Assembly: GCA_964525295.1 (NCBI GenBank)
Contig: CAZGEO010000002.1
Location: forward strand, 324,551-383,677
Length of the DNA: 59,127 nucleotides
Source of the DNA: an uncultured Candidatus Saccharibacteria bacterium
GTDB taxonomy: Bacteria; Patescibacteriota; Dojkabacteria; GCA-002793355
Direction: 5' to 3'
Shown here: positions 1-59,127 of the stretch, in pieces
How positions within the stretch are numbered: position 1 is the first letter of the stretch
How the letters are laid out: every line of letters starts with the position of its first letter
Made by a program: the position numbers and the translations under genes
The notes under the pieces: model-generated
The model's input: the letters and a program-made list of their open reading frames with translations, nothing else
What the model was told of the DNA's origin: nothing
Databases searched by the model: none

Positions 1-238
1 AGAAGATGAATTTACGCGATTAATTATGGTTGGACTAACGGTTAAATTATGGTTTGAGACATTCGTCAATATAGGTATGAATATGGGAGTTCTTCCAACA
101 AAAGGTTTTGCTTTACCATTTGTCAGTTATGGAGGTTCTTCGTTACTGGCGAATACAATTATTATTGGTATTATGCTGTCTTTGTACCGATTCGAGAAGA
201 AACATGATACAATTCCAACATCATTAAGGCTGGCGTAG
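1..238 (+). CDS. ftsW: FtsW/RodA (SEDS family) protein, 3' end only, truncated by the window start
   Basis: Frame is open from base 2 and contains the SEDS signature NIGMNMGVLPTKGFALPFVSYGGSSLL. FtsW versus RodA cannot be separated from this fragment. Confidence 0.85.
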   Translation, partial: EDEFTRLIMVGLTVKLWFETFVNIGMNMGVLPTKGFALPFVSYGGSSLLANTIIIGIMLSLYRFEKKHDTIPTSLRLA

Positions 239-302
239 CTCAGTTGGCTAGAGCACCTCTTTCGTAAAGAGGGGGTCGAGGGTTCGAATCCCTCCTCCAG
301 CT
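229..302 (+). tRNA. tRNA-Thr(CGT), no encoded CCA
   Basis: Cloverleaf: acceptor GCTGGCG/CTCCAGC (one C:T mismatch), D-arm GCTC/GAGC, anticodon arm CCTCT-TTCGTAA-AGAGG, T-arm GAGGG-TTCGAAT-CCCTC. Confidence 0.95.
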
Positions 303-303
303 T

Positions 304-449
304 TTTCCTATTTCCCCTTACACATTTTCATTCAGCAAACTTACTATTTCGCTTCAGGTAAACTGCCTGCACTTTACCTGTTACGCTCAGTTCGTTTGCA
401 TCTTGGCTTTTCGAGCAAATAGTAAAAATGCTGTTGGGGGAATAAGAAA
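304..449 (+). other. Long nested stem-loop directly downstream of tRNA-Thr
   Basis: Pairings 304-317/437-449, CAGCA 333-337/TGCTG 429-433, TTACTATTT 341-349/AAATAGTAA 417-425, GCT/AGC, and inner hairpin CAGGTAAA 355-362/TTTACCTG 373-380. Confidence 0.6.
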
Positions 450-460
450 TGGGTTTGGTG

Positions 461-596
461 TGGGGTTCGAAACTCAAAGGAAACAACAATAATTTATTGT
501 TGAGAGAAGAGTGGGACTGTGCCAAATAACCTCAAAAAAATCGAGGTGCAATTTCGGTGATGAATCAACGTAAGACAAATGTTATGAGATTCCTGA
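461..596 (+). ncRNA. tRNA-associated structured motif, copy 1 (Thr locus)
   Basis: Collinear with copies at 14346-14506 and 54453-54583; 528-568 is 36/41 identical to 54519-54559. Helices 461-467/528-534, 484-490/496-502 and 554-557/593-596. Confidence 0.7.
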
Positions 597-647
597 CTAG
601 TCGAATATTTCAATTATTATCTTCAAATCTTTCTTTGGGTAAAAACA

Positions 648-687
648 GGGTAGCGTTACAAGATAAAAATCATCAATAACGCTACCC
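648..687. terminator. Inverted repeat, probable terminator for the minus-strand gene at 701-1255
   Basis: GGGTAGCGTT 648-657 / AACGCTACCC 678-687 with a 20-nt loop; A-tract at 641-645 reads as a U-tract on the minus strand. Confidence 0.55.
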
Positions 688-700
688 AGTGAACATTACC

Positions 701-1255
701 CTACGGGTCATTTTTTTGTAGAAACGGCCCGTAGTCGATGACGGCAATAATTACAGTCATAATTATTGTCGTCAATATTACAAACAGTACCTTTTCTCCA
801 AGCATTTCTGCTGTTTTAGCTAAGCGGAGAAGGTAGAGGATTCCTGCAGCTGCAACTGCAAAGGAGATTGTATGGGAAAAAAATCTCGGAGTTAACCAAG
901 ATTCTCTCTTGAATGATGCGACTGAGAGCAAGGCTCCCATTATAGCACCAACCAAGAGATCCCTTTGCCAGTCTCCCCATTGGGATACATAAATGTATAC
1001 CCACGAGAAAACTGACAAACCAGCCCCGTATCCCAATGTACCAAGAAAAGTTGATTCCTCTTGGTCAAGGCTGGTGAAACGGAGCTTAATATTTTCTGTT
1101 AGGCTAATGACTATTGCAGTAGTCATCATCCCAAGAAAACTAAGCACATATGGCAGTAAACCATCTGTACCTAGTGCAAACACCATCCCTACCATAGCAG
1201 GAATGTTCTGGATACACTCAATTACGAGCACCCAAAGAAAAATCTTTAATTTCAT
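701..1255 (-). CDS. Multi-pass membrane protein, function unknown
   Basis: Several hydrophobic segments. Start moved to ATG 1255, which has AGGAG just upstream. Confidence 0.75.
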   Translation of the reverse strand: MKLKIFLWVLVIECIQNIPAMVGMVFALGTDGLLPYVLSFLGMMTTAIVISLTENIKLRFTSLDQEESTFLGTLGYGAGLSVFSWVYIYVSQWGDWQRDLLVGAIMGALLSVASFKRESWLTPRFFSHTISFAVAAAGILYLLRLAKTAEMLGEKVLFVILTTIIMTVIIAVIDYGPFLQKNDP

Positions 1256-1477
1256 TATTTCTCCTGATGCCCATAATTTGCTTGTTTCAAGCGAAGGCAT
1301 TGTTCAGAAGAGTAATAACTCTTACAAACACTACCTTCGACTTGAATTTTTTAATGTTCACTCACTAATTGAAATCTGACTAACAACGTCAAAAATTTAG
1401 TGTGCTAGCTATTATACTATGGGGTTTAATTTACTTCAACTAAAACATCTTGAAAATAAAATGTGCTAAACTTTCAC

Positions 1478-2098
1478 ATGACAACACTAAACCTCCTCAA
1501 CAACCTCAAAACCTATTACTCCGCCAAGGCCGAGCCAACCCTCGTCACTCTCCCCAAACTGCATTTTTTAGCAGTTGATGGCCATGGCGATCCAAATACC
1601 TCACAAGAGTTTAAAGATGCAGTAGAAGCTCTGTTTTCGGTGTCTTACACACTCAAATTCATGGTAAAAAAAGGCCCTATGCAAATTGATTACAAAGTTA
1701 TGCCCCTAGAAGGTTTATGGTGGTGTTCTACAATGGAAGAATTCACTGTAAAAGACAAGTCGAATTGGGATTGGACGTTGCTTATATTGCAGCCCGATTT
1801 CATCACAATTGAGATGGTAAAAGAAGCGAAAGAAAAGGCGCAATCGAAGAAGCAGAATGCAAAAATTGCGCCACTCAGGTTAATAGAATACGAAGAAGGG
1901 CAGGCAGTACAACTACTACATGTTGGGCCATATTCGGCAGAAGCTGAAAATATTCAAAAAATACACGATTATATTAGGGAAAGTGGTGGGAAGTTCAATG
2001 GATTGGTACAGAAACATCACGAGATTTATCTTAGTGATATGAGAAAAACGGCGCCAGAAAAACTCAAAACCATTATTCGCCAGTCATATGTTGTGTAG
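1478..2098 (+). CDS. GyrI-like small-molecule-binding domain protein
   Basis: Motifs FLAVDGHGDPN, YKVMPLEGLWW, QLLHVGPY and HHEIYLSD..KT.PEKLKTIIRQ. Start ATG 1478 follows TGCTAAACT. Confidence 0.85.
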   Translation: MTTLNLLNNLKTYYSAKAEPTLVTLPKLHFLAVDGHGDPNTSQEFKDAVEALFSVSYTLKFMVKKGPMQIDYKVMPLEGLWWCSTMEEFTVKDKSNWDWTLLILQPDFITIEMVKEAKEKAQSKKQNAKIAPLRLIEYEEGQAVQLLHVGPYSAEAENIQKIHDYIRESGGKFNGLVQKHHEIYLSDMRKTAPEKLKTIIRQSYVV

Positions 2099-3086
2099 GT
2101 GCAAGCTCTTTGACGATTTCGTTAAATTGATTATTCCAGGTATCGCCATTTGCACTTTTGATCAATTCTCCGTTAGTTATCATGAAAAATGGAGTCTTCC
2201 CATCGATATTCTGTTGTTGAGAAAGTTTGTAAGTAAGATAAATTTTTGACAAAATTTTGACTATTTGCGTCAGTTTTCCCATACCTAATCCACTAAATGC
2301 TGCTGCTATTGCATCAGCACTACTTGTTTCTAGGAATCTTACAAGTTTTGTAATATCTTTTGCAATATTTTGTAATAATCGCTGATTCTCGGTTATCAAT
2401 TGTCTTAGCAAAAAGTTTCCAAGTGATTCGGAATCTTCGAATAAGTGAATGGGAGAACTATTGTAAAATCCAAGTATTATTGGTTGGTCTCCTATGAAAA
2501 AATCCCCTCGTTTGAATTCTCGTTCAATTGCTGAACCTATACGGAATTCTTGAAATCTGGAGGCAGCAATCCTTTTTAGTATTACCCCTGCGGTAATATC
2601 ATTTAGCATTCGATAAAATATAATCGGGGGTATGTTATTCTTCTCGAAAAGTCGATTTAAGAGCTGAAACTTTGCAGCGTCACTTGTGATGTTATCAAAC
2701 AAGTACTGATGCACAATTGCAGATTGAATGTATTGAATTCTCAATCTCTCGTAAATAAGCGCAACAGAATTAATAGGAGTTTGCGAGTTTAATCTGTTAA
2801 TATTTGCTGAGGCCTCTTGCAATGTTCTCAATTCAGGTGAAAGTTGATTTTTTTGTGTATCTTCTAAAAGTAGTTCCCTAAAGTTTTTATGCGAAAAACT
2901 CCTACAAGTAAAAACTTTCCAATCGTGTGGTTTTCTTAAATCTACAGTCACATATTCTTTTACGCTATCTTTCAATGTCGGATCCATTCTTACTTCTTGG
3001 ATATTTAGCGCAGTTACAAGATTTTCAAATGCTTTTGATCCAACGAAGGTAGTAGATATTTGGTTTTTGTTATTAAGGTTGCCCAC
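2073..3086 (-). CDS. Hypothetical protein (337 aa)
   Basis: Long ORF filling the gap between recognised genes; no recognisable motif. Confidence 0.65.
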   Translation of the reverse strand: MGNLNNKNQISTTFVGSKAFENLVTALNIQEVRMDPTLKDSVKEYVTVDLRKPHDWKVFTCRSFSHKNFRELLLEDTQKNQLSPELRTLQEASANINRLNSQTPINSVALIYERLRIQYIQSAIVHQYLFDNITSDAAKFQLLNRLFEKNNIPPIIFYRMLNDITAGVILKRIAASRFQEFRIGSAIEREFKRGDFFIGDQPIILGFYNSSPIHLFEDSESLGNFLLRQLITENQRLLQNIAKDITKLVRFLETSSADAIAAAFSGLGMGKLTQIVKILSKIYLTYKLSQQQNIDGKTPFFMITNGELIKSANGDTWNNQFNEIVKELAPTQHMTGE

Positions 3087-3131
3087 TATTGAGCATTTTA
3101 CCCTATAGCGTGCTGTCTGTACAGAACGATA

Positions 3132-3401
3132 CTAAATAAAGCCTTGTATTGCTGCAACTAACCCGAGCGCAATCCAAATGATATTCAAGAAAACTGGTTG
3201 CCAATTTTTGTCTTTCCAGGCATCGAAAAGCATTGCAAGGGCGCCAGAAATATTGAGAAATATGACAAGATAACTTGAGGGAGGGTAGATACCAAGTGTT
3301 GTAACTGCATATGCGCCAAGAATTGCTAAAACTCCATACCAACTGAAACCTTCAATGATCATAATTGCTAAAGGTGAAAGTTTTGGTGTTTGTTTTTTCA
3401 T
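3132..3401 (-). CDS. Small membrane protein (CBU_0592-like pattern)
   Basis: Three hydrophobic helices with WYGVLAILGAY...LNISGAL...VFLNIIW. Start ATG 3401 has TATACT 5 nt upstream. Confidence 0.7.
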   Translation of the reverse strand: MKKQTPKLSPLAIMIIEGFSWYGVLAILGAYAVTTLGIYPPSSYLVIFLNISGALAMLFDAWKDKNWQPVFLNIIWIALGLVAAIQGFI

Positions 3402-3434
3402 TAAAAAGTATACTCTATTTTCTGTGTGCACAGC

Positions 3435-3476
3435 AAGTCCAACAAGTTGACAATATGTGGACTTAATTATTATAAT
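3435..3476 (+). promoter_or_regulatory. Sigma70 promoter with overlapping inverted repeat (candidate operator) for the TrmB-family gene
   Basis: TTGACA 3447-3452, 18-nt spacer, TATAAT 3471-3476, ATG at 3482. AAGTCCA 3435-3441 / TGGACTT 3458-3464 flank the -35. Confidence 0.7.
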
Positions 3477-3481
3477 ACATA

Positions 3482-4258
3482 ATGCAGTTGCAAAAAATGC
3501 TAGAAGAACTTGGATTAACCTCGAATGAAATCACCGTATATATGACCTTATTGAATTATGGTGGTGCATCAGGCGCTGAGCTACAACAGCTAACAGAATT
3601 TGAAAAATCATCGTTGTATAAATCTTTAAAGAGTTTAATTGATCAAAAATTGGTATCGACTACAGGTAGTAAACGAAAACAGCGCTTTTATCCAGCCGAT
3701 CACAATGCAGTCATTAATGAATTCGATAAAAAAATCGCCTCGATTGAAGCTGCAAAGAAAACATTTGCAGTTTTTGCTTCAAAGCTCGAAAAGTATGCTG
3801 CTGAGGCGTACAAAGATGACAATGTCAAAATATTTACTGGAGATAAGGCGATTTATAACTACCATAAAGAATTTCTTGCTAAAAAAATTACTATGCTACG
3901 CACAATAGCAAATTCACATGTAAGTCATAAAATCGGAAGTTCTTATGACGAAGTTAAGAAGGTAAATGAGTGGTTTATACCACAACGTGTTGCTAGTAAA
4001 ATTTCTATTCGAGTACTTTATGGTAAAAATGACAAACCAGATGAATACGATGTGAGTAATCAATCACTTTTAAAAGAATGTCGAAGTTATCCAAAAGACC
4101 TCAATTTGCCTAGTACTTTAACCGTTGGCGACACCTTGGTCGCCTTTAGTACTCTAAAAAGAGGAAAATTTTGGGGAATTGTGATAAAAGACAAATTGAT
4201 TGCCCAACTGCTCATAGCAATATATGACACATTATGGGAGCATGGCACAACAAAATAA
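3482..4258 (+). CDS. TrmB-family transcriptional regulator (wHTH plus effector domain)
   Basis: N-terminal LEELGLTSNEITVYMTLL...LYKSLKSLIDQKLV and a C-terminal PLD-like effector region ending IYDTLWE. Confidence 0.85.
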   Translation: MQLQKMLEELGLTSNEITVYMTLLNYGGASGAELQQLTEFEKSSLYKSLKSLIDQKLVSTTGSKRKQRFYPADHNAVINEFDKKIASIEAAKKTFAVFASKLEKYAAEAYKDDNVKIFTGDKAIYNYHKEFLAKKITMLRTIANSHVSHKIGSSYDEVKKVNEWFIPQRVASKISIRVLYGKNDKPDEYDVSNQSLLKECRSYPKDLNLPSTLTVGDTLVAFSTLKRGKFWGIVIKDKLIAQLLIAIYDTLWEHGTTK

Positions 4259-5579
4259 TAATCAGGGGCGAGAAGTACTTGAAGATATCTTACCCAAATT
4301 TAAGTTTGATCCGTCAACAACGAGAGTTTTAGAACCATTTACTCTGTCTGAGTTTGAATCACGAGTTGGCAATGAGCGTGAAAGTGCGCTTCATTATACA
4401 CAACGAATGTTTGAATCGTACAGAAGAACATTTAAAAGAGCGTTAGATTTGTCGTACAAAGAGGTTTTGCAACTTGAAAAAGAGTATGACAATAATGATT
4501 TACTTCGAAAAAATGATTCGAAAAATGTTTCACTTTCAGCTCCAAAGATTCTCAGAAAACTTCATGAAACCGGTGTTATTAACGAAGTGAAAAAAGCAGT
4601 ACAGGAGAATATAAACAGCGAAGAAATTATGATGGCGTTATTAGCTGAAGTAGCAATGATGTCTGGAGGAAGTGTTTTAGTGTCAAAAAAAGGTAAGCCT
4701 GCAAGTGATGCTGATAAGGATTACCGTAATTCACTCTTCGGTCATACTTTTGTCACAATGCAACCTAAAGCTCAAATACATTTTATATTAAGTCATTTTT
4801 GGGGTAGATTCGCACGAATTGTAGCTGACGATAAAGGTATTTTAGCTGGCAAAGACTTTGCTGCAAAAGACACTTTCTGGTCTGTTCTATCGCTTGGTTT
4901 ATCTCTACAGATTGCAGAAGGAACAGCTGATCCTGAAATAGTTAAAAAATGGATTACTGATCGACCTAATGGTGTCAAATGGCATATGAACCGTGACACA
5001 GGACAACAAAATTACGCTGACGCTCGACAAATTGCGATAAATCGGTTCATTGCAGGTACAAGTGATGTCGAATCAAAAATGAGAATGCAGCGAGTTTTTG
5101 AAAATATTCTCATCCGCAGTCAAAAGAAATTTTCAGCCGAAGGCCAACCAGGCGAAAGCTTTTATGGCGCTGATTTACAAGGCTTTCATGTAACCTATCG
5201 GGGTGAAAGAGTAAGAGATTTACACATCAAAACAACGCGGAATGGCCAGTTTATTCAATTTTATATCGATAGTGAAGAGCCAAGAACTGATAGAACACCT
5301 TGTGTTGTAAATTTGGCGTTACGAAAAAATAGTGCAGGGGGAATGATGATGCATATTAATAAATTTGTTGGTGATGAGCAATCAGTAGATTTACCGTTTT
5401 TCGTTGCGCACTTTGTGCCGTCACTTGCTGAAGCGATTAAAAATGTAACTGGTCAAAGTCTTGTCTTTTCAACTACATTTGATAAAGGAATTGTTGTGGC
5501 ACCGTTTGTAATGTTTTTGCGAAGAGGTTTTTTGGTAGAATCTTCAGATGATACGACGAGTGTCGTTTACGTGACGTAA
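4242..5579 (+). CDS. Hypothetical protein (~445 aa)
   Basis: Long ORF overlapping the TrmB stop. Start is 4224 or 4242. No recognisable motif. Confidence 0.7.
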   Translation: MAQQNNNQGREVLEDILPKFKFDPSTTRVLEPFTLSEFESRVGNERESALHYTQRMFESYRRTFKRALDLSYKEVLQLEKEYDNNDLLRKNDSKNVSLSAPKILRKLHETGVINEVKKAVQENINSEEIMMALLAEVAMMSGGSVLVSKKGKPASDADKDYRNSLFGHTFVTMQPKAQIHFILSHFWGRFARIVADDKGILAGKDFAAKDTFWSVLSLGLSLQIAEGTADPEIVKKWITDRPNGVKWHMNRDTGQQNYADARQIAINRFIAGTSDVESKMRMQRVFENILIRSQKKFSAEGQPGESFYGADLQGFHVTYRGERVRDLHIKTTRNGQFIQFYIDSEEPRTDRTPCVVNLALRKNSAGGMMMHINKFVGDEQSVDLPFFVAHFVPSLAEAIKNVTGQSLVFSTTFDKGIVVAPFVMFLRRGFLVESSDDTTSVVYVT

Positions 5580-7313
5580 TTAATTTACCGTCGCAATATA
5601 CTCATCAATTGTGCCAAGAAATTCATTCACTTTCTTATTCTTGACGTAGACAATTTTGTTTATGACTCGATTCAAGAAGTAACGGTCATGCGAGATAACA
5701 AACATTGCTCCTTTAAAATCATGAAGAACATCTTCAACAACTTTCATTGACGCAATATCTAAGTGGTTTATTGGTTCATCAAGAAGCAAAACGTTTGCAT
5801 CAGATATGGTGAGCATCAAAAATTGTAATTTACTTTTTTCACCTCCGCTAAGGTCACCGATTTTTTTGTTATCAACGGTGTCTTTCTCAAAATGAAAACG
5901 ACGAATTATACTTTGAAACTTGCCTTCCTCTTTGATATCGTGTTGATACAGCAGTTCACGAATTGTCAGCTCATTTGGTAATTGATTGTGATGCTGAGAA
6001 TAATAGGCGATTTTTATGCCCGGCCCAACGTAGAATGCATCATTGTTTTTCAATTGTGACAAATATCGGTCAGAAAAATCGCCGACGCCAAACAAACGCG
6101 GATCAAGTTCATGTTGATAGCAATATTTGACCAAAATCAATTTCAGTAGGGTACTTTTCCCAATACCATTTGCACCCAATAGCGCGACCTTATCTGATCT
6201 GGTTATGGTGATTGAGGTGTCAGTAAAAATAGGTTTTTCAGCTGAGAATTCAAACGAAAAATGTTCTAATTTAAGAACAGCATAACCCTGTGGAGGAAGG
6301 GCGGTTAGATTGAGTTTCAATTCTGCACGATCTTTAGGAGGTTCTGCCATCATATTCTTTTCAAAACGTTCTAAGCGAGATTTGGTAGCATTGTAGAGTT
6401 TTACGGTAACATAGTTTCCACCATTCCGTTCGTTTCGCTGAAATGCCTGTAGAATCGCAATTAACCTGTCTTTTTCTTTTTTTTGCATCTCATAATTATG
6501 AAGGAGTGCATCTCTGTTTGCTTTTTTCTGCCTTTCAAAGTGATCATAATTGCCTTTGTAGGTTGTTAGCGTGTAGTTATCAATTTCCCAAACTTGATTT
6601 GCAATCGTGTTTAAGAGGTGTCTGTCGTGAGAAACGATAATTATGCTTCCAGGGAAACCTTTGATAAATTCTTCTAGCCAGGCGCGTGCTTCCATGTCAA
6701 GGTGGTTCGTTGGCTCGTCTAAAATAAGTACATTTGCAGATTTGTTGAGTAAAACGGTAGCTAGCTCAACAATTTTTCGCTCACCTCCTGAGAGATATTG
6801 CAGTTGCATATCCCAGGTGATATTCCTTTTGCCCGCTGCATGCGACAATTCTGCAGTTTCGTAAATTCCAAGCCCATGAAGAACTTTTTCTATTCGTTCT
6901 AAAAGATCGGCTGCTCCGCTATTGAAATAGTTTTCTTGAAGTTCACCAAACTCGTTAAGGAGAGCAGTCGTTGTTTCTTCTGTTTGTAATCTGTTTAGCA
7001 CAGTATGATATTCGCGTTCCAAATCTAACAAATGCTGCTGCGTGTGCAAAACGTAATCAAAAACAGTCATCTCATCATGCCCAACCTTTTCTAGCATTTG
7101 TTTGAAATATGCGACTTTGGTGCCAGGATAGACGTGCACGTTGCCATCATATTCTTCATCATGCCCAGTAATGATATTACAAAAGGTACTTTTTCCTACG
7201 CCGTTATTACCAACCAAACCAATTACTTCGTGGTCGTCAACATAACCGGAAACCTTTTCAAACAAGAGGTCAGCTCCGAAAAATTTTTCAATATTAGTAA
7301 GTTCTAAGCGCAT
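5580..7313 (-). CDS. ABC-F family ATPase (ribosome-associated)
   Basis: Two NBDs (GNNGVGKST, LSGGE, LILDEPTNHLD; GANGIGKST, LSGGEK, LLLDEPINHLD) joined by a helical linker; no TM segments. Confidence 0.92.
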   Translation of the reverse strand: MRLELTNIEKFFGADLLFEKVSGYVDDHEVIGLVGNNGVGKSTFCNIITGHDEEYDGNVHVYPGTKVAYFKQMLEKVGHDEMTVFDYVLHTQQHLLDLEREYHTVLNRLQTEETTTALLNEFGELQENYFNSGAADLLERIEKVLHGLGIYETAELSHAAGKRNITWDMQLQYLSGGERKIVELATVLLNKSANVLILDEPTNHLDMEARAWLEEFIKGFPGSIIIVSHDRHLLNTIANQVWEIDNYTLTTYKGNYDHFERQKKANRDALLHNYEMQKKEKDRLIAILQAFQRNERNGGNYVTVKLYNATKSRLERFEKNMMAEPPKDRAELKLNLTALPPQGYAVLKLEHFSFEFSAEKPIFTDTSITITRSDKVALLGANGIGKSTLLKLILVKYCYQHELDPRLFGVGDFSDRYLSQLKNNDAFYVGPGIKIAYYSQHHNQLPNELTIRELLYQHDIKEEGKFQSIIRRFHFEKDTVDNKKIGDLSGGEKSKLQFLMLTISDANVLLLDEPINHLDIASMKVVEDVLHDFKGAMFVISHDRYFLNRVINKIVYVKNKKVNEFLGTIDEYIATVN

Positions 7314-7440
7314 GCTGCGCAATTTTCAATTTATAATTCTTAATTTTCAATAAGAAATGAGTAATTTGCTGTTTATTTGTGATTGGTAACAAAGTCAACT
7401 GCGAAAAAGCAGGACTCAAAGAAGCTAAGGAATTATAGCA

Positions 7441-8271
7441 TTAAGTTACGATTGTAGACAACCCTTTGACTACATGTTTCTTGATTGAATCAAAATCAAA
7501 TTCTCTATGAAAGAATTCTTCGACGATTACCTGCATTTGAAACGCAAACATATCCCAGCCTGTTCCAACATTTTTGCCCATTCTTTTTGCTTCCATTACT
7601 AATGGTGTATTTTCTATCTCGAATGTGATGTCTACGATCGAATCATGATTTGCAATCGCATTTTCGCTAAAGATAAAGTCTGTCACGCTTCCACCAATAT
7701 CAGAAACATTTACGAAAACATCACCGCTTGAACTCTCAAGTTCATTCAATGGTTTCACTGATTTTATAAATGGAAATCTGTCTTTTAGTTTTTGTGCATT
7801 TTCAAGTGTTCTATTGAAAATTGTTATCTCTGTGTTAATCTTTTCCTTTTCTAACATAAAGAGGAGTCCTTTTGCGATTGTTCCCGCGCCTACTAGGCTT
7901 ATCGTCTTTCCCTCGATTTGTGTCGTATGGAGAATATTTCTCAACATTCCCTTTCCACCTTGGGATCTACCAACTAAATGGCCATTATCGTTTGTCACAA
8001 ACCCGACTCTATTAACGAAACGAGAAACATCATCTAGATCGTCCAAAAGCGTAGGAAGTACTGGGTCTGATTCAAACCCTGCAGTAATTGCTCCTGAAAG
8101 ATTTAGATTTCTCATTCCTTCGACCAATGAGAGTGGATTCTCATTTTGAAATAAAACGTAAAGCGAGTTTAATTGCTGTTCTTCAAAGAAAGGGTTGTAA
8201 ATATTTAACCCTCTCGCACTCGCTGCTTTGTGAAAGCGTCCGAATATCTTTGTATTTTCATTTATGACCAT
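7441..8271 (-). CDS. Divergent shikimate dehydrogenase (AroE)-fold protein
   Basis: N-terminus MVINENTKIFG, Rossmann motif LVGAGTIAK, IFNRT and GWDMFAFQ. The canonical VTIPHK, AVNT and NTD motifs are altered. Start placed at 8271. Confidence 0.75.
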   Translation of the reverse strand: MVINENTKIFGRFHKAASARGLNIYNPFFEEQQLNSLYVLFQNENPLSLVEGMRNLNLSGAITAGFESDPVLPTLLDDLDDVSRFVNRVGFVTNDNGHLVGRSQGGKGMLRNILHTTQIEGKTISLVGAGTIAKGLLFMLEKEKINTEITIFNRTLENAQKLKDRFPFIKSVKPLNELESSSGDVFVNVSDIGGSVTDFIFSENAIANHDSIVDITFEIENTPLVMEAKRMGKNVGTGWDMFAFQMQVIVEEFFHREFDFDSIKKHVVKGLSTIVT

Positions 8272-8286
8272 GTACAATTGTACACT
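8272..8286. promoter_or_regulatory. Palindromic bidirectional -10 element between divergent leaderless genes
   Basis: The 15-bp gap contains the palindrome GTACAATTGTAC, giving TACAAT on both strands, 8 nt and 5 nt before the two ATGs. Confidence 0.6.
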
Positions 8287-8874
8287 ATGAAACTTGCTTT
8301 TGATCTTGACGATATATTGGCTTCTTTTCAGCATGGTTGGGTAGCATACAACGCTGAACGTTACCAATCTTCTGTGAAGTATGATGATATAACCGATTAT
8401 GATTATGCCAAGGTCTATAATATTCCAGGAGATGAAGTATATCGACGGATCTTCGAATTTTATGATTCACCATATATTAGTAATTTACTACCAGTTCCTG
8501 GTGCTCAAGATTTAGCTAAGAAGTTAAGTTCCAACCATGAACTTTTTGTTCTCACTTCAAGACCTACCGAATTAAGAGATTTGACTGAAAATTGGGTCAA
8601 TCAGAATTTTCCATCGATATTTAAGGAAGTAATTTTAACAAATCAGATTAGTCGTGATGGTCATAATCACAAGGTAACTAAAGCTGACCTCTGCCTTGAG
8701 AAAGATTTCGGATATTTAATTGATGATGCTCCGGTGTATATAAATCAAGTCGCTGCAGTAAATAAAAAAGCAATTGTGGTTACGAAACCTTGGAATGCAA
8801 CCTACAGTTTTGATGATTCAAATGTAACAAGAGTACCTGATATTTCTGAGGTTGCTCGAGTGATAGTTGGGTAA
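8287..8874 (+). CDS. HAD-superfamily 5'(3')-deoxyribonucleotidase (NT5C-like)
   Basis: Motif I LAFDLDDIL, motif II LTSRP, motif IV LIDD and KPWN. Start ATG 8287. Confidence 0.85.
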   Translation: MKLAFDLDDILASFQHGWVAYNAERYQSSVKYDDITDYDYAKVYNIPGDEVYRRIFEFYDSPYISNLLPVPGAQDLAKKLSSNHELFVLTSRPTELRDLTENWVNQNFPSIFKEVILTNQISRDGHNHKVTKADLCLEKDFGYLIDDAPVYINQVAAVNKKAIVVTKPWNATYSFDDSNVTRVPDISEVARVIVG

Positions 8875-8940
8875 AATTCAACATTGAATTATGACAAATT
8901 TTGCTTGCAAGTTTATCTCTATTGAACTACAATGTTCTTC

Positions 8941-9528
8941 ATGAAAGAGTTTGTTTTATTTGACGTAGAGTACACAACGTGGGAAGAGTGCGAAAAGTAC
9001 GGCTACGATCAAGAAAAAGGTCAATACAGAGAGGTTATTGAGATTGGCGCAGTTGTTGTTGATCCTGAGAATTTTGATGCAAAAGACACTTTTCTTGCTT
9101 ATTGTAAACCACAAAAGAATCCAATTTTATCTGATTATTGCATTGAGAAAACTGGTATTACACAAGATAAGATTGATTTAGCCGAAAGTTATCCAGATGC
9201 TTTAGCAAGATTTGGGGCTTGGGTTGATGGTCGTAAACTAGTATTTTGGGGCAACGATGATATTTCATTATTCGAGACCTGTGATTTGGCAAACAGAGGT
9301 TTACCTTTTGACTATGGTAAATTCTATAGCTTGAAAGAATTATTAAAAAAACAAGGTTTTTCAGGAATTTCGTATCAAAGTAGCGAACTTCCAAAGCTGT
9401 ATGGCATCATTCCTGTTGGTAAAGCGCATGATTCACTCTCAGATACGTATAATGTTCTTGCCGTGTTACAACAAATGAAAGAGCGTGGTGAATATCAAGG
9501 TTTACTAAATGCACTAATCGCTGGTTAA
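8941..9528 (+). CDS. DEDDh 3'-5' exonuclease (ERI1/KapD-like)
   Basis: FDVEYT, EVIEIGAV, WG..DD and HDSLSD motifs. Confidence 0.85.
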   Translation: MKEFVLFDVEYTTWEECEKYGYDQEKGQYREVIEIGAVVVDPENFDAKDTFLAYCKPQKNPILSDYCIEKTGITQDKIDLAESYPDALARFGAWVDGRKLVFWGNDDISLFETCDLANRGLPFDYGKFYSLKELLKKQGFSGISYQSSELPKLYGIIPVGKAHDSLSDTYNVLAVLQQMKERGEYQGLLNALIAG

Positions 9529-9995
9529 TGTCGCTTAAGCTTGTAGCTGAAGCCAATAGATCGATTTCCGGTGGAGCTTTCCCGTTAGTAAGATTTACGC
9601 ACAATGAATTTGCACAAGTAAATAAGTATTCAAATGGTGCAATATTTCAGCATATAAATTTGCAATATTCCGGAATTCCAATAGATTTACAGAAATCTAA
9701 GCTTCAATTAGGCGTAGAGATTATTCGTAATGGTACTCGAATAAATGGTACGGAAATTTCTCCGAAACTAAGTTTCAATGAAATTATTCTACTTGAGATG
9801 ATTGAATTATCTCATTCGTTATCATTACTAGGACTGTCATTGTATTTCGATAAGCTGTTACTTCATAACCAGAGTAGTTTGTTCGGTTCACTGTATGACA
9901 GGTATTATCCAGTTGCTAAGATTACTGAACGGGAACTTGAAAACAGCTTGTTTTTTGTTCGAAAGTTTCGAGTCATTGATATTATTAGGCAATAA
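9528..9995 (+). CDS. Hypothetical protein
   Basis: Start overlaps the upstream stop (TAATG); no motif recognised. Confidence 0.6.
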   Translation: MSLKLVAEANRSISGGAFPLVRFTHNEFAQVNKYSNGAIFQHINLQYSGIPIDLQKSKLQLGVEIIRNGTRINGTEISPKLSFNEIILLEMIELSHSLSLLGLSLYFDKLLLHNQSSLFGSLYDRYYPVAKITERELENSLFFVRKFRVIDIIRQ

Positions 9996-10132
9996 ATGCT
10001 ATAATTACAAATTCTAAATTAAGTACGGAGTACATGACAGCACAATTATCAGTAGAGTTTGTATCTTCCGTACTTCACGGTAGGTAATACTCTAATTCTA
10101 AACCATTTTATCGATACTTTCGTTGTGTTCTC

Positions 10133-10194
10133 TTGACAATTTTTGAAAGTCGCGATAAATTATATCGTTAGCAGACTGGTGTATAGACTGCTAA
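10133..10194 (+). promoter_or_regulatory. Sigma70 promoter plus CIRCE (HrcA operator) upstream of hsp20
   Basis: TTGACA 10133-10138, 17 nt, TAAATT 10156-10161; then TTAGCAGAC-N9-GACTGCTAA at 10168-10194 versus CIRCE consensus TTAGCACTC-N9-GAGTGCTAA. Confidence 0.8.
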
Positions 10195-10216
10195 AATAAA
10201 TTAACTGTCACGTAAA

Positions 10217-10633
10217 ATGGCAAACATTCGAGTATTCAATCCATGGGGCATGCTTCCTTCCGTCTGGGAAGATGCTAATGACCTGATGAATGGCACCTTT
10301 GGGGCAGTTCCTCGGGCAAACATGTACGAAAAAGACGATACAGTGTTTGTGGAAATTGAACTTCCGGGGTACACAGCAAATGACATCGACATATCAATTA
10401 CCGGCGATGTATTAAAGGTTACCGGAAAGACACAAGAAAAGACAGAAGAAAATAAAGGTAAGCGTTATTATATGAGTGAAATTTCAGAGAAATCTTTCAC
10501 TCGAACATTTACCTTGCCCTATGAAGTTGTAACAGATAAAGCTGTTGCAGAATTCAAAGATGGCGTGCTAAAGCTGACTTTGCCAAAAAGCGAGAAAGCT
10601 TTACCAAAAACTATTCGCATTGAAGCGAAATAG
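10217..10633 (+). CDS. Hsp20/alpha-crystallin small heat-shock protein
   Basis: VEIELPG, FTRTFTLP and AEFKDGVLKLTLPK motifs. Confidence 0.95.
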   Translation: MANIRVFNPWGMLPSVWEDANDLMNGTFGAVPRANMYEKDDTVFVEIELPGYTANDIDISITGDVLKVTGKTQEKTEENKGKRYYMSEISEKSFTRTFTLPYEVVTDKAVAEFKDGVLKLTLPKSEKALPKTIRIEAK

Positions 10634-10664
10634 TTCGGGCTCAGCTAAGGCTGAGTCATTTTCT

Positions 10665-10703
10665 TTAGTAGCGGCGGCTTCGCCGCCGCTACTAACTTCT
10701 TTT
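10665..10703 (+). terminator. Intrinsic terminator after hsp20
   Basis: TTAGTAGCGGCGG/CCGCCGCTACTAA stem (10665-10695) followed by CTTCTTTT; a smaller CTCAGC/GCTGAG hairpin precedes it. Confidence 0.85.
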
Positions 10704-10821
10704 CTGATCAAATTTCCCCATAACTAAATGTAATACTCGTGCTTCTGCACGTGGCATTACGCTTTGCAATAAACTTATTATTGAGAGCTCCGTATGTTTA
10801 TACGTGTGCTCAACCTAAAAA

Positions 10822-11550
10822 ATGACAGAAATCGAAAAAGCAATTGAAGAATTGCAACAAAAAAAGATACAGGTGGAACTCCTGCAGGAATTAAAATCAG
10901 GAAAAGAAGCAAAAGTATATGTTGTACAAAACTTACAAACAAATGAGCTCCAGGCATTAAAGGTCTATCACGATTTTCAATCCCGTTCATTTCAAACGCA
11001 AAAGCATTATTTTCAAGACCGCTATGTGGGTTCTGAAACAGCTGCGATTCGTCGGGCGATCAAGAAAGGTAACGATGTAGGTCGTCAATTCATTCAAGAT
11101 ACTTGGGTAATGCGTGAGCAGTATTTCTTGAAGAAGTTATCTGGGCAAACGATCTATATGCCAAAACTTATTAAGCCACTTCGTAATGGTGTTTTGATGG
11201 AATACATTGGCGACGAGAATGGTCCTGCCCCTCGTCTTTCTGATGTTGAGCTTGTAAATGATCTAGTTGAACCAACGCTAAATATCTTACTGGATATGAT
11301 CGAGTTGTTTCTTGCCAATGGAATTATTCATGGCGATTTTTCCCCATTCAACATCCTGTGGTGGAAAAATCGCCCTATTGTCATCGACTTCCCACAAGCT
11401 GTCGATGTCCGCGAGTCAAAACGAGTATATTCATTACTTAAGCGCGACATTAAGAACATTATGAAGCCCTATGGGTATGGAGAGGATATTGTTGAAGACT
11501 TAACGCTTGAAATGCTCGAAAAGTACGCTTTACCATTAAGTGACCAATAA
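10822..11550 (+). CDS. RIO1-family atypical protein kinase
   Basis: LKSGKEAKVY, ALKVY, VLMEYIG, IHGDFSPFNIL and VIDFPQAV motifs. Confidence 0.9.
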   Translation: MTEIEKAIEELQQKKIQVELLQELKSGKEAKVYVVQNLQTNELQALKVYHDFQSRSFQTQKHYFQDRYVGSETAAIRRAIKKGNDVGRQFIQDTWVMREQYFLKKLSGQTIYMPKLIKPLRNGVLMEYIGDENGPAPRLSDVELVNDLVEPTLNILLDMIELFLANGIIHGDFSPFNILWWKNRPIVIDFPQAVDVRESKRVYSLLKRDIKNIMKPYGYGEDIVEDLTLEMLEKYALPLSDQ

Positions 11551-11587
11551 TTGGCGCATGGCTTAGAATTAAAGTATAATTCTCGTT

Positions 11588-12160
11588 ATGCGCGCTGAGC
11601 GACAACCTACAAGACTTGAAAAAGCGTTAACCGCACCACCAGATAAATTGGTGAATTTATTTGAAGTTGAATGCTTAACTAAAGTGCGCCCGTTAGATAG
11701 TACCCGTATTACTGCAGGCTCATGGAGATCAGCATTTAATAACTTAACACCTCTAGTTGCTGGTGTATCAATGTATAGGTTGATATTAGACAATAGTACG
11801 CATGATAATTCTGAGGTAACAGTTAATGCTGCTGCTCAGTTCGAAACTTTATTGAATTTTTGGGAAAATAAAAACGCAGATGGTGGTGAATTATATTTAC
11901 TAGAAGAAGGGCAGTCACTCTTTCATGGGTTACGTGAAATGATTATCATTTTCGCACCACGTTTCCTAAAAAGTATCGATGTGAATGTAGAACAAATTGA
12001 TGCACTAAAAATTTTTCGTGAAATGTCTGCACTTTTCTATGATGAACCTCGCATTCTTGAATTACTTGAACGGCATGCTTTAAACGAAAAGGCTATGGCC
12101 TACATAGAGGCAACAGTTGATTACTTTAGAAATAAAAAGCCTCCTGTGCTATCATCATAA
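11588..12160 (+). CDS. Hypothetical protein
   Basis: 190-aa ORF with TATAAT 7 nt upstream of the ATG. Confidence 0.65.
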   Translation: MRAERQPTRLEKALTAPPDKLVNLFEVECLTKVRPLDSTRITAGSWRSAFNNLTPLVAGVSMYRLILDNSTHDNSEVTVNAAAQFETLLNFWENKNADGGELYLLEEGQSLFHGLREMIIIFAPRFLKSIDVNVEQIDALKIFREMSALFYDEPRILELLERHALNEKAMAYIEATVDYFRNKKPPVLSS

Positions 12161-12163
12161 GAA

Positions 12164-12643
12164 ATGAAAGAAGCAACCTTACTTTTCTTAGTTCGCAGAA
12201 ATCAGCAAACCGGTGATCAAGAAATTCTCTTAGCGATGAAAAAGAGAGGCTTTGGTGTAGGAAAGTGGAACGGTACTGGCGGAAAGTTCGATGCTGAAAA
12301 AGACAAAACCATTGAAGATACTGCAAAACGTGAAGCTCGAGAAGAAATTGGTATCGATATTATAAAAATGGAAAAAGTTGGCGTTAATCGATTTCCATTT
12401 GATATTGATCCAGCACTTGAAATGAATGTGCACATCTATATTGCGACTGAATGGAAAAATGAACCTGTTGAAACCGAAGAAATGAGCCCGAAATGGTTCT
12501 CAGTCTCAGTGATTCCTTATGCTGACATGTGGGATGCTGATCGGATCTGGTTACCATCAATATTGGCTGGTAAGAAAATTGAAGGAGTTTTTTATTTTGA
12601 TAAAGAAAATAAATTAAGAGATCATGAGTTAAAAATCATATGA
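12164..12643 (+). CDS. Nudix hydrolase, MTH1/NUDT1-like 8-oxo-dGTPase
   Basis: LLAMKKRGFG.GKWNG.GGK, Nudix box AKREAREE, ETEEM.PKWF and MW.AD..WLP. Confidence 0.88.
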   Translation: MKEATLLFLVRRNQQTGDQEILLAMKKRGFGVGKWNGTGGKFDAEKDKTIEDTAKREAREEIGIDIIKMEKVGVNRFPFDIDPALEMNVHIYIATEWKNEPVETEEMSPKWFSVSVIPYADMWDADRIWLPSILAGKKIEGVFYFDKENKLRDHELKII

Positions 12644-13116
12644 ATAAGCAAGCAATAGCAATAGCATTGGGTATTGGACTCCTTTTTTTAATTGGTTTTG
12701 TTTGGTCGACATATCGAGCCAGTGCTTCAAAAGAACAAACCTCTTCCCCAAAAACATCGAACCAACCTACAACAAAACTGTCTGTTCAAAGAGTTTCAGC
12801 TGAGAAGTTTAAGATAATGTTTGAAAGTGATGACAACGCGCAATTAATAGATATCCGAACCGCATCAGAATATAATGAAGAAGGGCACATTTCTACTGCA
12901 AAGAATATTGATTATTACAGTAAAGCCTTTCGTGTCGAGTTAGATCGGCTTGATAAAGCAAAAACAACGTATGTCTATTGCCGTTCAGGAAACAGGTCTG
13001 CATCTGCAGTAGCTTTAATGCAAACAATGGGTTTTACAAAAATCGTTGAATTAGACGGTGGAATTCTCTCGTGGAGTTCAGCCAATTTTCCACTTGTTAA
13101 GACACTTAGTGACTAG
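12640..13116 (+). CDS. Rhodanese-like domain protein with N-terminal membrane anchor
   Basis: LIDIRT..EY..GHI, active-site loop YCRSGNRS and LDGGILSW. Confidence 0.9.
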   Translation: MNKQAIAIALGIGLLFLIGFVWSTYRASASKEQTSSPKTSNQPTTKLSVQRVSAEKFKIMFESDDNAQLIDIRTASEYNEEGHISTAKNIDYYSKAFRVELDRLDKAKTTYVYCRSGNRSASAVALMQTMGFTKIVELDGGILSWSSANFPLVKTLSD

Positions 13117-14089
13117 AAAAAATCTTCTTGAAAATCTTTTTCAGTTTCTTTTTATCGTGTCGTAACAGACTTCTTATTAATTTATCTCCACCTTGCTTTT
13201 TTATAACGTTCCCGACGACAAGATCAGCTCTATAAATAGTGGATGAGCTTGGTAAATCATCTGAAATAACATGTTCACCAATTTCGAGATAGCGTTTCAA
13301 GCCTTCTCTTGGTAGCTTGCCATTGTTAATCAGTATGATGTCTGGGTATCGTTTGCAATATTTCGCAATTTCATCAACATGATTCTGCTGAGAAAATCCT
13401 CGAGTTTGCCCTCGTTTACTCATCAAATTCGTTATATAGATGAATTTTGCTTTTGAATTTGCTATTGCGTCAGCAATACCATCTACAATGCAGTTTGCAA
13501 GAGTTGTTGTGTAGAGATCACCAGGGCCAAGAATTACATAATCTGCTGATAAAATTGCATCTATAGCTTTATCATAAGCCTTCACCTGTGGGGTAAGGCG
13601 CAAATTGACAATGTGACTCTCCTCATCCTTGGTATTAGGCTCGTCGATTTTGTGTTCACCTAAAAGAACTTTTTGATTCTCGTAGGTTGCCGTTAATTTC
13701 GCTTGCTCAAGTGTTACCGGTAAAATTTTACCCTTAACCGCAAAGAGTTTACACGCTGCATCGATAGCGCCCAATTCAGTATCTTTTATTGTTGAAAGTG
13801 CCATCATAATTAGGTTTCCTAATGTGTGTCCTTCTAAACCTTCTCCTTTGTCGAATCGGTACATAAAAATTTGTCGTAGGAGTTCATTTTCATTGTCTTT
13901 TGAAAGAGCGAGAATTGATTTTCGCAAGTCACTTAAGGGTAAAAGTCCAAATTCATCGCGGATAACTTGGTTGCTTCCGCCATCGTCGGTCATATTTACG
14001 ATTGCCGTAATAGAATTATTACGTAGCTCTTTTAATGCTTGTAAAACTGCAAAAGATCCAGTACCACCGCCTAATACTACGATATGCAT
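13106..14089 (-). CDS. yvcK: YvcK/GlmR (CofD-like, UPF0052) family protein
   Basis: IVVLGGGTG, DDGGS, GHTLGNL, ILGPGDLYT and C-terminal RHD motifs. Confidence 0.92.
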   Translation of the reverse strand: MHIVVLGGGTGSFAVLQALKELRNNSITAIVNMTDDGGSNQVIRDEFGLLPLSDLRKSILALSKDNENELLRQIFMYRFDKGEGLEGHTLGNLIMMALSTIKDTELGAIDAACKLFAVKGKILPVTLEQAKLTATYENQKVLLGEHKIDEPNTKDEESHIVNLRLTPQVKAYDKAIDAILSADYVILGPGDLYTTTLANCIVDGIADAIANSKAKFIYITNLMSKRGQTRGFSQQNHVDEIAKYCKRYPDIILINNGKLPREGLKRYLEIGEHVISDDLPSSSTIYRADLVVGNVIKKQGGDKLIRSLLRHDKKKLKKIFKKIFSSH

Positions 14090-14178
14090 AAATCATTATA
14101 GCAGGTGACGATTCAGTCCTTATTTCGTGAGTGTTAAATGTATTTTAGTTGTAGTACTACAGTAGGCAGAGAAGTTCT

Positions 14179-14207
14179 TTGACATTGATGAGGTCGTACG
14201 GTAAAAT
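14179..14207 (+). promoter_or_regulatory. Sigma70 promoter of tRNA-Asp
   Basis: TTGACA 14179-14184, 17 nt, TAAAAT 14202-14207. Confidence 0.8.
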
Positions 14208-14219
14208 AACGGTATCAAT

Positions 14220-14294
14220 GGGGCTGTAGCTCAACTTGGTTAGAGCACCCGCCTGTCACGCGGGTGGTTGCGGGTTCGAATCCCGTCAGCCCCG
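14220..14294 (+). tRNA. tRNA-Asp(GTC), no encoded CCA
   Basis: Acceptor GGGGCTG/CAGCCCC, anticodon arm CCCGC-CTGTCAC-GCGGG, T-arm GCGGG-TTCGAAT-CCCGT, discriminator G. Confidence 0.97.
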
Positions 14295-14295
14295 T

Positions 14296-14341
14296 ATGGG
14301 TGTTTGGCACTGTGTAAACGGTGGCAGACACCCATGTTTTT
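14296..14341 (+). terminator. Intrinsic terminator-like hairpin right after tRNA-Asp
   Basis: ATGGGTGTTTG/CAGACACCCAT stem with inner CACTG/CGGTG, followed by GTTTTT. Confidence 0.8.
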
Positions 14342-14345
14342 ATGT

Positions 14346-14506
14346 AGGGATTCGAGACTCAAGGAGAATGTAGTCACCTACATTCGACGAAGAGCTGGAA
14401 CGCGCCTAAAATCCTTTGAATTTATCAAGTGCAAATTTCGTGACGAGTGTGCGTAACTTTAACCAGGTAGAAGTGTTGCGAATGTAGATTAGTGAGTCCG
14501 AAATTT
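14346..14506 (+). ncRNA. tRNA-associated structured motif, copy 2 (Asp locus)
   Basis: Helices AGGGATT 14346-52/AATCCTT 14410-16, GAATGTAG 14366-73/CTACATTC 14378-85 and AAATTTCG 14433-40/CGAAATTT 14499-14506. Confidence 0.7.
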
Positions 14507-14525
14507 GGTGGGTGTTCGAATCCCG

Positions 14526-14870
14526 TCAGAATTTTGTAAGTAGCAAACTTTTTAAACGTTTTATATTAGTTAAGAATAGATGAACATCTTTTTGTCGGTC
14601 GGAAAGATCGCGAACCTCGTAGGGGTTCGCGTCTTCCTCCTTTACCGATTCTTTAGGAATATCGACGCTTGAGTTAAATACCTGTTTGAATAAATCGTAA
14701 TCAATCATGATTTTTAGTGCGTGAAAAAAATAGGCGATTTGAGCCTCTACAAAGGAAAGTAGCGAGTTATATGATTCTATGAGTTCATCGCGAGAAAGAA
14801 TAACACCGTACTTCTTTTTAAAAAATTGTTGGAGTTTTTGTAATTGAACATCCGTTGGTTTGGCAGACAT
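14526..14870 (-). CDS. Hypothetical protein, possibly a mobile-element remnant
   Basis: N-terminus LQKLQQFFKKKYGVILSRDEL. The TGA stop falls inside the tRNA duplication, and the 3' half spans a DNA hairpin at 14601-14637. Confidence 0.45.
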   Translation of the reverse strand: MSAKPTDVQLQKLQQFFKKKYGVILSRDELIESYNSLLSFVEAQIAYFFHALKIMIDYDLFKQVFNSSVDIPKESVKEEDANPYEVRDLSDRQKDVHLFLTNIKRLKSLLLTKF

Positions 14871-15050
14871 GTGAATTTTGTACGAACACAAAAAACAAGA
14901 AAAACTTTGAAGAGATTCTTAATTAGTTGTGTATGACTTGTTCACTGCCGAAATGTTCTTAATAATTATATCAGAGGTAGTAATTATTGTTAATGTCATT
15001 TCACGACAAAAAGTTGTACAATATTTTTGTTTAAAATTTACTTCAACGAT

Positions 15051-15380
15051 ATGTCCGAAGCAATGCATAAAACATTTTTGTCAGCAATAGACCAAAGAAA
15101 AATAGTCGCTATTAAATTTGATTCAAAGGAAAAAGGGATAATAACAAGATTGTGCATCCCTTTTGACTTTGGACCTTCAAACAGGAAGTTGGAACCAAAT
15201 CCACACAGATATCATTTTTATGATTTGGATAGTCCTGAAGGCAAGCACAATCTCTCAATACTACCTGAGCAATTATTAGAAATTACGTTAACAGAGAAAT
15301 CGTTTTTGCCTGAAGATTACGTAACGTGGAATCCTCCATATAAGTGGCATATAGAAAGGAATTGGGGGAAATATTCGTAA
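15051..15380 (+). CDS. Stand-alone WYL-like domain protein
   Basis: Pattern AIDQRKIVAIKF...TRLCIPFDFG...RYHFYD...LLEITLTEKSF matches the WYL spacing (AI..r..v.i.Y...R.v.P...Y....I..i.....F); no HTH. Start is 15051 or 15063. Confidence 0.55.
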   Translation: MSEAMHKTFLSAIDQRKIVAIKFDSKEKGIITRLCIPFDFGPSNRKLEPNPHRYHFYDLDSPEGKHNLSILPEQLLEITLTEKSFLPEDYVTWNPPYKWHIERNWGKYS

Positions 15381-15386
15381 ACAAAT

Positions 15387-17276
15387 ATGAAACTCAAAAA
15401 AGTAAGAATTATAAACAATAAATCTTGTCGAAAGCTTAGTATAGACTTATCGCAAGATACCCCAGATATATATATTGGCATCAATGATAGTGGAAAAAGT
15501 ACGATTTTTAAGTCCCTAGATTGGTTTTTTGATGAGAGAAAGCAGTTACTGGTAAGTGGAACAATTAATGATATATCGAATTCACCTGTAAATGTTGCTG
15601 AATTCAGTCAATTTATGACCGAAAATGATTGTTTATATTTTGATCTATATACTGAAAGGTCAATTGTGGTTATCTGTGAGTTTGAGATTGAGGCTCAAGA
15701 TATTAGCAATACAAACTTGCAGGCAGATGGTAAGGCGAACTTACTTAAATGGGCAACCGCTACAGCTGACAAATTAGTGATTCTAAAGTACCAAACCGGA
15801 GAAGGGGAACTAAGCGCGAATGGTTACTATGTTTTAGCTGAGGATTATTTTGATAGTACTGAAAATAATTATTTGCAAGCATATTCTGCAAGTGCAACAA
15901 AACTAACTGAATTAATTAGAAAATTTGGTATTACGGCTCAAGATATAGAAAATCAAAACGGTGTTGGAAGGTATACTAATCAAGAAAAGATTAGAGCCAT
16001 CTATAAAAAACTAGAACCTGAATTAAAACAAATTTGGGTCAAATATGATGATTTTTCAAGAAATAAAATATATTTTCCTGAATTTAAATATTTAGATTGG
16101 AATTTTACACTTAAAGACTTGGAGGATATGGCAACATCAGCCATGAAATCAGTTACAGAAAGGTACCTTACCGAAATTCAAACGATTACAAATGAAAAAG
16201 AAAAACAAGCTCAGATTGATGTAAATACCAAATTTAACGAACTTATGCAAGCAACCAAAAGAGAATTACCGTCACATATCAAATCAATACAATCTAGCGT
16301 AAAATTCTCTGTATCGCAATCTGTTCAAGACTTAACAGTTACAAAAGATGGAACAGATGGCGATATTCAAATCAATAATCAAGGTGATGGAATAAAAAGA
16401 CAAATATGGTTTGCTATTCTAAAAGGTGAAGCAACTCCCAGCGCAGCTGCTTCGGAAGTACAGCCTTCAAGAATTTGGAGTTTTGATGAGCCTGAAACTC
16501 ATTTACATCCCGTTGCTCAACGAAATTTATCTCAAATTCTCAGCGATATGACCCATAACGGTTTTCAGATTCTGATTTCTACGCACTCAACAATATTTAT
16601 TGATAAAGCCAATATTGATAAAATTAATCAGGTGTATCTGTCGAGCGGCTACACTTCGATAAACAAATCTACATGTGTGAATGATATTCTAGAGACCTTA
16701 AATGTCAGAAATAGTGATTTTTTAATAAGTGATAAATTTGTTTGTGTAGAAGGTCCAACAGAGTTTGAGCTAATACCAGCAGTCTACAAACTTATTAACA
16801 ATAGGTCGATGAGCGAAGACGGAATAATGTTAATAAATCTGAATGGGTCTGGCAAATACAAAACTATGAAGGAATACCTAACACAGGTTGTCAAAGATTT
16901 TGGTCACACCGAACGCTCATTGTTTTTTCTATTCGATAACGATGTTACATATGAAGGTGCAAATATATTTAAGATAGGAAAATTCGATATTGAAGATAGC
17001 CTACCGAATTCACTTTGGATCCAACTTGTAAAAGATACTTGCGGTATTGATTTGTCAGAAGAATCCATAAATGACGAAATTCGCAGTAAACTTGGTAGTA
17101 CTCAAAGTCAGAAGTTCTATGAATTGCTAGGTGGATATGTAGCAAAAAGTACCAAAGGAGCATTTTATTTACCAAGCAAACCCGAATGTGCAGAACTTAT
17201 AGCCAGCTATATCACTGATACAAGCTTAGTTCCGCCTGAACTTTTAGAGTTTGTTGCAAAATTAAAGGAAGGCTAG
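15387..17276 (+). CDS. OLD-family ATP-dependent nuclease (ABC ATPase plus TOPRIM)
   Basis: Walker A GINDSGKST, signature QGDGIKR, Walker B FDEPETHLHP, ISTHS switch, TOPRIM VEGPTE and FDND, and DIED. Confidence 0.88.
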   Translation: MKLKKVRIINNKSCRKLSIDLSQDTPDIYIGINDSGKSTIFKSLDWFFDERKQLLVSGTINDISNSPVNVAEFSQFMTENDCLYFDLYTERSIVVICEFEIEAQDISNTNLQADGKANLLKWATATADKLVILKYQTGEGELSANGYYVLAEDYFDSTENNYLQAYSASATKLTELIRKFGITAQDIENQNGVGRYTNQEKIRAIYKKLEPELKQIWVKYDDFSRNKIYFPEFKYLDWNFTLKDLEDMATSAMKSVTERYLTEIQTITNEKEKQAQIDVNTKFNELMQATKRELPSHIKSIQSSVKFSVSQSVQDLTVTKDGTDGDIQINNQGDGIKRQIWFAILKGEATPSAAASEVQPSRIWSFDEPETHLHPVAQRNLSQILSDMTHNGFQILISTHSTIFIDKANIDKINQVYLSSGYTSINKSTCVNDILETLNVRNSDFLISDKFVCVEGPTEFELIPAVYKLINNRSMSEDGIMLINLNGSGKYKTMKEYLTQVVKDFGHTERSLFFLFDNDVTYEGANIFKIGKFDIEDSLPNSLWIQLVKDTCGIDLSEESINDEIRSKLGSTQSQKFYELLGGYVAKSTKGAFYLPSKPECAELIASYITDTSLVPPELLEFVAKLKEG

Positions 17277-17456
17277 TATAAACCAGTTTCCACTTCGTCC
17301 CAAAATCCCCTCTCTATTTTATTAAAAAATTGCAATAATCATTTACCCTCTCTGTGATTGTCCATATAATCCTGAGCACCTCTTCGAGGGGTATTGGGAA
17401 GATTGCAGGCAGAAATGTCAGTAGAAGAGAGCAGTCTTAGTTCCACTTCCCCCTAC

Positions 17457-18200
17457 TTATTCCAACCCATCCAACGTATTTTTAATCTTTTCTTTCAATT
17501 CGTTTTGAAATTCGCGACATTTATTCTGTAAATTTGTGCTCAACTCAACAGTTCGCAGGGAAGGCTTTTTTTTTTCAATTATTTTTATTGGAAGCCCTAA
17601 TGCAATATTGAACACTTCTGTGCGACGTAAATTTTGTTCAGGAACTTCGGCTTGAATCATCTTTGATAGTTTAGCCGGTATTAGTCCCGATAGAACATTG
17701 TATACGTTATCCAATGGATGCTTTAAAATTGGAATGAATTCTACCTCAATATCCTTTCGGTAAGTATTTTGGAAACCCAAATCTTCCGCAATTATTGTAT
17801 ACCTGTTTATTGATAAATGATTTGCTTCAGCTGCCTTAACGAGCAAATCTAGTGCAATATGCGCAGCCGTGCCAGCACCAATCTCGTCATCTAAGAAAAG
17901 AATATTTAACGATTTATCAACTTGATTCAGCGCGTTCGTAACATTCGTTAGTAGAGATTCATGATTAACGTCATATCCAATTTTTTCTGCACGAAATATT
18001 GGTAAATATAAGTATTTTGGCGTAGTAACTCTAAGATGTGATAAGGCAATATCATACAAATATGTTATTGAAATTCCAGAATTTGCAGCTCCGATCACTA
18101 AACTGAAGTTCAGACTATCACTCGCTGCTAGTCTTTTTAAGAGTGTTAAAAACATCTTCAATGATTTATTGGCTCTTTCGCTAGTTACATTTTTTTCCAT
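17457..18200 (-). CDS. Type I phosphoribosyltransferase-domain protein
   Basis: PRPP-binding loop ILFLDDEIGAGTAA. Start ATG 18200 follows TGCTAGAAT. Confidence 0.7.
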   Translation of the reverse strand: MEKNVTSERANKSLKMFLTLLKRLAASDSLNFSLVIGAANSGISITYLYDIALSHLRVTTPKYLYLPIFRAEKIGYDVNHESLLTNVTNALNQVDKSLNILFLDDEIGAGTAAHIALDLLVKAAEANHLSINRYTIIAEDLGFQNTYRKDIEVEFIPILKHPLDNVYNVLSGLIPAKLSKMIQAEVPEQNLRRTEVFNIALGLPIKIIEKKKPSLRTVELSTNLQNKCREFQNELKEKIKNTLDGLE

Positions 18201-18256
18201 AAAGTATTCTAGCAGTAATTTTACAACTGTTCTGAATTCTATGTTACCATCTCCTA

Positions 18257-18703
18257 ATGTACGAACTTGATAAAGACAAAGCATTCCTTGTGGCCGTTAA
18301 GGCAATAATTCAGAATTCGAAGAATGAAGTGTTACTATTAAAGGTCAACACAGAACTTCGTGACTCAAACAAATGGGATCTTCCCGGTAGTTTGATGGAA
18401 TTTGACGATAGTGTTGAAACTAGACTAAACAAAGAAGTGCTTGAAGAAACGGGGCTTACATTACAGAACTGGAGGTTGCTTGAGGTATCAGAGACTATAT
18501 TTGAAAGATTTACTTTCGGTGATGAAGTAAAAGATGTTAAAATCATTGTTATCGGCTTCACAACAAATGTTATGGAGGAGAATCTAAAGATTATATTGTC
18601 AGACGAACACGACAATTATAAATGGTTCAGTTGGGAATCATTGCGAGAAATTGAACTTTCTAAGCCAACCCGGGCAATTGTTGGTAAAAATTTGCACGCA
18701 TAG
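18257..18703 (+). CDS. Nudix hydrolase
   Basis: WDLPGS, Nudix box LNKEVLEETGL and LSDEHDNYKW. Confidence 0.88.
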   Translation: MYELDKDKAFLVAVKAIIQNSKNEVLLLKVNTELRDSNKWDLPGSLMEFDDSVETRLNKEVLEETGLTLQNWRLLEVSETIFERFTFGDEVKDVKIIVIGFTTNVMEENLKIILSDEHDNYKWFSWESLREIELSKPTRAIVGKNLHA

Positions 18704-18725
18704 TAAATAGGTATACAATTGCTAG

Positions 18726-19328
18726 ATGTCTGATTTAAGCAAAAAGTACGAACACATTAAGTTTTCTATGTTAACGAAAACAATCGAGCGGGCAGTGTTT
18801 GCTAGCGCAGATTTGGCTCGAAAAGAGAATGTGGCAGAGCATACGTTCATGATGTCACTAATTTTTTGGACACTTAAAGAAGATCTTCTTGAGGAATTTC
18901 CCACTCTAAACGTTAGTAAAGTGTATGACATGATCCAAATTCATGACTTAGCAGAAATAATTACCCAAGATATTTCAACCTGGACACATTTAGATAACAA
19001 CGCAGATAAAGATAAAAATGAAAAAATCGCAAATGAAGAAATTGCGAAAAACCTACCCGAAAAGAAGTCAACTGAATACAACAATTTGATTAAGGAACTG
19101 GAAAGCTTCGCTTCGCTTGAAGCTAAACTCGTTAAGGGTATCGATAGATTATCACCTGCGATTCAGAGAGTGGTAACAAAACAGGGTTGGGTAACTGAAT
19201 CTCATACAGAAGCAGATTTAGACAATATACAACTTCCACGCGTCAACTTTAGTAAAACTCTCTCGTCAATCTATTCGTTATTGAAAATCGAAGCAAAAGA
19301 GCTTGGAATTTTAAAAAATACGAACTAA
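18726..19328 (+). CDS. HD-domain hydrolase (YfbR/HDDC2-like 5'-deoxynucleotidase)
   Basis: ENVAEH, IHDLAE..TQD and LEAKLVKGIDRL motifs. Confidence 0.85.
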   Translation: MSDLSKKYEHIKFSMLTKTIERAVFASADLARKENVAEHTFMMSLIFWTLKEDLLEEFPTLNVSKVYDMIQIHDLAEIITQDISTWTHLDNNADKDKNEKIANEEIAKNLPEKKSTEYNNLIKELESFASLEAKLVKGIDRLSPAIQRVVTKQGWVTESHTEADLDNIQLPRVNFSKTLSSIYSLLKIEAKELGILKNTN

Positions 19329-19390
19329 CAAAAGAATTGAAATATAAAGAAATTACACATTCTGGGTTGGAATAGTATATAATTCGTATT

Positions 19391-19516
19391 ATGGGACAAA
19401 AACCAGAAACAGAAATCAAAACGGCTAAGAATGAAACTTACAACTATATTGTCTCACGTCAGAAAGCCTACGGAAATTCTCGTGTCGAAGGTATACCAGT
19501 TTCTAGAGGTTGCTAA
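19391..19516 (+). CDS. Possible 41-aa small protein (MGQKPETEIK...GIPVSRGC)
   Basis: ATG 19391 lies shortly after TATAAT in the leaderless arrangement; below the ORF track cutoff. Confidence 0.35.
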   Translation: MGQKPETEIKTAKNETYNYIVSRQKAYGNSRVEGIPVSRGC

Positions 19517-19973
19517 AATTATTAGCTATAATTTCAATTCCCTTGAACGTGTCTTCGTATTTCAACAATCCCTTCGCTTCTTCAACGCTACACCATTTAT
19601 ATTCCGTGTGTTCTTCAAGCAATTTTGGTTCAATTCCCGGCTTTAACTCGAACCCATACACATAAGTAGTCATGGTAAGTTGGTCTGTATTTAATGCTCG
19701 GTAATTTGTATTTTCTTTGTTTTTAATCGTTTCGGTAAATTGAAAAATATAGATTTTTTCGTCAACTTTTAAGATACTTTCTCTATCAATATCTGCCTCT
19801 TCTTTGATTTCGCGATAACAGGTTTCTAATACACTTTGATCCGATTCTTCCATCCCACCTGAAATTGAAAGCCAAAACCCACCCTTTTCGGGAATTCGTT
19901 TGAACAATAGAATTTCAAGAGCGGATTCTTTTCGCCTATAAAGAATCGCTAAAATTTGTATTGGGAGACGCAT
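19503..19973 (-). CDS. Nudix hydrolase (NudB-like)
   Basis: LLFKR....GFW..ISGG.E, CYREIKEE and EHTEYKW; TGCTATACT upstream of the start. Confidence 0.88.
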   Translation of the reverse strand: MRLPIQILAILYRRKESALEILLFKRIPEKGGFWLSISGGMEESDQSVLETCYREIKEEADIDRESILKVDEKIYIFQFTETIKNKENTNYRALNTDQLTMTTYVYGFELKPGIEPKLLEEHTEYKWCSVEEAKGLLKYEDTFKGIEIIANNFSNL

Positions 19974-20029
19974 TGGTGAGTATAGCAGGAATATGTTCCA
20001 TATGACATCTAAAAGTACTATACTGTGGC

Positions 20030-20563
20030 ATGAAAAAAACTAATCTTAAGAAGATTCGAATTACCATACTAGGCGCAGGCAGTTCACTTCTATTTTTGTT
20101 TTGTAATGGATTATTATTTGTATTCACTCCCAATTTGTGGAAAATTTTAATCTATGTGATATTACTACTTTCGATTATTAATATTCCACTAGTACTATTG
20201 TCTTTGAGAGAAATCCAATTTATTCAAATGAGCAAATTTAAAAGTATTGCTGCAGTTCTATCTATGCTGCTGATATCATTTGTTCATGCAATATTTTCAT
20301 TTCAAGCAATTACCACAGGCGTAAAGAGTTACACAGGCACATGCGATGTCCGAGTTGCTAGAGTATCATATTATAATAGAATCATTACTGCAGATGGGCA
20401 GCATTACGATACAAAAAATTTAGGTCTGATTAATACTTTAAAAGAATTAAAAAGTTCTAATGAGGGGAATCTCCCGTTTACCTACCAATGTACTAAACCT
20501 GTTACTGTTACCTATTTAACGGGCTTCAATTATATAGTTTCTATACAAATTCAGAATAAGTAA
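20030..20563 (+). CDS. Membrane protein, function unknown
   Basis: Three N-terminal TM segments and a small soluble C-terminal domain with a Cys pair. Confidence 0.7.
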   Translation: MKKTNLKKIRITILGAGSSLLFLFCNGLLFVFTPNLWKILIYVILLLSIINIPLVLLSLREIQFIQMSKFKSIAAVLSMLLISFVHAIFSFQAITTGVKSYTGTCDVRVARVSYYNRIITADGQHYDTKNLGLINTLKELKSSNEGNLPFTYQCTKPVTVTYLTGFNYIVSIQIQNK

Positions 20564-20603
20564 TTCGGGTATTATTTTCGTTCAAATGGTGATTTGTAGT
20601 GTT

Positions 20604-21593
20604 TTACTGTAAAACAAGAAGAACCAATAATAGCGTTGTAATCACAAACGATGCAGCCATTCCAACCATGAACATGGTTTTGAACGATTTTGTTGAGAAA
20701 ACCTTAACTTTATCAAAATCAACGGCGTTTGCTGCTGCAACCATTTCGGCTTCGCTCTTAATTTTACTAGAATGGCCTGGGCTGTCAGATAAAAAGTGTT
20801 GAGCATAAGGGAAGCACACAACTTGTGATGGCTTTTCGGCAAATAGACCAGGGAACCAACTGTTTTGATCGAAATGAACATCTTTTAATGGAATTGTTAG
20901 TGCCTTTTCAACTTCGCAGGGGTCAAATTTTAAGGCAAATATATCCTCTTGTGTGCCATCCAGTAAACTCCCGTACCCAATCGAGAGATTTCCCTCTAGC
21001 CATAAGCGTTGGTCAAGATTTCTCATCTTACCGACCTCGACATTAAAGTCGAATACTAATGAACGAGATGCGTCATCGCGGGGGACATCAACAAAAACTC
21101 TTCCTCGATGGTCTATGGTGTGAACTGCTTTTGAACTGTTTGGTGCTCTTAAACCGTACTTCTTGTCGTGGCTGATTGTATTAGAATCGTAGTCAACAAT
21201 AATCCAACTGAGAAGTCCCGTACTTTCATCTTCGGCAATCAGGTAAAACTCGACGCGCATTCCCCAGAAGGCGCTTGTGTGCGCGCGAACGCAACCAAAT
21301 ATACAGTAGTATTTGGGTTCATCTGTATCAAAAATTCTTGTTTTGATCAGCTTAAATCCTTTTGGTAAAAGTCTGTTTGCCTGTTCAAGATCAGTAATTT
21401 CGTAACATAGAAAGACGCTGTAGGGCTCAACAACAAAGCCCATAAAAGGGGTTTGTTTCGCAGAGTTGGCGATCAATTTATTTTGTATTGCGGTTGGAAG
21501 TAAACTATTGAACTGCTGAATAAAGTGCAGTGAACCAACATCGATTGGGTTAATTAGTCTTTCAATTCCTTTTGTAAATTTTGGATTGCTCAT
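20604..21593 (-). CDS. Conserved-looking hypothetical protein with C-terminal TM anchor
   Basis: 329-aa ORF rich in aromatics; C-terminal hydrophobic helix. Confidence 0.75.
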   Translation of the reverse strand: MSNPKFTKGIERLINPIDVGSLHFIQQFNSLLPTAIQNKLIANSAKQTPFMGFVVEPYSVFLCYEITDLEQANRLLPKGFKLIKTRIFDTDEPKYYCIFGCVRAHTSAFWGMRVEFYLIAEDESTGLLSWIIVDYDSNTISHDKKYGLRAPNSSKAVHTIDHRGRVFVDVPRDDASRSLVFDFNVEVGKMRNLDQRLWLEGNLSIGYGSLLDGTQEDIFALKFDPCEVEKALTIPLKDVHFDQNSWFPGLFAEKPSQVVCFPYAQHFLSDSPGHSSKIKSEAEMVAAANAVDFDKVKVFSTKSFKTMFMVGMAASFVITTLLLVLLVLQ

Positions 21594-21684
21594 GAGTAAA
21601 TATTTCAGATGATAATCACTATAACAAATCAGCTAGCTGTTGTCATGAGTTTCTTTTTATCTCTCATGTAGGTATACTTATTTT

Positions 21685-21867
21685 ATGGCAAACAAGAATA
21701 ACAACTATTATTATCTTGATATTAAGTTGACCGATTTGAAAATCGTTTCCCTCGGAATTACTGAAACAGCAACGCTTAGTGGCGATACTGAGAAACCAGA
21801 AATTCATCGATTGTTTTTAACCAAAGGGCAGTATAATAAACTTAAGGCAAAGCTTGAAACCAAGTAA
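21685..21867 (+). CDS. Small hypothetical protein (60 aa)
   Basis: TATACT just upstream; 3 nt from the next gene, ending HRLFLTKGQYNKL. Confidence 0.65.
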   Translation: MANKNNNYYYLDIKLTDLKIVSLGITETATLSGDTEKPEIHRLFLTKGQYNKLKAKLETK

Positions 21868-21870
21868 AAA

Positions 21871-22230
21871 ATGAAGAATAACAGTCGCTTATTTGCAATG
21901 CAGTTTGCAGAGCTTTATCCTTTATACTGCAATAAAGTTACACGGAAAGGCCGTACAGTAGAAGAGCTAGATGCAGTTATAACGTGGCTGACAGGTTACA
22001 CTAAGCAGAACCTTCAAGAACAGATAGAGACGAAAGTTGATCTCACGACATTCTTTGCGAAGGCTCCTGTTATGAACCCTTTGGCAGCTCAAATTACCGG
22101 CGTTATTTGTGGTATTCGTGTAGAAGAAATCGAAGACAAGCTAATGCAGAAAATTAGGTGGCTCGACAAGCTGGTTGATGAATTAGCCAAAGGAAGGGCG
22201 CTTGAGAAGATATTGCGCGGAAGTAAATAA
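21871..22230 (+). CDS. DUF2200-family protein
   Basis: FA.LYPLY..KV.RKGRT..ELD.VI.WLTGY, ITGVICG.RVE and LDKLVDELAKGR. Confidence 0.88.
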   Translation: MKNNSRLFAMQFAELYPLYCNKVTRKGRTVEELDAVITWLTGYTKQNLQEQIETKVDLTTFFAKAPVMNPLAAQITGVICGIRVEEIEDKLMQKIRWLDKLVDELAKGRALEKILRGSK

Positions 22231-22379
22231 CAACGTATGAGGAATTGAAAAATTCGACCTTAGATATTTCCGAGATGACGAAATCGTTGATCAATTACAC
22301 CGACTGGTCAGAGCAGTTGTAGTTAGAGATGTTGCCTATCCCTCTTAACAATTATCTTTCCGGTGCTACAATAGACTTT

Positions 22380-23306
22380 ATGCCAGCAGTAATTTCGGTC
22401 TCGCACCTAACAAAAACATTCAGCAATACTGAAGCCTTAACCGATGTAAGTTTTGATGTTCAAGAAGGTTCAATATTTGGTTATCTGGGCCCGAATGGTT
22501 CAGGTAAAACAACAACCGTTCGTTTACTAAATGGTTTATTAAACGCTGATTCGGGTTCAATATCAATTTTTGGCGAACAAATGAATTCTCAAAATGACAC
22601 GTTACGAAAGAATGTGGGCGTTCAAACAGACACAAATCTCTATGAAAGATTGACTGCTTATGAGAATCTCTACTTGTGGGGTGAATTATTTGAAATGTCG
22701 CATCCTACAATTGAAAAACAAATTCAGGAGCTTCTAGTCTCATTCAATTTACATGAACGTAAGAATGATAAGGTCGCAACATTCAGTAAAGGAATGAAGC
22801 AAAAACTTTCAATTGCTCGAGCATTAATTCATTCTCCAAAACTTCTCTTTCTTGATGAACCGACAGCTGGTTTAGACCCAGAATCAGCGAGCGAGTTATT
22901 AACTCTACTACATGATTACGTAAAGAATTATGGTGCAACCGTGTTTCTTTGCTCACACAGGCTTGAAGAAGTTGAAAAATTGTGTGATTCAATCGGAATT
23001 ATTCATTATGGCAAATTGCTTACAAGTGGCAGTATAGATGCGTTAATTAATAAAACATGGCCAGAACAACAATACGACTTAAAGATTGGGTCCACGGTGC
23101 CCGCAAAACTTGCCAAGCGATTTGATTCACTTATCAAAAACTCAGACAGTCAATTAATCGGCAGAATAACACTCTCAGCAAAAGAGAATATCTCAGAAAT
23201 CATTCGAGACATAGTAATCTCAGATTGTTCCCTATATGAAGTAAAAGAAGTGAAACATTCACTACTAGATCTATACTTTAAGGTAATTAATACTGAACAT
23301 GTTTAA
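22380..23306 (+). CDS. ABC transporter ATP-binding subunit (ABC-2 exporter)
   Basis: GPNGSGKTT, FSKGMKQK, LFLDEPTAGLD and CSH motifs. Confidence 0.93.
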   Translation: MPAVISVSHLTKTFSNTEALTDVSFDVQEGSIFGYLGPNGSGKTTTVRLLNGLLNADSGSISIFGEQMNSQNDTLRKNVGVQTDTNLYERLTAYENLYLWGELFEMSHPTIEKQIQELLVSFNLHERKNDKVATFSKGMKQKLSIARALIHSPKLLFLDEPTAGLDPESASELLTLLHDYVKNYGATVFLCSHRLEEVEKLCDSIGIIHYGKLLTSGSIDALINKTWPEQQYDLKIGSTVPAKLAKRFDSLIKNSDSQLIGRITLSAKENISEIIRDIVISDCSLYEVKEVKHSLLDLYFKVINTEHV

Positions 23307-24120
23307 GTTCTCAATGATTAAAGCTCTTGTCTTGAAAGACTGGAAAGAGTTTTTTCGCTACAAAAATAGTCTTCTGCCTATGCTTATTGTGCCACTTCTT
23401 TTTTGTGTTGTATTGCCGTTGGGCCTAGGGATTGCGTTCAAAACTTTACCTGAAAAAGAATTACTCGCCGATGCTGATACGGTAGCGATGGTTAATGTGT
23501 TTATTCAAAAGGCGACAATTCCAAAAGGTTTATCGTTAGGCGAAACGTTTGCTTATGTTATGACGGTATATTCCTTTATGCCGATGTTTTTTATTGTTCC
23601 CATTATGTTTTCTTCAATAACAAGCGCTTATAGCATTGTTGGTGAAAAAGAAGCCAAAACGATTGAAGGGTTGTTGTACACACCAGTTTCAAATAAAGAA
23701 TTACTTACTTCAAAAATACTTTCTTCGTTTATTCCTTCTATGGCAATCACCTTTATTAGTTTTCTTATATATTCACTTATAATTAATTCACTATTTTGGT
23801 CAGCAACTAATGCGCTAATATTTCCTAACATTACATGGATAATTGGCGTTTTGCTCTTCTCACCGGTTATTAGTTTCGCTTCAATCTGCTTAATGGTTTT
23901 GACATCTGCAAAAGCTAAGAGCGCAATAGAAGCGCAACAAAATTCAGGCTTTTTGGTTTTGCCAATAATTCTTTTGTTTATCTCACAACTTTCTGGAGTT
24001 GCCTATTTATCACCAACATTATTATTAGTGTTAACGTTTATTGTTGGTATTATTGACTATTTTTTGATAAAGATTGTGGCCAAAAAATTATCACGTGAAG
24101 AAATTGCAGTTGCAGTCTGA
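23299..24120 (+). CDS. ABC-2 type permease
   Basis: Six TM segments and SIVGEKEAKTIEGLLYTP. Confidence 0.9.
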   Translation: MFKFSMIKALVLKDWKEFFRYKNSLLPMLIVPLLFCVVLPLGLGIAFKTLPEKELLADADTVAMVNVFIQKATIPKGLSLGETFAYVMTVYSFMPMFFIVPIMFSSITSAYSIVGEKEAKTIEGLLYTPVSNKELLTSKILSSFIPSMAITFISFLIYSLIINSLFWSATNALIFPNITWIIGVLLFSPVISFASICLMVLTSAKAKSAIEAQQNSGFLVLPIILLFISQLSGVAYLSPTLLLVLTFIVGIIDYFLIKIVAKKLSREEIAVAV

Positions 24121-24126
24121 GTATTT

Positions 24127-24155
24127 TTGACGACTTGCAAATACAAGAGTATAGT
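24127..24155 (+). promoter_or_regulatory. Sigma70 promoter of the PAS-kinase operon
   Basis: TTGACG 24127-24132, 17 nt, TATAGT 24150-24155; implies a ~90-nt 5' UTR. Confidence 0.7.
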
Positions 24156-24253
24156 AAAGTATACAAAGCCCCGAAATACTCAATTCTACATACCAGAGTC
24201 GCCCGATAAATGGGGCTTTATCTCGGCTGTATGTAACTTAACTGCAAACTGAG

Positions 24254-26524
24254 ATGTCTTCACCCCATGGCAATAATTCCTTGAATGTCTTAATTTTAGA
24301 AGCGTTGTTTGATCACGAAAGTGACGCCATCGTTGTTTTCAATGAAAAAGGTGACGTAGTATTTCATAATAAAGCTGTCACACAAATTCCCGAATTACAC
24401 AGCCTAGTTTCTAATGACTCAAAATATGAAACGATAATTGCATGCGTAGAAAGCAAAGCGATCGATGCAGATAGACCAGCACTGATAGAAGCGTTCGGAA
24501 AAATTCCTGCGAAAAAGAAAATTGATATCGAAGTTAGATGTCACGGAGACCTCGCCTATGAACTACATTCATTACCAATTGAACAAGGTAAAAAATTCCT
24601 CGGAGTTATTTGGAGATTGGCTGATATCACTCAAGTTAAAGTATCACGAGCAGAATTAGAACAACAAGAGAAGAAGTACAGTCAATTATTTACTAATATG
24701 ATCAATGCCTTTGCATTGCATAAAGTAATAACTGACAAAACAGGCAAGCCTATTGATTACGAATACATTGAAGTTAATGAGGTATTTACACGCATGTTAC
24801 AAATGCCATCAGAACAGATTATTGGCAAGAAAGTTACTGAATTAATTCCAGGAATTGAAAAAGATTCAACTGATTGGATTGGAGTTTTTGGTGAGGTTGG
24901 TATGACAGGCAAAAGCTTGCAACTTGAAAACTACTCAGAAGCGCTAAAGCGTTGGTTCAATATTACTTGTTATTCACCACGAAAAGGTTATTTTGCAACT
25001 ATATTTGAAGACATTACGAAACGTAAAGAAGGCGAGTTCGCATTGGCTGAAAGCGAACGTAAATCTCGCGCAATATTCGACCAATCATTTCAATTCATGG
25101 GATTACTTTCACTTGACGGAAAACTTTTAGAAGTCAACGATACCGCTATGGCGTTTATTGGTAAAAAACGTGAAGAAGTCATTGGTAAGTACTTTTGGGA
25201 TACTCCCTGGTGGAATTTTTCTCAAGAAGTCATGGATTCATTAAAGAAGTCGATACAGGCTGCTGCAAAAGGATTATTTGTTCGCTACGAAACGTTTCAC
25301 AAAGGTGTCGATGATGAAATCCATACAATTGACTACACACTAAAGGCAGTTCGCGATAATCGTGGTGCAATTACCTACTTGATTGCCGAAGGTCGCGATA
25401 TTACTGAACGTAAAGAGATGGAAGAGCATATTAATGAGCTCAAAAATCGTAGCGAAGCAATTCTGAACTCGATAGGTGACGCGGTATTTGCAATTTCAAC
25501 AACAGGTGAAATTGTTACCTTTAACAATGCTGCTGCTGAAATCTCTGGTATTTTGAAAACTGATGCACTAGGTAAAAATTTCAGAAGTGTTGTGAATTTC
25601 ATTAGTGAAAAGACTGGTGAAAAATCGAGCGATTTTATTACAGAAGCAATTGAACAAAAGAAGGTAATTATTGCATTGAATAAGTTAGCAATAGTGAGTA
25701 AAGAGAATAAAATTATCCCAGTTAATCCAACCGCATCACCAGTCATTAATAATGAAGGTAAAACAATTGGTTGTGTTGTTATCTTTAGAGATGTAACCGA
25801 AGAACGTAGTATTGATAAAGCAAAATCGGAATTTGTCATGATAGCCTCACACCAACTACGCACACCATTAACAGTTATGAAATGGAGCCTAGAATCTTTA
25901 TTTGCAACTGATTTGTCTCCACTTACAAAAACTCAAAAAGATAGGCTAAATGAAAGTTATCTTGCGACCAACAGAATGTCTGACCTAGTTGATTCGCTAC
26001 TCAATGCATCACGTCTTGATATTGATACAATCGATATTCAGCCTGAGCGAGTGCAATTGCAGTCATTTATGAATTCATTAATTACCGAACATTTACAGGT
26101 AATCTCACAGAAAGGGTTAACCTTGACACAAAATTATGATCCAACAATTAAATCTCTATTTGTCGATAAAAAGCTCTTTGGCATTGTGATTGGGAATCTT
26201 CTCTCGAATGCAATTAAATATAGCAAACTTAGTGGCAAGATCTTCCTTTCGTTTAAGAAGCAAGCAGGTAAGGTCGTATTTAAGATTTCAGACACAGGAA
26301 TCGGAATACCTAAAGAACAACAGCATAAAGTATTTGAAAAAATGTTTAGAGCTGATAACGCAATAAATCTAGATCCGAGCGGTTCAGGATTAGGTTTATA
26401 TATAGCGAAATCGATTATTACAAAAGGTGGCGGAGATATTTGGTTTGAATCATCAGAAAACGGTACAACTTTTTATATTTCATTACCCGAAAGTGGTATG
26501 AAAACTAGTTCACGTAATAAATAA
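24254..26524 (+). CDS. Cytoplasmic multi-PAS sensor histidine kinase
   Basis: Several PAS/PAC repeats, H-box ASHQLRTPL, N-box NLLSNAIKYS, and G-boxes DTGIGI and GSGLGL; no TM segments. Confidence 0.93.
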   Translation: MSSPHGNNSLNVLILEALFDHESDAIVVFNEKGDVVFHNKAVTQIPELHSLVSNDSKYETIIACVESKAIDADRPALIEAFGKIPAKKKIDIEVRCHGDLAYELHSLPIEQGKKFLGVIWRLADITQVKVSRAELEQQEKKYSQLFTNMINAFALHKVITDKTGKPIDYEYIEVNEVFTRMLQMPSEQIIGKKVTELIPGIEKDSTDWIGVFGEVGMTGKSLQLENYSEALKRWFNITCYSPRKGYFATIFEDITKRKEGEFALAESERKSRAIFDQSFQFMGLLSLDGKLLEVNDTAMAFIGKKREEVIGKYFWDTPWWNFSQEVMDSLKKSIQAAAKGLFVRYETFHKGVDDEIHTIDYTLKAVRDNRGAITYLIAEGRDITERKEMEEHINELKNRSEAILNSIGDAVFAISTTGEIVTFNNAAAEISGILKTDALGKNFRSVVNFISEKTGEKSSDFITEAIEQKKVIIALNKLAIVSKENKIIPVNPTASPVINNEGKTIGCVVIFRDVTEERSIDKAKSEFVMIASHQLRTPLTVMKWSLESLFATDLSPLTKTQKDRLNESYLATNRMSDLVDSLLNASRLDIDTIDIQPERVQLQSFMNSLITEHLQVISQKGLTLTQNYDPTIKSLFVDKKLFGIVIGNLLSNAIKYSKLSGKIFLSFKKQAGKVVFKISDTGIGIPKEQQHKVFEKMFRADNAINLDPSGSGLGLYIAKSIITKGGGDIWFESSENGTTFYISLPESGMKTSSRNK

Positions 26525-26539
26525 TTTTATTGAGTAACT

Positions 26540-26917
26540 ATGAATAAAATCTTACTGGTAGAAGATGATTTGGCCATACTCGGAATTCTTAAAAATGTTC
26601 TTGCAGATGCTGGTTTTAATGTCATTACAGCCGTTGATGGTCAGCTTGGCCTAGACTCTGCTTTAAAACAAAAACCTGACCTAATACTACTAGATATTTT
26701 GATGCCAGTAATGGATGGCATGACCATGCTCGAAAAGTTAAGAAAAGATGAATGGGGCAGTACAGTAAAAGTAATGATTTTAACAAACTTAACTGATGTT
26801 CAGAAAATGTCAGATTCACTAAAATTGAATGTATCAGGCTATCTAGTTAAATCGAACTCAGACCTGAATGAGATAGTAACATCGGTGAAAAAAGTTTTAA
26901 ATATTGAAAAAAAGTAA
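26540..26917 (+). CDS. Single-domain response regulator
   Basis: ILLVEDD, LILLDILMPVMDG, ILTN and LVK motifs. Confidence 0.93.
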   Translation: MNKILLVEDDLAILGILKNVLADAGFNVITAVDGQLGLDSALKQKPDLILLDILMPVMDGMTMLEKLRKDEWGSTVKVMILTNLTDVQKMSDSLKLNVSGYLVKSNSDLNEIVTSVKKVLNIEKK

Positions 26918-26956
26918 GTGCTGGTAATTAGAAGTTAAGTAACGTATACTGAAATA

Positions 26957-27307
26957 ATGAAAGACTTCTCAAGAAATAGCGATCGCAAAATGTATGATGC
27001 CGTTTGTGATGACTGTGGTAAAGCCTGCAAAGTACCATTTTTACCTAGTGGCGAAAAACCAATATATTGTAGTGAATGTTTTAGTAAACATGGTGGGGGA
27101 GAATCAGATCGATTTTCAGGCTCGCGCCGTGATGGTCAACGCTTTGATAGACCTTCACGTGATTATTCAAATCCGTCAACACCTGATAATTCCACATTGC
27201 TTAAAGAACTTTTTGGATCTTTAGACAAAAAACTTGATCAGGTTATTAAACTACTAACGATCATTTCTGAAAAGAAAACACATAGAATCAAGAAAGACGA
27301 AGAGTAA
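26957..27307 (+). CDS. CxxC-x17-CxxC domain protein
   Basis: MYDAVCDDCGK.CKVPF.P...KPIYCSECF. Confidence 0.88.
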   Translation: MKDFSRNSDRKMYDAVCDDCGKACKVPFLPSGEKPIYCSECFSKHGGGESDRFSGSRRDGQRFDRPSRDYSNPSTPDNSTLLKELFGSLDKKLDQVIKLLTIISEKKTHRIKKDEE

Positions 27308-27310
27308 TTT

Positions 27311-28378
27311 TTACTTTGAATTGATCATTAACTGAAATACAATTTTCTCAAGCTCAAGGAATGTTTTAATCGAGATTCTTTCATTATATCCATGGGCGTT
27401 TTCTACGCCATCTCCAAGACAAAAGCCTGTTATACCCAATGAATTAAAGAAACCTGCATCGCTTCCTGAAGTTGTTTTAATTTGCTTTAGTTTGTATCCT
27501 AATTCCTCATACACTTTAGAAAGCTCCCTGTATTCAAGTGTATCTGTATTTAGTGTATAACCGAGCGAATAAGGAGTCCATTTGATTTTGATGATACAAC
27601 CGCTTGAATCCTCAAGACGTTTACATATATCTATGATTTGTTGCTTAATCTTGTTAAAGCTATCGTTGTCAGTACTTCTCAAATCACCTGAAAATTCTAC
27701 TGTTCCTGGAACAGTATTTGTTGCAGAACCCCCAGAAATCAGTCCAACATTTAGGGTCGAGTTAGCGTCTGCTCTGCCTAATGGCATTTGTGTTAATATC
27801 GAAGCTGCTGTAATAAGCGCGTTATTTCCCTTTTCTGGACTACTCGCATGCGCAGGTTGACCAGTAACAGTAATAGCGAAATCAATAATATACGGAGCAG
27901 CTGTCACAACTTTTGCAAGATCGCCGTTTCCTGCATCGAAAATATATGCACGCTTTGCTTGAAGTAATCTAGTATCAAACTCAGAAATACCAGAATTAGT
28001 TTCTTCACGAACACTAAAAACAATCTCAAAATTTGCAGGAATCTTCTGTTCAATAACTTTGGAAGTGCTATGAAGAATTGCACTTACAGAAACTTTATTA
28101 TCTGCGCCAAGAATAGTATTGCCAGCTGAAGATAAGTATTCAGAATTTTCAATAACTTGAATATCTCTACCTGGTTCAACAGTATCGAGGTGGGCACAAA
28201 ATATAGCCTGTGACTGATTTTTGCCAACTTTACAGTAAATCATAAGGTTCTTATCTCTACGGGGTGTGAGCCCTAGATTTGTTAAATATTTCATAAGGAA
28301 GTCACTCATACCTTCTTCTTCGCCTGACGGTGAATCTATGGTTACCAATTGTTTGAATAGTTGTAATAGCTTTGTCAT
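27311..28378 (-). CDS. M20/M25/M40 metallopeptidase (peptidase T-like)
   Basis: CAHLDTV, LGADNK, REE, HAS..PEKG.NA, GSDA and HGYNE motifs. Confidence 0.9.
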   Translation of the reverse strand: MTKLLQLFKQLVTIDSPSGEEEGMSDFLMKYLTNLGLTPRRDKNLMIYCKVGKNQSQAIFCAHLDTVEPGRDIQVIENSEYLSSAGNTILGADNKVSVSAILHSTSKVIEQKIPANFEIVFSVREETNSGISEFDTRLLQAKRAYIFDAGNGDLAKVVTAAPYIIDFAITVTGQPAHASSPEKGNNALITAASILTQMPLGRADANSTLNVGLISGGSATNTVPGTVEFSGDLRSTDNDSFNKIKQQIIDICKRLEDSSGCIIKIKWTPYSLGYTLNTDTLEYRELSKVYEELGYKLKQIKTTSGSDAGFFNSLGITGFCLGDGVENAHGYNERISIKTFLELEKIVFQLMINSK

Positions 28379-28463
28379 GGCGAGATTATATGAAGATGTT
28401 CATGCATTGTGAAATAATTTCCAAGATGTTACAATTCGAATACAAATGTAACCACAGTAACAT

Positions 28464-29099
28464 ATGGAGAAAATATCACAAAAAGTAGAGAAGTACCTGA
28501 TGAATGATGAAGATGCTAAAACGGCGCTTCAGAATGGTGTTCTCAGTATTACAAAATACGCTAAAAAGATCCAGCCACTAATAGCTAAAGAATTATTAAA
28601 GCCCGTGCAGTTGAAATCAATTGTTGTAACACTACACAGACTCGAGAAAAGATTCCTTAAGCAAAATCATGAAACCGTAACGGTTAAATTATTAAGTATA
28701 ACCATTCATCCAAACTTAGCAGAACTCACTTATGAGCGAACTAGCGCAAACAGTGCACAAGTAAACAAGATGGTCTCAGAAACTGGTGCTACTTTTTTCG
28801 CGCAAACTAGCAGTATAAATGAGCTAACCATAATTTTTGACAATTCACTCCTCAGACAAATATTTACCTACTTCAATAAAATACAACCGTTATATGCTGA
28901 AGAGAATTTAGCAGGAATAACTGTTAAATTCAGTAATGAATACCTACAACAACCGATGCTTATCTACGAATTAGTAAAGAGACTATCACTCAACGGAGTG
29001 AATATTACCGAGGTTGTTTCAACTGCTACAGAATTGACCTTTGTAGTCAGTAGAGAATTAACAGAACAAACTGTGGCGCTTTTGAGCAAATTCCTTTAG
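28464..29099 (+). CDS. Protein with N-terminal helical region and C-terminal ACT-like repeats
   Basis: C-terminus GVNITEVVSTATELTFVV resembles aspartokinase-type ACT domains; no kinase domain. Confidence 0.65.
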   Translation: MEKISQKVEKYLMNDEDAKTALQNGVLSITKYAKKIQPLIAKELLKPVQLKSIVVTLHRLEKRFLKQNHETVTVKLLSITIHPNLAELTYERTSANSAQVNKMVSETGATFFAQTSSINELTIIFDNSLLRQIFTYFNKIQPLYAEENLAGITVKFSNEYLQQPMLIYELVKRLSLNGVNITEVVSTATELTFVVSRELTEQTVALLSKFL

Positions 29100-29162
29100 A
29101 CATCATCGAGAAAATTTTGTTGATGATATTGCATAGCTCACAAAATTATCGTATTCTGATAT

Positions 29163-29957
29163 ATGTTCGGTCGTAAAAGAATAGGTTTAGCACTCGGCAG
29201 CGGTGGCACTCGAGGTTTTGCACACATAGGAGTATTAAAAGTACTTCATAACGAAGGTATACCGATTGACGTAATAACGGGGAGCAGCGTTGGTTCGTTG
29301 GTAGGTGGAATTTATGCCGTAAATCAAGATCTCAAGGTATTGGAAGCCTTAGTTACTGATTTTCCCTATGTTGACATGTTGGGGGCACTTTTCGATCCAA
29401 CATTTGCCGAAGGGTTAACGAAAGGTGAGAAATTTACAAAACTACTTGCCAAGTACGTTGGTGACACGCTTATCGAAAATACAAAGATACCTTTTGCTGC
29501 TGTTGCCTCAAATAAAGTTACTGGCGAGGCTGTTTTGCTCGATTCTGGCAGTTTAGTTGAGGCGATGCGTGCGAGTTCTTCAATGCCAGTCATTTTTACT
29601 CCATTTAAAAAAGATGATTCAGAATTGCTTGACGGTGGAGTTTGTGAGCAAGTTCCAGTTAATGCGGCAAAAGCACTTGGTGCAGATAAAGTCATTGCGG
29701 TAAATTTGTCTGAAAAAATTCAAGCTGACTTTAAAAACGAATTATCTAAAATGCAACATTACTTGCTGTTGCTTTTCAAGACTATCGCTCGAGCCAATGT
29801 TGCTGATGCTGACATAATCTTATCTCCCTTTATTGCTAGCTCCAGTTGGATTGATAACGTTAAAAATCGTGTTGCTTTAGTTGAAGAAGGTGAGCGCTGT
29901 GCATTAGAAGTGCTTCCTGAAATTAAAAAACTTCAACGTTCAGGTTGGTTTTCTTGA
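29163..29957 (+). CDS. Patatin-like phospholipase
   Basis: GSGGTRG, nucleophile motif GSSVG and DGG. Confidence 0.93.
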   Translation: MFGRKRIGLALGSGGTRGFAHIGVLKVLHNEGIPIDVITGSSVGSLVGGIYAVNQDLKVLEALVTDFPYVDMLGALFDPTFAEGLTKGEKFTKLLAKYVGDTLIENTKIPFAAVASNKVTGEAVLLDSGSLVEAMRASSSMPVIFTPFKKDDSELLDGGVCEQVPVNAAKALGADKVIAVNLSEKIQADFKNELSKMQHYLLLLFKTIARANVADADIILSPFIASSSWIDNVKNRVALVEEGERCALEVLPEIKKLQRSGWFS

Positions 29958-29996
29958 GAATATAGCGGAAACGTGCTATAATTCATTATATTCCTG

Positions 29997-30854
29997 ATGA
30001 AAGTATTAGTATTAAACGCGCCAAAGAATTTGCAAGAAGTTGTTTCTCACCTTCCCAAGAACGTTACTCTTGTTTCTGCTGACTATGTTGACATTGAATT
30101 CGTAATTTCTCACAAAGAAATAACAATTTTGCATCGAGGGCAGGATATTCTTAATTATGATTATGTTTGGATTACCGCCTCGTGGAGTCGTCGAGATATT
30201 GCCTATGTTCTTTCGTTATATTTATCAAAGAATAACAGAAAACACAGTATAATCAGCGAAGGTCACGGCAACTCAAAGCTCGTAGATATGACCTTGTTCA
30301 CACTTTCTGGAATTAGGCAACCAAAAACCTATTACACACCAACCAGTGATTTAGACTTGAATAGAATTATTGAAGTATGTGGCTTACCTGTAGTTGGCAA
30401 AAGTATTACAGGCACAAGAGGTCGTAACAGTTTTTTGGCCAGAACGAAAGAAGAATTGCAGAAATTTTTGAAGGCAAGCAAGAAACGTTCAAATCTCTTC
30501 TTTCAAGAGTACATTGAAAATGATTATGACTGGGGTGTTATTGTTGCAAACTTGCAGGTTGTCTCAGGTGAACGTAGTTATCGAACTAAAGCATCTACCA
30601 CGTTTATGAATCATTCATTTTCTGGTGCGATTGAACAATTCTCTGAAGTTGAAATGATCCCAGAAGAAATTGCTAATATTGCAAGAGATGGACATAAAGC
30701 GCTTGATTTAGATTGGGGAAGAGCAGATATTGTTGTAAGTAAGAAGAACGACAAAGCATATTTACTTGAGGTTAATCGCTCACCTCGCATGACTTCTGAT
30801 TCAAGCGAGGTTTCTGCTTATGCAACGTACCTAGCGTCGGTACTCGACTTATAG
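29997..30854 (+). CDS. RimK-like ATP-grasp ligase
   Basis: QPKT, PVVGK...GTRG, FQEYI, GRADI and LLEVN motifs. Confidence 0.82.
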   Translation: MKVLVLNAPKNLQEVVSHLPKNVTLVSADYVDIEFVISHKEITILHRGQDILNYDYVWITASWSRRDIAYVLSLYLSKNNRKHSIISEGHGNSKLVDMTLFTLSGIRQPKTYYTPTSDLDLNRIIEVCGLPVVGKSITGTRGRNSFLARTKEELQKFLKASKKRSNLFFQEYIENDYDWGVIVANLQVVSGERSYRTKASTTFMNHSFSGAIEQFSEVEMIPEEIANIARDGHKALDLDWGRADIVVSKKNDKAYLLEVNRSPRMTSDSSEVSAYATYLASVLDL

Positions 30855-30870
30855 TGTGATAAAATACTCA

Positions 30871-31323
30871 ATGCTTGAACTTATAACACGAATTGTACGA
30901 ACATTATTGTCTGGGCGTGGGTTACTTTTACTTTTTAGCGTCTTGTTTAGTTGGCTAATTATTACTCTGTTGCGCTCAAATATTACTGAGGTCTATGAAA
31001 ATTTGCCCGCGACGCAATCTGCACTCGTAATTATTCTTGCTCTTGTTCCAGCTGCAAGTTTTACAATTGAATTATTGTACGAAATTTTCTATCGACGAAA
31101 CTCTGAATTACCAAACCTAATAACTTTGCTTTATTCTTTTGCTACAATCATTCTGACCTATTCATTTATTTCATTCTTGGGTATTGTAAGTAGCGAAATC
31201 TATATTATTGCACTAGTTCTTATTTTGCCATTGCTTTCGGTTAGCTTCTATAAAGTGCTTATGGTACTGATGGAAGTCTTTTATAGAATGCGTAGAATTG
31301 TTATTGGTACTGATTCTTTGTAG
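30871..31323 (+). CDS. Membrane protein, function unknown
   Basis: Four TM segments. Start moved to ATG 30871, after TGATAAAAT. Confidence 0.7.
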   Translation: MLELITRIVRTLLSGRGLLLLFSVLFSWLIITLLRSNITEVYENLPATQSALVIILALVPAASFTIELLYEIFYRRNSELPNLITLLYSFATIILTYSFISFLGIVSSEIYIIALVLILPLLSVSFYKVLMVLMEVFYRMRRIVIGTDSL

Positions 31324-31324
31324 A

Positions 31325-33700
31325 TTACATTCCCTTTCGTGGCAATAATACAGTAAAGGTAGTTCCTTTATTTTCAGTTGAAACAAATGATATTCTTCCT
31401 GAAACAGAATCAATAATCAGTTTAACAAGATATAAGCCTAGTCCAGTACCATCAGTTGCTGTTGCACGAGCATTATCTGCTCTAAAGAGTTTATCAAAAA
31501 CGTGTTGTTGTTGTTCTTTTGGAATTCCAATACCACTATCTTTAACGGTGAATCTGATGTCAGATTTTGTGTATGACAAAGATATCGCAATTGAACCTTT
31601 ATCAGGAGTATACTTCACAGCATTTGAAATGATGTTTTGCATAATAATGGTCACTAGCCTTTCGTCACCTTGATAAATTGGGAAATTATCTTCTACTTTG
31701 ACTTCAAGTTTCAACTTCTTCGTGCCTATTTCGTTTTTGAGTAAGCTCACTACCTGCTTTAATTCATCTGGAAGATATAGCTTTGTGATATTCTTTGCAA
31801 ATATTCCTAGTTCGAAGTGAGATGTATCTAATAAGGCATTAACAAGCGCAATCATTCTTTTATTTCCTTTAGTAATTCCAGCGATTAATTCCTTTTGCTT
31901 GTCGGTTAATCCTTTATTACCTTCTGCAGAATTTAATAATTCAGCATTCCAACCAATTGACGTCAGCGGTGTTCTCAATTGATGTGAAGCAAGTGATACG
32001 AATTCAGTCTTTGCCCTGTCTACAGCCCTTTCTTGAGTAACATCTCTGAAAACGATGACACAGCCAATAATTTCGCCATTATCATCGGTAAGTGGTGCTG
32101 CTGAATCTGCAACTGGAATACGTGAACCATCTTTTGTAATTAATACTGTATGATTAGACATTTCTTGAACTTTTTTAGTAAGAAATGCACGTTGAATGAA
32201 TTCCTCGTTGGTTTGAGTTAAATCATTTTCGTAAACGAATCGAAGCGTTTCTTTGTAATTCTTTCCAATAACTTCATTTTTTGTATAGCCAATCAGCTCA
32301 AGAGCAACGGGATTAATCATGGTAACAAGTTGATTTTGATCAATCACAAATACGCCATCTCCAATACTTTCGAGAATTGCTTCTACTTTATCTCTTTCTG
32401 AGCGGTACTTCTCTTGTTTCTCGACTGCAATTTGTTCTTTCTCTTTTAATGACAACAGTGTTTTCTTGATCTTATTCGCCATGTACGTAAAAGTATTTGC
32501 GAGTTGACCAATTTCATTACTTGATGAGGTCGGTGGTTTAGCATCAAGATCACCATCACCATATCGCTTTGCAACGTTGTTCAATTCTATTAACGGAGCA
32601 GTAATCCTGCGAGCAAGTACTAAACCAAGAAGTACTGATAGTAGCGCTACAAAAAAGATGAGGCTACCAAATATAACTCTTGTAGTATTGATCGTTCCAA
32701 TAAAGTCATCAATGGGTGAAATTGTTAATAAATACCATTTTAAATCATAATCATCGGTATACATTGATGCGGTAACAAGATGCGTTTTCCCCTCATAAAC
32801 GAAACGGTCTTCGACCGAGGACGCCATGGGGAGTACCAATTCTCCTTTTTCATTGCCAATTTGCTTAATTGCTGCTCGATATATTGGGTCAGTCGATTCT
32901 TCTAATTCCATACGCGTTAATTCATCACCCTCGCGTAAGTAAGGTTCAGCAATGGCAGTTCCAACAACGATTTTTCCGCTATCGTCAAGAATGACAACTT
33001 TACTGTTAGTTGTTGGCTTTGCTTCAATTAAGAAATCGCGCAATTCTGTTATTCGAATAGAACTATCCAAAACGCCAATAAGTTCATTGTTGTGATACAT
33101 CGGGTAAACCGCATCAAGCCCAATGTCACCGTTTGGCCAAACGTATACATCTGTCCAGGTTGGGCGTTTGGCCTCTACCGCACGTTTATACCAAGACATT
33201 TCTCGTGAGTCATAATTTGGTATTTCGTAAACTTTTTCTTTTAATCGGCCAGTTTCATCAGAAGCATAAAGTTCTAGGGTATTTTTTGTTTCAGGTGAGG
33301 CAAAACCGATTGCATAGGGTACACCCATTATGTTTCGAACTGGCCCGACATAATTCAATTTCTCATCGGCGTATTCAATTGAAATAACATTGGTGTTAAA
33401 CTTCAGGTCGGTAAATAATTGCCCCGCAAGATGATCACGTAAACTTAGCTCTTCAAGGTGATTTGAAATAATATCATCAGCATTCATTCTGTTTAATTGC
33501 TGAGGAACTTTCATATACACAGCAATTTTCTCAATGACACGAGAACTGGATTGTCGAAATAATTGGCTTGATAACTCATTAATAACATTTTGAGTATTCA
33601 AATATGCAATTAACCCAATCATTGAGCCGGTAAAGATAGTTATGAATACGATATTTGATGCGTAAGTAGCTGCAATAGAAATGTGAAATCTTGGTCGCAT
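31325..33700 (-). CDS. Membrane sensor histidine kinase (Cache, HAMP, PAS, HisKA, HATPase)
   Basis: TM-Cache-TM architecture, HAMP (NEIGQLA.TF..M), PAS, ASHQLRTPL, NIISNAVKY, DSGIGI and GTGLGL. Confidence 0.93.
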   Translation of the reverse strand: MRPRFHISIAATYASNIVFITIFTGSMIGLIAYLNTQNVINELSSQLFRQSSSRVIEKIAVYMKVPQQLNRMNADDIISNHLEELSLRDHLAGQLFTDLKFNTNVISIEYADEKLNYVGPVRNIMGVPYAIGFASPETKNTLELYASDETGRLKEKVYEIPNYDSREMSWYKRAVEAKRPTWTDVYVWPNGDIGLDAVYPMYHNNELIGVLDSSIRITELRDFLIEAKPTTNSKVVILDDSGKIVVGTAIAEPYLREGDELTRMELEESTDPIYRAAIKQIGNEKGELVLPMASSVEDRFVYEGKTHLVTASMYTDDYDLKWYLLTISPIDDFIGTINTTRVIFGSLIFFVALLSVLLGLVLARRITAPLIELNNVAKRYGDGDLDAKPPTSSSNEIGQLANTFTYMANKIKKTLLSLKEKEQIAVEKQEKYRSERDKVEAILESIGDGVFVIDQNQLVTMINPVALELIGYTKNEVIGKNYKETLRFVYENDLTQTNEEFIQRAFLTKKVQEMSNHTVLITKDGSRIPVADSAAPLTDDNGEIIGCVIVFRDVTQERAVDRAKTEFVSLASHQLRTPLTSIGWNAELLNSAEGNKGLTDKQKELIAGITKGNKRMIALVNALLDTSHFELGIFAKNITKLYLPDELKQVVSLLKNEIGTKKLKLEVKVEDNFPIYQGDERLVTIIMQNIISNAVKYTPDKGSIAISLSYTKSDIRFTVKDSGIGIPKEQQQHVFDKLFRADNARATATDGTGLGLYLVKLIIDSVSGRISFVSTENKGTTFTVLLPRKGM

Positions 33701-33724
33701 GAAGCAAAGATTAATTTATTTTGC

Positions 33725-34099
33725 TCATCTCAGATATTTCGCAACAACATCATCAATTTTATGAACATGAATATCTGTTTTCAAAATGTATTCTTGAACT
33801 GGTAGGCCGACAAGATTCGGAGCACTCGCAGATTGATCGTAGTTAGTCAATATAATTACAGGAACATTCTGCGTACAAGGATTCTTTCTGATAAATTTTA
33901 GCAATTCAAAGCCATCCATTACAGGCATCAATAGGTCAAGTAAGACAAGATCGGGGCATTGTTTCTTAATGAAATCGAGCGCAATTTCACCATTTGATGC
34001 AACCTGAACCTGATAATTATGACCTTCAAGAGAAAGTGCAATAACTCTTGAGAGATCTGGGTCATCTTCAACTACTAATATTGTTTTTTGAATTGCCAT
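33725..34099 (-). CDS. Single-domain response regulator
   Basis: ILVVEDD, LVLLDLLMPVMDG and ILTN motifs. Confidence 0.93.
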   Translation of the reverse strand: MAIQKTILVVEDDPDLSRVIALSLEGHNYQVQVASNGEIALDFIKKQCPDLVLLDLLMPVMDGFELLKFIRKNPCTQNVPVIILTNYDQSASAPNLVGLPVQEYILKTDIHVHKIDDVVAKYLR

Positions 34100-34208
34100 T
34101 AATTTATACTAGCACTCAGGTGAAACCTGTCAACTGGTATATAGTTTAACAGCGACAATCTGCTCGGATTTTGGTTACTTTTCTACAGAAAAGAGTTATA
34201 ATTCGCTT

Positions 34209-36458
34209 ATGCATAAAAAGTTTACGAGTAAGCAGTACAAGTCGTTACGGCTTAATCGTAGCAGAAGAAAAATTGCTGTGAAAGTTGTTGAACAACAAAA
34301 GAAGTCATCTTATCGCAAAATTGTTAGTAAATCGAATATTAGCTTACCTATTGTACAAAAAGAAAAAATCTCAATCGCAGCTCGTACATTCAAGCGGATT
34401 ACAGTAAATTCGACTAGACATAGAACTAAAGGATTTTCAGTTCTATTTGCGTTTGTATCGTTTGTTATTTCAACAGTATTTATTGTTACTACAACACTCG
34501 GATTATTCTTTATTAGTTATGTGCAAGAACTAGACAAATCGTTACCAGATATTGAACAAGTATTATCAGAAAATCTTGCAGAAAGTACCCGAATTTATGA
34601 CAGAAAAGATAGGTTGTTATATACCATTTATGATGACGAAAATCGCGAATACATTAAGTTAGAACGTGTGCCAGAACACACGAAATGGGCGTTACTTGCA
34701 GCTGAAGATATTGATTTTTATTCACACGGAGGAATTGATGTACAAAATATTCTTGTTGCGCTCGTTGATTTCATTAACGGAAAGGATTTACGAGGTGCAA
34801 GCACAATAACCCAACAGTTATCCAGAAATGTGGTACTTAAACGGGTAGTTGGTATTGACGATGCCTATGATAGATCTCTAAAAAGAAAGCTGCTAGAAAT
34901 TATTACAGCAATACGAATCGAAGAAAAGTTAAGCAAGGAAGAAATATTAGAGTTGCAAATGAATGAAGTTTTTCTTGGTGGCACTTCATTCGGGTTTCAA
35001 ACAGCTGCAAAATCATATTTCAATAAATCGGTTGAACAATTAACTCTTGCAGAGAGTGCATTTTTGGCTGGTATCGTGCAATCACCAACATATTATCTTA
35101 ATGAAATAAAGAATGGGAACAAAGAAGTTGTAGTAAAAAGACGTAACGATATCTTGGATCTTATGTTACGTTACTCTGACAAAACAAAAGTTACAGCTGA
35201 TGACGTGGCTAACGCAAAAGTTGAGGAACTTACTTTTAAGGAAGGTAAGATTGATCTTGTTGCTCCACATTTTGTATTTTATGTAGTTGAACAACTTGAA
35301 AAAATTTATGGTATCGATATGGTTCGATCTGGTGGGTTAAGAGTTAAAACAACGCTTGATTTAGATACTCAAGCTGCGGTTGAAACACGACTCAAAGAAG
35401 GTATTTCGCGCTTTAGTGGATGGTACGGAGTGCATAATGGAGCAGCCGTTGTTATTGATCCAAAAAATGGTGAAGTGTTATCAATGGTTGGATCAGTTGA
35501 CTACAACAATACGTGGGATAAACGTGTTGATGGCAATGTGAATGTGGCAGTTATGCCTCGTCAAATGGGGTCCTCAGTAAAGCCTTATACTTATGCACTT
35601 GCTTTTAGGCTTGGATATACTCCAGGATCACCTGTTCTCGATTCACCCGCAAAGTATGGAAACTACCGCCCACAAAATTGGGATAACAAATTTTATGGCA
35701 CAATGAGCATCCGTACTGCTTTGAATAAATCTAGAAATGTACCGGCAGTCTGGTTACTTAATAGAATTGGTGGCCCGCAAGCTTTTATTAATGAAGCTGA
35801 ACGATTAGGTATAACAACATTAACGAACAAGGCTGATTATGGACTAAGTATCACACTCGGTGCAGGAGAAATGAAATTACTCGAACATACTAACGCATTT
35901 GGTGCTTTCGCAAACAGTGGAACAAAATACGATCCTGCGGTAATACTCGAAATTACTGACAGTAGAGGAAAAAACTTGTTCAAGCTTGATGCGAATAAAT
36001 CTGCTAAAACAGTTTATACGCCACAAGAAGCATATCTAATGAATTGGGTTTTGTGCCAAATGGGTGGGCGACTAGATAAATCTTCTGCTGCAATGTATCG
36101 CGCACAAGGGCAAGTGATTTGCGGCAAAACTGGCACGACAACTGGTCCAAAAGATTTGGTTATGATTGGATATTATCCAAAACTAATCGTAGGTGTTTGG
36201 ACAGGAAATAACAACGGAGCGTTAACCTTTGGAAGTAGAGGACAAGGCTGGAGCGAAAACGTGCCAATTGTTATAGTTCGCAATATTATGAATGATTTAG
36301 TTCCACGATATGGATGGGAATTCTACTCACAACCAGCCGATATATCTACGGGGTACATATGTCAATCTAATGGGAGATTGGCCAAGAAAGACGATACTTG
36401 TCCGAAAGAGTTGACCGTTTATATTAATTCGCGAAAGAACAGTATTCCCAAAAAATAA
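34209..36458 (+). CDS. Class A penicillin-binding protein (transglycosylase/transpeptidase)
   Basis: AEDIDFYSH, GASTITQQ, RKLLE, SxxK (SSVK), SxN (SRN) and KTG motifs. Confidence 0.95.
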   Translation: MHKKFTSKQYKSLRLNRSRRKIAVKVVEQQKKSSYRKIVSKSNISLPIVQKEKISIAARTFKRITVNSTRHRTKGFSVLFAFVSFVISTVFIVTTTLGLFFISYVQELDKSLPDIEQVLSENLAESTRIYDRKDRLLYTIYDDENREYIKLERVPEHTKWALLAAEDIDFYSHGGIDVQNILVALVDFINGKDLRGASTITQQLSRNVVLKRVVGIDDAYDRSLKRKLLEIITAIRIEEKLSKEEILELQMNEVFLGGTSFGFQTAAKSYFNKSVEQLTLAESAFLAGIVQSPTYYLNEIKNGNKEVVVKRRNDILDLMLRYSDKTKVTADDVANAKVEELTFKEGKIDLVAPHFVFYVVEQLEKIYGIDMVRSGGLRVKTTLDLDTQAAVETRLKEGISRFSGWYGVHNGAAVVIDPKNGEVLSMVGSVDYNNTWDKRVDGNVNVAVMPRQMGSSVKPYTYALAFRLGYTPGSPVLDSPAKYGNYRPQNWDNKFYGTMSIRTALNKSRNVPAVWLLNRIGGPQAFINEAERLGITTLTNKADYGLSITLGAGEMKLLEHTNAFGAFANSGTKYDPAVILEITDSRGKNLFKLDANKSAKTVYTPQEAYLMNWVLCQMGGRLDKSSAAMYRAQGQVICGKTGTTTGPKDLVMIGYYPKLIVGVWTGNNNGALTFGSRGQGWSENVPIVIVRNIMNDLVPRYGWEFYSQPADISTGYICQSNGRLAKKDDTCPKELTVYINSRKNSIPKK

Positions 36459-36496
36459 TTCATACAGATTTCATTTAGGTTTAGCTATACTACAAC

Positions 36497-37162
36497 ATGA
36501 GAGTTTTAATTATTGAAGACGAGGAATCAATCGCAAAGCCTTTAAAAAAAGGTCTAGAACATAGAAATTTTGCAGTTGATGTTCAATTCGATGGTGAAAC
36601 CGGATTGCGTGAAGCAAAAATCAACGAATATGATTGTATAATCTTAGACTTAAATCTTCCTGGTATTGATGGAATTACCGTAGCGCAGGAATTAAGAAAA
36701 ACTGGCAATTCAACTCCAATACTTATGTTAACAGCACGAAATTTGAAAAAAAGTTTGTATGAAGGATTTGAAAGTGGTGCAAACGACTACCTCACGAAAC
36801 CGTTTGATTTTTCTGAATTAGTCTATCGTGTGAACGCGTTGATTCGCTCAAATTCGAAAAATTCCGTAGTTGATAAGATCTTACAAATTGCCGATATTGT
36901 CATCGATACAGCTGCCATCAAAGTTACTAAAGGTGAAGAGCCAGTAATTCTCAATAAAAAAGAGTATGGAATCCTTGAATATCTTTTCAGAAAACAAGGT
37001 ACCATGGTTACTCAAGAGGAACTGCTCGAACATGTTTGGGATTCGAGCATCGATTCATTCTCTCAAACGGTTAGAACCAACATGAAAACACTAAGAAAAA
37101 AAATAGATCCTGAAAAGAAATTAATTAAAACTGTTAAAGGTTATGGTTACCTTGTTGAATAA
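36497..37162 (+). CDS. OmpR/PhoB-family response regulator
   Basis: Receiver domain (LIIEDE, LDLNLP, YLTKPF) plus winged HTH ending TVKGYGY. Confidence 0.95.
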   Translation: MRVLIIEDEESIAKPLKKGLEHRNFAVDVQFDGETGLREAKINEYDCIILDLNLPGIDGITVAQELRKTGNSTPILMLTARNLKKSLYEGFESGANDYLTKPFDFSELVYRVNALIRSNSKNSVVDKILQIADIVIDTAAIKVTKGEEPVILNKKEYGILEYLFRKQGTMVTQEELLEHVWDSSIDSFSQTVRTNMKTLRKKIDPEKKLIKTVKGYGYLVE

Positions 37163-38339
37163 AACTCAAACAGTAAATTCGCTACCTTTTTACAAAACAA
37201 TTAGATTTAAACTTACTTTGTTGTACTCATCAATTTTGTTTCTTTTTAGTGCGACATTAGTTTTTGTTTTTAATGTGTATCTTAATCAATATTTTAATAA
37301 GGAACCAACCGAAAAAATTCGAAATGAATTTATATTTCTATTACCTCCACAACCATTTATTGAAAACTTCCAATCATTAAGAATAGAAGAACGTAAAAGG
37401 ATAATCGATCTGCGTCGTCAAGATTTGGCAAGAATTCAACTCATCAGCATTTATTCACTAATTCCTTTAGCAGTTGGAAGTTTTGCTTTAGGATATTACG
37501 TTTCAGGAAGCTTTTTAAGTCCACTTGGAAAGTTGCGAAATGAAATTGAAGCATTGGAACAAAAAGATTTAGGAAAGACATTGTCTACTGGATCTGATGA
37601 TGAAATTGGTGCACTGGTAAACAGCTTCAACAGCCTATCTTCGCGACTAGAGACAGCATTCAAATCTCAAGAACAATTCGTGCAAGATGCTTCTCACGAA
37701 TTGCGAACACCAATGACAATTATTCAAACGAATTTAGATACAATTTTAGACGATAAAAATGCAACAAAAGAAGAAATTCAAGATGGCATCAGAGATGCAT
37801 TAGTCGGTGTTAAGCAATTAAACAAACTAATATCGTACTTATTAGATCTCACGAATACTTCTGCAACTAATTTTACTGAGATCAATGTACAAACAATAGT
37901 TAATCAGCAAATTACAACATTAAAGGAATTAGCGCTACACAACAAGATAATTTTCGAACAAGAGAAATTGCCTGAAAGTCTTACGACTATAAAAGGAGAC
38001 GAAGTAATGATAGGTAGGGTAATTTTTAATTTACTTGAGAATGCTTGTAAATATTCATCAGGAGATACTGAGAAAACAGTAAAGATTTCATATCAAAAAG
38101 ACGACTCAATGCTGCAAGTTAAAATATCAAACCCTGGCATTGAATTGAGCAAGGAACAATGCATTAAGATTTTTGAGCGTTTTTATCAAATTGAACAATC
38201 ACGAAACAAAAAAGTTGGTGGCTATGGACTTGGCCTAGCTATAGCAAAGAAAATAATGCAAGAACATAATGGCGATATATTCGCAAGTAGCGAAAAAGGA
38301 ATAAATACTTTTACCTTGATATTTCCATTTAGTGATTAG
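37143..38339 (+). CDS. HAMP-domain sensor histidine kinase
   Basis: Two TMs, DEIG.L, DASHELRTP, NLLENA.KY and GYGLGLAI. Confidence 0.93.
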   Translation: MVTLLNKTQTVNSLPFYKTIRFKLTLLYSSILFLFSATLVFVFNVYLNQYFNKEPTEKIRNEFIFLLPPQPFIENFQSLRIEERKRIIDLRRQDLARIQLISIYSLIPLAVGSFALGYYVSGSFLSPLGKLRNEIEALEQKDLGKTLSTGSDDEIGALVNSFNSLSSRLETAFKSQEQFVQDASHELRTPMTIIQTNLDTILDDKNATKEEIQDGIRDALVGVKQLNKLISYLLDLTNTSATNFTEINVQTIVNQQITTLKELALHNKIIFEQEKLPESLTTIKGDEVMIGRVIFNLLENACKYSSGDTEKTVKISYQKDDSMLQVKISNPGIELSKEQCIKIFERFYQIEQSRNKKVGGYGLGLAIAKKIMQEHNGDIFASSEKGINTFTLIFPFSD

Positions 38340-38364
38340 CATTTGTTACGGTGTAGAATATATT

Positions 38365-38997
38365 ATGCAGCAACGCGCAGAATTTTGTTCTAACGAAAGT
38401 TACGAAAGCATTCATTTTGTTGGTTTGCACACAAATGAAGGCCAAAGATTTGAAGGAATCGATTTCCGTAATGTTGAGTTTATTAAATGCGATTTTAGTA
38501 GCATCGAATTTGTTCGCTGTTCTTTCGAGAACTGTACTTTTAAGCAATCAACATTATCATTAATGAAGCCAACTGAGTCTAAATTTGATAAGGTAACAAT
38601 CTCTCACTGCAAGCTAACGGGAATAGACTGGACGAGTGCCAATAAAACAATTACATTTGCAATACATTGCGAGAATTCAGATTGTAGTTACAATGTATTT
38701 GCCGGATTAAATCTGAGTAAGTCGAGCTTTAAAGAATGCAATTTTTATGAATCAGACTTTAGTGAAATAAAAGCAGTTTCAGTAAACTTCACTCAATCTA
38801 ATCTTGAGAGGGCAATATTTCGTCATGCTAATTTGCATAAGGCTGACTTCAGATTCGTAAAGAATATTTCTTTTGATATTACTCAGAATTTTGTGAAAGA
38901 TGCTATCTTCTCTCAAACAGAAGCAGAAATTCTATTGAGATCTGTAGGAATTGTATTATCAGATGAATTGCCACCTGAAAAGGAAGGCGAGGTCTAA
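38365..38997 (+). CDS. Pentapeptide-repeat protein
   Basis: Repeated [A/C/S]xFxx pentapeptides (CDFSS, CSFEN, CNFYE, SDFSE, ADFRF). Confidence 0.9.
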   Translation: MQQRAEFCSNESYESIHFVGLHTNEGQRFEGIDFRNVEFIKCDFSSIEFVRCSFENCTFKQSTLSLMKPTESKFDKVTISHCKLTGIDWTSANKTITFAIHCENSDCSYNVFAGLNLSKSSFKECNFYESDFSEIKAVSVNFTQSNLERAIFRHANLHKADFRFVKNISFDITQNFVKDAIFSQTEAEILLRSVGIVLSDELPPEKEGEV

Positions 38998-40001
38998 AGG
39001 TCAATTTTATCAATTTCGTGAGTAATTCTGGTAACCATCTCGTGAACATTTTTCATAAGATTAAGTTCATCACGAAGTTGCTTCGCACCAGGATATCCTT
39101 TTAAATAAACCTTGAAGAATTTTTTCATCATTTCAAAATTTTTTCGTCGCCCCCATTTCTCATCATAATGTTGCAAATGCCGTAGTAATAACGCCAAGCG
39201 CTCTTTCGGAAGCACCTCATGGTCTTCACGTTGTTCAGAGAAGATCCATAAATTCTCGAAAATGCCTCTGCCAACCATTGCGCCATCAAATTTATATTTG
39301 TCAGAGACATCATAAATCTGCTGTTTTGTAGTTATATCACCATTGCCAATAAGAATAGTGTTTGGCGCGACTTCGTCGCGCATACGAACTATCTCGCTCG
39401 CCAATTCCCAATGAGCAGGTACTTTTGACATTTCAGCAACAGTTCGAAGGTGAATGGTTAATGCGTCAATTTTCTGCTTCAACAGAAAATCGAGCCATGA
39501 CAATGTTATTTCAGAGAAACCTAAACGTGTTTTGATGCTAAATGCAAAATCATCATTTTTTGCAAAATCTGTAATTGCTCGATTAACCGCATCAATTACT
39601 TCTAACGCAAGCTGAGGTTGTCTTATCATTCCACCACCTGCGTTATTTTTTATAACATTGGGAGCAGGGCAGCCCATATTTACATCAACACCGTTAAATC
39701 CCAATTCAATAACCAACTTTACCGATTCATAATAACTCTCTGGTGTTTTTCCCCAAACTTGAGCGATGATTGGCTTTTCCGCTGGAAGATATTCGAATCT
39801 GTGAATGACGTGAGCACGGCCTTTTGGTGAACATATTCCATCACAATTGGTAAATTCTGTAACAAATACATCAGGACGACCTTGACTCATAACAATTTGT
39901 CGAAAAACTGTATCTGTCACATCTTCCATGGGAGCAAGTACAGTAATTGGACGACCTTTTTCTTGCGCTGATTTGCTTATATTCTTCCAAAAATTCCCCA
40001 T
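38994..40001 (-). CDS. tRNA-dihydrouridine synthase (Dus family)
   Basis: LAPMEDVTD, DVNMGCP, SIKTRLG, TIHLRT, GNGDI and MVGRG motifs. Confidence 0.93.
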   Translation of the reverse strand: MGNFWKNISKSAQEKGRPITVLAPMEDVTDTVFRQIVMSQGRPDVFVTEFTNCDGICSPKGRAHVIHRFEYLPAEKPIIAQVWGKTPESYYESVKLVIELGFNGVDVNMGCPAPNVIKNNAGGGMIRQPQLALEVIDAVNRAITDFAKNDDFAFSIKTRLGFSEITLSWLDFLLKQKIDALTIHLRTVAEMSKVPAHWELASEIVRMRDEVAPNTILIGNGDITTKQQIYDVSDKYKFDGAMVGRGIFENLWIFSEQREDHEVLPKERLALLLRHLQHYDEKWGRRKNFEMMKKFFKVYLKGYPGAKQLRDELNLMKNVHEMVTRITHEIDKIDL

Positions 40002-40031
40002 TTGTGTATTATAGCGAATTTTCCGTATATT

Positions 40032-40613
40032 TTACAGCTCTAATCTCGACAAATAACAATCTTCAGAGTGATCATTAACAACCCCAATCGCTTGCAGATA
40101 TGCATAAATTATTGTTGAACCTACAAACTTGAACCCTCTTTTTAATAGATCTTTACTAATCATGTCAGACAGTGGCGTTTTCGCTTGATAATCGCCAAGC
40201 TTCTTGGGTTTATTAACGATTGGCGTAAAATTTACAAAACCCCAAAGATATTTTGAAAAACTACCAAATTCATCCTGAATTTTCATGAAAGCCTGTGCAT
40301 TTGTTATTGCAGAGGCGATCTTCAATCTATTTCTGATTATTCCTGAATTTTGTAACAATTCTGCAGTTTTCCTTTCGTCATATTGTGCAATTTTCTTCAT
40401 CTCAAAATTATCAAATGCCTTTCTATAGTGCTCGCGCTTTGACAGTACTGTTCGCCAACTTAATCCAGCTTGAGCGCCTTCAAGAATGAGCATTTCATAT
40501 AATTTTGCATCATCGTACACTGGTTTTCCCCATTCTTGGTCGTGATACTTAATGTATAATTGATCATCTGCAGGACACCACGGACATCTACATAAAATTG
40601 TATCTTTCTTCAT
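40032..40613 (-). CDS. tag: DNA-3-methyladenine glycosylase I
   Basis: RCPW, YHDQEWG, EGAQAGLSW, IIRNRLKI, GFKFVG and NDH..DC. Confidence 0.95.
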   Translation of the reverse strand: MKKDTILCRCPWCPADDQLYIKYHDQEWGKPVYDDAKLYEMLILEGAQAGLSWRTVLSKREHYRKAFDNFEMKKIAQYDERKTAELLQNSGIIRNRLKIASAITNAQAFMKIQDEFGSFSKYLWGFVNFTPIVNKPKKLGDYQAKTPLSDMISKDLLKRGFKFVGSTIIYAYLQAIGVVNDHSEDCYLSRLEL

Positions 40614-42523
40614 GATTCAATTGATTGGAACTCAGAAGCGTCTACAGATATTTTCTGTAGTTCTTCAAGACAGCTTCTAATATCTTTTTTCAAAATCAAA
40701 TCCCCGAATGTTTCAGTCTTATGATTTCTTCCTGTCTCAAGAAGTAACCAATACAAAAGAATTCTTGCATCTTGTTGTCGAATCCAATTCGAACCAAATC
40801 GTTTAGCAAAGGCTTCACTCATGGGGAGATTTTTGGTGTCAGCACGATTATTGTTTTTTGTCGATTGAACTGCTGGAACTATAAATCGTTTCATATACAC
40901 GAGCCCATCATCTGGTGAGAAAGGACGAACCCAGCTTAGTGCACTAAGTAATGGCCTGCGAAATGTTACGCCAGTTTCCCACCAAACCAAAAGTTTTTTA
41001 TTAAATTCTGCGCGTAATTCATTTACCAATTCAGCTGTTAATGCCGTTACACCTGATTTGAGCAATTTTTCGAATCGTTCTCTTACCTCAATTTGAAGTA
41101 GTCCAAAAGGAGCTTGCCATCTTGAACTTTGGGCCTGATTAAAAGATGAAAACAGTTTCCCTTTGAAATACTTTAGCTGTTTATTTTTTTCCAAATTATC
41201 AGCTTTGAATTGTCCTTCCACCAACTGAGAAAAATCTTCCAATACACCAGTTGGTACTTGATCTGCTTGCTGTTTCGTTAAAATGTTATATTCAGCACCT
41301 AATTTAAGAATTATCGAATGAACAGCATGTGTTGTTTCATGGGCGAGAGTTTCAATAAATTCTTCGGCACTATCAACAGAAGGTGTCATGACAACGATAT
41401 TCACTGGCTTTCGCTCACTATTATAGGTATGCGATTGATAAGCTCTTTTGTTTGCAAATGGATGAATTGGCGCAAAGAACAGCTGTCTTGGCGTCTCATT
41501 TTGCGCAATAGGGAAGTATTGACCTATTAAATCGGTAGCATCATCGACCATTTCTTGTGTTTCACGTACTGTTCTCAATTTCGTGGGGAAATCCAATAAT
41601 TGCGCCTCTTCTTGGGCAATGTCCAACAAATTGATGAAGCCTTGTTTTTTATATTTCTTATACGAATTTGGTCTTTCAGCCTTGAAATGATTCAATACTT
41701 CTTTATGCATTGCTGAATCATTTAAGAACTCTTGCAATCGCCTTTTTACCGTTTTAGCATTTGGATAATCAATTATGTCAAGAAATGTCTCAATGTCTAG
41801 GCCAACAGCAAACAACTCTTTCCAAACCTTAAAGGCTAAACGAATGGAATAATCCTCTAAAGTGTTATCAGATGAGAGAGCTTCGACGTAAGTACTGTAA
41901 ATTAGTTTCTCATCATCTGTAAATTGACAAGTCATAAAATATTCACCGATTCGTGAAATATCTTGTTGAGAAATTGTTAATAAAATCTTGCGTATTTCAT
42001 CGACATTTCGATTCAATTGTAATGCAACCGTACTTGTTGCAAATAGAAAACTAGCCTCTTGTACCGTTGTAGTGTACATATTGGCTGATGAACGCATTTC
42101 TTCAGTAATTCCCTTGTACTGATCTACTGTTTTCATTGTTTCAATTTCATACCGAGAATGAAGTATTCCTCTGATAATTGGAGCAATTGCTCTCTTCACT
42201 GAATGATTGAATTCTTTGTTAGAAGATTTCTTAATGAACTTGAGACTCAGTTTAATAACTTCGAGTACATTTTGATACAGTTCCTCAACAGTTAATCCTT
42301 GCCACTCCAATACTTTTATTTGATATGGTTGACGTTCGGGGTGTGACTTAAATTCATTCCATTCTTTATCTGACTTGACCAAATCATATTGCATTTTTGG
42401 GATATCCCAATAATAGTCAGTGTAATTGCCCAAATCTTCAAGAAACGCAATGAAGCGTTGAGTATCAGAATCACCAGGATAGTATGCTAACTCAATTGAA
42501 AAAGTTTTTAAGATTTCTTTCAT
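40610..42523 (-). CDS. Hypothetical protein with zincin-like HExxH motif
   Basis: TLAHETTHAVH followed about 20 aa later by E (VLEDFS), as in gluzincins. Confidence 0.65.
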   Translation of the reverse strand: MKEILKTFSIELAYYPGDSDTQRFIAFLEDLGNYTDYYWDIPKMQYDLVKSDKEWNEFKSHPERQPYQIKVLEWQGLTVEELYQNVLEVIKLSLKFIKKSSNKEFNHSVKRAIAPIIRGILHSRYEIETMKTVDQYKGITEEMRSSANMYTTTVQEASFLFATSTVALQLNRNVDEIRKILLTISQQDISRIGEYFMTCQFTDDEKLIYSTYVEALSSDNTLEDYSIRLAFKVWKELFAVGLDIETFLDIIDYPNAKTVKRRLQEFLNDSAMHKEVLNHFKAERPNSYKKYKKQGFINLLDIAQEEAQLLDFPTKLRTVRETQEMVDDATDLIGQYFPIAQNETPRQLFFAPIHPFANKRAYQSHTYNSERKPVNIVVMTPSVDSAEEFIETLAHETTHAVHSIILKLGAEYNILTKQQADQVPTGVLEDFSQLVEGQFKADNLEKNKQLKYFKGKLFSSFNQAQSSRWQAPFGLLQIEVRERFEKLLKSGVTALTAELVNELRAEFNKKLLVWWETGVTFRRPLLSALSWVRPFSPDDGLVYMKRFIVPAVQSTKNNNRADTKNLPMSEAFAKRFGSNWIRQQDARILLYWLLLETGRNHKTETFGDLILKKDIRSCLEELQKISVDASEFQSIES

Positions 42524-42550
42524 TACTTCATTGTACTGAAGAAAGTGCTC

Positions 42551-42979
42551 TTACGCTAGCTTTTCGTCCAAGGCCTCATTTACCAATTTGTCGGCTGCCT
42601 TATTGTCTTTTCTTAACACATGAGTAAGTTTTGCAGTCGCAAACTTTTCTAGCAGTTCTTTTATTGAGGTAGCGTAACGTTTCAAATGCTCTTCACGAAT
42701 CTTATAAATTCCTGTTACTTGTCTAATCATCAATTCGCTATCTGCGAAGATTTGAATGTTTTTGCAGTTTGAATAAAAGTTTACTACATGAGTAAGTCCA
42801 CTTAGTAAGGCTTGATATTCAGCTTCATTATTCGTTGCAATACCAATATACTTTTTGTGCGCTTCAAGAATTTCGCCTGTTTCAGCTTCAATTACAAAAC
42901 CGATGCCTGCATGTCCAGGATTGTTTCTTGAACCGCCATCTGTACGGAGAATTAAGGTTGAGTAGTTATCATTTGCCAT
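42551..42979 (-). CDS. rnhA: Ribonuclease HI (archaeal/Rv2228c-type)
   Basis: TDGGSR.NPG.AG, ATNNEAEY, DSEL and N..AD.L.N motifs. Confidence 0.9.
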   Translation of the reverse strand: MANDNYSTLILRTDGGSRNNPGHAGIGFVIEAETGEILEAHKKYIGIATNNEAEYQALLSGLTHVVNFYSNCKNIQIFADSELMIRQVTGIYKIREEHLKRYATSIKELLEKFATAKLTHVLRKDNKAADKLVNEALDEKLA

Positions 42980-42999
42980 TGACCGTATAATACCATGAA

Positions 43000-44199
43000 A
43001 TGAATCTTGAAAAATACCTTTGGAATTACCTTGTTAAGCAAGGTCAAAAACTTGAAGAAACTAATAAGCATTGCTATGGTTGCGGTTCGTGTCGCTATTA
43101 CGATTTCAGTTATGAATCACAACTCGAAGGAAAACGTCAATGGGTTGCTCATGTCATGGCAGAGAATGCCGGATATTCCGAGGAAATTACTATAGAAGCG
43201 TCGCCAAAAACAAAATATTATCGTGGTCGTATGGACTTCGTTGCGACAAAAGGAATGATCGGAATGCGTAGAAGTGGTGGGTTTAATAAAGTTTATGATG
43301 TTGAAAATTCGTGTATCTATGATGAAAATATCGGTGAGATACTTACCAAACTTCGAAAATTCAAGAAGTTTCCCGATTATGATTTAGTAACTCATGAAGG
43401 GGTGATTCGCTACTTTGTAACTAGAAAAACGCGACATAACGAAGTAGAACAATACCTACTATCTGTAGTTGTAACAGAAATTAAAGAAGATTTCGTAGAT
43501 TCGCTTAAATCATTTCTTAAAGATGAAGATCTTTGGGAATATTTCACCGTGATCTGCATAATATTACAACCTTCAAAAGCAGATTTATCGTATGGAGAGG
43601 TCAGTACTTATCTAAAAGGTTTAACATTAAAGCAAGATCTCAAAATCGATAAGAAGATAGTTACTTTAGATATTGGGCCACAATCATTCTTCCAAGCCAA
43701 TACCGTAATGTTTGAAAAAGTTTTAGAATATATGAGCGCAAATTTAGCAGAACACGAATATACGTATATATACGATCTATACGGAGGTGTCGGCAGCATT
43801 GGCATTGCGCTTGCTACTTCCAAAACGATATTGCACATGGCCGAGAATAATCCTGAGAATACAATTCTTTTTGAAGCAAACTGCAAACAAAATAATATTG
43901 CTAGTAGAGAAGTTTTTGAAGGTACTGTAGCAGAATTTCTTGATAACAAAGAATTTGAAAAAGATAATCTTGTAATATTCGATCCACCAAGAATCGGGTT
44001 AGAAGAAAAGGTTGCAAGGAAATTCTTAACTAAAAAGAATTTACCTAATACGCTCATATATATGTCATGCAATCCAGTAAGCCAGGCGACAGATCTCAAA
44101 ATTCTATCTGAAAAATACAATATTCAAAGTATTAAAGCATTCGATATGTTCCCTTATGCATCACATATCGAGACGGTAGCGATACTTCGCCTTCGCTGA
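43000..44199 (+). CDS. RNA (uracil-C5)-methyltransferase, RlmD/TrmA family, without TRAM domain
   Basis: CYGCGSC cluster, SFFQAN, DLYGGVG, DPPR.G, catalytic YMSCNP and DMFPY.SHIE. Confidence 0.88.
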   Translation: MNLEKYLWNYLVKQGQKLEETNKHCYGCGSCRYYDFSYESQLEGKRQWVAHVMAENAGYSEEITIEASPKTKYYRGRMDFVATKGMIGMRRSGGFNKVYDVENSCIYDENIGEILTKLRKFKKFPDYDLVTHEGVIRYFVTRKTRHNEVEQYLLSVVVTEIKEDFVDSLKSFLKDEDLWEYFTVICIILQPSKADLSYGEVSTYLKGLTLKQDLKIDKKIVTLDIGPQSFFQANTVMFEKVLEYMSANLAEHEYTYIYDLYGGVGSIGIALATSKTILHMAENNPENTILFEANCKQNNIASREVFEGTVAEFLDNKEFEKDNLVIFDPPRIGLEEKVARKFLTKKNLPNTLIYMSCNPVSQATDLKILSEKYNIQSIKAFDMFPYASHIETVAILRLR

Positions 44200-44220
44200 A
44201 GAACTGTGATACGATAAATC

Positions 44221-45453
44221 ATGAGCTTGTCGCGTGTACATTTACTTATTCTACTATTGTTCACATTCATTTTACCTATTAAAACAGTTGCAGCCGAAGA
44301 TTTAGCAAGTCCAAATTATAAACTTGTAGATCCAGAATTGGCGGCAACTTCAGGTGAAACCACGTCTTCTAATTACCGAACATTATTAACTGGTCAAAAT
44401 TGGCTTACTAATACGCAAATTTCATCTTCGTTGTACAAAATCGGTTCTGGACAAGCCTATACATTTATGGCCAATACACCAAAAATTCGTTGTGCAGAAA
44501 CAACAACAGATCAAGCAACAACAACTTGTACGGCTTTGCCAACACCTATTACTGCAAATGGGGGAATGCAAAGTGTTTGCGGCGAAGCAGGTTGTTATGA
44601 TAGAGCAAAGATTGAGATTGATACACAGGGTAATCCAGCAGATACTCTCTATATTATTGAGATAAGCACCGATAATTGGACTACAGTAAACGTTATTGAT
44701 GGAAATACTCGAGTGCCCAAACCACTAATTTCAAAATCAATTTCAGATTACAAAACGATGTCTGCATGGGAAGCAGCTCCTTGGAATTCATTCAATGTAC
44801 TTGGTCTACGACCACAAACCACTTATCAAGTTCGTTTACGAGCGCTTCATGGAGATTTCACAGAGACTGCTAACAGTCCTACAAAATCATTTACTACTGC
44901 TTCACCAACGATGCAATTTGATATCAACATAGCAAACGCATTTAATTCTTCAACTAACCCTCCTCATGTCGTTAATTTTGGTAAGATTCTGCCCGGCACA
45001 ATTTCATCGACATTTTTGCAGAATACCGTATATGTTAAGCTTTCAACCAACGTTCATACAGGTGCGTTAGTATTTGTTTCAAGTGCAAATAATGGGCTTT
45101 ATAGTAATGATTCAAATTATACAATTCCCAGTATTGATTCGTTAGATCTTTCTTCGGAAATCTCCGGATTCGGTGCGAAAATTTCATCTCATCAGGCGAT
45201 ACCGAATACTACATTTGGTATTGCTACTCGCTACAATAATGGTGCATTAAATCAAATTGGTTCAATTTTATCAGCACCGCAGCTTCTCATGTGTAGTGAT
45301 AGTAATGCAACACATGATTGTGTTTCAGGAGATACATCGTGGGTTGATTCTTTTGAAGCCAGAGTTGACTTACTTACAAAAGCTGCACCTAACACACCCT
45401 CTGTGAATGATTTCTCAGAAACGATAACTTTTACTGCCATTGCAAATTGGTAA
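44221..45453 (+). CDS. Secreted protein with FN3-like and WxL-like beta domains
   Basis: Signal peptide, GLRPQTTYQVRLRA (FN3-like), C-terminal SETITFTAIANW. Confidence 0.7.
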   Translation: MSLSRVHLLILLLFTFILPIKTVAAEDLASPNYKLVDPELAATSGETTSSNYRTLLTGQNWLTNTQISSSLYKIGSGQAYTFMANTPKIRCAETTTDQATTTCTALPTPITANGGMQSVCGEAGCYDRAKIEIDTQGNPADTLYIIEISTDNWTTVNVIDGNTRVPKPLISKSISDYKTMSAWEAAPWNSFNVLGLRPQTTYQVRLRALHGDFTETANSPTKSFTTASPTMQFDINIANAFNSSTNPPHVVNFGKILPGTISSTFLQNTVYVKLSTNVHTGALVFVSSANNGLYSNDSNYTIPSIDSLDLSSEISGFGAKISSHQAIPNTTFGIATRYNNGALNQIGSILSAPQLLMCSDSNATHDCVSGDTSWVDSFEARVDLLTKAAPNTPSVNDFSETITFTAIANW

Positions 45454-45454
45454 T

Positions 45455-46309
45455 ATGATAACCGCCACCCCTGCAGAAATATATCTTGATAATAAAGAGA
45501 GTATTCAAATAACATTAAAAACCGACTTTCTACTAACAATAGACAATATTTCATTGCATATGGCTTCAGTAGAAAAGAATAGGCTAGTCACCAATGAATG
45601 TCACTTGTCACCAGCTAGTTTAAGAATTTCAAATAACTCACTCGTCACAATAAATCGTAACCAGCTGCATGAAGACATACAACGCTGTTCGCAACATTCT
45701 GGAGTACCAACGTTAAAAATCACTTCAAAAGATTCAAGCATTACCGATAAGTTTTCAAATATTGAAGAAGTTCTTCTCCCCATATTCGTGCTCGATTCAA
45801 ATTCTACCTTACAACAAAGTAGAACAGCCGATACTATCACTAAACTGCAAAAGGAGTTAGCAATTATCGATTTTTCTTGCACTCCAAGCATATTGATTTG
45901 GCAAAATGAGGTCGATTGTAAGGGCACCATAACAAATACAACAGAATCTTATGTGTTGGCAACAATAACAGCATATGAACAAGAAAAATTTCCACAATTT
46001 GTTACAAAATCCCAGAAAATTATTGAACCACGCGTCTTACTATTACCGGGGCAGTCAATCTCTTTTCGCGACACTTTTAAGCAAGATTCGGTAGTGTTGG
46101 GCACAAAAAGTCAGGAAGTTTTTGTTGCATTCAGCGATCCAGCTGGAGGAACACCTTTCATCGCAACTGCAAGCAATACCACTTACTTGCTCTCATTGGG
46201 GTTACTTGTTTTAGTTACTAGCGTTCTCACCGTTTTGTTTGCTATACTGATGGTGAAGATTAAGAATAAATTTACTGTCCAAACCGATGTCAATAAAGGA
46301 ACCGTTTAA
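45455..46309 (+). CDS. Surface protein with C-terminal TM anchor
   Basis: Beta-rich ORF ending in a hydrophobic helix and basic tail. Confidence 0.65.
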   Translation: MITATPAEIYLDNKESIQITLKTDFLLTIDNISLHMASVEKNRLVTNECHLSPASLRISNNSLVTINRNQLHEDIQRCSQHSGVPTLKITSKDSSITDKFSNIEEVLLPIFVLDSNSTLQQSRTADTITKLQKELAIIDFSCTPSILIWQNEVDCKGTITNTTESYVLATITAYEQEKFPQFVTKSQKIIEPRVLLLPGQSISFRDTFKQDSVVLGTKSQEVFVAFSDPAGGTPFIATASNTTYLLSLGLLVLVTSVLTVLFAILMVKIKNKFTVQTDVNKGTV

Positions 46310-48587
46310 ACTACCGAAGCTCGATTATTTCGATATCTTTAGCATACTCATATGGCTAACACTTTTAATTCCAGCTGTACAGTTACCGAACAATAGTAGT
46401 TTCACATTTCTACGAAGTATCATTCTTATCTTCCTTATACTTTCATTTACTCTCTTTATTGCGATAAAAACTGTAAAGGAAAAAAGAATGTACTTTTACT
46501 CAGCGACACCAGGCAATATTTCGATGTTAGTATTTGCTGCAAGCATCGTTCTTTCACTTATCTTTTCCGCTTCATTCATTGACTCACTATTTGGCTATGA
46601 TTTTTCATTCGCATCAAGCACTTTGGTGTTATTGGCGTTACTATTGCTTTACTTCACCCTTAAAGTAGCAGGGCTTTCACTTGAAGTCTCTATTTCAAGA
46701 GTTTTTTCTGCACTACCACTCACCATTATAACTGCTAGCTTTGTTTCACTGTTCGCATATTTTCTACCGGAATCTGCATATTATTCAGTGCTTGGGAATT
46801 ATGCGACATATTTTACGTTCGCGAAAAGTGCACCCTTTGCGTTACTTGGTTCCTCAAGTGCAACGGTGTTATTAAGCGTGATCGCTTTGGTTGTCGCGTC
46901 ACACCAAATTACCAACACTTTTAAACTTCCACTTAAGGTCAATTTTGATTTTGTTAGAAAATTTACAACACTGGTTTTATTATCAATACTACTTTCTTTC
47001 ACGATATATACGAGTTTTGTTTCAACACAATTATTTTCTTTATGGAATTTTGTGATATTTATTATAGTTGGAATAACTCTTCTGTATTCGTATCTTCAAC
47101 ACAAAACTAAGCAAACGACCAGAACATTAGCAATATTCGCTAGTGCTATTGTATTGACATTCTCATTAGGTCTTCTGTGGGGTAAGGTAGGATTTATAGG
47201 CGCATTACCGTCATTATCAATTTCTCAATCTGAATCTACTGAAGTACTGAAACAAGCATTTTTGAATAGACAAATACCTTTATTTAGAGAATTTGTAGGA
47301 TTTGGTTCGGGAACATATCCGTATTTATATCTGCAATATCGTTCACTTGATGCAGCAAAAAGTTATGGTAATCAGACTTTCTTTTTTAAACCCGCAACAT
47401 TTATTGAGGAATTCTTCACAGAAACTGGGTTGATTGGGGTAATCTCACTATTGTCACTATTCATTATTGTTATTTACTCTTATGTAAAGGCCAGTAACAG
47501 GAAATCTTTGCTCTTGGAATTCAATATATTACTTATTATGCTCGCAAGTATTTTTATTGCACCATCATCACTCGCGTCAATTACCGTATTGATACTTGCA
47601 TTTGCAGCATTTTTTGACAAGTACGAATCTTTGCCAGAACAATTGCCTGCAATAAGAGCTTTCGAAATCAAAGAGACTTTGTATACTAATAGATCAATTT
47701 CGCGAACTGGATTGGTTTTCATAGTGTTTTCAGTAATTGCTTCAGCCTTATTAATACTATCCGTTATTCCAGCAATGCAAACAATAATCTTGAACACGAA
47801 AGCACAATCGCGCCTCATTATTGGGCAAACTGAGGCAGCAAAATCAGTTGAAGTTGGAGCCAAAACACTCCAAAGCTCATTTGAAATTGCAAATCGACCT
47901 ATTCTTTTATGCAGTAGCTGCACAACACTTTCGCCGTTACGTCTGAATTCGCTTATTGCATTAGAATCAATTTACAAAACCTTACCCGAAGATAAGCAAA
48001 AGGAGTCTGTTGAACTGCAACAAATCTACAACTTAATACTTGCAGAATCTTCTTCACTTTTCTCTAACACTAGTGCTCGCTACGATCATTGGTTATTGCT
48101 ATCTCAAGCGTACCGATTACTTGCCGAACAAGAGAAATCCTCAACCTTCTATACGATGTCGCTGCAAAGCGTTAAGAATGCTCTTGTAAATAATCCTTTA
48201 TCTATAGAAGCCAATTACGTTTATATCGATACTTTAATGACAATTGGCAACACGAATGAGATTAATACTGAAATTGCAGGAAGAATTCAACTTTTAAAAC
48301 AGCTGGTTGGTACGCCAATTCAGTTACAATTAACTGAAGCTATTCTATACGCTAGAATTCAGCAATTTAGCACTGCTTTAGATATTCTTGAAAAGATCAA
48401 GACTGAAACTGAATCGTTGACAAGCTTTACAGAAGAGCAAAAGAAACAAGTAATTGATATCGTTAATGCACGAATCGCAGAAATCAAAAAAGCAGAACAA
48501 GAAGCTAACTCAAAACCACAACAAACAATTCAACCTTCTGCTCAACCAACGCGTACTCCAGAACCTACACCTATACCAACGAAATAA
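46287..48587 (+). CDS. Polytopic membrane protein, O-antigen-ligase-like N-half with TPR-like C-terminal region
   Basis: More than 10 TM segments, a GFGSGTY loop, a helical-repeat C-terminus and a Pro/Thr-rich tail. Confidence 0.7.
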   Translation: MSIKEPFKLPKLDYFDIFSILIWLTLLIPAVQLPNNSSFTFLRSIILIFLILSFTLFIAIKTVKEKRMYFYSATPGNISMLVFAASIVLSLIFSASFIDSLFGYDFSFASSTLVLLALLLLYFTLKVAGLSLEVSISRVFSALPLTIITASFVSLFAYFLPESAYYSVLGNYATYFTFAKSAPFALLGSSSATVLLSVIALVVASHQITNTFKLPLKVNFDFVRKFTTLVLLSILLSFTIYTSFVSTQLFSLWNFVIFIIVGITLLYSYLQHKTKQTTRTLAIFASAIVLTFSLGLLWGKVGFIGALPSLSISQSESTEVLKQAFLNRQIPLFREFVGFGSGTYPYLYLQYRSLDAAKSYGNQTFFFKPATFIEEFFTETGLIGVISLLSLFIIVIYSYVKASNRKSLLLEFNILLIMLASIFIAPSSLASITVLILAFAAFFDKYESLPEQLPAIRAFEIKETLYTNRSISRTGLVFIVFSVIASALLILSVIPAMQTIILNTKAQSRLIIGQTEAAKSVEVGAKTLQSSFEIANRPILLCSSCTTLSPLRLNSLIALESIYKTLPEDKQKESVELQQIYNLILAESSSLFSNTSARYDHWLLLSQAYRLLAEQEKSSTFYTMSLQSVKNALVNNPLSIEANYVYIDTLMTIGNTNEINTEIAGRIQLLKQLVGTPIQLQLTEAILYARIQQFSTALDILEKIKTETESLTSFTEEQKKQVIDIVNARIAEIKKAEQEANSKPQQTIQPSAQPTRTPEPTPIPTK

Positions 48588-48643
48588 ACCTCTGAACCAG
48601 CTACTATCTGTGAGAAAGCTATTTATGCTTACACACGGGCAGA

Positions 48644-48991
48644 TTATTCGAATGCATATAGATCTTGTTGAATTAGAAGTTTACAAATGTATTGCGTTTT
48701 TTTAGCTGACCAATAAACTTTAATTAGTCTCAGTGACACGTCTCTTTTTAATTGAACTGAAAGCTGTTCAGCTGCTCTATACATTCGATATAGCTTTATT
48801 TGAGATACATAGCTATGTTGCGCGCCTTCGGCGCGCTGTCGATATCTTACTTCAATTGCATAAATCATTTCACGTTTTTGAGCGACAATATCGATTTCTA
48901 GGTATCCAATTCTAAAGTTGCGCTGAAGAATAACAAAACCTTTGCTTAGTAAATATTCTGCAGCAAGATTTTCAGCTTCTCGCCAAGTCAT
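48644..48991 (-). CDS. yraN: YraN (UPF0102) family protein
   Basis: AE..AAEYL..KG..IL.RNFR....EIDIVA....I.EVR motif. Confidence 0.88.
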   Translation of the reverse strand: MTWREAENLAAEYLLSKGFVILQRNFRIGYLEIDIVAQKREMIYAIEVRYRQRAEGAQHSYVSQIKLYRMYRAAEQLSVQLKRDVSLRLIKVYWSAKKTQYICKLLIQQDLYAFE

Positions 48992-49017
48992 TCAATAACT
49001 TATCACACGAATTCTGA

Positions 49018-49617
49018 CTACAAATGCGTAAAGGTGCGACGATGAATAGGTGACATACCTAGCTTTTTCAAGGCATCGTAATGAGCTACAGTACCATACC
49101 CTTTATGATTAGCAAAACCATAACCAGGGTATTCCTGATCTAACTTGACCATAAGATCATCACGATAGACCTTCGCAATGATTGATGCTGCAGCAATCGA
49201 ATAAAAATTAAGATCACCGTGATTATATTGATATGTTTTACTCAGTATTGGAATTGTTGCTGTTTCTCCATCCATCAGTAATACTTCTGGAGAGAATGGC
49301 AATGACCAGTATGCACGTAACATTGCAATATATGTTGCCTTTCTAATACCAAAGCTATCAATTTCTTCAGAAGAAGCAATACCTATCGCATAATAGGGGA
49401 GAGTATTCTTCAATTCTTCTGCGTAGCGATTACGCTGCAATGCAGAAAGGGTCTTTGAGTCTCGAATTTTCGGAAGATAATCGTTTACTGAATTTACCAC
49501 AGCAATTCCTGCAACAACTGGTCCGGCTAAACAACCTCTACCAACTTCATCAACACCGGCAACAAAGGAAAAACGTTGTAATAAATCAAACTCAATAGAG
49601 AATGACGGAAACTGCAT
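49018..49617 (-). CDS. rnhB: Ribonuclease HII
   Basis: AGVDEVGRG.LAGPV, DSK, LMDG, SIAAASIIAKV.RD and HKGYGT. Confidence 0.96.
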   Translation of the reverse strand: MQFPSFSIEFDLLQRFSFVAGVDEVGRGCLAGPVVAGIAVVNSVNDYLPKIRDSKTLSALQRNRYAEELKNTLPYYAIGIASSEEIDSFGIRKATYIAMLRAYWSLPFSPEVLLMDGETATIPILSKTYQYNHGDLNFYSIAAASIIAKVYRDDLMVKLDQEYPGYGFANHKGYGTVAHYDALKKLGMSPIHRRTFTHL

Positions 49618-50117
49618 TAAGATGCAGTTTCAACTGATGCATCTTGAGGAACTGCAACAGCCTTCTTGTCTTTCGCTTTAACTTTCAATGCTTGCTTACC
49701 AACTCGTTTTCTCAAATAGAAGAGTTTTGCTCGACGTGGAGCACCTTTTGCAAGAATTTCTAATTTCTCTAAAACTGGTGAATACAATGGAATAATTTTT
49801 TCAACTCCAACGTTATCTGCACCAATTTTTCTTACAACAAACTTCTTGTTTAAACCATAACCTTTCATTGCAACTACGACACCGCGGAATGGTTGCGATT
49901 TTAGGTTATCCATCTCATTGAAAACTTTACCTGCATCTTCGGCTTTTTTCTTTGCCTGCTTTTCTGCAGTTGTTAAGGTTTTCTGTACTTTTTTCAAAAC
50001 GATAATTTTTGTGTGTGCAACAACAGTATCGCCAACGCGAACTGATTTTCGAACTTCCATATCTGGTAATTCTTTCGCAAACTCAGCTGCGACTTTGTTC
50101 ATAACTTCAGCATTCAT
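49617..50117 (-). CDS. rplS: 50S ribosomal protein L19 with an internal insertion
   Basis: VGDTV, F.GVVVA, F.VRKIG..GVEK..PLYSP and RRAKLFYLR motifs. Confidence 0.95.
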   Translation of the reverse strand: MNAEVMNKVAAEFAKELPDMEVRKSVRVGDTVVAHTKIIVLKKVQKTLTTAEKQAKKKAEDAGKVFNEMDNLKSQPFRGVVVAMKGYGLNKKFVVRKIGADNVGVEKIIPLYSPVLEKLEILAKGAPRRAKLFYLRKRVGKQALKVKAKDKKAVAVPQDASVETAS

Positions 50118-50134
50118 GCCGTAATAGTATCATA

Positions 50135-51247
50135 TTATTTTGTCGAGGTCAACGCACTTGCCACGATTTGTATCAACTTTTCTTGTTGCTTAATTTTTAG
50201 TTCTGGTCCTAAAGGCAAAAGTATCAATTTATGCTTTTTTGACCATTCACAATCATCGAGCTGAGAAACTACAAAAAAGCCTTTTTGCCGCGCTTTATCA
50301 ATGAATTCCTGCGCAACTTTGGGTTTCATAATTAGCGGAAATCCACGCAAATTACCGTAGCTAGCCACCTGTGTGAAGCCGTCTTCATCAGACTTTGAAT
50401 AATCATGAACACCAAGCCACACTTGCTTATTGCACTGTATTATTCTTGAGAGTTTATCAAAATATTTAATCGATTGTGCAATTTTGATTTCAACAACTTT
50501 TTTTACTGCAATTCTATCGTATAAATGGAGAAATATTCTCCAAAGAGATGCAGGCTGAAACGAATCTCCTATTAAATCATTGTGCTTTTTTAATGTATTC
50601 TCTGCAATAATAGCTAAGCGCGTCGATCTAAGTAATTTGGCAAACCATAATTCAAATAAATATACATGCCAAAGCCAAAAAGCACGAATAAAATACGAGT
50701 ATGGATAAGTATTCTTCCCTCTTTCTCGGGCATTTCTCGTATATATTGCGATAGCACCTGTAAACGGCGTTACTTTTCTAAAGCTATTAAGAATTAAACT
50801 TCTATCATTTTCTGGAAAGAATTCACCCGAGGGATACGGAATTCGATGTACCATATCTGTTACAAGTAGCGTTCTTATATGCAATGAACGAGCGACTGAA
50901 AAGGGTAGTGTAAAACCCATTCCTTCAGGAGAGAAATTAATAACAATATCGGGCTGTAACTCGTCAATCAACTTCCTGACTTCTACTTCATTAGCAACTA
51001 AATCTTTACCGACTTCGTATAATTTCACGCGATATCCATGTGAAATCATATTCTCAACTACGTCTGTGCAATAAAAGCTGGGAACCAAAATCAGTGAGTT
51101 TTTTCGGTATCCTAATCTTGGGAGTAAATCCCACAAAGCATCTTCCCACGATAAGTACACTTCACGAACAATTCCATTCGGCCAAACTTGCTTTTCTTTT
51201 TGCAAGTACGCAAATATGTTGTACGGTTGCAAGAAATACGGAGTCAC
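50135..51247 (-). CDS. Divergent DegT/DnrJ-like PLP-fold protein
   Basis: LVPSFYC.DV, Asp in LVTDMVH and Lys in NSFRK. Confidence 0.6.
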   Translation of the reverse strand: MTPYFLQPYNIFAYLQKEKQVWPNGIVREVYLSWEDALWDLLPRLGYRKNSLILVPSFYCTDVVENMISHGYRVKLYEVGKDLVANEVEVRKLIDELQPDIVINFSPEGMGFTLPFSVARSLHIRTLLVTDMVHRIPYPSGEFFPENDRSLILNSFRKVTPFTGAIAIYTRNARERGKNTYPYSYFIRAFWLWHVYLFELWFAKLLRSTRLAIIAENTLKKHNDLIGDSFQPASLWRIFLHLYDRIAVKKVVEIKIAQSIKYFDKLSRIIQCNKQVWLGVHDYSKSDEDGFTQVASYGNLRGFPLIMKPKVAQEFIDKARQKGFFVVSQLDDCEWSKKHKLILLPLGPELKIKQQEKLIQIVASALTSTK

Positions 51248-51317
51248 TACTAATCATCAATTACTAATTATCAATTTTCGATTATAGCGCAAATTACTTT
51301 CGTGCTAAAATCTATCA

Positions 51318-53174
51318 ATGGAAGTTATCAAGAAGTTATCACCAGAAGTCGTTAACCAAATTGCTGCCGGAGAAGTTGTTGAACGTCCAGCATCAGTATT
51401 AAAGGAATTAATGGAAAATGCAATCGATGCTGGAGCTACTGTAGTAGACGTCTTTCTTGAGCAGGGCGGGATAACAAAGATCGAAGTCCGCGATAATGGG
51501 AAGGGTATTGCGAAAGAAGACCTTGCGAATGCATTTGAACGATATGCAACGAGTAAACTACATAAGATTGAAGATCTTCAAGAACTTCTCACCTATGGAT
51601 TTCGTGGAGAAGCACTTGCTGCAATAGCCTCAGTTAGTAAAGTTACCCTAACATCAAAACAGAAAGAATCCGACCCTAATCAAATCCATGCAACCGCTGG
51701 GCAACTTTCAGAAATTCAGCCGACTTCACGATCAAATGGTACAACAATAACAATTCAAGAGCTATTCTATAATGTTCCAGCACGCCAGAAATTCCTAAAA
51801 TCGGAAGATACTGAATATAAGTACCTTTTAGAAGTTTTTCAAGCGTTCGCACTACTCAATGGAAAAATCCATTTTTCACTAACTCATAATGATAAATTGA
51901 TTTATACGCTCCCCGCGACTCAAACTGAAAAATTCCCAATAGAACGAGTATCGCAAATATTTAAAGTCACCAAAGAATTACTTTTACCAGTTTCGCACGA
52001 AGAATATGGAATCTCTATTCAAGGAGTTGCATTACATCCAAAAGCGCTAGGAATGCAAGCACGGTTTACTAAGTTATTCGTTAATAACCGACCTATTGAC
52101 GACAAAGGTCTCATGAAGGCCATCCAGCAAGGTGTTGCAGGATACATACCAGATACTTACAAAGCATCTGGTATTTTTGGAATTACTGTCGCTTCAGACC
52201 AGGTCGATGTAAACGTTCACCCTCGAAAATTAGAGGTAAAATTTATTAATCCGTTTAGAATATTTAGTGCACTAACTCATGCTATCAAGGCGACTTACGC
52301 AGGTTTAGTTGATGTCGAAATGAGAAATAGAGCAGAGCAAGCTGTTTCATTTACTCCACAAAATGCACCGTATGTCTCACCGGCTGCGACGCCTAGATTT
52401 GAACAATCTACTGATAAATGGCAACGCAAAGAAAATAACGCGTACGACAGACTCCGAAACACTCAACAGCCATTATTTTTTTCTGACACATCACAGGCAT
52501 TTATTCCGCCAGAAAGAAACGACGCGAAGTCATCAGAAATTCCAGATTTTGTTAAAGAACAAGCTCGTGATTCGCTTTCAGAAGCTACAATTACCCCAAT
52601 ATTAGGACGTTACATCACGGTAGCCTTTATGGATGAAGTATGGGTTGTCGATCAACACGCAGCTGCAGAAAGAATACGTTACGAAAAATTCAAAAATTCT
52701 TATTTGGAAGGCACTCTATTAGAACAACAGCCTCTTCTTGCACCAATTTCGATTCACTTGTCTGAACAAGAAGCAACAATTGCAAAGAAACATGAATCGC
52801 TATTCATGCGTTTAGGTTATTCCATCTCATTTGTTGAAAATTCATTGCTTATTCACGCAATACCAACGTTCATGCAAAATGCTGACATTGAGAATATGCT
52901 CCGAGATTCGATTGCTGAATTAGTCGAACATGACGACCTCTTTTTAGAGCCAATAATTGGCGATTTTCAAACAAATAAAGATTTGAGCCTCATTATTGCC
53001 ACCATGGCCTGCCACAATTCAGTACGTATGAATCAGCGAATTTCGCCACAAGAGGCGAGAAGCATTATGACCGATTTACTGAAGTGCCAGATTCCTTTTG
53101 CCTGCCCTCATGGCAGAAGAGTCGTATGGAGGCTACAAAAAGAAGAAATTGACAAACAATTCATGCGAACTTAG
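51318..53174 (+). CDS. mutL: DNA mismatch repair endonuclease MutL
   Basis: NQIAAGEVVERP, ATSK, GFRGEALA, VDVNVHP.K, endonuclease motif DQHAAAERIRYE, ACH and CPHGR. Confidence 0.97.
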   Translation: MEVIKKLSPEVVNQIAAGEVVERPASVLKELMENAIDAGATVVDVFLEQGGITKIEVRDNGKGIAKEDLANAFERYATSKLHKIEDLQELLTYGFRGEALAAIASVSKVTLTSKQKESDPNQIHATAGQLSEIQPTSRSNGTTITIQELFYNVPARQKFLKSEDTEYKYLLEVFQAFALLNGKIHFSLTHNDKLIYTLPATQTEKFPIERVSQIFKVTKELLLPVSHEEYGISIQGVALHPKALGMQARFTKLFVNNRPIDDKGLMKAIQQGVAGYIPDTYKASGIFGITVASDQVDVNVHPRKLEVKFINPFRIFSALTHAIKATYAGLVDVEMRNRAEQAVSFTPQNAPYVSPAATPRFEQSTDKWQRKENNAYDRLRNTQQPLFFSDTSQAFIPPERNDAKSSEIPDFVKEQARDSLSEATITPILGRYITVAFMDEVWVVDQHAAAERIRYEKFKNSYLEGTLLEQQPLLAPISIHLSEQEATIAKKHESLFMRLGYSISFVENSLLIHAIPTFMQNADIENMLRDSIAELVEHDDLFLEPIIGDFQTNKDLSLIIATMACHNSVRMNQRISPQEARSIMTDLLKCQIPFACPHGRRVVWRLQKEEIDKQFMRT

Positions 53175-54202
53175 CCGTTCACTTTCTGTTTGTGCTTGAC
53201 CGGTACCAATACTACACCAATCGAATTGCCTGCAAATCTACCTGCTGCAATGTCAGGATTTCCTTTTCTATCATTCGAGAGGAAGTTGATTGCATTTTGG
53301 GCCAAAATACTGAATTCAGTCAATTCAAGATTTTCATTCCTCACTCTAGTTTCTAGATATTTTTGAAATAATTGCCCTAGATCATTTATTATGTCGAAAG
53401 TTGTAACAGGCAAGTGGAGTGCTTTTGCCGTTGCAAGAAGAACTGCATTAATATTACCTGTTTCCATTTTCTGTGTTAATCTAAATTGCAAGTCGCTTGA
53501 TTCTAGAATTTGATCGAGTAATTGGGGAGTGCGTGCTTCAGAAACATTAAGATTATCATATCTTACAAAATCAATCTCACTGCTTACGACATAAGGAATT
53601 ACGTGTAATGAATGATTATGGAGTAATTCACCAATTTCGCGAATTCTTTGACGCGTAACTGTTCTGTCATATTTTTTCACATGATCACAATCAATTACGT
53701 AATACAATAATAATTGTTTTAGTAAGTCAGGTGAAACTTCAATACTATAATCCCTACGATTGAGTTGTTCTTGCACAATGACAGAAATTGCAAATGCCAC
53801 GTTATTTAAAACCTCGTTGGTGACTCCATCATAATTTACATTGCCCGACAATGCTTCTAAATAGGGAAGTCTACAAGCTTCTTCAATTTTCTTACAGGCA
53901 AAATAAGTTCTCATATATTTCGATAAATCTGGTTCTAGAGGCATTGTTGGTAAAGGATAAGAAATCTGGTTAAAATTGATTTTATCGATTTCTGCTTCAA
54001 TCATGGCAAATTCTTCTGGCATTGTTTTTTCAAATTTAATAACTTGATCTCTCAGATACTTTTCTGTTGTAGTATTTTTTCTTTCTTGATTTGAGCTTTT
54101 GGGCACTAGACTAATTTCTGCCTGAATATTTGTTATTGTCATAATTGCATAAAAGAATATAAGTCCTATATTATGCTTTAGTTTTCTGGAAAATCTTGAC
54201 AT
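53171..54202 (-). CDS. Hypothetical protein
   Basis: 343-aa ORF convergent with mutL; start is uncertain (54202 or 54142). Confidence 0.65.
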   Translation of the reverse strand: MSRFSRKLKHNIGLIFFYAIMTITNIQAEISLVPKSSNQERKNTTTEKYLRDQVIKFEKTMPEEFAMIEAEIDKINFNQISYPLPTMPLEPDLSKYMRTYFACKKIEEACRLPYLEALSGNVNYDGVTNEVLNNVAFAISVIVQEQLNRRDYSIEVSPDLLKQLLLYYVIDCDHVKKYDRTVTRQRIREIGELLHNHSLHVIPYVVSSEIDFVRYDNLNVSEARTPQLLDQILESSDLQFRLTQKMETGNINAVLLATAKALHLPVTTFDIINDLGQLFQKYLETRVRNENLELTEFSILAQNAINFLSNDRKGNPDIAAGRFAGNSIGVVLVPVKHKQKVNG

Positions 54203-54262
54203 AGCAATAATTTATCTCAAAATCAAACCTACGATGAATTTTGGCGTTCAAAATCGTTGCTC

Positions 54263-54291
54263 TTGAAAACTACTCTTAACTTTGCGATAAT
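54263..54291 (+). promoter_or_regulatory. Sigma70 promoter of tRNA-Leu
   Basis: TTGAAA 54263-54268, 17 nt, extended TGC-GATAAT 54283-54291. Confidence 0.7.
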
Positions 54292-54299
54292 TCACTTAT

Positions 54300-54382
54300 G
54301 CCGGGGTGGTGGAATGGCAGACACGCTACCTTGAGGTGGTAGTGCTCGAAAGGGTGTGGAGGTTCGACTCCTCTCCTCGGCA
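54300..54382 (+). tRNA. tRNA-Leu(GAG), no encoded CCA
   Basis: Acceptor GCCGGGG/CCTCGGC, anticodon arm CTACC-TTGAGGT-GGTAG, long variable arm, T-loop TTCGACT. Confidence 0.96.
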
Positions 54383-54614
54383 TTTTAGAAAAGATTTCAT
54401 AAACTTCTGATTAACAAGTAACTTATGGAATGTTTTCTAAATACCAAAATGTGAGGAGTTGAAACTTGAGGAAAACGTAAGTGACCTTACGGTTGACGAG
54501 AGCGGGGCTGCGCCTAACAACCTCTGAAAATTCGATGTGCAATTTCAGTGATGAATCAATGAAAGAAGATGAATCCTGAAATTGGTGGGTTGCCGACTCC
54601 TCTCCTCGGCATTT
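54383..54614 (+). mobile_element. Miniature tRNA-Leu-associated element bounded by a tRNA 3' duplication
   Basis: The 21-bp CGACTCCTCTCCTCGGCATTT at 54365-54385 is repeated at 54594-54614, 229 bp away, and encloses the structured motif. Confidence 0.7.
54453..54583 (+). ncRNA. tRNA-associated structured motif, copy 3 (Leu locus)
   Basis: Helices GAGG..TT 54453-60/AACCTC 54519-24, CGTAAG 54476-81/CTTACG 54486-91 and AATTTCAG 54541-48/CTGAAATT 54576-83. Confidence 0.7.
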
Positions 54615-54750
54615 CTTATTTTGTTTTTCCTTCACATTTTTTTTCTCAACTATCATTCGGTTTTACGCTCTTACAAGTCAATCCTTGGTGTTGCGCACAA
54701 AACAATAAAAATGAGTGAAGCGAAAACAAGAAGAAGAGAAGTTAAGTTGT

Positions 54751-54777
54751 GATGAGAGCGGGGCTACTCCTAACATC
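54751..54777 (+). repeat. Partial extra copy of the motif core
   Basis: GATGAGAGCGGGGCTACTCCTAACATC is 23/27 identical to 54495-54521. Confidence 0.7.
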
Positions 54778-54784
54778 AGGAACT

Positions 54785-55714
54785 TTAATAGTCGTCGTCT
54801 ACTGGGAATTCCCGGTGTTTAGCATGTCCTGATTTACCTTTTTTCTTTGTTATTTTTACATCTTGTGGGGTATTCCTCTCTTTGCCTTCTGAAGCTAGTA
54901 ATTGCTGCACTTGATCTTTAATCACGGGTTCGAAACTTGGTTTGGCCTGCAAAGCTTTTAGGAATGTACGAGCTTGTGAATTACCAGGATTTCTTTCTAA
55001 GAAATCTTCAAGTAAATCTACCAATTGTGGTTCAATTTGAGGATACAGTTTTTTAAAGGAGTCATCGAATGGCGCCTCAAATACATTAACAATAGACAAA
55101 ATAACTTGCTTGCCGCATCTCACAATATATGCCTGAATATTTCTAATATTCTGCGCTAATAATGAGTTGTTTTTCGAATTATTCAAATTTAATGAAAAAA
55201 TTGCCCATGACTTTCTTCGCAATTCATCGTTAAGACTCCACTCATTTTGAGGTTTTCGCCCTAAATCATTCATACCTGAAACTATCGAGCTGAGTTCACT
55301 CTCATCCAGAACTTTAGTACAAAGATCAATTGGTGTTACGGCAAAAGAAGCTGCATCATTATAATTGTTTAACGGAATATCTCTAAAAAGTGCTGCTGCA
55401 ATTGTTGCCTTTCCGCTCTCAACATCAGACTGAAACATTATCCATGCACCTTGGCGAGCTAATGATTCAAACGTGTCAAGTGCTACTCTTACTGAAGATT
55501 CATCTCCATGTTGAATTGCCTTTTTTTCTGAATTTTGTAGTTGGGAGAATACATTTGCATCATTCTTTCGTCTGATTCTAGCTATCTGTTCATCAAATGA
55601 TAAATCTCCTAATCCGATTACAAATGCAGACAATCCTTGACGTGCATTCTCAATATGCATAGCATTAATTTTTGCTTGACCAGCTTCTTTTCTAGCTGTT
55701 CTATTTCGAGTCAT
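54785..55714 (-). CDS. Hypothetical protein
   Basis: About 309 aa. Start moved to ATG 55714 (TACAAT 5 nt upstream) because the longer start overlaps the tRNA-Pro promoter. Confidence 0.7.
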   Translation of the reverse strand: MTRNRTARKEAGQAKINAMHIENARQGLSAFVIGLGDLSFDEQIARIRRKNDANVFSQLQNSEKKAIQHGDESSVRVALDTFESLARQGAWIMFQSDVESGKATIAAALFRDIPLNNYNDAASFAVTPIDLCTKVLDESELSSIVSGMNDLGRKPQNEWSLNDELRRKSWAIFSLNLNNSKNNSLLAQNIRNIQAYIVRCGKQVILSIVNVFEAPFDDSFKKLYPQIEPQLVDLLEDFLERNPGNSQARTFLKALQAKPSFEPVIKDQVQQLLASEGKERNTPQDVKITKKKGKSGHAKHREFPVDDDY

Positions 55715-55776
55715 ATTGAATTGTACTATAGGCAAGACTTTCCTGCCACAAAAAATATGATATAATTCACTCATAT

Positions 55777-55850
55777 CGGGGCGTAGTTCAGTTGGCTAGA
55801 ACGCACGGTTTGGGACCGTGAGGTCGCGAGTTCGAGTCCCGCCGCCCCGA
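55777..55850 (+). tRNA. tRNA-Pro(TGG), no encoded CCA
   Basis: Acceptor CGGGGCG/CGCCCCG, anticodon arm CACGG-TTTGGGA-CCGTG, T-loop TTCGAGT; promoter TGATATAAT at 55758-55766. Confidence 0.96.
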
Positions 55851-56697
55851 TATTTTATTTTCAAACCCTTAAAAACATTGATAACTCGATGTTATCAAAA
55901 TGTGTATCACATTGTCATCCGTTTTTCTGTCAAAAATTACAAACGATGATTTAGCTAATTGGTTGGGCATTACTTTGCGTTCGTAAAAGTTCAAATCCTG
56001 TCGTCCCCCATTTTTTTGCTATAATCAAATATGAATAAATGGAGAAAGCAATCATCTAAAATACTATTCACTCACCCGCGTATCACTTTAGTTGAAGATA
56101 CTGTCACAATTTCAAATGGTGATGAAATTAAGTATCTAAAATATCTAGAAAAAGGTAATGCTGTTACTTTAATTTGTAGAAATAAAGAAGGGTTATTCTT
56201 ACTAACAAAGGAATTCTATTATCCAATAGATGATGTAGTAATAGGATTTCCAGGTGGTGGTGTATCTGAAAATGAATCTATTGTTGATGGCGCATTAAGA
56301 GAGTTAAAAGAGGAAGCGGGTTTAGTATCTAATGATATTACGAGTCTAGGTTTTTTCACTATGAATGCAAGAAGGACATCTATGAAAAATTATGTCTATT
56401 TAATTCAAGATTTCCAACAAAGTGATATAAAAAGAGACCCTGAGGAAGATCAGTTCGAGCTAATATGGTTTTCACAGAATGAAATTCAAAAGAACATACA
56501 GGAAAGTAAAATATTTCATAGCTACACTCTTGCTGCGTGGTCGTTATATTTAGCTCATCTTAATTAATAATATTTGCTTCGGAAAGTTATAAAATTCTGG
56601 CAAAATTGCCACTTGCCTTTTAACTCGTCAAAAAGGAATAATAACTTACTCAAGAGTTCGGAAATTAGTTCGTAACGAGTCCCGCCGCCCCGATATT
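55851..56697 (+). mobile_element. tRNA-Pro-associated mini-island carrying a Nudix gene
   Basis: The 22-bp CGAGTCCCGCCGCCCCGATATT at 55833-55854 is repeated at 56676-56697, 843 bp away. Confidence 0.7.
56031..56567 (+). CDS. Nudix hydrolase (ADP-ribose pyrophosphatase-like)
   Basis: FPGGG, Nudix box ALRELKEEAGL and DPEED; TGCTATAAT 5 nt upstream of the ATG. Confidence 0.9.
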   Translation: MNKWRKQSSKILFTHPRITLVEDTVTISNGDEIKYLKYLEKGNAVTLICRNKEGLFLLTKEFYYPIDDVVIGFPGGGVSENESIVDGALRELKEEAGLVSNDITSLGFFTMNARRTSMKNYVYLIQDFQQSDIKRDPEEDQFELIWFSQNEIQKNIQESKIFHSYTLAAWSLYLAHLN

Positions 56698-56807
56698 AAA
56701 ATTTCCCTGTTACGTTATTAACAATTAGGCAATTCCGATATTCTCTAGCGCTTGTAAATGTATTTCTTGTTCTGTAATATGTTAATACATTAGTTTAGTA
56801 AGTGCTT

Positions 56808-59127
56808 ATGAAATTTCCTTTCATAAAGAAACTTTTCGCGTTTCTTGCTGTTTTTACCTTGATTCTCACTCAACTAAACCCAGTTCATGCAATAGATTAC
56901 ACAAATACTGATGCAAATAAAGTTATTGGCCAACCAGATTTTTCGCAAAATCTATCATTTAGAAAAGGATTGTGGTCGCCAACAAGTATTCATTCTGCAG
57001 ATGGAAAACTCTACGTTTCTGAATATGGAACATGTAGAGTTTTAGGATATAACACTCTCCCTACAACTAATCACTCAACTGTCGATTTTGCCATAGGAAA
57101 AAATTCTATAGACGTAGATTGCATAAACCTTGGAGTTGCGACATCCACAAACAATGCTGAAACTAAGCGCGTATATATTTCGGGCGGAAAGATGTTCGTT
57201 TTAGATGGAGGAAATAACAGAGTATTAATCTATAATACTATTCCAACCGCGAATGGTGCGACTGCCGATGTAGTTCTCGGTCAACCCAATTTCACAACCA
57301 ATACCGTTAATACAGGTGGAATTTCAGCAAGTTCATTAAATATTACCTCAAATGCGTATTTAGGCGATTTATTTGTAGACGGAACGAAACTTTTTGTCGC
57401 AGATTCAGTTAATAATAGAGTATTAATTTGGAATACTATTCCTACCGTAAATAATACCCCCGCAGACGTTGTATTAGGTCAACCAAATTTTACTACTAAT
57501 ACTGCCAATAATGGAGGTATCTCTGCGAGTAGTATGTATAGTCCTCGTGGAGTATTTGTAGATTCTGGAAAATTATATGTTTCAGATAGAACAAATAATA
57601 GAATATTAATTTGGAATACTATCCCAACAGTAAACAACACCCCAGCAGATGTTGTTTTAGGGCAGCCAAATTTTTCGAGCGGTACAGCAAATAACGGCGG
57701 AGTTTCAGCAACAAGTCTCAATGGGCCACATAAGATAGACATTAAAGATGGTAAACTTTTTGTACCTGATGCAAGCAATAATAGAATTCTGATTTGGAAT
57801 ACCGTACCAACAACAAATGGCATCCCTGCGGACGTTGTATTAGGCCAGCCAAATTTTACTACAACAACCATAAATTACGGAGGTATCTCAGCAAGCAGTT
57901 TATATGCACCTATTCACACCTTAGTCGTTGCTGGTAAACTATATATTGCAGATTCTGCAAACAATCGCGTATTAGTACATAATACTGTGCCAACGACTAA
58001 CAATGAATCAGCTGATATGGTAATTGGTCAAGACACATTTTCTCAGAATTTACTAAAAAACGGTGGAAAAGAAGTTTTTAGCTATCCGAATCACCTAATT
58101 ACTCCTGACGGAAAATTGATAGTAGCTGATGCATATAACCATCGTTTACTAATCTGGAATGCCATGCCAACTACCTCATATCCTTTGTCACCGGATGTAA
58201 TTGTCGGTCAACCTGATATGTTAACCGCCATTGCAAACAATGGTGGTATTTCAGCAACTTCACTCAACATGCCTCGTACACCAATGTTGTGTGGCAGCAA
58301 ATTATTATTATCTGATTATTCGAATCATAGAATACTTATATGGAACAGCATTCCAGCGACCAATAATACTCCAGCCGATTTAGTTTTGGGGCAACCAAAC
58401 TTTACCAGCAATACTGCAAACAATGGAGGCAGATCAGCGAATTCATTGTATTATCCTCAACTTTCTATATGCTATGGAGAAAAATTGATTGTTGCTGATT
58501 ACGCAAATCATCGAATACTTGTCTGGAATTCGTTTCCGACAACAAATAACGCTCCCGCAGATTTAGTCTTAGGACAACCAAATTTCACCAGTGGTACCGC
58601 AAACAATGGAGGTATTTCCAATAAAACTTTGAATGGTCCAAATTCATCAAGCATAACAAACGATGGTAAACTTATAGTAGTAGATTACTTTAACGCAAGA
58701 ATCTTAATCTGGAATACATTTCCAACGACATCCTTCGTTGAAGCTGATTTGGTATTAGGACAGCCAAATTTCACTAGTAACACAGCGAATAATGGTGGCA
58801 TTTCGGCAAAGTCATTATATTGGCCACAAAATATTTACTATGATGGTACTAGATTACTTGTAGCTGATTACGGTAACAATAGAGTTTTAGGTTTCAACAG
58901 CATCCCGACCAGTAATTTCGCTGAGGCAGATTTTGTTATTGGGCAGGAATCATTTACCACTTCCGTTGAAGAAGTCTCAATCAATCGAGTTCGAAGACCT
59001 ATCATGGTAAGTACTTACAATGGTAGAGTATATGTTTCGGATAGTAACGATCGCATTATTGCTTTTCCCTTCGGCCCCCAAGAATCAGCAGTAGAAGCAC
59101 CTGCAAAGACCTTAATCCGCGATATCA
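56808..59127 (+). CDS. Large secreted NHL-repeat (beta-propeller) protein, 3'-truncated; absent from the ORF track
   Basis: ATG 56808 with signal peptide MKFPFIKKLFAFLAVFTLILTQLNPVHA. Frame is open to the window end (checked at 57231, 58200 and 59100). About 12 repeats of ~60 aa with consensus KLxVAD..NNRILIWNTIPT.NN.PADVVLGQPNFT..TANNGGISA.SL..P. Confidence 0.92.
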   Translation, partial: MKFPFIKKLFAFLAVFTLILTQLNPVHAIDYTNTDANKVIGQPDFSQNLSFRKGLWSPTSIHSADGKLYVSEYGTCRVLGYNTLPTTNHSTVDFAIGKNSIDVDCINLGVATSTNNAETKRVYISGGKMFVLDGGNNRVLIYNTIPTANGATADVVLGQPNFTTNTVNTGGISASSLNITSNAYLGDLFVDGTKLFVADSVNNRVLIWNTIPTVNNTPADVVLGQPNFTTNTANNGGISASSMYSPRGVFVDSGKLYVSDRTNNRILIWNTIPTVNNTPADVVLGQPNFSSGTANNGGVSATSLNGPHKIDIKDGKLFVPDASNNRILIWNTVPTTNGIPADVVLGQPNFTTTTINYGGISASSLYAPIHTLVVAGKLYIADSANNRVLVHNTVPTTNNESADMVIGQDTFSQNLLKNGGKEVFSYPNHLITPDGKLIVADAYNHRLLIWNAMPTTSYPLSPDVIVGQPDMLTAIANNGGISATSLNMPRTPMLCGSKLLLSDYSNHRILIWNSIPATNNTPADLVLGQPNFTSNTANNGGRSANSLYYPQLSICYGEKLIVADYANHRILVWNSFPTTNNAPADLVLGQPNFTSGTANNGGISNKTLNGPNSSSITNDGKLIVVDYFNARILIWNTFPTTSFVEADLVLGQPNFTSNTANNGGISAKSLYWPQNIYYDGTRLLVADYGNNRVLGFNSIPTSNFAEADFVIGQESFTTSVEEVSINRVRRPIMVSTYNGRVYVSDSNDRIIAFPFGPQESAVEAPAKTLIRDI

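What the first reader, a model, noticed from the sequence alone, without database searches (positions are those of the whole stretch)
461..54583. Unrecognised covarying structured motif repeated downstream of three different tRNAs (Thr 461-596, Asp 14346-14506, Leu 54453-54583)
Seen: the three copies are collinear, with consensus GGxxTT(C)GARACTY-AGG-[hairpin]-GAC/GA-GAG-..GG..C.GCGCC-TAA-AAYC...GTGCAA(A)TTTC.GTGAYGA...GA.TCC.GAAATT. Thr 528-568 and Leu 54519-54559 are 36/41 identical. Base-pairing is kept while the sequence changes. P1 is TGGGGTT/AACCTCA, AGGGATT/AATCCTT and GAGG..TT/AACCTC. The inner hairpin is CAACAAT/ATTGTTG, GAATGTAG/CTACATTC and CGTAAG/CTTACG. P4 is AAATTTCG/CGAAATTT (Asp) versus AATTTCAG/CTGAAATT (Leu), continued by a bulged U, GAC/GTC versus GAT/ATC, and a tandem GA/GA. 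G-U wobbles occur on the + strand, the same sense as the tRNAs. Inference: this is a conserved structured RNA (or single-stranded DNA recognition structure) tied to tRNA loci. I do not recognise it as a named family. It is the best candidate here for an undescribed system.
Basis: partly seen in the sequence, partly recalled or inferred. Interest (0 to 1): 0.9.

Follow-up and report, generated by a model that had tools for sequence, protein, structure and literature searches.

The report
Small tRNA-gene-specific insertion element
Three tRNA genes in this candidate-phyla-radiation bacterium are each followed by a ~200-300-base non-coding insert with a conserved folded core, flanked by an inverted and a direct copy of that tRNA's own T-arm; it looks like an undescribed miniature mobile element that targets tRNA genes, not a free-standing host RNA.

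Summary
The three collinear copies exist, occur nowhere else in the window, and match no Rfam family. Two hairpins (P2, P4) covary strongly on the tRNA-sense strand.

- an intact tRNA;
- a long hairpin with locus-specific sequence (b);
- a 9-nt reverse complement of that tRNA's T-loop and 3' T-stem (c), which is the "GGxxTTCGA" start of the motif;
- a 130-165-nt conserved core (d);
- a direct repeat of the tRNA's 3' part (e): 16 nt for Asp, 21/21 nt for Leu.

Segment c tracks tRNA identity. It pairs with e, or with the tRNA itself in one giant hairpin.

The element is absent from the tRNA-Asp gene of the two relatives examined, and from 185,000 reference genomes, JGI metagenomes and viral contigs by pattern search. 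A decayed second copy sits beside Leu. Spacer b differs between two ~98% identical strains.

Best reading (confidence 0.45) is a non-autonomous insertion element specific to tRNA genes, possibly integrating through a folded single-strand site. No recombinase was found, so the mechanism is inferred. Rivals are a co-transcribed tRNA-trailer RNA, a guide-like homing RNA, and island relics.

The parts
228..303 (+). tRNA-Thr(CGT), the target or anchor of copy 1. Its T-loop to 3' end (283-302) is the left arm of the giant hairpin.
304..451 (+). Thr spacer b, a long imperfect hairpin that abuts the tRNA 3' end. In the sister strain (L032) its sequence is ~50% different, but it is still a hairpin.
452..475 (+). 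Thr segment c. GGTTTGGTGTGGGGTTCGA is an imperfect reverse complement of the last 19 nt of tRNA-Thr; the core GGGGTTCGA is at 462-470. It is followed by the conserved AACTC.
476..600 (+). Thr core d. P2 is 484-490/496-502. The conserved block runs GAG..GCC.AA.A.CCT..GTGCAA (509-550). P4 is 550-557+559-561 / 581-583+584-591, kept through 4 G-U pairs. The GGTGGGT segment is replaced by CCTGACT.
601..609 (+). Thr e relic. TCGAATATT is a decayed copy of the tRNA-Thr sequence TCGAATCCC and still pairs with c through G-U pairs.
14219..14295 (+). tRNA-Asp(GTC), with a strong promoter-like site at 14179-14207.
14296..14346 (+). Asp spacer b, a hairpin with 18-nt arms (14296-14313 / 14318-14335) followed by GTTTTTATGT.
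14347..14355 (+). Asp segment c. GGGATTCGA is the exact reverse complement of the tRNA-Asp sequence TCGAATCCC.
14356..14514 (+). Asp core d. P2 is 14366-14373/14378-14385. P4 is 14433-14440+14442-14444 / 14496-14498+14499-14506, with a bulged U and a tandem G-A. There is an extra ~31-nt insert in the P4 loop. The core ends in GGTGGGTG (14507-14514).
14514..14529 (+). Asp segment e. GTTCGAATCCCGTCAG is a 16/16 direct repeat of tRNA-Asp 14274-14289, or 19/21 if extended to 14509.
54299..54383 (+). tRNA-Leu(GAG), with a promoter-like site at 54263-54291.
54384..54452 (+). Leu spacer b, an A+T-rich hairpin with 19-nt arms (54384-54402 / 54423-54441) plus a linker.
54453..54461 (+). Leu segment c. 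GAGGAGTTG is the reverse complement, with one G-T, of the tRNA-Leu sequence CGACTCCTC.
54462..54593 (+). Leu core d. P2 is 54476-54481/54486-54491. P4 is 54541-54548+54550-54552 / 54573-54575+54576-54583, with a tandem G-A. The core ends in GGTGGGTTGC (54584-54593).
54594..54614 (+). Leu segment e. CGACTCCTCTCCTCGGCATTT is a 21/21 direct repeat of 54365-54385, that is, the tRNA-Leu T-loop to 3' end plus 2 nt of genomic trailer.
54750..54775 (+). Decayed partial second copy of the core (TGATGAGAGCGGGGCTACTCCTAACA, 23/26 identical to 54494-54519), downstream of the Leu element.

Best explanation
The three motifs are the conserved cores of a family of short (about 210-310 bp) non-coding insertion elements. 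They have no gene of their own and sit specifically at the 3' end of tRNA genes in one Dojkabacteria-like (Patescibacteria) lineage.

Shown:
- Each unit has the order tRNA, hairpin b, anti-T-arm c, core d, tRNA 3' repeat e.
- Segments c and e match the cognate tRNA.
- The core keeps two hairpins and a closing helix on the tRNA-sense strand.
- The unit is missing at the tRNA-Asp gene of the two relatives examined.
- Copies decay or pile up.

Inferred mechanism:
- The element integrates by site-specific recombination inside the T-loop of the tRNA gene.
- It brings a replacement tRNA 3' part, so the gene stays intact, and it pushes the original 3' part downstream, where it becomes e.
- Its recombination site is a folded single strand. 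The tRNA-like 3' part pairs with c, and b is the variable tip of that hairpin. This resembles integron attC sites or the CTX-phage attP hairpin.
- The core d is the cis-acting part needed for replication or mobilisation, or it encodes a small RNA.
- The recombinase is supplied in trans from elsewhere in the genome or from a helper element.
For: - **Direct repeats of the tRNA 3' part start in the T-loop.** Asp has 16/16 (19/21 extended) and Leu 21/21, against shuffle maxima far lower. The Leu repeat includes 2 trailer bases, so it was copied from DNA or a precursor and not from mature CCA-tRNA.
- **c is the reverse complement of the cognate T-arm and tracks tRNA identity.** c_Leu with tRNA-Leu gives -18.3 kcal/mol against -9.7 to -12.2 for the other tRNAs. 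c_Thr and c_Asp give -16.4 to -19.2 with Thr, Asp and Pro, against -10.1 to -13.7 with Leu. The conserved ACTY that follows c also tracks tRNA position 51, read directly from the sequences.
- **T-loop, tRNA end, b and c fold as one long hairpin at every locus and in the sister strain.** Energies are -64, -66, -47 and -35 kcal/mol. For Asp the + strand is much more stable than the - strand (-46.7 against -31.6).
- **It behaves as an insertion.** It is absent downstream of tRNA-Asp in relatives whose CofD is 58-59% identical and absent next to a tRNA-Thr(TGT) gene in a further relative. The model R1 finds only the known copies in 215 kb.
- **There is turnover.** A decayed second copy lies beside Leu. 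The Thr copy has a diverged 3' third. Spacer b of Thr is replaced between strains that are otherwise 95-99% identical, while the tRNA and c-d stay nearly identical.
- **It is non-coding.** No ORF is shared by the copies and the flanking ORFs are unrelated.
- **A relative carries an integrated element at the same gene.** It has a large serine recombinase and a Rep gene at tRNA-Asp, so these tRNA genes are used as integration sites in this group.
Against: - No integrase, transposase, reverse transcriptase or TnpB/IscB-like gene was found in the window among the ORFs that got a Pfam scan or a precomputed Pfam annotation; several ORFs were not scanned.
- No empty site in a close strain, no circular junction and no autonomous copy was seen.
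- No copy was found outside two ~98% related strains, which is odd for a horizontally moving element. The scans needed exact matches at 18-19 positions.
- The Asp repeat e stops 5 nt before the tRNA end, although a displaced native 3' end should be complete.
- The right hairpin arm also complements 3 nt of the 5' T-stem. An excised element would not carry those bases, and the GGTGGGT segment that would replace them pairs poorly.
- The copies are only 53-70% identical yet keep their helices. That also fits a functional RNA under long-term selection.
- A gene-less integrative unit of ~200 bp has no described precedent that I could find.
Confidence: 0.45

Rival explanations
1. It is a host or selfish structured RNA made as the 3' trailer of the tRNA transcript (a 3' external-transcribed-spacer RNA). 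The strong tRNA promoter drives tRNA-b-c-d-e. After tRNA 3' processing, the c-d-e RNA closes on itself through the c/e helix (P0) and acts in trans or in tRNA metabolism. For example, it could act as an antisense or mimic of the T-arm of its own tRNA.
For: - Strong promoter-like sites lie upstream of tRNA-Asp and tRNA-Leu, with no consistent promoter or terminator between tRNA and core.
- P0, P2 and P4 are kept by compensatory and G-U changes on the tRNA-sense strand across copies that are only 53-70% identical.
- Minimum-free-energy folds of the Asp and Leu units both close with c/e.
- A G-to-A change in the sister strain turns a G-U pair into A-U.
Against: - It does not explain why e copies genomic trailer bases, why b is swapped between strains, or why decayed copies exist.
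- It is missing in relatives.
- All downstream genes are convergent, so there is nothing for it to regulate in cis.
- The Asp spacer looks like a terminator placed before the core.
- No expression data are available.
Confidence: 0.2
2. It is the relic of ordinary double-strand, integrase-mediated islands. Phage- or ICE-like elements integrated into the T-loop of each tRNA gene and later lost almost all their DNA. What remains is attL, a shared end region (the 'core') and attR (e).
For: - tRNA 3' direct repeats that start in the T-loop are the classic signature of integrase target sites. This rests on established knowledge (Williams 2002, Nucleic Acids Res), recalled and not read here.
- A relative carries a recombinase and Rep element at tRNA-Asp.
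- Sequence divergence between the strains jumps from ~1.5% to 8-14% exactly after e at the Asp locus.
Against: - Three independent deletions would have to leave the same collinear 130-165-nt piece directly abutting both junctions.
- It does not explain the cognate inverted copy c, the continuous giant hairpin, or the compensatory evolution of P2 and P4.
- No integrase remnant is present.
Confidence: 0.13
3. It is a nucleic-acid-guided homing element. The RNA (or single strand) c-d-e is a scaffold whose 3' segment e (16-21 nt, identical to the tRNA gene's coding strand downstream of the universal GGTT of the T-loop) and 5' segment c act as programmable recognition modules. They serve an unknown nuclease, recombinase or transposase, and direct insertion next to the matching tRNA gene. 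This would resemble the homing crRNA of type V-K CRISPR-associated transposons, omega RNAs of TnpB, or bridge RNAs of IS110.
For: - A scaffold followed by a 3' target match of 16-21 nt is the layout of TnpB/Cas12 guide RNAs.
- The matched segment starts just after an invariant GGTT in two different tRNAs.
- c and e change together with the target while d stays conserved.
Against: - No effector gene is present in the window.
- The guide would be sequestered by c in P0.
- The match is to the neighbouring gene only.
- No known guide-RNA family matches in Rfam.
- Only two intact examples exist.
Confidence: 0.12

Closest known systems
tRNA-gene-targeting integrative elements (prophages, ICEs and genomic islands that cross over in the T-loop)
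   Same: The tRNA gene is intact and followed by inserted DNA, which ends in a direct repeat of the tRNA 3' part beginning in the T-loop. Remnants lie in tandem at the same tRNA. The insert is absent from relatives.
   Different: The insert is only ~200-300 bp and has no integrase or any other gene. It carries an inverted copy of the T-arm and a conserved folded core. The Asp repeat does not reach the tRNA end.
Folded single-strand recombination sites (integron attC; CTX-phage attP hairpin used by XerCD)
   Same: It is a long imperfect hairpin whose sequence varies freely while the structure is kept. The hairpin has a paired base, an unpaired middle (Asp, Leu) and a variable tip. The order of parts after integration (restored target, hairpin, rest of element, displaced target half) is what a single-strand exchange followed by replication would give.
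   Different: The target would be a tRNA T-arm, not attI or dif. The R/L-box consensus (GTTRRRY/RYYYAAC) is not met. No IntI or Xer gene was seen. The mechanism is untested here.
MITEs and other non-autonomous bacterial repeats (REP/BIME, Correia, RPE, TIMEs)
   Same: It is short, gene-less, repeated, hairpin-rich, mobilised in trans (inferred), and decaying copies are present.
   Different: There are no fixed terminal inverted repeats and no short fixed target duplication. The 'ends' differ between copies and match the neighbouring tRNA. It sits strictly at tRNA genes and in one orientation.
Guide-RNA-directed mobile elements (type V-K CAST homing crRNA targeting tRNA genes; TnpB/IscB omega RNA; IS110 bridge RNA)
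   Same: A structured scaffold carries a 16-21-nt match to the adjacent tRNA gene, and the target-matching segments co-vary with the target.
   Different: There is no effector gene and no CRISPR repeat. The match would be base-paired to c. The element is ~200 bp in all. It matches no Rfam family, and Rfam may not hold all guide-RNA families.
Box C/D (k-turn) RNAs
   Same: P4 of Thr and Leu reads GUGAUGA ... CUGA, with tandem G-A pairs next to a Watson-Crick stem.
   Different: The bulge is 1 nt (a U), not 3. Asp has GUGACGA/CCGA. There is no room for guide segments. Rfam C/D models score 15-17 bits against gathering scores of 45-75.

Membership tests
Any Rfam 15 family | Score at or above the family's gathering threshold | tested here: not met
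   In the whole window only the four tRNAs pass. E-value mode on the three loci gives nothing or chance-level hits.
Box C/D RNA / k-turn | Box C RUGAUGA and box D CUGA forming a k-turn with a 3-nt bulge, plus 10-12-nt antisense guide(s) | tested here: not met
   The boxes are present in Thr and Leu only. The bulge is a single U, the C-to-D distance is 21 nt (Leu), and Rfam scores are 15-17 bits against gathering scores of 45-75.
tRNA-targeting integrative element (integrase type) | Direct repeat of the tRNA 3' part flanking the insert, with the tRNA gene restored | tested here: met
   Asp 16/16 (19/21) and Leu 21/21. The tRNAs are intact, with Rfam scores of 72 and 49 bits.
tRNA-targeting integrative element (integrase type) | Integrase or recombinase gene inside the element | tested here: not met
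   No shared ORF lies in the 200-300-bp units. No recombinase domain was found among the ORFs scanned or annotated on contigs.
tRNA-targeting integrative element (integrase type) | Presence/absence polymorphism or excision products (empty site, circular junction) | tested here: inconclusive
   It is absent in distant relatives and present in both close strains. Only spacer b differs.
Integron attC / CTX-type folded-strand site | Imperfect hairpin with conserved structure and variable sequence, formed by one specific strand | tested here: met
   The giant hairpin is found at all loci and in the sister strain. For Asp the + strand gives -46.7 against -31.6 kcal/mol for the - strand. Strand preference is weak for Thr and Leu.
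Integron attC / CTX-type folded-strand site | Core sites RYYYAAC / GTTRRRY (attC) or XerC/XerD arms (dif-like), and a cognate recombinase | tested here: not met
   The T-loop GTTCGAA and the right arm TCGAAAC do not fit the consensus (read). No IntI or Xer gene was found in the window.
MITE | Fixed terminal inverted repeats and a short fixed-length target duplication | tested here: not met
   The end segments differ between copies and match the local tRNA. The repeats are 16 and 21 nt.
TnpB/IscB omega RNA, Cas12 guide RNA, IS110 bridge RNA | Adjacent or overlapping effector gene, with a guide that matches the target or flank | tested here: not met
   A target match exists (e), but there is no effector gene and no Rfam hit. 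An effector elsewhere in the genome cannot be tested with these tools.
Group I / group II intron | Conserved catalytic core (P3-P9, or domains I-VI), insertion inside a gene, exon-binding pairings | tested here: not met
   There is no Rfam intron hit. The core is only 130-165 nt, and the unit lies after a complete tRNA, not inside it.

The most novel reading that the evidence does not exclude
The unit is a new kind of programmable, tRNA-gene-homing mobile element of candidate-phyla-radiation bacteria. It would be a gene-less ~200-nt RNA or single-stranded-DNA scaffold. Its two tRNA-matched modules (the anti-T-arm c and the tRNA 3' copy e) specify which tRNA gene it enters, and it is mobilised by an as yet unidentified trans-acting enzyme. 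Retargeting from one tRNA to another would happen by exchange of these modules.
Probability: 0.12. Interest if true: 0.9.

Novelty: new variant of a known kind. Interest (0 to 1): 0.6.

Why it matters
If the reading is right, tRNA genes of a streamlined Patescibacteria genome are colonised by a minimal, gene-less element. It repairs its target as it inserts, and it recognises that target through sequence copies of the tRNA's own T-arm.

That would make it the smallest tRNA-targeting integrative unit described. It would offer a natural example of a target-matched recombination site on a folded strand, and a handle on mobile DNA in a group where mobile elements are poorly known.

The practical point is that the motif should not be annotated as a host small-RNA gene without expression data. 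Such units can also break short-read assemblies: two contigs of this genome end at the copies.

If instead the c-d-e RNA is functional, it would be a new tRNA-linked RNA class with built-in complementarity to its own tRNA.

Tried and rejected
**Searches that found nothing**
- Rfam at gathering and E-value thresholds gave no family.
- Exact-pattern scans returned only G+C-rich coding chance hits or nothing. These covered 185,579 species genomes with 19 fixed positions, JGI metagenomes with 18 fixed positions, and IMG/VR with three patterns.
- blastn against phage and plasmid collections gave no match.
- Orthologous tRNA-Asp loci of relatives whose CofD is 58-59% identical carry no element (L007, L008). 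Nor does the tRNA-Thr(TGT) locus of a further relative, L033, whose neighbouring ORF is 49% identical.
- The covariance model R1 found no further copies in 215 kb.
- Five literature searches found no described precedent.

**Structures rejected**
- An alternative helix, GAGG/CCTC, is broken in Thr.
- A pairing of AACCUC with GGUGGGUU, suggested by the Leu fold, is not conserved because Thr has CCUGACU.

**Functions and families rejected**
- A protein-coding or cargo explanation fails, because no ORF is shared and the flanking ORFs are unrelated.
- Hammerhead ribozyme, RNase P RNA, tmRNA, retron and group I/II intron resemblances were considered from the sequence and dropped. The expected junctions or cores, the neighbouring reverse transcriptase, or any Rfam hit were missing.
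- P2 as a terminator for the convergent genes is unlikely. Thr has its own strong terminator-like hairpin at 645-690, and Asp lacks a T-tail.
- A target-primed reverse-transcription model was worked through. It would place the core inside the tRNA and not after an intact copy, so it was dropped.

**Uninformative**
- Low divergence of the Asp element between strains (1.8%) equals that of its left flank (CofD 1.3%), so it says nothing about selection.

Full report
**Setting.** The window is chromosomal DNA of a Patescibacteria bacterium close to Dojkabacteria (WS6).
- The genes are housekeeping ones: FtsW, CofD/YvcK, MutL, PBP, two-component systems, Dus, TrmA, RNase H.
- The named CofD homologues are from Dojkabacteria/WS6.
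- The nearest other genome in the protein collection is a ~98% identical strain (loci L006 and L032). After that, CofD identity drops to 58-59%.
- Four tRNA genes, all on the + strand, lie at 228-303 (Thr), 14219-14295 (Asp), 54299-54383 (Leu) and 55776-55851 (Pro).

- A gap-free pattern taken from the three copies matches exactly three times at 0 mismatches. With up to three mismatches it matches nowhere else in 59 kb, and the expected count is 0.01. A second pattern gives the same three sites.
- The 36/41 identity between Thr and Leu is correct. Over the core the copies are 53-70% identical.
- No ORF is shared by the copies.
- Rfam 15 reports only the tRNAs at gathering thresholds. In E-value mode it reports nothing meaningful. 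The best hits are C/D-box snoRNA models at 15-17 bits against gathering scores of 45-75, caused by GUGAUGA…CUGA in P4.

Every locus has the same five-part anatomy.
- **(a)** The intact tRNA.
- **(b)** A spacer of 51-150 nt. It is unrelated in sequence between loci but is always a long imperfect hairpin that starts within a few bases of the tRNA 3' end.
- **(c)** A 9-nt segment that is the reverse complement of the T-loop plus 3' T-stem of that same tRNA.
  - Asp: GGGATTCGA against TCGAATCCC.
  - Leu: GAGGAGTTG against CGACTCCTC, with one G-T.
  - Thr: GGGGTTCGA against TCGAATCCC. Here the complementarity extends, 16 pairs of 19, over the whole 3' end of the tRNA.
- **(d)** The conserved core of 130-165 nt. 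In Asp and Leu it ends in GAAATT(T)GGTGGGT.
- **(e)** A direct repeat of the tRNA's 3' part, starting in the T-loop.
  - Asp has 16/16, or 19/21 when extended.
  - Leu has 21/21, including two bases of genomic trailer.
  - In Thr only a decayed TCGAATATT remains.

**c matches its own tRNA.** Predicted duplex energies show that c is cognate-specific.

| c segment | With | Energy (kcal/mol) |
|---|---|---|
| c_Leu | tRNA-Leu | -18.3 |
| c_Leu | the other three tRNAs | -9.7 to -12.2 |
| c_Thr, c_Asp | Thr, Asp, Pro (near-identical T-arms) | -16.4 to -19.2 |
| c_Thr, c_Asp | tRNA-Leu | -10.1 to -13.7 |

The Y of the conserved ACTY that follows c also tracks tRNA position 51. It is T opposite A51 in Leu and C opposite G51 in Thr and Asp (read).

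**Structure.** I aligned five sequences: the three copies plus the sister-strain Asp and Thr copies.
- A structure made of P0 (c with e), P2 and P4 pairs in 92% of cells, against 27-56% when the partners are slid by 1-3 columns. Eleven pairs change on both sides, and 0 of 500 column shuffles reach the observed values.
- P2 is a perfect 6-8-bp hairpin with a completely different sequence in each copy.
- P4 (8 bp, a bulged U, 3 bp, then a tandem G-A in Asp and Leu) has four double compensatory changes between Asp and Leu. In Thr it is kept through four G-U pairs.
- G-U cells greatly outnumber A-C cells on the + strand, so the folding strand is the tRNA-sense strand.
It pairs in 73-77% of cells, no better than slid registers, and has no double changes. 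The only substitution in c between the strains, G to A in Thr, breaks P1 but turns a G-T pair into A-T in the pairing with the T-arm sequence.
- Because c is complementary both to e and to the tRNA's own 3' part, a second fold competes with P0. From the T-loop through the tRNA end and b to c, every locus forms one giant hairpin.

| Locus | Giant hairpin, + strand (kcal/mol) |
|---|---|
| Thr | -64 |
| Thr, sister strain | -66 |
| Asp | -47 (-32 on the - strand) |
| Leu | -35 |

- With only three independent copies the central part of the core cannot be resolved.

**Evidence that the unit is an insertion and turns over.**
- The tRNA-Asp genes of the two next relatives are followed by unrelated sequence. 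One of them instead carries an element with a large serine recombinase and a Rep gene that abuts the tRNA.
- A tRNA-Thr(TGT) gene next to a 49% identical homologue of the Thr-flanking ORF has no room for the unit.
- Model R1 finds only the known copies in 215 kb of window and fetched loci.
- Downstream of the Leu unit lies a decayed partial second core, 23/26 identical over the central block.
- The 3' third of the Thr core has diverged and its e is decayed.
- In the sister strain the Thr tRNA, c, d and the right flank are nearly identical to the window. Spacer b (~140 nt) is about 50% different, yet it is again a long hairpin, with a perfect 13-bp base that abuts the tRNA end and c. A simple way to get this is a new integration at the tRNA followed by homologous deletion between tandem cores. 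That route is inference.
- At the Asp locus, divergence between the strains is 1.3-1.8% from CofD through e. It jumps to 8-14% immediately after e.
- Short-read contigs of this genome end at window 14523 (inside e of Asp) and start at 54462 (the c/d boundary of Leu).

**What it most likely is.** The direct repeat that starts in the T-loop, with the tRNA gene kept intact, is the textbook footprint of site-specific integration into a tRNA gene. That statement rests on established knowledge and not on a paper read here.

Two features are unusual. The insert has no gene and is only ~200-300 bp. It also carries an inverted, cognate copy of the T-arm joined to the tRNA-like part by a hairpin that is free in sequence but conserved in structure.

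The model that accounts for the order of parts is a single-strand exchange between a folded hairpin site and the T-loop of the tRNA gene, followed by replication. In that site the tRNA-like 3' part pairs with c, and b forms the variable tip. The exchange yields exactly this order: tRNA (native 5' part plus the element's 3' part), b, c, d, GGTGGGT.., then the displaced native 3' part (e). This is how integron attC sites and the CTX-phage attP hairpin work. The core d would then be a cis-acting folded region or a small-RNA gene, and the enzyme would come from elsewhere. I give this family of explanations 0.45.

The steps shown are the anatomy, the cognate matching, the structure, the absence in relatives and the turnover. 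The steps inferred are the recombination mechanism, the single-stranded intermediate, trans mobilisation and any role of d.

The weak points are these:
- No recombinase was found.
- No empty site or circular junction was seen.
- No copy was found outside one lineage.
- The Asp repeat stops before the tRNA end.
- The right hairpin arm also complements three bases of the 5' T-stem, which an excised element would not carry.

**Rivals.**
- **A co-transcribed tRNA-trailer RNA closed by P0 (0.2).** It fits the promoters and the long-term conservation of structure. It does not fit the trailer bases inside e, the swapped spacer, the decayed copies or the absence in relatives. The downstream genes are all convergent, so a cis-regulatory leader is excluded.
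- **Relics of ordinary islands (0.13).** This fits the repeats but not the identical collinear core abutting both junctions, nor c.
- **A guide-like homing RNA (0.12).** A scaffold plus a 16-21-nt match that starts just after the invariant GGTT of the T-loop is attractive. But there is no effector gene, and the guide would be paired to c.

**Comparison with known systems.** The unit resembles tRNA-targeting integrative elements but fails the integrase-gene test. It resembles attC/CTX folded sites but fails their consensus and cognate-enzyme tests. It is not a MITE, because it has no fixed inverted repeats and no short fixed duplication. It is not a C/D RNA, an intron, or a member of any Rfam family. 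Five literature searches found no description of a gene-less, tRNA-specific unit of this design.

**Limits.**
- All homologue searches in public collections were exact-pattern scans, at positions that are invariant among only three copies. Absence elsewhere is therefore weak evidence.
- The rest of the source genome could not be read.
- There are only three independent copies plus two near-identical strain variants.

**Verdict.** It is most likely a new variant of tRNA-targeting mobile DNA and not a new host RNA system. Interest is 0.6.

Noticed in passing
window 55906-56016: Downstream of the fourth tRNA (Pro) lies a tRNA-3'-end-like fragment, GTTCAAATCCTGTCGTCCCCCA (55989-56010), 22/29 identical to the tRNA-Pro 3' part. 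Before it come CAAAATGTG and ..GATGA..CTAATTGGTTGGGC, which loosely recall the start and end of the element core. It may be a strongly decayed fifth copy, but the alignment score is not above shuffles.
   Followed up: partly
window 14530-17276: Right after the Asp element, divergence from the sister strain jumps from ~1.5% to 8-14%. The next genes include an OLD-family ATPase/TOPRIM nuclease (15387-17276; AAA_15 plus OLD-like TOPRIM). This suggests a variable, defence-type island next to tRNA-Asp.
   Followed up: partly
L007 1-4706: In a relative whose CofD is 58% identical, tRNA-Asp is abutted by a large serine recombinase gene whose end overlaps the tRNA 3' end. Next to it are a Rep (REP_ORF2-G2P) gene and a GmrSD-type nuclease gene. 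This is an integrated element at the same tRNA.
   Followed up: partly
L004 position 1 (= window 14523); L009 position 1 (= window 54462): Public short-read contigs of this genome end inside e of the Asp unit and start at the c/d boundary of the Leu unit. A 39.9-kb contig matches the distance between the two. The breaks may reflect population variants at these loci.
   Followed up: no
window 645-690: There is a strong 14-bp hairpin (ACAGGGTAGCGTTA / TAACGCTACCCAGT) with a T-run on the - strand. It is probably the terminator of the convergent membrane-protein ORF 701-1300.
   Followed up: no
window 40610-48587 and 2073-5579: Several large ORFs have no Pfam match: 637 aa (40610-42523), 410 aa (44221-45453), 284/289 aa (45440-46309), 766 aa (46287-48587), 451 aa (4224-5579) and 337 aa (2073-3086). 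They are lineage-specific proteins of unknown function.
   Followed up: no

Follow-up and report, generated by a model that had tools for sequence, protein, structure and literature searches.

In a Candidatus Dojkabacteria genome, very small non-coding insertion elements appear to be lodged on the 3' side of tRNA genes. Their organization suggests a mobile element that lacks an integrase and targets the tRNA T-loop. Each of the four tRNA genes of the 59-kb window (the whole stretch of DNA analysed, 59,127 nucleotides) has an element copy or remnant 3' of the gene. The inserts at Asp, Leu and Thr are homologous: each is a copy of one non-coding module (~150-190 nt) whose closing helix changes with the tRNA.

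Duplicated tRNA ends

The tRNA genes called by ARAGORN and Rfam in the window all lie on the + strand:

228..303, +, tRNA-Thr(CGT), 5' end overlapped by the stop codon of an upstream FtsW-like ORF
14219..14295, +, tRNA-Asp(GTC), preceded by a TTGACA-17-TAAAAT promoter-like site
54299..54383, +, tRNA-Leu(GAG)
55776..55851, +, tRNA-Pro(TGG)

Three of them are followed by a direct repeat of their own 3' part, as a preliminary description of this DNA had reported: GTTCGAATCCCGTCAG for Asp (16 bp, 14274-14289 = 14514-14529), CGACTCCTCTCCTCGGCATTT for Leu (21 bp, 54365-54385 = 54594-54614) and CGAGTCCCGCCGCCCCGATATT for Pro (22 bp, 55833-55854 = 56676-56697). The T-loop junctions described there were also recovered, with second copies starting at G53 (Asp) and at C56 (Leu and Pro). 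The chance expectation for such a repeat within 3 kb is 2e-7 to 1e-11 per tRNA. A 3' copy of at least 12 nt within 3 kb was found for three of the four tRNAs of the window and for one of 46 in the loci of relatives, which comprise 80 other Dojkabacteria genome loci together with L003 and L004 (Fisher p = 8e-4). An assembly artefact, the caveat raised earlier, is contradicted by two further contigs that span the loci: the independent Logan contig L002, from another sample and ~96-97% identical in DNA, in which tRNA-Asp, element and repeat are all contiguous, and contig L088, 100% identical to the window, which covers the Pro unit completely and the Leu element for the most part. The Asp fragment breaks off within the acceptor strand (…GTCAG, then AATTTT), so that the Asp locus is not a simple attR; to regard it as a simple integration product, a later deletion must be assumed.

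Homologous copies of one module

The following copies were found behind tRNA-Thr, tRNA-Asp and tRNA-Leu:

458..606, +, Thr core copy (nhmmer E=5e-11; covariance model 146.9 bits; fold z = -0.9)
14342..14529, +, Asp core copy, with the ATGT boundary and, at its end, the 16-bp tRNA repeat (14514-14529)
54449..54614, +, Leu core copy, with the 21-bp tRNA repeat (54594-54614) at its end
54707..54799, +, probable older decayed copy behind the Leu element, 5' half only (AAAATGAG…GATGAGAGCGGGGCTACTCCTAACA)

The preliminary description mentioned neither the homology among the inserts nor the Thr copy, nor the 9-bp helix that an internal segment forms with the duplicated tRNA fragment. The Thr copy was found by nhmmer with a two-copy Asp/Leu profile. 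A covariance model gave the three window copies and the L002 copy scores of 147-168 bits and nothing else significant over 1.33 Mb, and no Rfam family matches the module. The copies are only 66% identical, and the left boundary of homology is ATGT in three or four of them, the sequence to the left of ATGT being unrelated. The Asp unit is 240 bp long and the Leu unit 229 bp when the spacer and the tRNA end that each supplies are counted. The end motif proposed earlier as common to all three repeats is, in Asp (GGTGGGTG) and Leu (GGTGGGTTGC), part of this full-length homology, and is weaker in Pro. Judged by their sequences, the Asp and Leu inserts do not represent, with Pro, three unrelated events but belong to one family whose copies are variously decayed. 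The earlier idea of one family at tRNAs of unrelated identity thus holds for Asp, Leu and Thr, whereas Pro shares the end motif only.

Decay is visible in several copies. The 5' half of the Thr copy is intact, with the anti-T-arm segment at 462-470 (GGGGTTCGA) and a hairpin of 9 bp (CAACAATAA/TTATTGTTG); its 3' half is decayed and the tRNA fragment is reduced to TCGAAT (601-606). The stretch at 54707-54799, detected as an alignment match (nhmmer E=0.09; not significant with the covariance model), ends where the 3' end of the ORF at 54785-55774(-) cuts in, and is probably an older, decayed copy of the element.

Conserved fold and co-variation

The intact module (~170-190 nt) comprises a hairpin (P3), a 9-bp helix (P5) with a conserved internal loop, the conserved end motif GGTGGGT and a closing 9-bp helix (P1), in which an internal anti-T-arm segment is paired with the duplicated tRNA fragment from ~C56. 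P1 changes with the tRNA: in Asp, GGGATTCGA (14347-14355) pairs with TCGAATCCC (14516-14524) and in Leu, GAGGAGTTG (54453-54461) pairs with CGACTCCTC (54594-54602), the 3' strand lying within the tRNA repeat in both cases, and the Thr segment matches tRNA-Thr. The Leu segment agrees with the reverse-complemented T-arm of tRNA-Leu at 12 of 14 positions, and its strongest predicted pairing is with tRNA-Leu (-21.8 vs -11.4 to -17.6 kcal/mol). P3 co-varies as ATGTAG/CTACAT in Asp (14368-14383), CGTAAG/CTTACG in Leu (54476-54491) and the 9-bp hairpin in Thr, and P5 as CAAATTTCG (14432-14440)/CGAAATTTG (14499-14507) in Asp and CAATTTCAG (54540-54548)/CTGAAATTG (54576-54584) in Leu. Paired cells amount to 90% of the total, and 14 two-sided pair changes were counted against 5.4±1.7 in shuffles (0/500) and 0-4 with slid partners, statistics that are weak because just three copies are informative. 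Additionally, ~11 G·U cells favour the tRNA strand and the + strand folds 5-10 kcal/mol lower; the z-scores for folding of the core only are modest (-2.1 to -2.3).

tRNA-core spacers

Two spacers separate intact copies from their tRNAs:

14296..14341, +, Asp spacer, terminator-like, with a long G+C-rich hairpin and then a T run
54384..54448, +, Leu spacer, an A+T-rich hairpin unrelated to the Asp spacer

Sequence comparison detected no similarity among the tRNA-core spacers of different copies, and no promoter-like site was found between tRNA and core. Together with the terminator-like hairpin at Asp, the lack of a spacer promoter fits an element that brings a tRNA end and a terminator. On the other hand, the spacers could be native tRNA flanks, the element then being located downstream of the tRNA and not in it. 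This would agree with an RNA-guided insertion beside an untouched tRNA, in which the last 16-22 nt would be a guide copied from the tRNA and carried on a scaffold RNA, with the effector encoded elsewhere; such a reading is modelled on TnpB omega-RNA, the homing crRNAs of type V-K CRISPR transposons and IS110 bridge RNAs. In layout, a scaffold is indeed followed at its 3' end by 16-22 nt that are identical to the tRNA, GTT precedes the matching segment within the tRNA (Leu and Pro), the spacers are unrelated between copies, and the Asp segment, which stops after 16 nt in the acceptor strand, looks more like a fixed-length guide than like a displaced tRNA end. Between C56 and the left boundary lie 65 bp in Asp and 67 bp in Pro, but 84 bp in Leu and 173 bp in Thr. 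Moreover, the putative guide would be sequestered in a 9-bp helix with its matched internal segment, the window contains no TnpB, IscB, Cas12k, Tns or IS110-type protein, the module matches no guide-RNA family of Rfam, and the resetting of both guide and anti-guide for a new tRNA is left unexplained, so that we consider RNA-guided insertion decidedly unlikely.

The Pro locus

The Pro locus is composite. A degenerate copy that ends in a fragment of a foreign tRNA is followed by a NUDIX gene, and this in turn by the end motif and the Pro fragment:

55900..55988, +, degenerate element-like stretch behind tRNA-Pro, boundary AAAATGTG as in the Leu copy, then …GATGATTTAGCTAATTGGTTGGGC…GTTCGTAA
55989..56010, +, 3' fragment of another tRNA (GTTCAAATCCTGTCGTCCCCCA), of which there is none in the window
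56031..56567, +, NUDIX hydrolase ORF, 178 aa (Pfam PF00293, 1.4e-16)
56654..56697, +, Pro right end, motif GAGTTCGGAAATTAGTTCGTAA (56654-56675) followed by the 22-bp tRNA-Pro repeat (56676-56697)

Folding gave no significant structure for 55900-55988. The NUDIX ORF sits between two junctions that bear tRNA fragments, and the gene is possibly cargo.

Search for a recombinase

As the preliminary description stated, no integrase is recognisable among the scanned ORFs of the window. Pfam, applied as direct scans and through precomputed gene tables to nearly all non-overlapping ORFs, detected no recombinase or transposase, and neither did PHROGs, NCBIfam and PADLOC among the unannotated ORFs. No integrase pseudogene was detected in the window. 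Downstream of the Asp locus lies a defence-type island that includes an OLD nuclease.

The window also lacks a reverse transcriptase, its sole RVT_3/RNase_H match being an RNase HI of 142 aa. This weighs against a retro-mobile, SINE-like element co-transcribed with the tRNA, whose 3' end, derived from the tRNA, would pair with a nicked tRNA gene and prime a reverse transcriptase encoded elsewhere. The variable length of the duplication (16-22 nt), the conserved structure on the transcribed strand and the identity of the unit's 3' end with the target would suit such a route, but the rest of the tRNA follows the first repeat copy, which a simple target-site duplication does not explain; we find this origin barely credible.

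The inserts could instead be eroded integrase-bearing islands or prophages that entered the T-loop, the core being a small RNA gene or attP arm that survived internal deletion at the far end. The Leu and Pro repeats, which run from the T-loop to or beyond the tRNA 3' end, are the textbook product of a tyrosine integrase; the Pro unit has a gene and just a short end motif, the island with the OLD nuclease lies next after the Asp locus, and tandem remnants and scattered partial tRNAs have been described for tRNA islands such as tycheposons (10.1101/2020.12.28.424599). Nevertheless, three or four copies share the ATGT start with unrelated sequence to its left, a common boundary not expected from random internal deletions, the compensatory changes in P3, P5 and P1 are unexpected for protein-binding attP arms, and an integrase pseudogene was not detected. 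Integrases are also usually specific for one tRNA, whereas here one family lies at all four. Erosion to an always identical right end, offered earlier as the alternative, fits Asp and Leu poorly, where the whole insert is one conserved, co-varying unit with a sharp ATGT left boundary, and may still apply to Pro; as a general account it is unlikely.

Distribution in relatives

The family was seen in one lineage, that is, the window genome and one relative ~96-97% identical in DNA, and this sole close relative has the Asp site filled in the same way; no genome with a different occupancy was seen, which counts against movement of the elements. The 80 other Dojkabacteria loci lack the family, pattern scans of public collections did not find it, and the 46 tRNAs in the loci of relatives show neither a copy nor a comparable repeat, so that on present comparisons the family is lineage-specific. 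This distribution argues against a non-mobile RNA of host function, derived from the tRNA 3' trailer and made specific for its own tRNA by the anti-T-arm, with a possible role in processing, in quality control or in protecting the integration site. Such an RNA would be expected on the tRNA strand with no separate promoter-like site and at every tRNA of the window, as found, and the anti-T-arm segment could, by the modelled pairing, bind the tRNA or its gene. However, decay has affected the Thr copy and the Pro pieces, tRNA-Asp and the core have a terminator-like hairpin between them, and the half-copy and foreign tRNA fragment resemble insertion history, not gene maintenance; a host function has in our judgement only a slight chance of being correct.

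Comparison with known systems

tRNA-targeting integrative elements (prophages and genomic islands) use a tyrosine integrase with crossover in the T-loop. They share with the present family an intact tRNA followed by the insert, a 3' repeat from the T-loop and older insertions pushed downstream; they differ in that here no integrase is recognised, the Asp and Leu units measure ~230-240 bp and consist of a single structured non-coding module, one family occurs on four different tRNAs, and the fragments at Asp and Thr are incomplete tRNA ends. CIMEs of streptococcal ICEs are non-autonomous, att-flanked, kilobase-sized deletion derivatives of a known autonomous parent; likewise bounded by attachment-site repeats, devoid of own recombination genes and presumably served in trans, they differ from this family, which has no known parent and a conserved fold in place of leftover genes. 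Mobile-element guide RNAs (TnpB/IscB omega-RNA, IS110 bridge RNA and the type V-K homing crRNA that targets tRNA genes) also combine a structured scaffold with a short target-matching segment, here with an adjoining tRNA gene. Unlike them, the module has no effector gene in the window and no Rfam match, its matching segment pairs with a complement inside the module, and on the target the two matched segments overlap.

Integron attC sites (57-142 nt) have conserved AAC/GTT boxes and extrahelical bases and recombine with attI beside intI; as in the module, sequence is poorly conserved but the single-strand fold is kept, and the two boundaries, with ~9-11 complementary nt, form the closing stem, which contains the exchanged part (PMC2727003). 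The NUDIX gene at Pro, between such sites, resembles a cassette. Here, however, the fold spans 170-190 nt, the partner is the T-loop of a tRNA, the closing stem differs from one tRNA to another, and IntI and attI were not found. CTX-type phages carry a folded single-stranded attP that is recombined by XerCD at dif and, like the module, rebuilds a duplex mimicking the chromosomal target; there the target is dif and the element a phage genome, whereas here the target is a tRNA and a single-stranded intermediate is hypothetical.

Proposed mechanism

Our preferred, still tentative, explanation is a family recombining at T55/C56 by means of an enzyme encoded elsewhere, which would make the elements non-autonomous; what this enzyme recognises would probably be a folded strand or an RNA. 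Mobility, recombination at this position, action in trans and the folded form are what we infer. The folded form would be a single strand of the same sense as the tRNA, and the module would spread by site-specific recombination in the T-loop at ~T55/C56. Since the fold rebuilds the duplex of the target T-loop and T-stem and compensatory changes keep the helices, recognition may be of a folded single strand, as in integron attC and CTX-phage attP, or of RNA, and not of an ordinary duplex attP. A recombinase acting on copies 66% identical and on different tRNAs is hypothetical, and for tRNA targets we know of no such enzyme and no single-stranded intermediate. Each insertion would provide a replacement tRNA 3' end, the old end and older copies being displaced downstream. 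The half-copy behind Leu, the decayed 3' half at Thr, the foreign fragment and NUDIX gene at Pro and the occupation of all four tRNAs are signs of repeated insertion and decay.

tRNA genes and duplicated 3' ends

Four tRNA genes were found in the window with ARAGORN and Rfam in agreement on each, and the 3' parts of three of them recur downstream as direct repeats.

tRNA genes of the window and repeats of their 3' parts
228-303, + strand, tRNA-Thr
14219-14295, + strand, tRNA-Asp; repeat GTTCGAATCCCGTCAG at 14274-14289 and 14514-14529
54299-54383, + strand, tRNA-Leu; repeat CGACTCCTCTCCTCGGCATTT at 54365-54385 and 54594-54614
55776-55851, + strand, tRNA-Pro; repeat CGAGTCCCGCCGCCCCGATATT at 55833-55854 and 56676-56697

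Checked against the window sequence, the three repeats lie exactly where the preliminary description had placed them. The second copy starts at G53 of the T-arm for Asp and at C56 for Leu and Pro. The Leu (21 bp) and Pro (22 bp) repeats cover the 3' part of the tRNA and 3-4 nt beyond the gene end, the Asp repeat ends within the acceptor strand, and Thr retains TCGAAT only. Recurrence by chance within 3 kb is expected at 2e-7 to 1e-11 per tRNA. A copy of the tRNA 3' part of at least 12 nt, at most 3 kb downstream, was found for 3 of the 4 window tRNAs vs 1 of the 46 tRNAs (Fisher p = 8e-4) in a background of 80 loci from other Dojkabacteria genomes plus L003 and L004, the loci of two distant Dojkabacteria relatives. 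An assembly artefact, which had been named as a possible source of the repeats, can be set aside: L002, a Logan contig of a close relative from a different sample (~96-97% DNA identity), crosses tRNA-Asp, the insert and the repeat unbroken. Additionally, the contig L088 (100% identity to the window) covers most of the Leu element and the entire Pro unit. At the start of the window, the stop codon (236-238) of a FtsW/RodA-like ORF (2-238) lies inside the 5' end of tRNA-Thr (228-303).

A family of non-coding elements with a predicted fold

The Asp and Leu inserts are homologous along their full length, and a profile of the two detected a further copy behind tRNA-Thr (458-573, E=5e-11) that was absent from the preliminary list. 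The three copies have a mean identity of 66%. In all of them homology starts at (A/G)TGT, with the first helix strand next, and the end motif of the element is GGTGGGTNNN. The spacers between tRNA and core measure 46, 65 and 154 nt and have no mutual similarity. Repeats that start in the T-loop beside an intact left tRNA would be the product of site-specific recombination in the T-loop by DNA bringing a tRNA 3' end; the unrelated spacers leave room for a different account, improbable in our view, in which the tRNA is untouched, the element sits downstream of it, and the 3' segment of the element serves as a guide instead of being a displaced tRNA end.

The consensus fold comprises a closing helix (P1), a short helix CTC/GAG, a hairpin (P3) and a longer helix (P5), which encloses a variable hairpin and an internal loop that is conserved (UGAYGA… / …UGARUC).

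Helix strands of the three copies (5' strand/3' strand)
P1, 9 bp: Asp GGGATTCGA/TCGAATCCC; Leu GAGGAGTTG/CGACTCCTC, one G·U; Thr GGGGTTCGA, cis partner decayed to TCGAAT
P3, hairpin: Asp ATGTAG/CTACAT; Leu CGTAAG/CTTACG; Thr CAACAATAA/TTATTGTTG
P5, 9 bp: Asp CAAATTTCG/CGAAATTTG; Leu CAATTTCAG/CTGAAATTG

On this fold 90% of the cells in the three copies are paired, and 14 pairs are changed on both sides, vs 5.4±1.7 in column shuffles (14 was reached in 0 of 500) and just 0-4 when partners were slid by 1-3 columns. Covariation among three sequences is suggestive, supporting a conserved fold without amounting to proof of it. Core-only folding z-scores are modest (Asp -2.3, Leu -2.1, and -0.9 for the decayed Thr copy). 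About 11 G·U cells would become A·C mismatches if the other strand folded, and the folding energy of the + strand is 5-10 kcal/mol below that of its opposite, so the folded strand appears to be the tRNA strand.

As to the folded molecule being RNA or DNA, the lack of a promoter-like site between tRNA and core, together with the terminator-like hairpin ahead of the Asp core, speaks mildly against an abundant RNA. That the cores belong to a host RNA made as a tRNA trailer is an account that we consider distinctly improbable.

The closing helix and its tRNA

P1 pairs the duplicated tRNA fragment at the 3' edge of the core with an internal segment from the 5' edge, and its sequence varies with the tRNA. 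The Thr 5' strand, whose cis partner has decayed, is complementary to TCGAATCCC of tRNA-Thr itself with one G·U. The Leu segment agrees with the reverse-complemented tRNA-Leu T-arm, taken in full, at 12 of 14 positions, and its predicted binding is -21.8 kcal/mol to tRNA-Leu and -11.4 to -17.6 kcal/mol to the other three tRNAs; the Asp and Thr segments are predicted not to discriminate among the Asp, Thr and Pro T-arms, which are alike. As modelled, the fold would restore in duplex form the stretch of the tRNA gene directly 3' of the junction.

Decay and the composite Pro locus

The 3' half of the Thr copy has decayed. About 95 nt past the Leu element, a stretch at 54707-54799 looks like the 5' half of a core, GATGAGAGCGGGGCTACTCCTAACA, truncated by the end of an ORF (54785-55774); the match is weak (nhmmer E=0.09, covariance model not significant). 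The Pro locus is composite: directly after tRNA-Pro comes a degenerate stretch whose left edge, AAAATGTG, is as in the Leu copy, and whose terminal …GTTCGTAA is followed by the 3' fragment (55989-56010) of a tRNA that is absent from the window. After this foreign fragment lies an ORF of the NUDIX family (56031-56567), then the end motif again with its terminal GTTCGTAA, then the Pro fragment. Neither of the Pro pieces has significant structure. Such a layout would be expected if a unit carrying the fragment of another tRNA and a gene had recombined at the junction of an earlier copy and the Pro fragment, a scenario that draws on this single case.

The homologous copies behind different tRNAs, their graded decay, the possible tandem remnant, the foreign tRNA fragment at Pro and the restriction to a single lineage indicate that this is a family of selfish insertions and not a gene maintained by the host.

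Recombinase search and neighbouring genes

In direct Pfam scans and in the precomputed gene tables of the Logan contigs, the scanned ORFs, which were nearly all non-overlapping ORFs of the window, matched no family of integrases, transposases, TnpB/IscB, IS110-type recombinases or reverse transcriptases. The unannotated ORFs adjoining the elements gave no PHROGs or PADLOC match and a single sub-threshold NCBIfam match (SecE, ORF 701-1300), and the flanking ORFs showed no relationship to one another. The inserts are non-coding, and the sole gene carried is the NUDIX gene at Pro.

Four NUDIX hydrolase genes are present in the window (12164-12643, 18257-18703, 19503-19973 and 56031-56567), several of them close to tRNA loci, and NUDIX genes also lie close to tRNA-Asp in L003 and L004. 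Behind the Asp element, the stretch 14526-19973 resembles a defence island: it holds a 121-aa ORF with its stop codon inside the tRNA fragment, a 117-aa ORF, an OLD-family ATPase/TOPRIM nuclease (15387-17276, PADLOC Old 2e-39), a weak PRTase-like protein, two NUDIX genes and an HD protein. The L002 contig differs from the window past ~14970, which makes the region behind the Asp element a variable spot. Near the end of the window, a long signal-peptide-like ORF with internal repeats (56820-59127) extends off the window, and on the opposite strand a 130-aa ORF of repetitive, low-complexity content (57479-57871) is probably spurious.

Distribution and lineage

The YvcK/CofD protein adjoining tRNA-Asp has homologues annotated as Candidatus Dojkabacteria (WS6, candidate phyla radiation); one relative shares 98% protein identity and none of the others exceeds ~59%, so the lineage is isolated in public data. 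A covariance model scored the three window copies and the L002 copy at 147-168 bits and found no further copies in 1.33 Mb (the window and 83 loci, including those of 80 other Dojkabacteria genomes); when profile and covariance-model searches were run on the other Dojkabacteria loci (L003, L004 and 80 from genomes, ~1.3 Mb in all), they gave none. The pattern GCCNAANANCCT-N13-GTGCAANTTNNGTGANGA had 0 matches in genome, metagenome and viral collections, neither the end-motif pattern nor a second core pattern matched any viral contig, and blastn against phages and plasmids gave no relative. Three metagenome matches to the second core pattern were dismissed as chance, being without tRNA and without model support.

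The Asp site is also filled in L002, the only close relative, and tRNA-Asp of two distant relatives has no such element. In L003 (1246-4706), the 3' end of tRNA-Asp runs into the gene of a large serine recombinase, next to which lies a rolling-circle Rep gene (REP_ORF2-G2P); this is a different type of element on the same tRNA, without a long direct repeat.

Searches aimed at extending the window yielded Logan contigs that were short, identical to it at 100% and contained within it, and two exact-protein queries gave no record. Contigs from SRR11582162 and SRR11582163, 100% identical to the window, break at 14495, 54379 and 59102 in both runs and at 54462 in one run only; 14495 lies within the Asp element, 54462 within the Leu element and 54379 in the 3' end of tRNA-Leu. 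The recurring breaks hint at alternative sequence paths in the population. Those at 14495, 54379 and 54462 fall elsewhere than the junctions that an empty site or an inversion would produce, and no conclusion was drawn from them.

Cumulative GC skew climbs until ~38 kb and declines afterwards, with its turning point at about 36-38 kb, a course that suggests a replication terminus or origin within the window. Of the tRNA genes, Thr and Asp precede the turn, and Leu and Pro come after it; thus the elements follow tRNA orientation, not replication direction.

Comparison with known systems

Elements that integrate into tRNA genes by a tyrosine integrase leave a repeat of the 3' part that runs to the gene end, as is seen at Leu and Pro but not at Asp and Thr, and carry the integrase within the element, whereas no window ORF matched a recombinase family. 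Eroded classical islands would account for the Leu and Pro repeats; we hold them unlikely, if still worth keeping in mind. CIME-like non-autonomous elements have att repeats around DNA without recombination genes, as here. The folded attP of CTX-type phages is a parallel to the target-copying closing helix.

Integron attC sites share with these elements a single-strand fold closed by both boundaries, with structure kept and sequence variable (here the 9-bp P1 and the covarying helices). They differ in having R''/R' boxes (…AAC / GTT…) and a length of 57-142 nt, whereas the fold here measures 170-190 nt with boundaries that follow the tRNA and have no fixed consensus, and in the adjacent intI and attI, whereas no integrase is found in the window. 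attC sites are folded single strands of poorly conserved sequence, in which 9-11 complementary boundary nucleotides close the stem and the exchange point lies there (PMC2727003).

Among RNA-guided systems, the bridge or seek RNA of IS110/IS1111 has a DEDD-type recombinase adjacent and no long duplication, in contrast with repeats of 16-22 bp and no such ORF here. The omega-RNA of TnpB/IscB has tnpB or iscB adjacent and its guide free at the RNA end; here neither gene is found, P1 pairing takes up the 3' segment, and no Rfam family matches. Group I introns have a catalytic core (P3-P9, P4-P6), unlike the three helices and closing stem of the element, and no Intron_gpI match was obtained even at E≤10. 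Retron ncRNAs combine closing inverted repeats with an adjacent reverse transcriptase; a closing helix is present here, with no reverse transcriptase found in the window. A retro-mobile element seems very improbable.

Searches with the Rfam 15 families, at gathering thresholds over the whole window and at E≤10 over the loci, returned the four tRNAs only and nothing else credible. A weak YrlA match (E=1.5) was produced by a genuine tRNA T-arm. A hammerhead was rejected (UGAUGA…GAA is present, with G at C3 and stem III missing), as were a Box C/D k-turn (CUGA sits within a 9-bp helix) and, on sequence grounds, a T-box. Other readings rejected on the sequence were IS91, whose GTTC target fits only Asp; IS200/IS605, which leaves the repeat unexplained; and a simple target-site duplication, in which the rest of the tRNA would not come after the first repeat copy, as it does here.

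A working model

The preliminary proposal of one integrase-less T-loop family held in part: the family, its position and the absence of a recognisable integrase were borne out. The elements may be tRNA-targeted insertion elements, a known kind, in a new form. A conserved fold with a target-copying closing helix is unexpected for a duplex attP, which favours recognition in folded form. We tentatively prefer, at somewhat less than even chances, a non-autonomous family, recognised as a fold, that an enzyme encoded elsewhere recombines at about T55/C56. The element would insert by recombination at this point of the T-loop, the enzyme being supplied from elsewhere, the incoming DNA would supply the tRNA 3' end, and the recognised form would be the folded strand. 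The end of the Asp fragment, which lies in the acceptor strand, speaks against this recombination model.

It is also conceivable, and in our judgement quite unlikely, that a folded RNA or ssDNA with a 9-14-nt anti-T-arm segment restores or recognises the T-loop and T-stem of a chosen tRNA, so that the choice of target sits in matched nucleic acid. In that case a single enzyme could place the element, along with cassettes like the NUDIX gene, behind any tRNA with a matching T-arm; if true, this would be a target-programmable system, integron-like or bridge-RNA-like, on the universal T-loop.

tRNA genes are classic landing sites of mobile DNA, and the rule is one integrase per tRNA. Here one family of tiny elements, with no recognisable recombinase of its own, lies behind every tRNA in the window with a fold matched to its own tRNA. 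If the elements do not move, they would represent an undescribed tRNA-linked structured RNA. If they do, target choice would sit in a short matched segment of nucleic acid and not in a protein, tRNA islands would be connected with integron attC sites and with the RNA-guided recombinases found recently, and the family would add to the few accounts of the biology of mobile elements in the candidate phyla radiation, which is poorly known.

Follow-up and report, generated by a model that had tools for sequence, protein, structure and literature searches.

A stand-alone WYL-fold mini-protein encoded beside an OLD-family nuclease and recurring next to ABC-type ATPases

Introduction

Class 1 OLD nucleases are defined as single genes (PMC10568477). 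P2 Old and the OLD proteins of Thermus scotoductus (6p74) and Vibrio cholerae belong to this class, and carry a fused ATPase-TOPRIM architecture without an accompanying helicase or retron. A TOPRIM domain free of the helical insert that is typical of Class 2 is a further trait of the class. How these nucleases, and ABC-ATPase defence proteins with them, sense infection is an open question (PMC10568477). For P2 OLD, a 2026 preprint describes an inactive tetramer that is activated when it recognises ssDNA hairpins or aberrant DNA (bioRxiv 10.64898/2026.07.10.737580). In three other arrangements, an OLD-type effector acts with a second component that supplies or modulates sensing. Gabija (Class 2) combines GajA with a downstream gajB helicase gene, retron-OLD (Class 3) adds a reverse transcriptase and an msr/msd ncRNA, and PARIS (Class 4) consists of separate AriA and AriB proteins, the latter of the DUF4435/TOPRIM type.

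WYL domains are known sensors of ssDNA. The regulators and sensors BrxR, CapW, DriD and PafBC are HTH-WYL(-WCX) proteins, those of the BrxR/CapW/DriD type consisting of an N-terminal (w)HTH, a WYL barrel and a WCX domain, and those of the BrxR/CapW type stand at the 5′ end of diverse defence loci.

Here, a gene pair is described in which an OLD nuclease of known type follows a small WYL-only protein, a pairing absent from the published OLD classes examined. The evidence leans modestly towards an acquired, probably co-transcribed anti-phage-type cassette, in which the small protein would be an exchangeable ligand-sensing accessory. If so, the pairing may reveal how OLD-type nucleases sense infection.

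The gene pair and its surroundings

The window, that is, the whole stretch of 59,127 nucleotides that was analysed, contains the following genes of interest.

15051..15380, plus strand: small gene, 109 aa, family WYL-A (ATG at 15051, TAA at 15378-15380)
15387..17276, plus strand: OLD-family nuclease gene, 629 aa (ATG at 15387, stop at 17274-17276)
16728..16886, plus strand: TOPRIM core of the nuclease, aa 448-500 (Pfam OLD-like_TOPRIM, PF20469, E 6e-9)

The two genes lie on the same strand, separated by 6 nt (15381-15386) in which no terminator-like site is found. An earlier note on this DNA, made from the letters alone, had reported an ORF of about 110 aa 6 bp upstream of an OLD gene, and both the coordinates and the 109-aa length agree.

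The large ORF is best matched by the PADLOC model Old (2e-39), above AriA and GajA; the AriA model covers only its ATPase half. Pfam AAA_15 spans residues 1-405 (E 7e-32), and AAA_21 is matched as well. The sequence retains intact catalytic motifs, namely Walker A (GINDSGKS, G31-S38), the Walker B/catalytic pair D367-E368, the H-loop (STHS, S398-S401), the TOPRIM motif VEGPTE at aa 454-459 and a DND metal motif at aa 517-519. The reading of this protein as an intact ABC-ATPase/TOPRIM nuclease is thereby upheld. Its only match among PDB sequences is the Thermus OLD 6p74, and it shares very little sequence with the solved OLDs, a single stretch of 48 residues being alignable.

Among the tested ORFs between 10.8 and 21.6 kb, Pfam identifies a RIO kinase, three Nudix proteins, a rhodanese, CofD, an HD/YfbR-like protein and a weakly PRTase-like protein, the remainder being unknowns. 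Neither a UvrD-like helicase nor a reverse transcriptase appears among them, in agreement with the earlier note, and Rfam over 13000-19500 returns tRNA alone and no retron RNA. The gene 3′ of OLD is a convergent ORF of 275 aa, weakly PRTase-like and without a helicase domain. The cassette therefore differs from Gabija in lacking gajB and from retron-OLD in lacking both RT and ncRNA, while it differs from PARIS in that ATPase and TOPRIM are fused in one 629-aa ORF. Since neither helicase nor retron accompanies it, the nuclease is Class-1-like. In contrast to the single-gene definition of that class, however, it is preceded at 6 nt by a coupled small gene, and this pairing recurs (15 of 115 loci, see below).

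The PRTase-like ORF and a flanking 121-aa ORF were considered as further parts of the module and rejected, both being missing from all other loci. Among sequencing runs, the stretch occurs in two, both DNA runs of a subsurface metagenome, and in no RNA run.

A single-domain WYL protein without a DNA-binding domain

Searched against Pfam, NCBIfam, PADLOC and PHROG, the 109-aa protein has no match at E<=1, and the Pfam WYL model PF13280 is likewise not matched at that threshold; the WYL-A (A1) profile finds nothing among PDB sequences at E<=10. Its fold was recognised from structure. The AF2 model (pLDDT 91.8) consists of one helix and a five-strand barrel, and Foldseek ranks 1-19 are all WYL domains, with probability 1.00, TMq 0.48-0.64 and E values of 1e-3 to 2e-2. 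The best matches are BrxR (7qfz), PafBC, DriD, CapW and 6oaw; by their titles, several matched PDB entries hold ssDNA in the WYL domain (DriD 7tzv and 8tp8, CapW 9c5g). This Foldseek comparison, which the earlier note had proposed as a check, and the AF2 model bear out its description of a WYL-like protein without HTH.

The protein shares the WYL barrel with BrxR, CapW, DriD and PafBC, but in 109 aa it is a single domain, an Sm/SH3-like barrel with a Trp-rich tail that lacks HTH, WCX or any second domain. With no DNA-binding domain, it is excluded as a classical HTH-WYL repressor and cannot control promoters in the manner of BrxR, CapW or DriD. It does resemble the BrxR/CapW-type regulators in its position at the 5′ end of diverse defence systems. 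Basic and aromatic residues that are conserved comprise K28, R33, R53, H55, H66, R103 and three Trp.

The small ORF is established as a real gene by its homologues, which number more than 130 (E<=3e-28), and by a large, unannotated family of bacterial and archaeal proteins that forms 333 clusters at 50% identity. In the top 150 of these 333 clusters, nearly all proteins are about 100-110 aa long, and the few longer ones carry no recognisable extra domain. No fusion to an ATPase or nuclease domain occurs in these 150 clusters, which counts against an accessory role; apparent fusions of the small gene to OLD in three loci (L069, L092, L095) were in fact overlapping starts. Identity remains at 50-65% across CPR bacteria, Clostridia, Bacteroidota and DPANN or Methanosarcinales archaea, which argues against a host-specific protein target and for a universal ligand. 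A phage origin of the gene was also considered and rejected, as one IMG/VR contig and zero phage records contain it.

Neighbours of WYL-A in other genomes

The neighbourhood survey comprised 115 unique WYL-A loci, 73 of them flanked by 1 kb or more on each side, and an ATPase was taken as adjacent when it lay within 750 nt of the small gene. By this measure, an ABC-type ATPase adjoins WYL-A in 50 of the 115 unique loci and in 35 of the 73 well-flanked loci (43-48%). It lies downstream on the same strand in 37 loci, and the small gene usually comes first. The 50 loci divide into OLD (15), PDC-S06 (12), SMC-like ATPases of about 835 aa (12), PDC-S46 (8), Ppl-like (2) and LmuB (1), with partner ATPases matching the PADLOC models Old, PDC-S06, PDC-S46, LmuB and Ppl. 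PDC-S06 and PDC-S46 are catalogued as single genes, yet the same small protein precedes both.

Co-occurrence of homologues with OLD nucleases, on which the earlier note had staked its proposal, is found in 15 of the 115 unique loci surveyed. The order seen here recurs in 11 of these 15, and in 9 of the 11 the genes overlap or are separated by 3-21 nt. The proposal of a two-gene OLD module thus stands as far as recurrent pairing is concerned, but not as to a fixed specificity for OLD, since the small gene also precedes ATPases from five or more further ABC families, as well as non-ATPase defence genes. Its arrangement had further been called unfamiliar among named systems, and indeed no named system or PADLOC model includes the small protein. 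No published description of a WYL/OLD pairing was found, within a literature coverage that stopped short of the ABC ATPase classification of Krishnan et al. (2020).

In about half of the loci an adjoining ABC ATPase is absent, which counts against an accessory role. In these, the neighbours are type I/II RM, Shedu, HipA-like, HD/dGTPase-like and housekeeping genes. The same holds for ColE1-type plasmids of 4.3 kb in E. coli, where a 34%-identical homologue has no adjacent ORF longer than 136 aa. On other small E. coli plasmids, a 237-aa neighbour was considered as a common Rep protein and rejected; it has seven plasmid matches, one of which adjoins an anti-phage dGTPase gene. The lone status of the small gene is therefore confined to the ColE1-type plasmids.

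These loci raise the alternative that the small protein works autonomously, regulating defence islands or serving as their sensor, and never touches OLD. It could, for example, be an Sm/Hfq-like RNA- or ssDNA-binding post-transcriptional regulator, placed at the 5′ end of many defence genes as the HTH-WYL proteins BrxR and CapW are. Non-ATPase neighbours in about half of the loci and its presence as a lone cargo gene on ColE1-type plasmids would fit such a regulator, as would a sequence conservation that is very high regardless of partner and the gaps of 60-250 nt between WYL-A and several partner classes. It is also favoured by the tree of the small protein, in which sequences do not cluster by partner: the OLD label changes 8 times in 8 rows, equal to shuffles, and thus gives no sign of co-evolution with a partner surface, in an alignment whose 104 columns resolve little. 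Against it, the protein lacks an HTH or any other effector domain, and where OLD and AAA_13 genes overlap the small gene or lie 3-6 nt from it, no room is left for a leader RNA. Even in the class of ~835-aa ATPases, a 200-nt gap that had been considered as a leader RNA instead encodes an ORF of about 62 aa. The bias towards ABC ATPases would also be unexpected for a generic island regulator, and this alternative is considered unlikely.

Replacement and absence of the small partner

Closely related OLDs differ in what stands beside them. Among OLDs 84-90% identical to each other, the partner is WYL-A (L135, L012), a second family termed A2 (L140), or nothing. A2 is a sequence-distinct, stand-alone WYL fold whose model (pLDDT 93.8) has DriD and PafBC as top structural matches. 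It adjoins OLD in all three loci examined (L140, L146, L147), and in L140 it lies directly 5′ of an OLD 89% identical to a WYL-A-linked OLD. Profile-profile comparison of A1 with A2 in hhalign is marginal (E 8.5e-5, probability 60%), and a single A2 sequence matches the A1 profile weakly. A KTSC mini-protein, which has no similarity to WYL-A in hhalign, fills the same slot in L134 and L136; an OLD 65% identical to those above has KTSC in place of a WYL partner. The small partner of OLD is therefore optional and swappable.

Coincidental adjacency, with unrelated defence and mobile genes co-localised in islands and the small gene unconnected with OLD, is highly improbable in view of these replacements. 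Defence genes do form clusters, and the neighbours of the small gene are many and varied. Yet A2 and KTSC occupy the same slot beside closely related OLDs, the 15 OLD-adjoining loci come from unrelated lineages and mostly share order and a 3-21 nt gap or overlap, and ABC ATPases adjoin in 43-48% of loci.

OLDs without a small partner weigh against an accessory role. The OLD of L138, 87% identical to the paired OLD of L137, has no small gene, and the OLDs of L133 and L139 likewise lack one; the fixed pairing that the module claim implied is contradicted by L138.

The same loci bear on the proposal that the small protein is an antitoxin-like inhibitor, holding ABC-ATPase nucleases inactive until ligand or proteolysis releases them, and that small plasmids carry its gene as an anti-defence gene directed at ABC-ATPase systems of the host. 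Its upstream, tightly coupled position recalls type II toxin-antitoxin pairs, and relief by ligand is general among WYL regulators. Small plasmids, on which the gene is found alone, are typical targets of SMC-type defences. However, the L138 OLD persists without the small gene in the same operon context as L137, and the relatives in L133 and L139 are also partner-less; OLD is thus not lethal without the small gene, unless another copy supplies it in trans. Toxins are usually better conserved than their antitoxins, and the pattern here is the opposite. A single occurrence among 2.9 million viral contigs (IMG/VR) and none in phage records would also be odd for an anti-defence gene. An inhibitor of this kind is judged quite improbable.

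Promoter-like sites, tRNA and signs of mobility

Upstream of the pair, the following features are found.

14219..14295, plus strand: tRNA-Asp(GTC), probable integration target, also found by Rfam
14513..14529, plus strand: att-like scar, a direct copy of the tRNA-Asp 3′ end (16 of 17 nt)
14961..14988, no strand: inverted repeat AATAATTA-N12-TAATTATT, 8-nt arms
14993-14965, minus strand: strong promoter-like site TTAACA-17-TATAAT, overlapping the inverted repeat
14993..15022, plus strand: promoter-like site ATGTCA-18-TACAAT, 9 of 12 consensus positions, candidate promoter of the two-gene unit

The plus-strand promoter-like site is 28 nt 5′ of the ATG of the small gene, in a region whose count of promoter-like sites is no higher than in shuffles. 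The inverted repeat pointed out in the earlier note is present in the sequence but is not significant: the window has about 1.1 perfect inverted repeats of 8 nt per kb, and 14% of shuffles of the 159-nt spacer contain at least one (P ~0.14). Given this frequency and its overlap with the minus-strand promoter-like site, the repeat is no evidence of an operator for the module. It was rejected in that role and is probably not part of the OLD module.

The tRNA-Asp noted earlier beside the module is located at the coordinates listed above. Matches to its 3′ end number two in the window against 0.06 expected, and GC falls to 0.32-0.35 across 14.5-17.2 kb. Related cassettes stand 190-320 nt past tRNA-Gln (L135), tRNA-Trp (L140) and tRNA-Leu (L146), the last with an integrase alongside. 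The GC dip, the duplicate of the tRNA 3′ end, the tRNA-adjoining relatives and flanking genes unshared with other loci are all signs of mobility, and mobile DNA probably brought the cassette in, with tRNA-Asp as the integration target.

Payne et al. (bioRxiv 10.1101/2024.01.29.577857) describe defence genes that reside within type I RM or Hma operons. The order HsdM-DUF2130-small-OLD-HsdS-HsdR in L137, with the same layout by ORF sizes in L001, belongs to this theme, whereas the window cassette stands beside a tRNA among housekeeping genes, outside any RM operon.

Proposed role of the small protein

In the favoured interpretation, the WYL-only protein would serve ABC-ATPase immune effectors as an exchangeable accessory that acts in trans and senses a ligand; the effector here has an ABC-ATPase sensor or motor fused to a TOPRIM nuclease. 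The small protein may recognise infection through a universal ligand, most likely single-stranded nucleic acid by analogy with DriD and CapW. Presumably in physical contact with the effector, it could then tune the switch of the ATPase-nuclease from inactive to active assembly. The direction of this effect would lean towards licensing, or a wider range of triggers, rather than an obligatory antitoxin-like brake. This explanation is preferred because of the shared strand and 6-nt gap, the WYL fold, the recurrent pairing, the analogous replacement of the small partner and the mobility signs. It also draws on the 50-65% identity across lineages and on the reported activation of P2 OLD by ssDNA hairpins or aberrant DNA (bioRxiv 10.64898/2026.07.10.737580). 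A WYL-only partner of this conserved, swappable kind would offer a concrete candidate for the part that senses or gates, and the 'single-gene' candidates PDC-S06 and PDC-S46 would become two-component systems.

A broader and more tentative version is conceivable, in which stand-alone mini-proteins about 70-110 aa long, from KTSC and two or more WYL-only families, are general exchangeable, trans-acting sensor subunits that read single-stranded nucleic acid for ABC-ATPase immune effectors in bacteria and archaea, including OLD, PDC-S06/AAA_13, PDC-S46 and SMC/LmuB-like ATPases. The mini-proteins would set what each ATPase-nuclease responds to, and 'Class 1' OLDs would really be two-component systems.

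A native pair, together with the plasmid copies, makes the idea directly testable in E. coli. In a chromosomal island at tRNA-Phe of this organism (strain 2022CK-00450), the small gene is followed by a gene for a 798-aa AAA_13 ATPase.

Gene content of the module

The window carries two adjoining genes, separated by six bases as described in the earlier note:

15051-15380, + strand: small WYL-fold gene (WYL-A), 109 aa; ATG at 15051, TAA at 15378-15380
15387-17276, + strand: OLD gene, 629 aa; ATG at 15387, six bases after the small ORF

The 629-aa protein is, judging from its domains and motifs, an OLD-family nuclease. Pfam places AAA_15 at residues 1-405 (E 7e-32; AAA_21 is also matched) and OLD-like_TOPRIM at residues 448-500 (E 6e-9). 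The top PADLOC model is 'Old' (2e-39), with the AriA and GajA models scoring behind, and Thermus scotoductus OLD (6p74) is the sole PDB sequence match. The enzyme had been called intact, and all five motifs are indeed kept.

Motifs of the OLD protein
Walker A: GINDSGKS, aa 31-38, intact
Walker B/catalytic: D367-E368, intact
H-loop: STHS, aa 398-401, intact
TOPRIM motif: VEGPTE, aa 454-459, intact
Metal motif: DND, aa 517-519, intact

By gene content this OLD is Class-1-like; however, Class 1 is defined as a single gene (PMC10568477), and here a small WYL-fold gene precedes it. The pair also differs from Gabija, retron-OLD and PARIS, and is none of these. Neither a helicase nor a reverse transcriptase was found among the ORFs tested between 10.8 and 21.6 kb, which bears out the reported absence of both; these ORFs encode a RIO kinase, three Nudix proteins, a rhodanese, CofD, an HD/YfbR-like protein, a weakly PRTase-like protein and unknowns.

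A stand-alone WYL fold

The small protein has no match at E<=1 in Pfam, NCBIfam, PADLOC or PHROGs. More than 130 homologues share 50-65% identity, all of about 102-110 aa, from Patescibacteria, Clostridia, Bacteroidota, Fusobacteria, Campylobacterota, DPANN and Methanosarcinales. An exhaustive profile search yields 333 clusters (50% identity). Among the best 150, single-domain proteins make up nearly the whole set, and no known domain was found in the few longer ones. The alignment conserves R-x-C-[IV]-P-F-D-[FY]-G-P-S, R-Y-H-F-Y-D-L-D-S-P and H-N-L-S-I-L-P-x-Q, followed by a Trp-rich tail terminating in R-[DN]-W-G-x-x-S.

AlphaFold2 on this alignment predicts one helix followed by five strands (pLDDT 91.8, pTM 0.83). 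Foldseek ranks 1-19 against the PDB are WYL domains, from BrxR, PafBC, DriD and CapW (probability 1.00, TMq 0.48-0.64, E 1e-3 to 2e-2), with a CRISPR-associated WYL protein lower in the list. The reading 'WYL-like, no HTH' is thus right at the level of fold, although no WYL model is matched at the level of sequence. The protein shares this fold with BrxR, CapW and DriD but is not a regulator of their type. Our literature search, which did not extend to the key ABC-ATPase classification paper, turned up no publication on ABC ATPases with a stand-alone WYL partner.

Recurrent ATPase partners

For the small protein, 51 loci were gathered from species-representative genomes, 80 from metagenomes and one from a viral contig, and removal of identical copies left 115 (L-numbers denote compared loci, with coordinates of their own). 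An ABC-type ATPase lies within 750 nt of the small gene in 50 of them (43%), and in 35 of the 73 whose flanks both reach 1 kb or more (48%). The pairing thus recurs in the survey that the earlier note had proposed, with OLD-like genes adjoining in 15/115.

ATPase adjoining the small gene
OLD-like: 15 loci
~835-aa SMC-like: 12 loci
PDC-S06/AAA_13: 12 loci
PDC-S46: 8 loci
Ppl-like: 2 loci
LmuB: 1 locus

PADLOC confirms the partner families, with PDC-S46 at 3e-265, PDC-S06 at up to E=0 and LmuB at 4e-140. Same-strand ATPases lie downstream of the small gene in 37 loci and upstream in 11, and the spacing to OLD is 3-21 nt or an overlap in most cases. No grouping by partner type was found in the small-protein tree, so partners have been exchanged often. 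RM genes of types I and II, Dam methylase and Shedu are among the further neighbours, as are HipA-like, PD-(D/E)XK+RNase H-like and HD/dGTPase-like genes and a few housekeeping genes.

Several arrangements were also observed in particular loci. A constant 'gap' of ~200-225 nt that separates the small gene from the ~835-aa SMC-like ATPase (L016 4756-4971, L027, L058, L064, L068, L085, L099, L100, L104) codes for an unannotated, helical-looking micro-ORF of ~62 aa (e.g. MKFDKNKDE...), making this a three-gene array. A conserved ~155-aa unknown follows the small gene by 23 nt in L088 (3754-4221), L089, L112, L114, L124 and L126, with an SMC-like ATPase of ~800-820 aa third in L088, L112 and L114. 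Six Flavobacteriia loci have a dNTP-metabolism or dGTPase-defence context without an ABC ATPase: a ribonucleotide reductase large subunit lies upstream in L031, L036, L037 and L042, while in L031, L037, L041 and L045 the downstream gene is HD/HD_assoc dGTPase-like. In L011 (7140-9904) the small gene has an IrrE-like Peptidase_M78 on one side and a PD-(D/E)XK + RNase_H_2 fusion on the other.

An exchangeable slot upstream of OLD

In the reverse direction, eight independent loci were inspected starting from homologues of the window OLD (33-47% identity, ~630 aa).

Slot upstream of OLD
L135, L137: WYL-A gene
L134 (2798-3001), L136 (2786-2998): KTSC protein (PF13619), 67-70 aa
L140: unrelated-looking 96-aa protein, family A2
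L133, L138, L139: empty

The occupant changes between closely related nucleases. OLD identity is 87% between L137, which has WYL-A, and L138, which lacks it; 84-90% between L135 and L012 (WYL-A) and L140 (A2); and 65% between L136 (KTSC) and L001. Family A2 has 22 homologues and also adjoins OLD genes in L146 and L147. It is predicted to fold into a barrel (pLDDT 93.8), and the top PDB hits are once more WYL domains, those of DriD, PafBC and BrxR; its profile is only marginally similar to that of WYL-A (E 8.5e-5, probability 60%). The slot before closely related OLDs is thus shared by a KTSC mini-protein and two distinct WYL-only families, and in some loci it is empty. Such a pattern favours a functional link between small gene and OLD that is real but optional and modular.

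The protein could instead restrain the nuclease, which we consider unlikely; in the form of an obligatory antitoxin, this is countered by the swapped or empty slots before closely related OLDs. Since OLDs survive without the small protein, we lean, tentatively, towards a role in licensing or in widening the trigger. PDB entry titles describe DriD and CapW with ssDNA bound by their WYL domains, and P2 OLD is outlined in a preprint as an inactive tetramer that opens upon recognition of an ssDNA hairpin or aberrant DNA (bioRxiv 10.64898/2026.07.10.737580). The WYL-only protein would bind a universal nucleic-acid cue and, when bound, may modulate the ATPase-nuclease.

KTSC also occurs in PDB 8wiv, where a HerA-type ATPase has such a domain as a C-terminal fusion. 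DUF2130 (PF09903, ~420-435 aa), not present in the window, is a recurrent third neighbour of this OLD clade, 5' of the small gene or 3' of OLD (L012 3087-4394; L135 4901-6181; L136 1497-2771; L137 1382-2647; L138 1702-2982); L001 has a 421-aa ORF at that position.

Plasmid and Escherichia coli copies

A WYL homologue (33-34% identity) occurs on five E. coli plasmids of 2.8-4.3 kb. On the ColE1-type plasmids no ORF above 136 aa lies beside it. On other small plasmids (2.8-3.8 kb) a 237-aa unknown follows (L141 1545-2258; L145 2477-3190; L148 4501-5214); a Klebsiella homologue of this protein has an anti-phage dGTPase gene as well as an AbiH fragment beside it, and the 237-aa protein may be another effector partner. 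The lone plasmid copies and the lack of partner-specific clustering in the tree genuinely speak against an obligate physical partnership. That the WYL-only protein is an autonomous regulator seems doubtful.

On an Arcobacter plasmid the homologue has an SbcC-like gene on one side and, on the other, a gene for a 707-aa AAA_13-like ATPase, which it overlaps by 4 nt. A related copy is present on two E. coli chromosomes, of which one was inspected (L144, NZ_CP104681.1). In its island at tRNA-Phe, which also encodes an SH3-domain protein, the WYL homologue is followed by a 798-aa ATPase (AAA_13, E 1e-156), an unknown protein of 262 aa, a DEAD/DEAH helicase of 1090 aa and an integrase. The island offers a native E. 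coli context suited to experiments.

Mobility and flanking sequence

GC content is 0.32-0.35 across 14.5-17.2 kb, against 0.36-0.43 in the surroundings. A copy of the tRNA-Asp 3' end (14273-14289), differing at one position, lies at 14513-14529; two matches are present where 0.06 would be expected. Rfam detects no RNA besides tRNA-Asp in 13000-19500, and no integrase was found in the 59,127-nt window. Related cassettes begin 190-320 nt past tRNA-Gln (L135), tRNA-Trp (L140) and tRNA-Leu (L146), and in L146 an integrase gene follows OLD. In L137 the pair lies within a type I RM operon (HsdM-DUF2130-small-OLD-HsdS-HsdR), and by its ORF sizes L001 is laid out alike; both match the theme of defence genes embedded in RM operons (Payne et al., bioRxiv 10.1101/2024.01.29.577857).

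The window's flanking genes are present in none of the other loci, which confines the module to the two genes. The convergent 275-aa ORF (17457-18284, - strand) has two weak matches, one to PRTase-CE in Pfam (E 0.007) and one to the PADLOC model for retron-type PRTase_III-A (2.5e-5); beyond it lie Nudix, HD/YfbR-like and Nudix genes. It is missing from all other small+OLD loci and so probably lies outside the module.

The inverted repeat noted at 14961-14988 is present but not significant: 14% of spacer shuffles contain such a repeat, comparable ones occur at ~1.1 per kb, and it overlaps a strong minus-strand promoter-like site. This site (TTAACA-17-TATAAT, 14993-14965) belongs to a 121-aa ORF (14526-14891, - strand) divergent from the small gene, which matches no family and lacks homologues in the other loci. 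The stop of this ORF falls within the duplicated tRNA-Asp 3' end.

Follow-up and report, generated by a model that had tools for sequence, protein, structure and literature searches.

The 843-bp segment behind the tRNA-Pro(TGG) gene of this contig appears, on balance, to be a foreign gene cassette with no integrase of its own, inserted at the end of the tRNA gene between attL and attR junctions of the serine-integrase type, and moved, now or in the past, in trans. The cassette belongs to a modular family with interchangeable cargo that is found behind tRNA-Pro(TGG) in Dojkabacteria, and both occupied and empty sites exist in this family. Candidate-phyla-radiation (CPR) bacteria have tiny genomes, and to our knowledge the ways in which they acquire and exchange genes are poorly understood. 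In the literature that could be searched, we came across no account of such elements, and the cassettes behind tRNA-Pro look like a gene-shuttling route that has not been described there. If this is true, recombinase-free cassettes of 0.6–12 kb on one tRNA end would be a concrete route of gene flow in CPR bacteria. The cargo of the Pro family ranges from housekeeping-type enzymes to restriction-modification systems.

In the window (the whole stretch of 59,127 nucleotides that was analyzed), the segment is bounded by an exact 22-bp direct repeat, CGAGTCCCGCCGCCCCGATATT, which lies at 55833–55854 and at 56676–56697, 843 bp apart from start to start. A 19-mer out of this repeat occurs twice in the window and never in 100 shuffles, which bears out the 843-bp segment between tRNA-Pro repeats that had been predicted. 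The features of the locus are as follows, with related loci (L numbers) named where they share a feature:

55777–55850, plus strand: tRNA-Pro(TGG) (ARAGORN 55776–55851; Rfam 55777–55850, 64.5 bits)
55833–55854, plus strand: left repeat copy of 22 bp, consisting of the tRNA 3' end (last 18 nt) and 4 nt more
55852–56010, plus strand: left module of about 160 nt with no gene, its length and ends conserved in L005 and L026 unit B
55878–55898, no strand assigned: inverted repeat TTGATAAC-N5-GTTATCAA, its arms invariant and its spacer variable among the window, L005 and L026 unit B
55979–56010, plus strand: GTTCGTAA, then AA, then the pseudo-tail GTTCAAATCCTGTCGTCCCCCA, as read from the sequence, with homologs in relatives
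56017–56025, plus strand: extended -10 box TGCTATAAT, separated by 5 nt from the ATG (56031) and retained by the L001 ortholog
56031–56567, plus strand: Nudix hydrolase of 178 aa (Pfam NUDIX, PF00293, 1.4e-16)
56568–56667, plus strand: right module, matching the right end of L026 unit B (75% identity across 73 nt, E=4e-9)
56668–56697, plus strand: attP-type half-site GTTC-GTAAC-G-AGTCCCGCCGCCCCGA followed by TATT, that is, the right 22-bp repeat with a 5-base shift

The 178-aa ORF is the sole credible gene between the repeat copies, and the ORF list and Pfam confirm that there is exactly one gene, a Nudix hydrolase at 56031–56567, as the original prediction had it. The segment's other ORFs of at least 40 aa are short; they overlap either the tRNA gene, or the middle part of the left module, which is not conserved, or the Nudix gene on its antisense strand. 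The remaining landmarks named in advance are in place as well: the gene has its own TGCTATAAT box, the inverted repeat expected near 55880–55900 is present, and the near-palindrome TGGCAAAATTGCCA stands before the end motif.

The left module opens with ~58 conserved nt, continues with a variable centre and closes with a decayed tRNA-Pro tail. It measures 159–160 nt in each of the window, L005 and L026 unit B, with the ends and the hairpin conserved. For example, the first 160 nt 3' of the tRNA in L005 are collinear with window positions 55852–56010, with the TGATAAC-N5-GTTATCA palindrome and GTTCGTAAAAGTTCAAGTCCTGTCG at the same offsets, and the left module of L026 unit B is 90% identical to that of L005 across the first 58 nt. 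L001 has a truncated left module that retains the first ~38 nt. The extended stem of the inverted repeat shows one compensatory change, and the repeat is a candidate protein-binding palindrome or hairpin. The pseudo-tail (55989–56010) is a decayed copy of the tRNA-Pro T-loop and acceptor in tRNA register, lacking G72, and it sits just 5' of the Nudix promoter; homologs of it are found in L005, L026 unit B, L001 and a contig from X3, a peat metagenome run. The octamer GTTCGTAA precedes the pseudo-tail at 55979–55986 and abuts the right repeat at 56668–56675, and besides these two there is one further copy on the same strand across 59 kb. Viral and JGI metagenome contigs contained no exact match to the conserved left-module pattern. 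The left module was also considered as an antisense relic of an integrase 3' end and rejected, the short similar peptide covering the palindrome only, with stops elsewhere. The same goes for 55941–56010 as a decayed whole tRNA, of which only the T-loop and acceptor portion is convincing.

A second left-end type, with the hairpin AAAGCCT(T/C)ATACA..GGGCT, is seen in the first 100 nt behind tRNA-Pro in L010, L031, L011 and L026 unit A. The octamer GTTCGTAA stands at +63 in all four and additionally at +96 in L010, L031 and L011. The cargo that follows this end is unrelated from case to case (a type I restriction-modification system, a 537-aa Cys-rich secreted protein, a 1076-aa surface protein).

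The right module of the window contains the terminator-like palindrome TGGCAAAATTGCCA (56598–56611; a terminator-like match in the scan) and a conserved box, AAATTGCCACTTG, at 56603–56615. The part that aligns with the right module of L026 unit B corresponds to window positions 56603–56675. The box is also present downstream of the X3 Nudix gene and on two further X3 contigs. These two short contigs match window positions 56602–56643, are unlike the Nudix gene upstream, and run downstream, in the sequence shown, to ...AGTCAGTTCG. Such a pattern suggests further cassettes with other cargo in the peat sample.

Exact-pattern scans for this tRNA returned about 31 tRNA-Pro(TGG) loci, 11 from genomes and 20 from metagenomes. 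The left module of 160 nt and a right module of ~75 nt recur behind tRNA-Pro(TGG) in other Dojkabacteria and frame other cargo there. The tRNA-Pro(TGG) gene of the window is identical in L005, L010 and L012, and the cargo Nudix is absent from all three. L005, which like L010 is syntenic with the window at mutL-tRNA-Leu-tRNA-Pro, has a 3.4-kb unit behind the tRNA that encodes a C5 methylase (Dcm) and a HATPase_c_3 protein. L010/L035 has a unit of ~11.7 kb with HTH, HsdM, HsdS, HsdR, AAA and PIN proteins (type I restriction-modification), and L012 has nothing foreign behind its tRNA. A further occupied site is L026, where ~4.5 kb separate tRNA-Pro from a MutT-type Nudix gene of 142 aa; in the empty sites L007 and L017, the 142-aa Nudix gene follows directly after an identical tRNA, and the flanks are 75–82% identical to those of L026. 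This 142-aa Nudix, which is unlike the cargo Nudix, is the native neighbour of tRNA-Pro in the three loci.

The insertion in L026 consists of two units. Unit A is 3.6 kb long and carries the 1076-aa surface protein. Unit B has the architecture of the window cassette: a 160-nt left module, a pseudo-tail, a single gene for a 183-aa protein with no Pfam match, and a right module. A homolog of the 183-aa gene is carried by a 627-bp cassette in L037/L038 with the same right-end formula, so that a single gene of ~183 aa is cargo twice in the family. This is alternative single-gene cargo of the kind that the original prediction proposed to look for at the tRNA-Pro(TGG) locus of related genomes. L041/L042 has a relative of the same gene behind tRNA-Pro(TGG), with the right end missing. 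The close clade of the 183-aa gene lies directly behind tRNA-Pro(TGG), and homologs at 52–59% identity are found in ordinary contexts.

No recombinase gene was found in the cassette, in the delimited family members, in the 59-kb window or in ~250 kb of the relatives' loci. The scanned cargo proteins of the delimited elements, the window Nudix among them, contain no serine integrase domains (Resolvase, Recombinase and zinc ribbon) and no tyrosine recombinase; the latter is likewise absent from the window and locus frames, and no recombinase catalytic motif occurs in 384 frames of the window and loci. Among the ~31 tRNA-Pro(TGG) loci there is neither an antisense ORF abutting tRNA-Pro nor an integrase-bearing (autonomous) member of the family, and exact-pattern scans of viral contigs brought up none with the same att sites either. 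With Rfam, at gathering and permissive thresholds, only tRNAs matched. Since the cassette has no recombinase, it would move with an integrase supplied in trans or be a recently stranded derivative.

This absence can be read in another way. The cassette could be only a fossil, the remnant of a larger integrase-bearing island that shrank by internal deletions, never moved in its small form and is immobile now. We consider this unlikely, though several observations fit it: the lack of a recombinase in the vicinity, the further decay of L001 and L041/L042, which have lost the right end, and the pseudo-tails without G72. In addition, the contigs assembled from the source samples (X1, X2) show the occupied form alone and no excision joints. 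However, a compact layout with a fixed module length recurs with different single genes, and the modules reassort between elements. At its right end, L026 unit B bears a tail that belongs to a foreign type of tRNA-Pro; this implies that an array or cassette already lacking an integrase was transferred. Nor was an integrase-bearing member seen among the ~31 loci. We prefer the reading of a cassette moved in trans, now or in the past; its present mobility and its helper enzyme are putative.

In the cassette reading, the element consists of the 160-nt left module, the Nudix gene with its own promoter, and a right module of ~110 nt with a tail copy that has five extra bases. The attL junction would be the tRNA half-site joined to the left end of the element, and attR the register-shifted half-site of the element joined to the native flank, with a large serine integrase cutting at about G72-A73. 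The expected junctions would then be tRNA-Pro joined to ...AAAATTTCCCTG for the empty site, and position 56675 joined to 55855 for the circle.

The geometry of the right ends is what points to this class of enzyme. In the T-loop and acceptor 3' strand of tRNA-Pro, the attB-type half-site reads GTTC-G-AGTCCCGCCGCCCCGA. All six right ends, which come from five loci, read GTTC, then GTAAC or GTACA, then N and the tail, where the tRNAs have GTTC, N and the tail. The L005 and L010/L035 islands have in common a right module of ~170 nt and a CGCG tail variant, CGCGTCCC..., while their cargo and left ends differ; the tail copy thus travels with the element. In L026 the native tail stays with the tRNA gene, while the tail in the distal copy belongs to a foreign tRNA-Pro type. 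Both cases, the foreign type in L026 and the private variant in L005/L035, indicate that distal copies are borne by the element nearly to the end, which would put the crossover within a few bases of the end. The sole dinucleotide, and the sole identity, common to all attL/attR pairs is GA (G72-A73), L035 being paired with the tRNA of L010. The two copies in the window are identical over 22 bp, and for this reason the crossover is placed from the relatives and not from the window locus alone.

With the first crossover base (GA) as position 1, TTC lies at 17–19 in the tRNA and at 22–24 in the element. In the LI integrase structure, the zinc-ribbon-domain motif lies at 11–19 in attB and at 16–24 in attP, a shift of 5 bp (PMC3783163). 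Given a G72-A73 crossover, the +5 register at the Pro right ends would reproduce the attP/attB shift of large serine integrases, in that the distal motif is displaced by 5 bp between the attP-type and attB-type half-sites. As in the sites of Listeria A118/LI integrase (Rutherford et al. 2013, PMC3783163), the half-site of the element repeats the target, with the distal motif 5 bp outward; that all junction pairs of the Pro family have only a dinucleotide in common would also be in keeping with such sites. There are differences as well. The Pro element has no integrase or directionality factor, unlike large serine integrase elements, and it targets a tRNA gene at its 3' end, unlike the A118/LI sites. 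The Pro half-sites are identical over ~20 nt and not merely similar, and the P and B arms as a whole agree over 20–22 nt, well beyond what known serine-integrase sites need. The P' half-site is barely recognisable, the left end of the element showing only a weak half-site mirror (GAAAG at ~+21). The right-end and tail patterns had no exact match in viral contigs.

If the assignment is true, the targets of large serine integrases would extend to tRNA gene termini. The tRNA tail, with the five bases or lacking them, supplies natural, minimal pairs of attP- and attB-type half-sites on which the structural model of site discrimination can be tested directly; such pairs could also be of interest for genome-engineering work.

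A model of successive insertions into a functional tRNA, with the oldest unit most distal, was rejected. The proximal pseudo-tail could never pair with the 5' half of the window tRNA-Pro and is more diverged than the perfect distal copy, and L026 combines a foreign distal tail with a native gene tail.

A direct repeat of a tRNA 3' part that bounds an element is also the textbook footprint of tyrosine-integrase islands, and the segment could be a classical tRNA island of this class or a CIME-like derivative. In that case, the 22 bp would be the attP/attB identity with the crossover inside it, and GTTCGTAAC would be an arm or core binding site. The repeat itself, such as is seen in tycheposons, does bound the element here, and two copies identical over such a length are more in keeping with this class than with serine integrases. 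Nevertheless, we find the explanation quite improbable. No tyrosine recombinase was found in the elements, the window and the loci. The right-end copy is borne by the element to at least position 69, which would confine the crossover to the last ~4 nt of the tRNA, unlike the T-loop or anticodon regions that are usual for the class. The constant +5 register would also have no role.

The cassettes do resemble tycheposons in other ways (Hackl et al., bioRxiv 10.1101/2020.12.28.424599): the cargo is adjacent to a tRNA gene, partial tRNA copies flank it, and units are stacked. The hosts are alike in their small genomes and few other mobile elements. Tycheposons, however, carry tyrosine recombinases, whereas the Pro elements have none and would cross over at the very end of the tRNA. 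The cassettes are also like CIMEs and mobilisable genomic islands in having att sites at both ends without recombination genes (IME review, PMC5704250), a state which in CIME-like elements implies dependence on an enzyme supplied in trans. The Pro cassette has attL and attR and no recombination or transfer genes, as CIME-like elements do. Unlike in CIME-like systems, no cognate autonomous element was found for it among the ~31 loci, and its ends are modular and reassorting. The single-gene units of the Pro family (0.6–0.85 kb) are far smaller than CIMEs and mobilisable islands generally are.

One could also dispense with a dedicated recombinase altogether. Competent CPR cells could swap cassettes by homologous or homology-facilitated illegitimate recombination, using the tRNA gene and the tail copy as anchors. 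The tRNA-Pro gene is identical in four genomes, while MutL and TrmD in L005/L010 are only 53–56% identical to those of the window, and an integrase is absent throughout, all of which such exchange would accommodate. Yet the right anchor, at 18–22 bp, is very short, and conserved end modules, an invariant GTTC with 5 nt, and precise ...CCGA junctions would be unexpected. It is therefore highly doubtful that homology alone accounts for the cassettes, and an integrase acting in trans is again the preferred reading.

The Nudix enzyme would be ordinary, selected cargo, probably an ADP-ribose or NDP-sugar pyrophosphatase. The Nudix box GGVSENESIVDGALRELKEEAGL (GX5EX7REUXEEXGU) reads as intact. The protein matches the Thermus ADP-ribose pyrophosphatase 1v8i at 3e-8 and ADP-ribose pyrophosphatases in the PDB at ~1e-8; the NudE model matches at 3e-15 with 56 bits, which is below its curated cut-off of 169. 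Homologs of the protein have the N-domain of NDP-sugar hydrolases and are located in purine or sugar-nucleotide operons. A dN/dS of 0.087 between the window gene and its L001 ortholog means that the gene is under purifying selection. The original prediction called for a comparison of GC and codon usage with core genes, and the outcome was mixed: the GC content of the gene (31.6% versus 36.6±2.1%) is the lowest of 36 long ORFs, but the codon usage is ordinary, with no significant foreignness. Composition thus gives weak support to a foreign origin.

The promoter of the gene has no -35 match, which is why a generic sigma-70 scan did not list TGCTATAAT. A leaderless transcript is plausible. Among 5.8 billion sequences, the Nudix protein has one relative at 81% identity and the rest at 41% or less. 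The former is the L001 ortholog (81% aa), which lies 79 bp behind tRNA-Pro(TGG) with the same TTTTTTGCTATAAT promoter, a similar pseudo-tail and other flanking genes. The X3 copy has ~94% nucleotide identity and matches the window from 56012; it is preceded by the pseudo-tail and followed by the box AAATT(T)CCACTTG. The close orthologs (window, X3, L001) all lie behind a tRNA-Pro tail or pseudo-tail, and the distant homologs are in ordinary operons. The gene has other neighbours in L001 than in the window; for X3, the contigs do not extend far enough to reveal the neighbourhood. MutL of L005/L010 is 53–56% identical to that of the window, and the Nudix protein is 81% identical in the less similar L001.

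A vertically inherited Nudix gene, syntenic across the lineage and without the flanking duplication, would contradict the idea of a delivered cassette, and this is not what is seen. The only distant ortholog context, L001, offers no clean vertical synteny: promoter, pseudo-tail and the initial ~38 nt of the left module are kept there, but among other neighbouring genes. A convergent gene abuts the Nudix stop in L001 and accounts for the missing right repeat; without a right end, the linkage of tRNA-Pro and Nudix is partly compatible with an old vertical linkage. That the Nudix gene is an ordinary resident beside tRNA-Pro, with the second tail copy an unrelated small insertion or duplication downstream, is scarcely tenable: L001 does have tRNA-Pro and then the ortholog without a flanking repeat, another Nudix gene, of 142 aa, natively adjoins tRNA-Pro in L007, L017 and L026, and Nudix genes are common (four NUDIX-domain ORFs in the window), but relatives with an identical tRNA, L005/L010 with the same locus as well, are without the gene, L001 keeps the left-module start and pseudo-tail of the element, and the modules flanking the Nudix gene are those of elements with other cargo. 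The four NUDIX-domain ORFs are out of 51 long ORFs in the window, and Nudix genes are unusually frequent in these genomes.

The original prediction held that one tRNA-targeting route, shared with the Asp and Leu elements, can deliver single-gene cassettes, integron-like in effect. The delivery part stands, given the varied cargo at tRNA-Pro(TGG), single genes included. The shared route is not supported. A right-end motif common to the Pro, Asp and Leu elements is not borne out by the shuffle test (Pro versus Leu, p=0.36; Pro versus Asp, p=0.16), in which the end motifs of the Leu and Asp mini-elements do match each other (p<0.0005), and the register of the tail copy is +5 in the Pro family, +2 in Leu and 0 in Asp. 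What likeness the Pro left module has to the Asp and Leu elements is at most one of layout: it is gene-less and tRNA-adjacent, with a hairpin and a tail copy in tRNA register. A tRNA-Thr element is also seen in the window (450–575), with a 68-nt core that is 82% identical to the Leu element and no tRNA-Thr tail copy after it.

As for the likeness to integrons, it holds as an analogy. Like integron cassettes, the Pro cassettes include single-gene units which end on one side in a conserved recombination site, stack at a fixed chromosomal platform and bring no recombinase of their own. Unlike integron cassettes, the Pro cassette has its own TGCTATAAT promoter, and a tRNA gene end serves as its platform. 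Neither IntI nor attI nor a folded attC was found at the locus; the right end is a tRNA-tail mimic with no palindrome and no Rfam match. A more general proposal, which is speculative, is that the 3' end of tRNA-Pro(TGG) in Dojkabacteria could be a landing pad for cassettes run by a serine integrase encoded elsewhere. Genes that gain, alone or a few together, a ~25-bp register-shifted mimic of the tRNA end (GTTC, 5 bases and the tail) would then be inserted, stacked and exchanged across lineages without a recombinase of their own, which would make the system an integron counterpart based on a serine integrase.

Other tRNA-Pro loci show a tRNA-linked element of another kind. In L004 (JAYRWD010000045.1), tRNA-Pro is followed by a gene for a 99-aa GIY-YIG nuclease and then by a repeat of the tRNA 3' half; this repeat begins in the anticodon stem, and its anticodon loop is interrupted by 21 inserted nt. 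L006 and L014 have GIY-YIG ORFs just upstream of tRNA-Pro, and the one in L014 overlaps the tRNA start.

The tRNA-Pro of the window has peculiarities of its own. Its T-stem (55825–55841) is GCGAG/CCCGC, which gives an A52·C62 mismatch; the mismatched sequence is the same in four genomes (window, L005, L010, L012), and the remaining tRNA-Pro types of the family have fully paired T-stems. In L005 and L010 the gene order is mutL, tRNA-Leu(GAG), 14 nt, tRNA-Pro. Relative to these, the window has additional DNA on both sides of tRNA-Leu (53171–55775), which includes a 343-aa orphan ORF on the minus strand (53171–54202), a 229-bp mini-element with a Leu tail repeat, and a 329-aa orphan ORF on the minus strand (54785–55774) whose start is 1–2 nt from tRNA-Pro. 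A promoter-like stretch upstream of tRNA-Leu (54278–54306) recurs before tRNA-Pro (55753–55781) with 76% identity.
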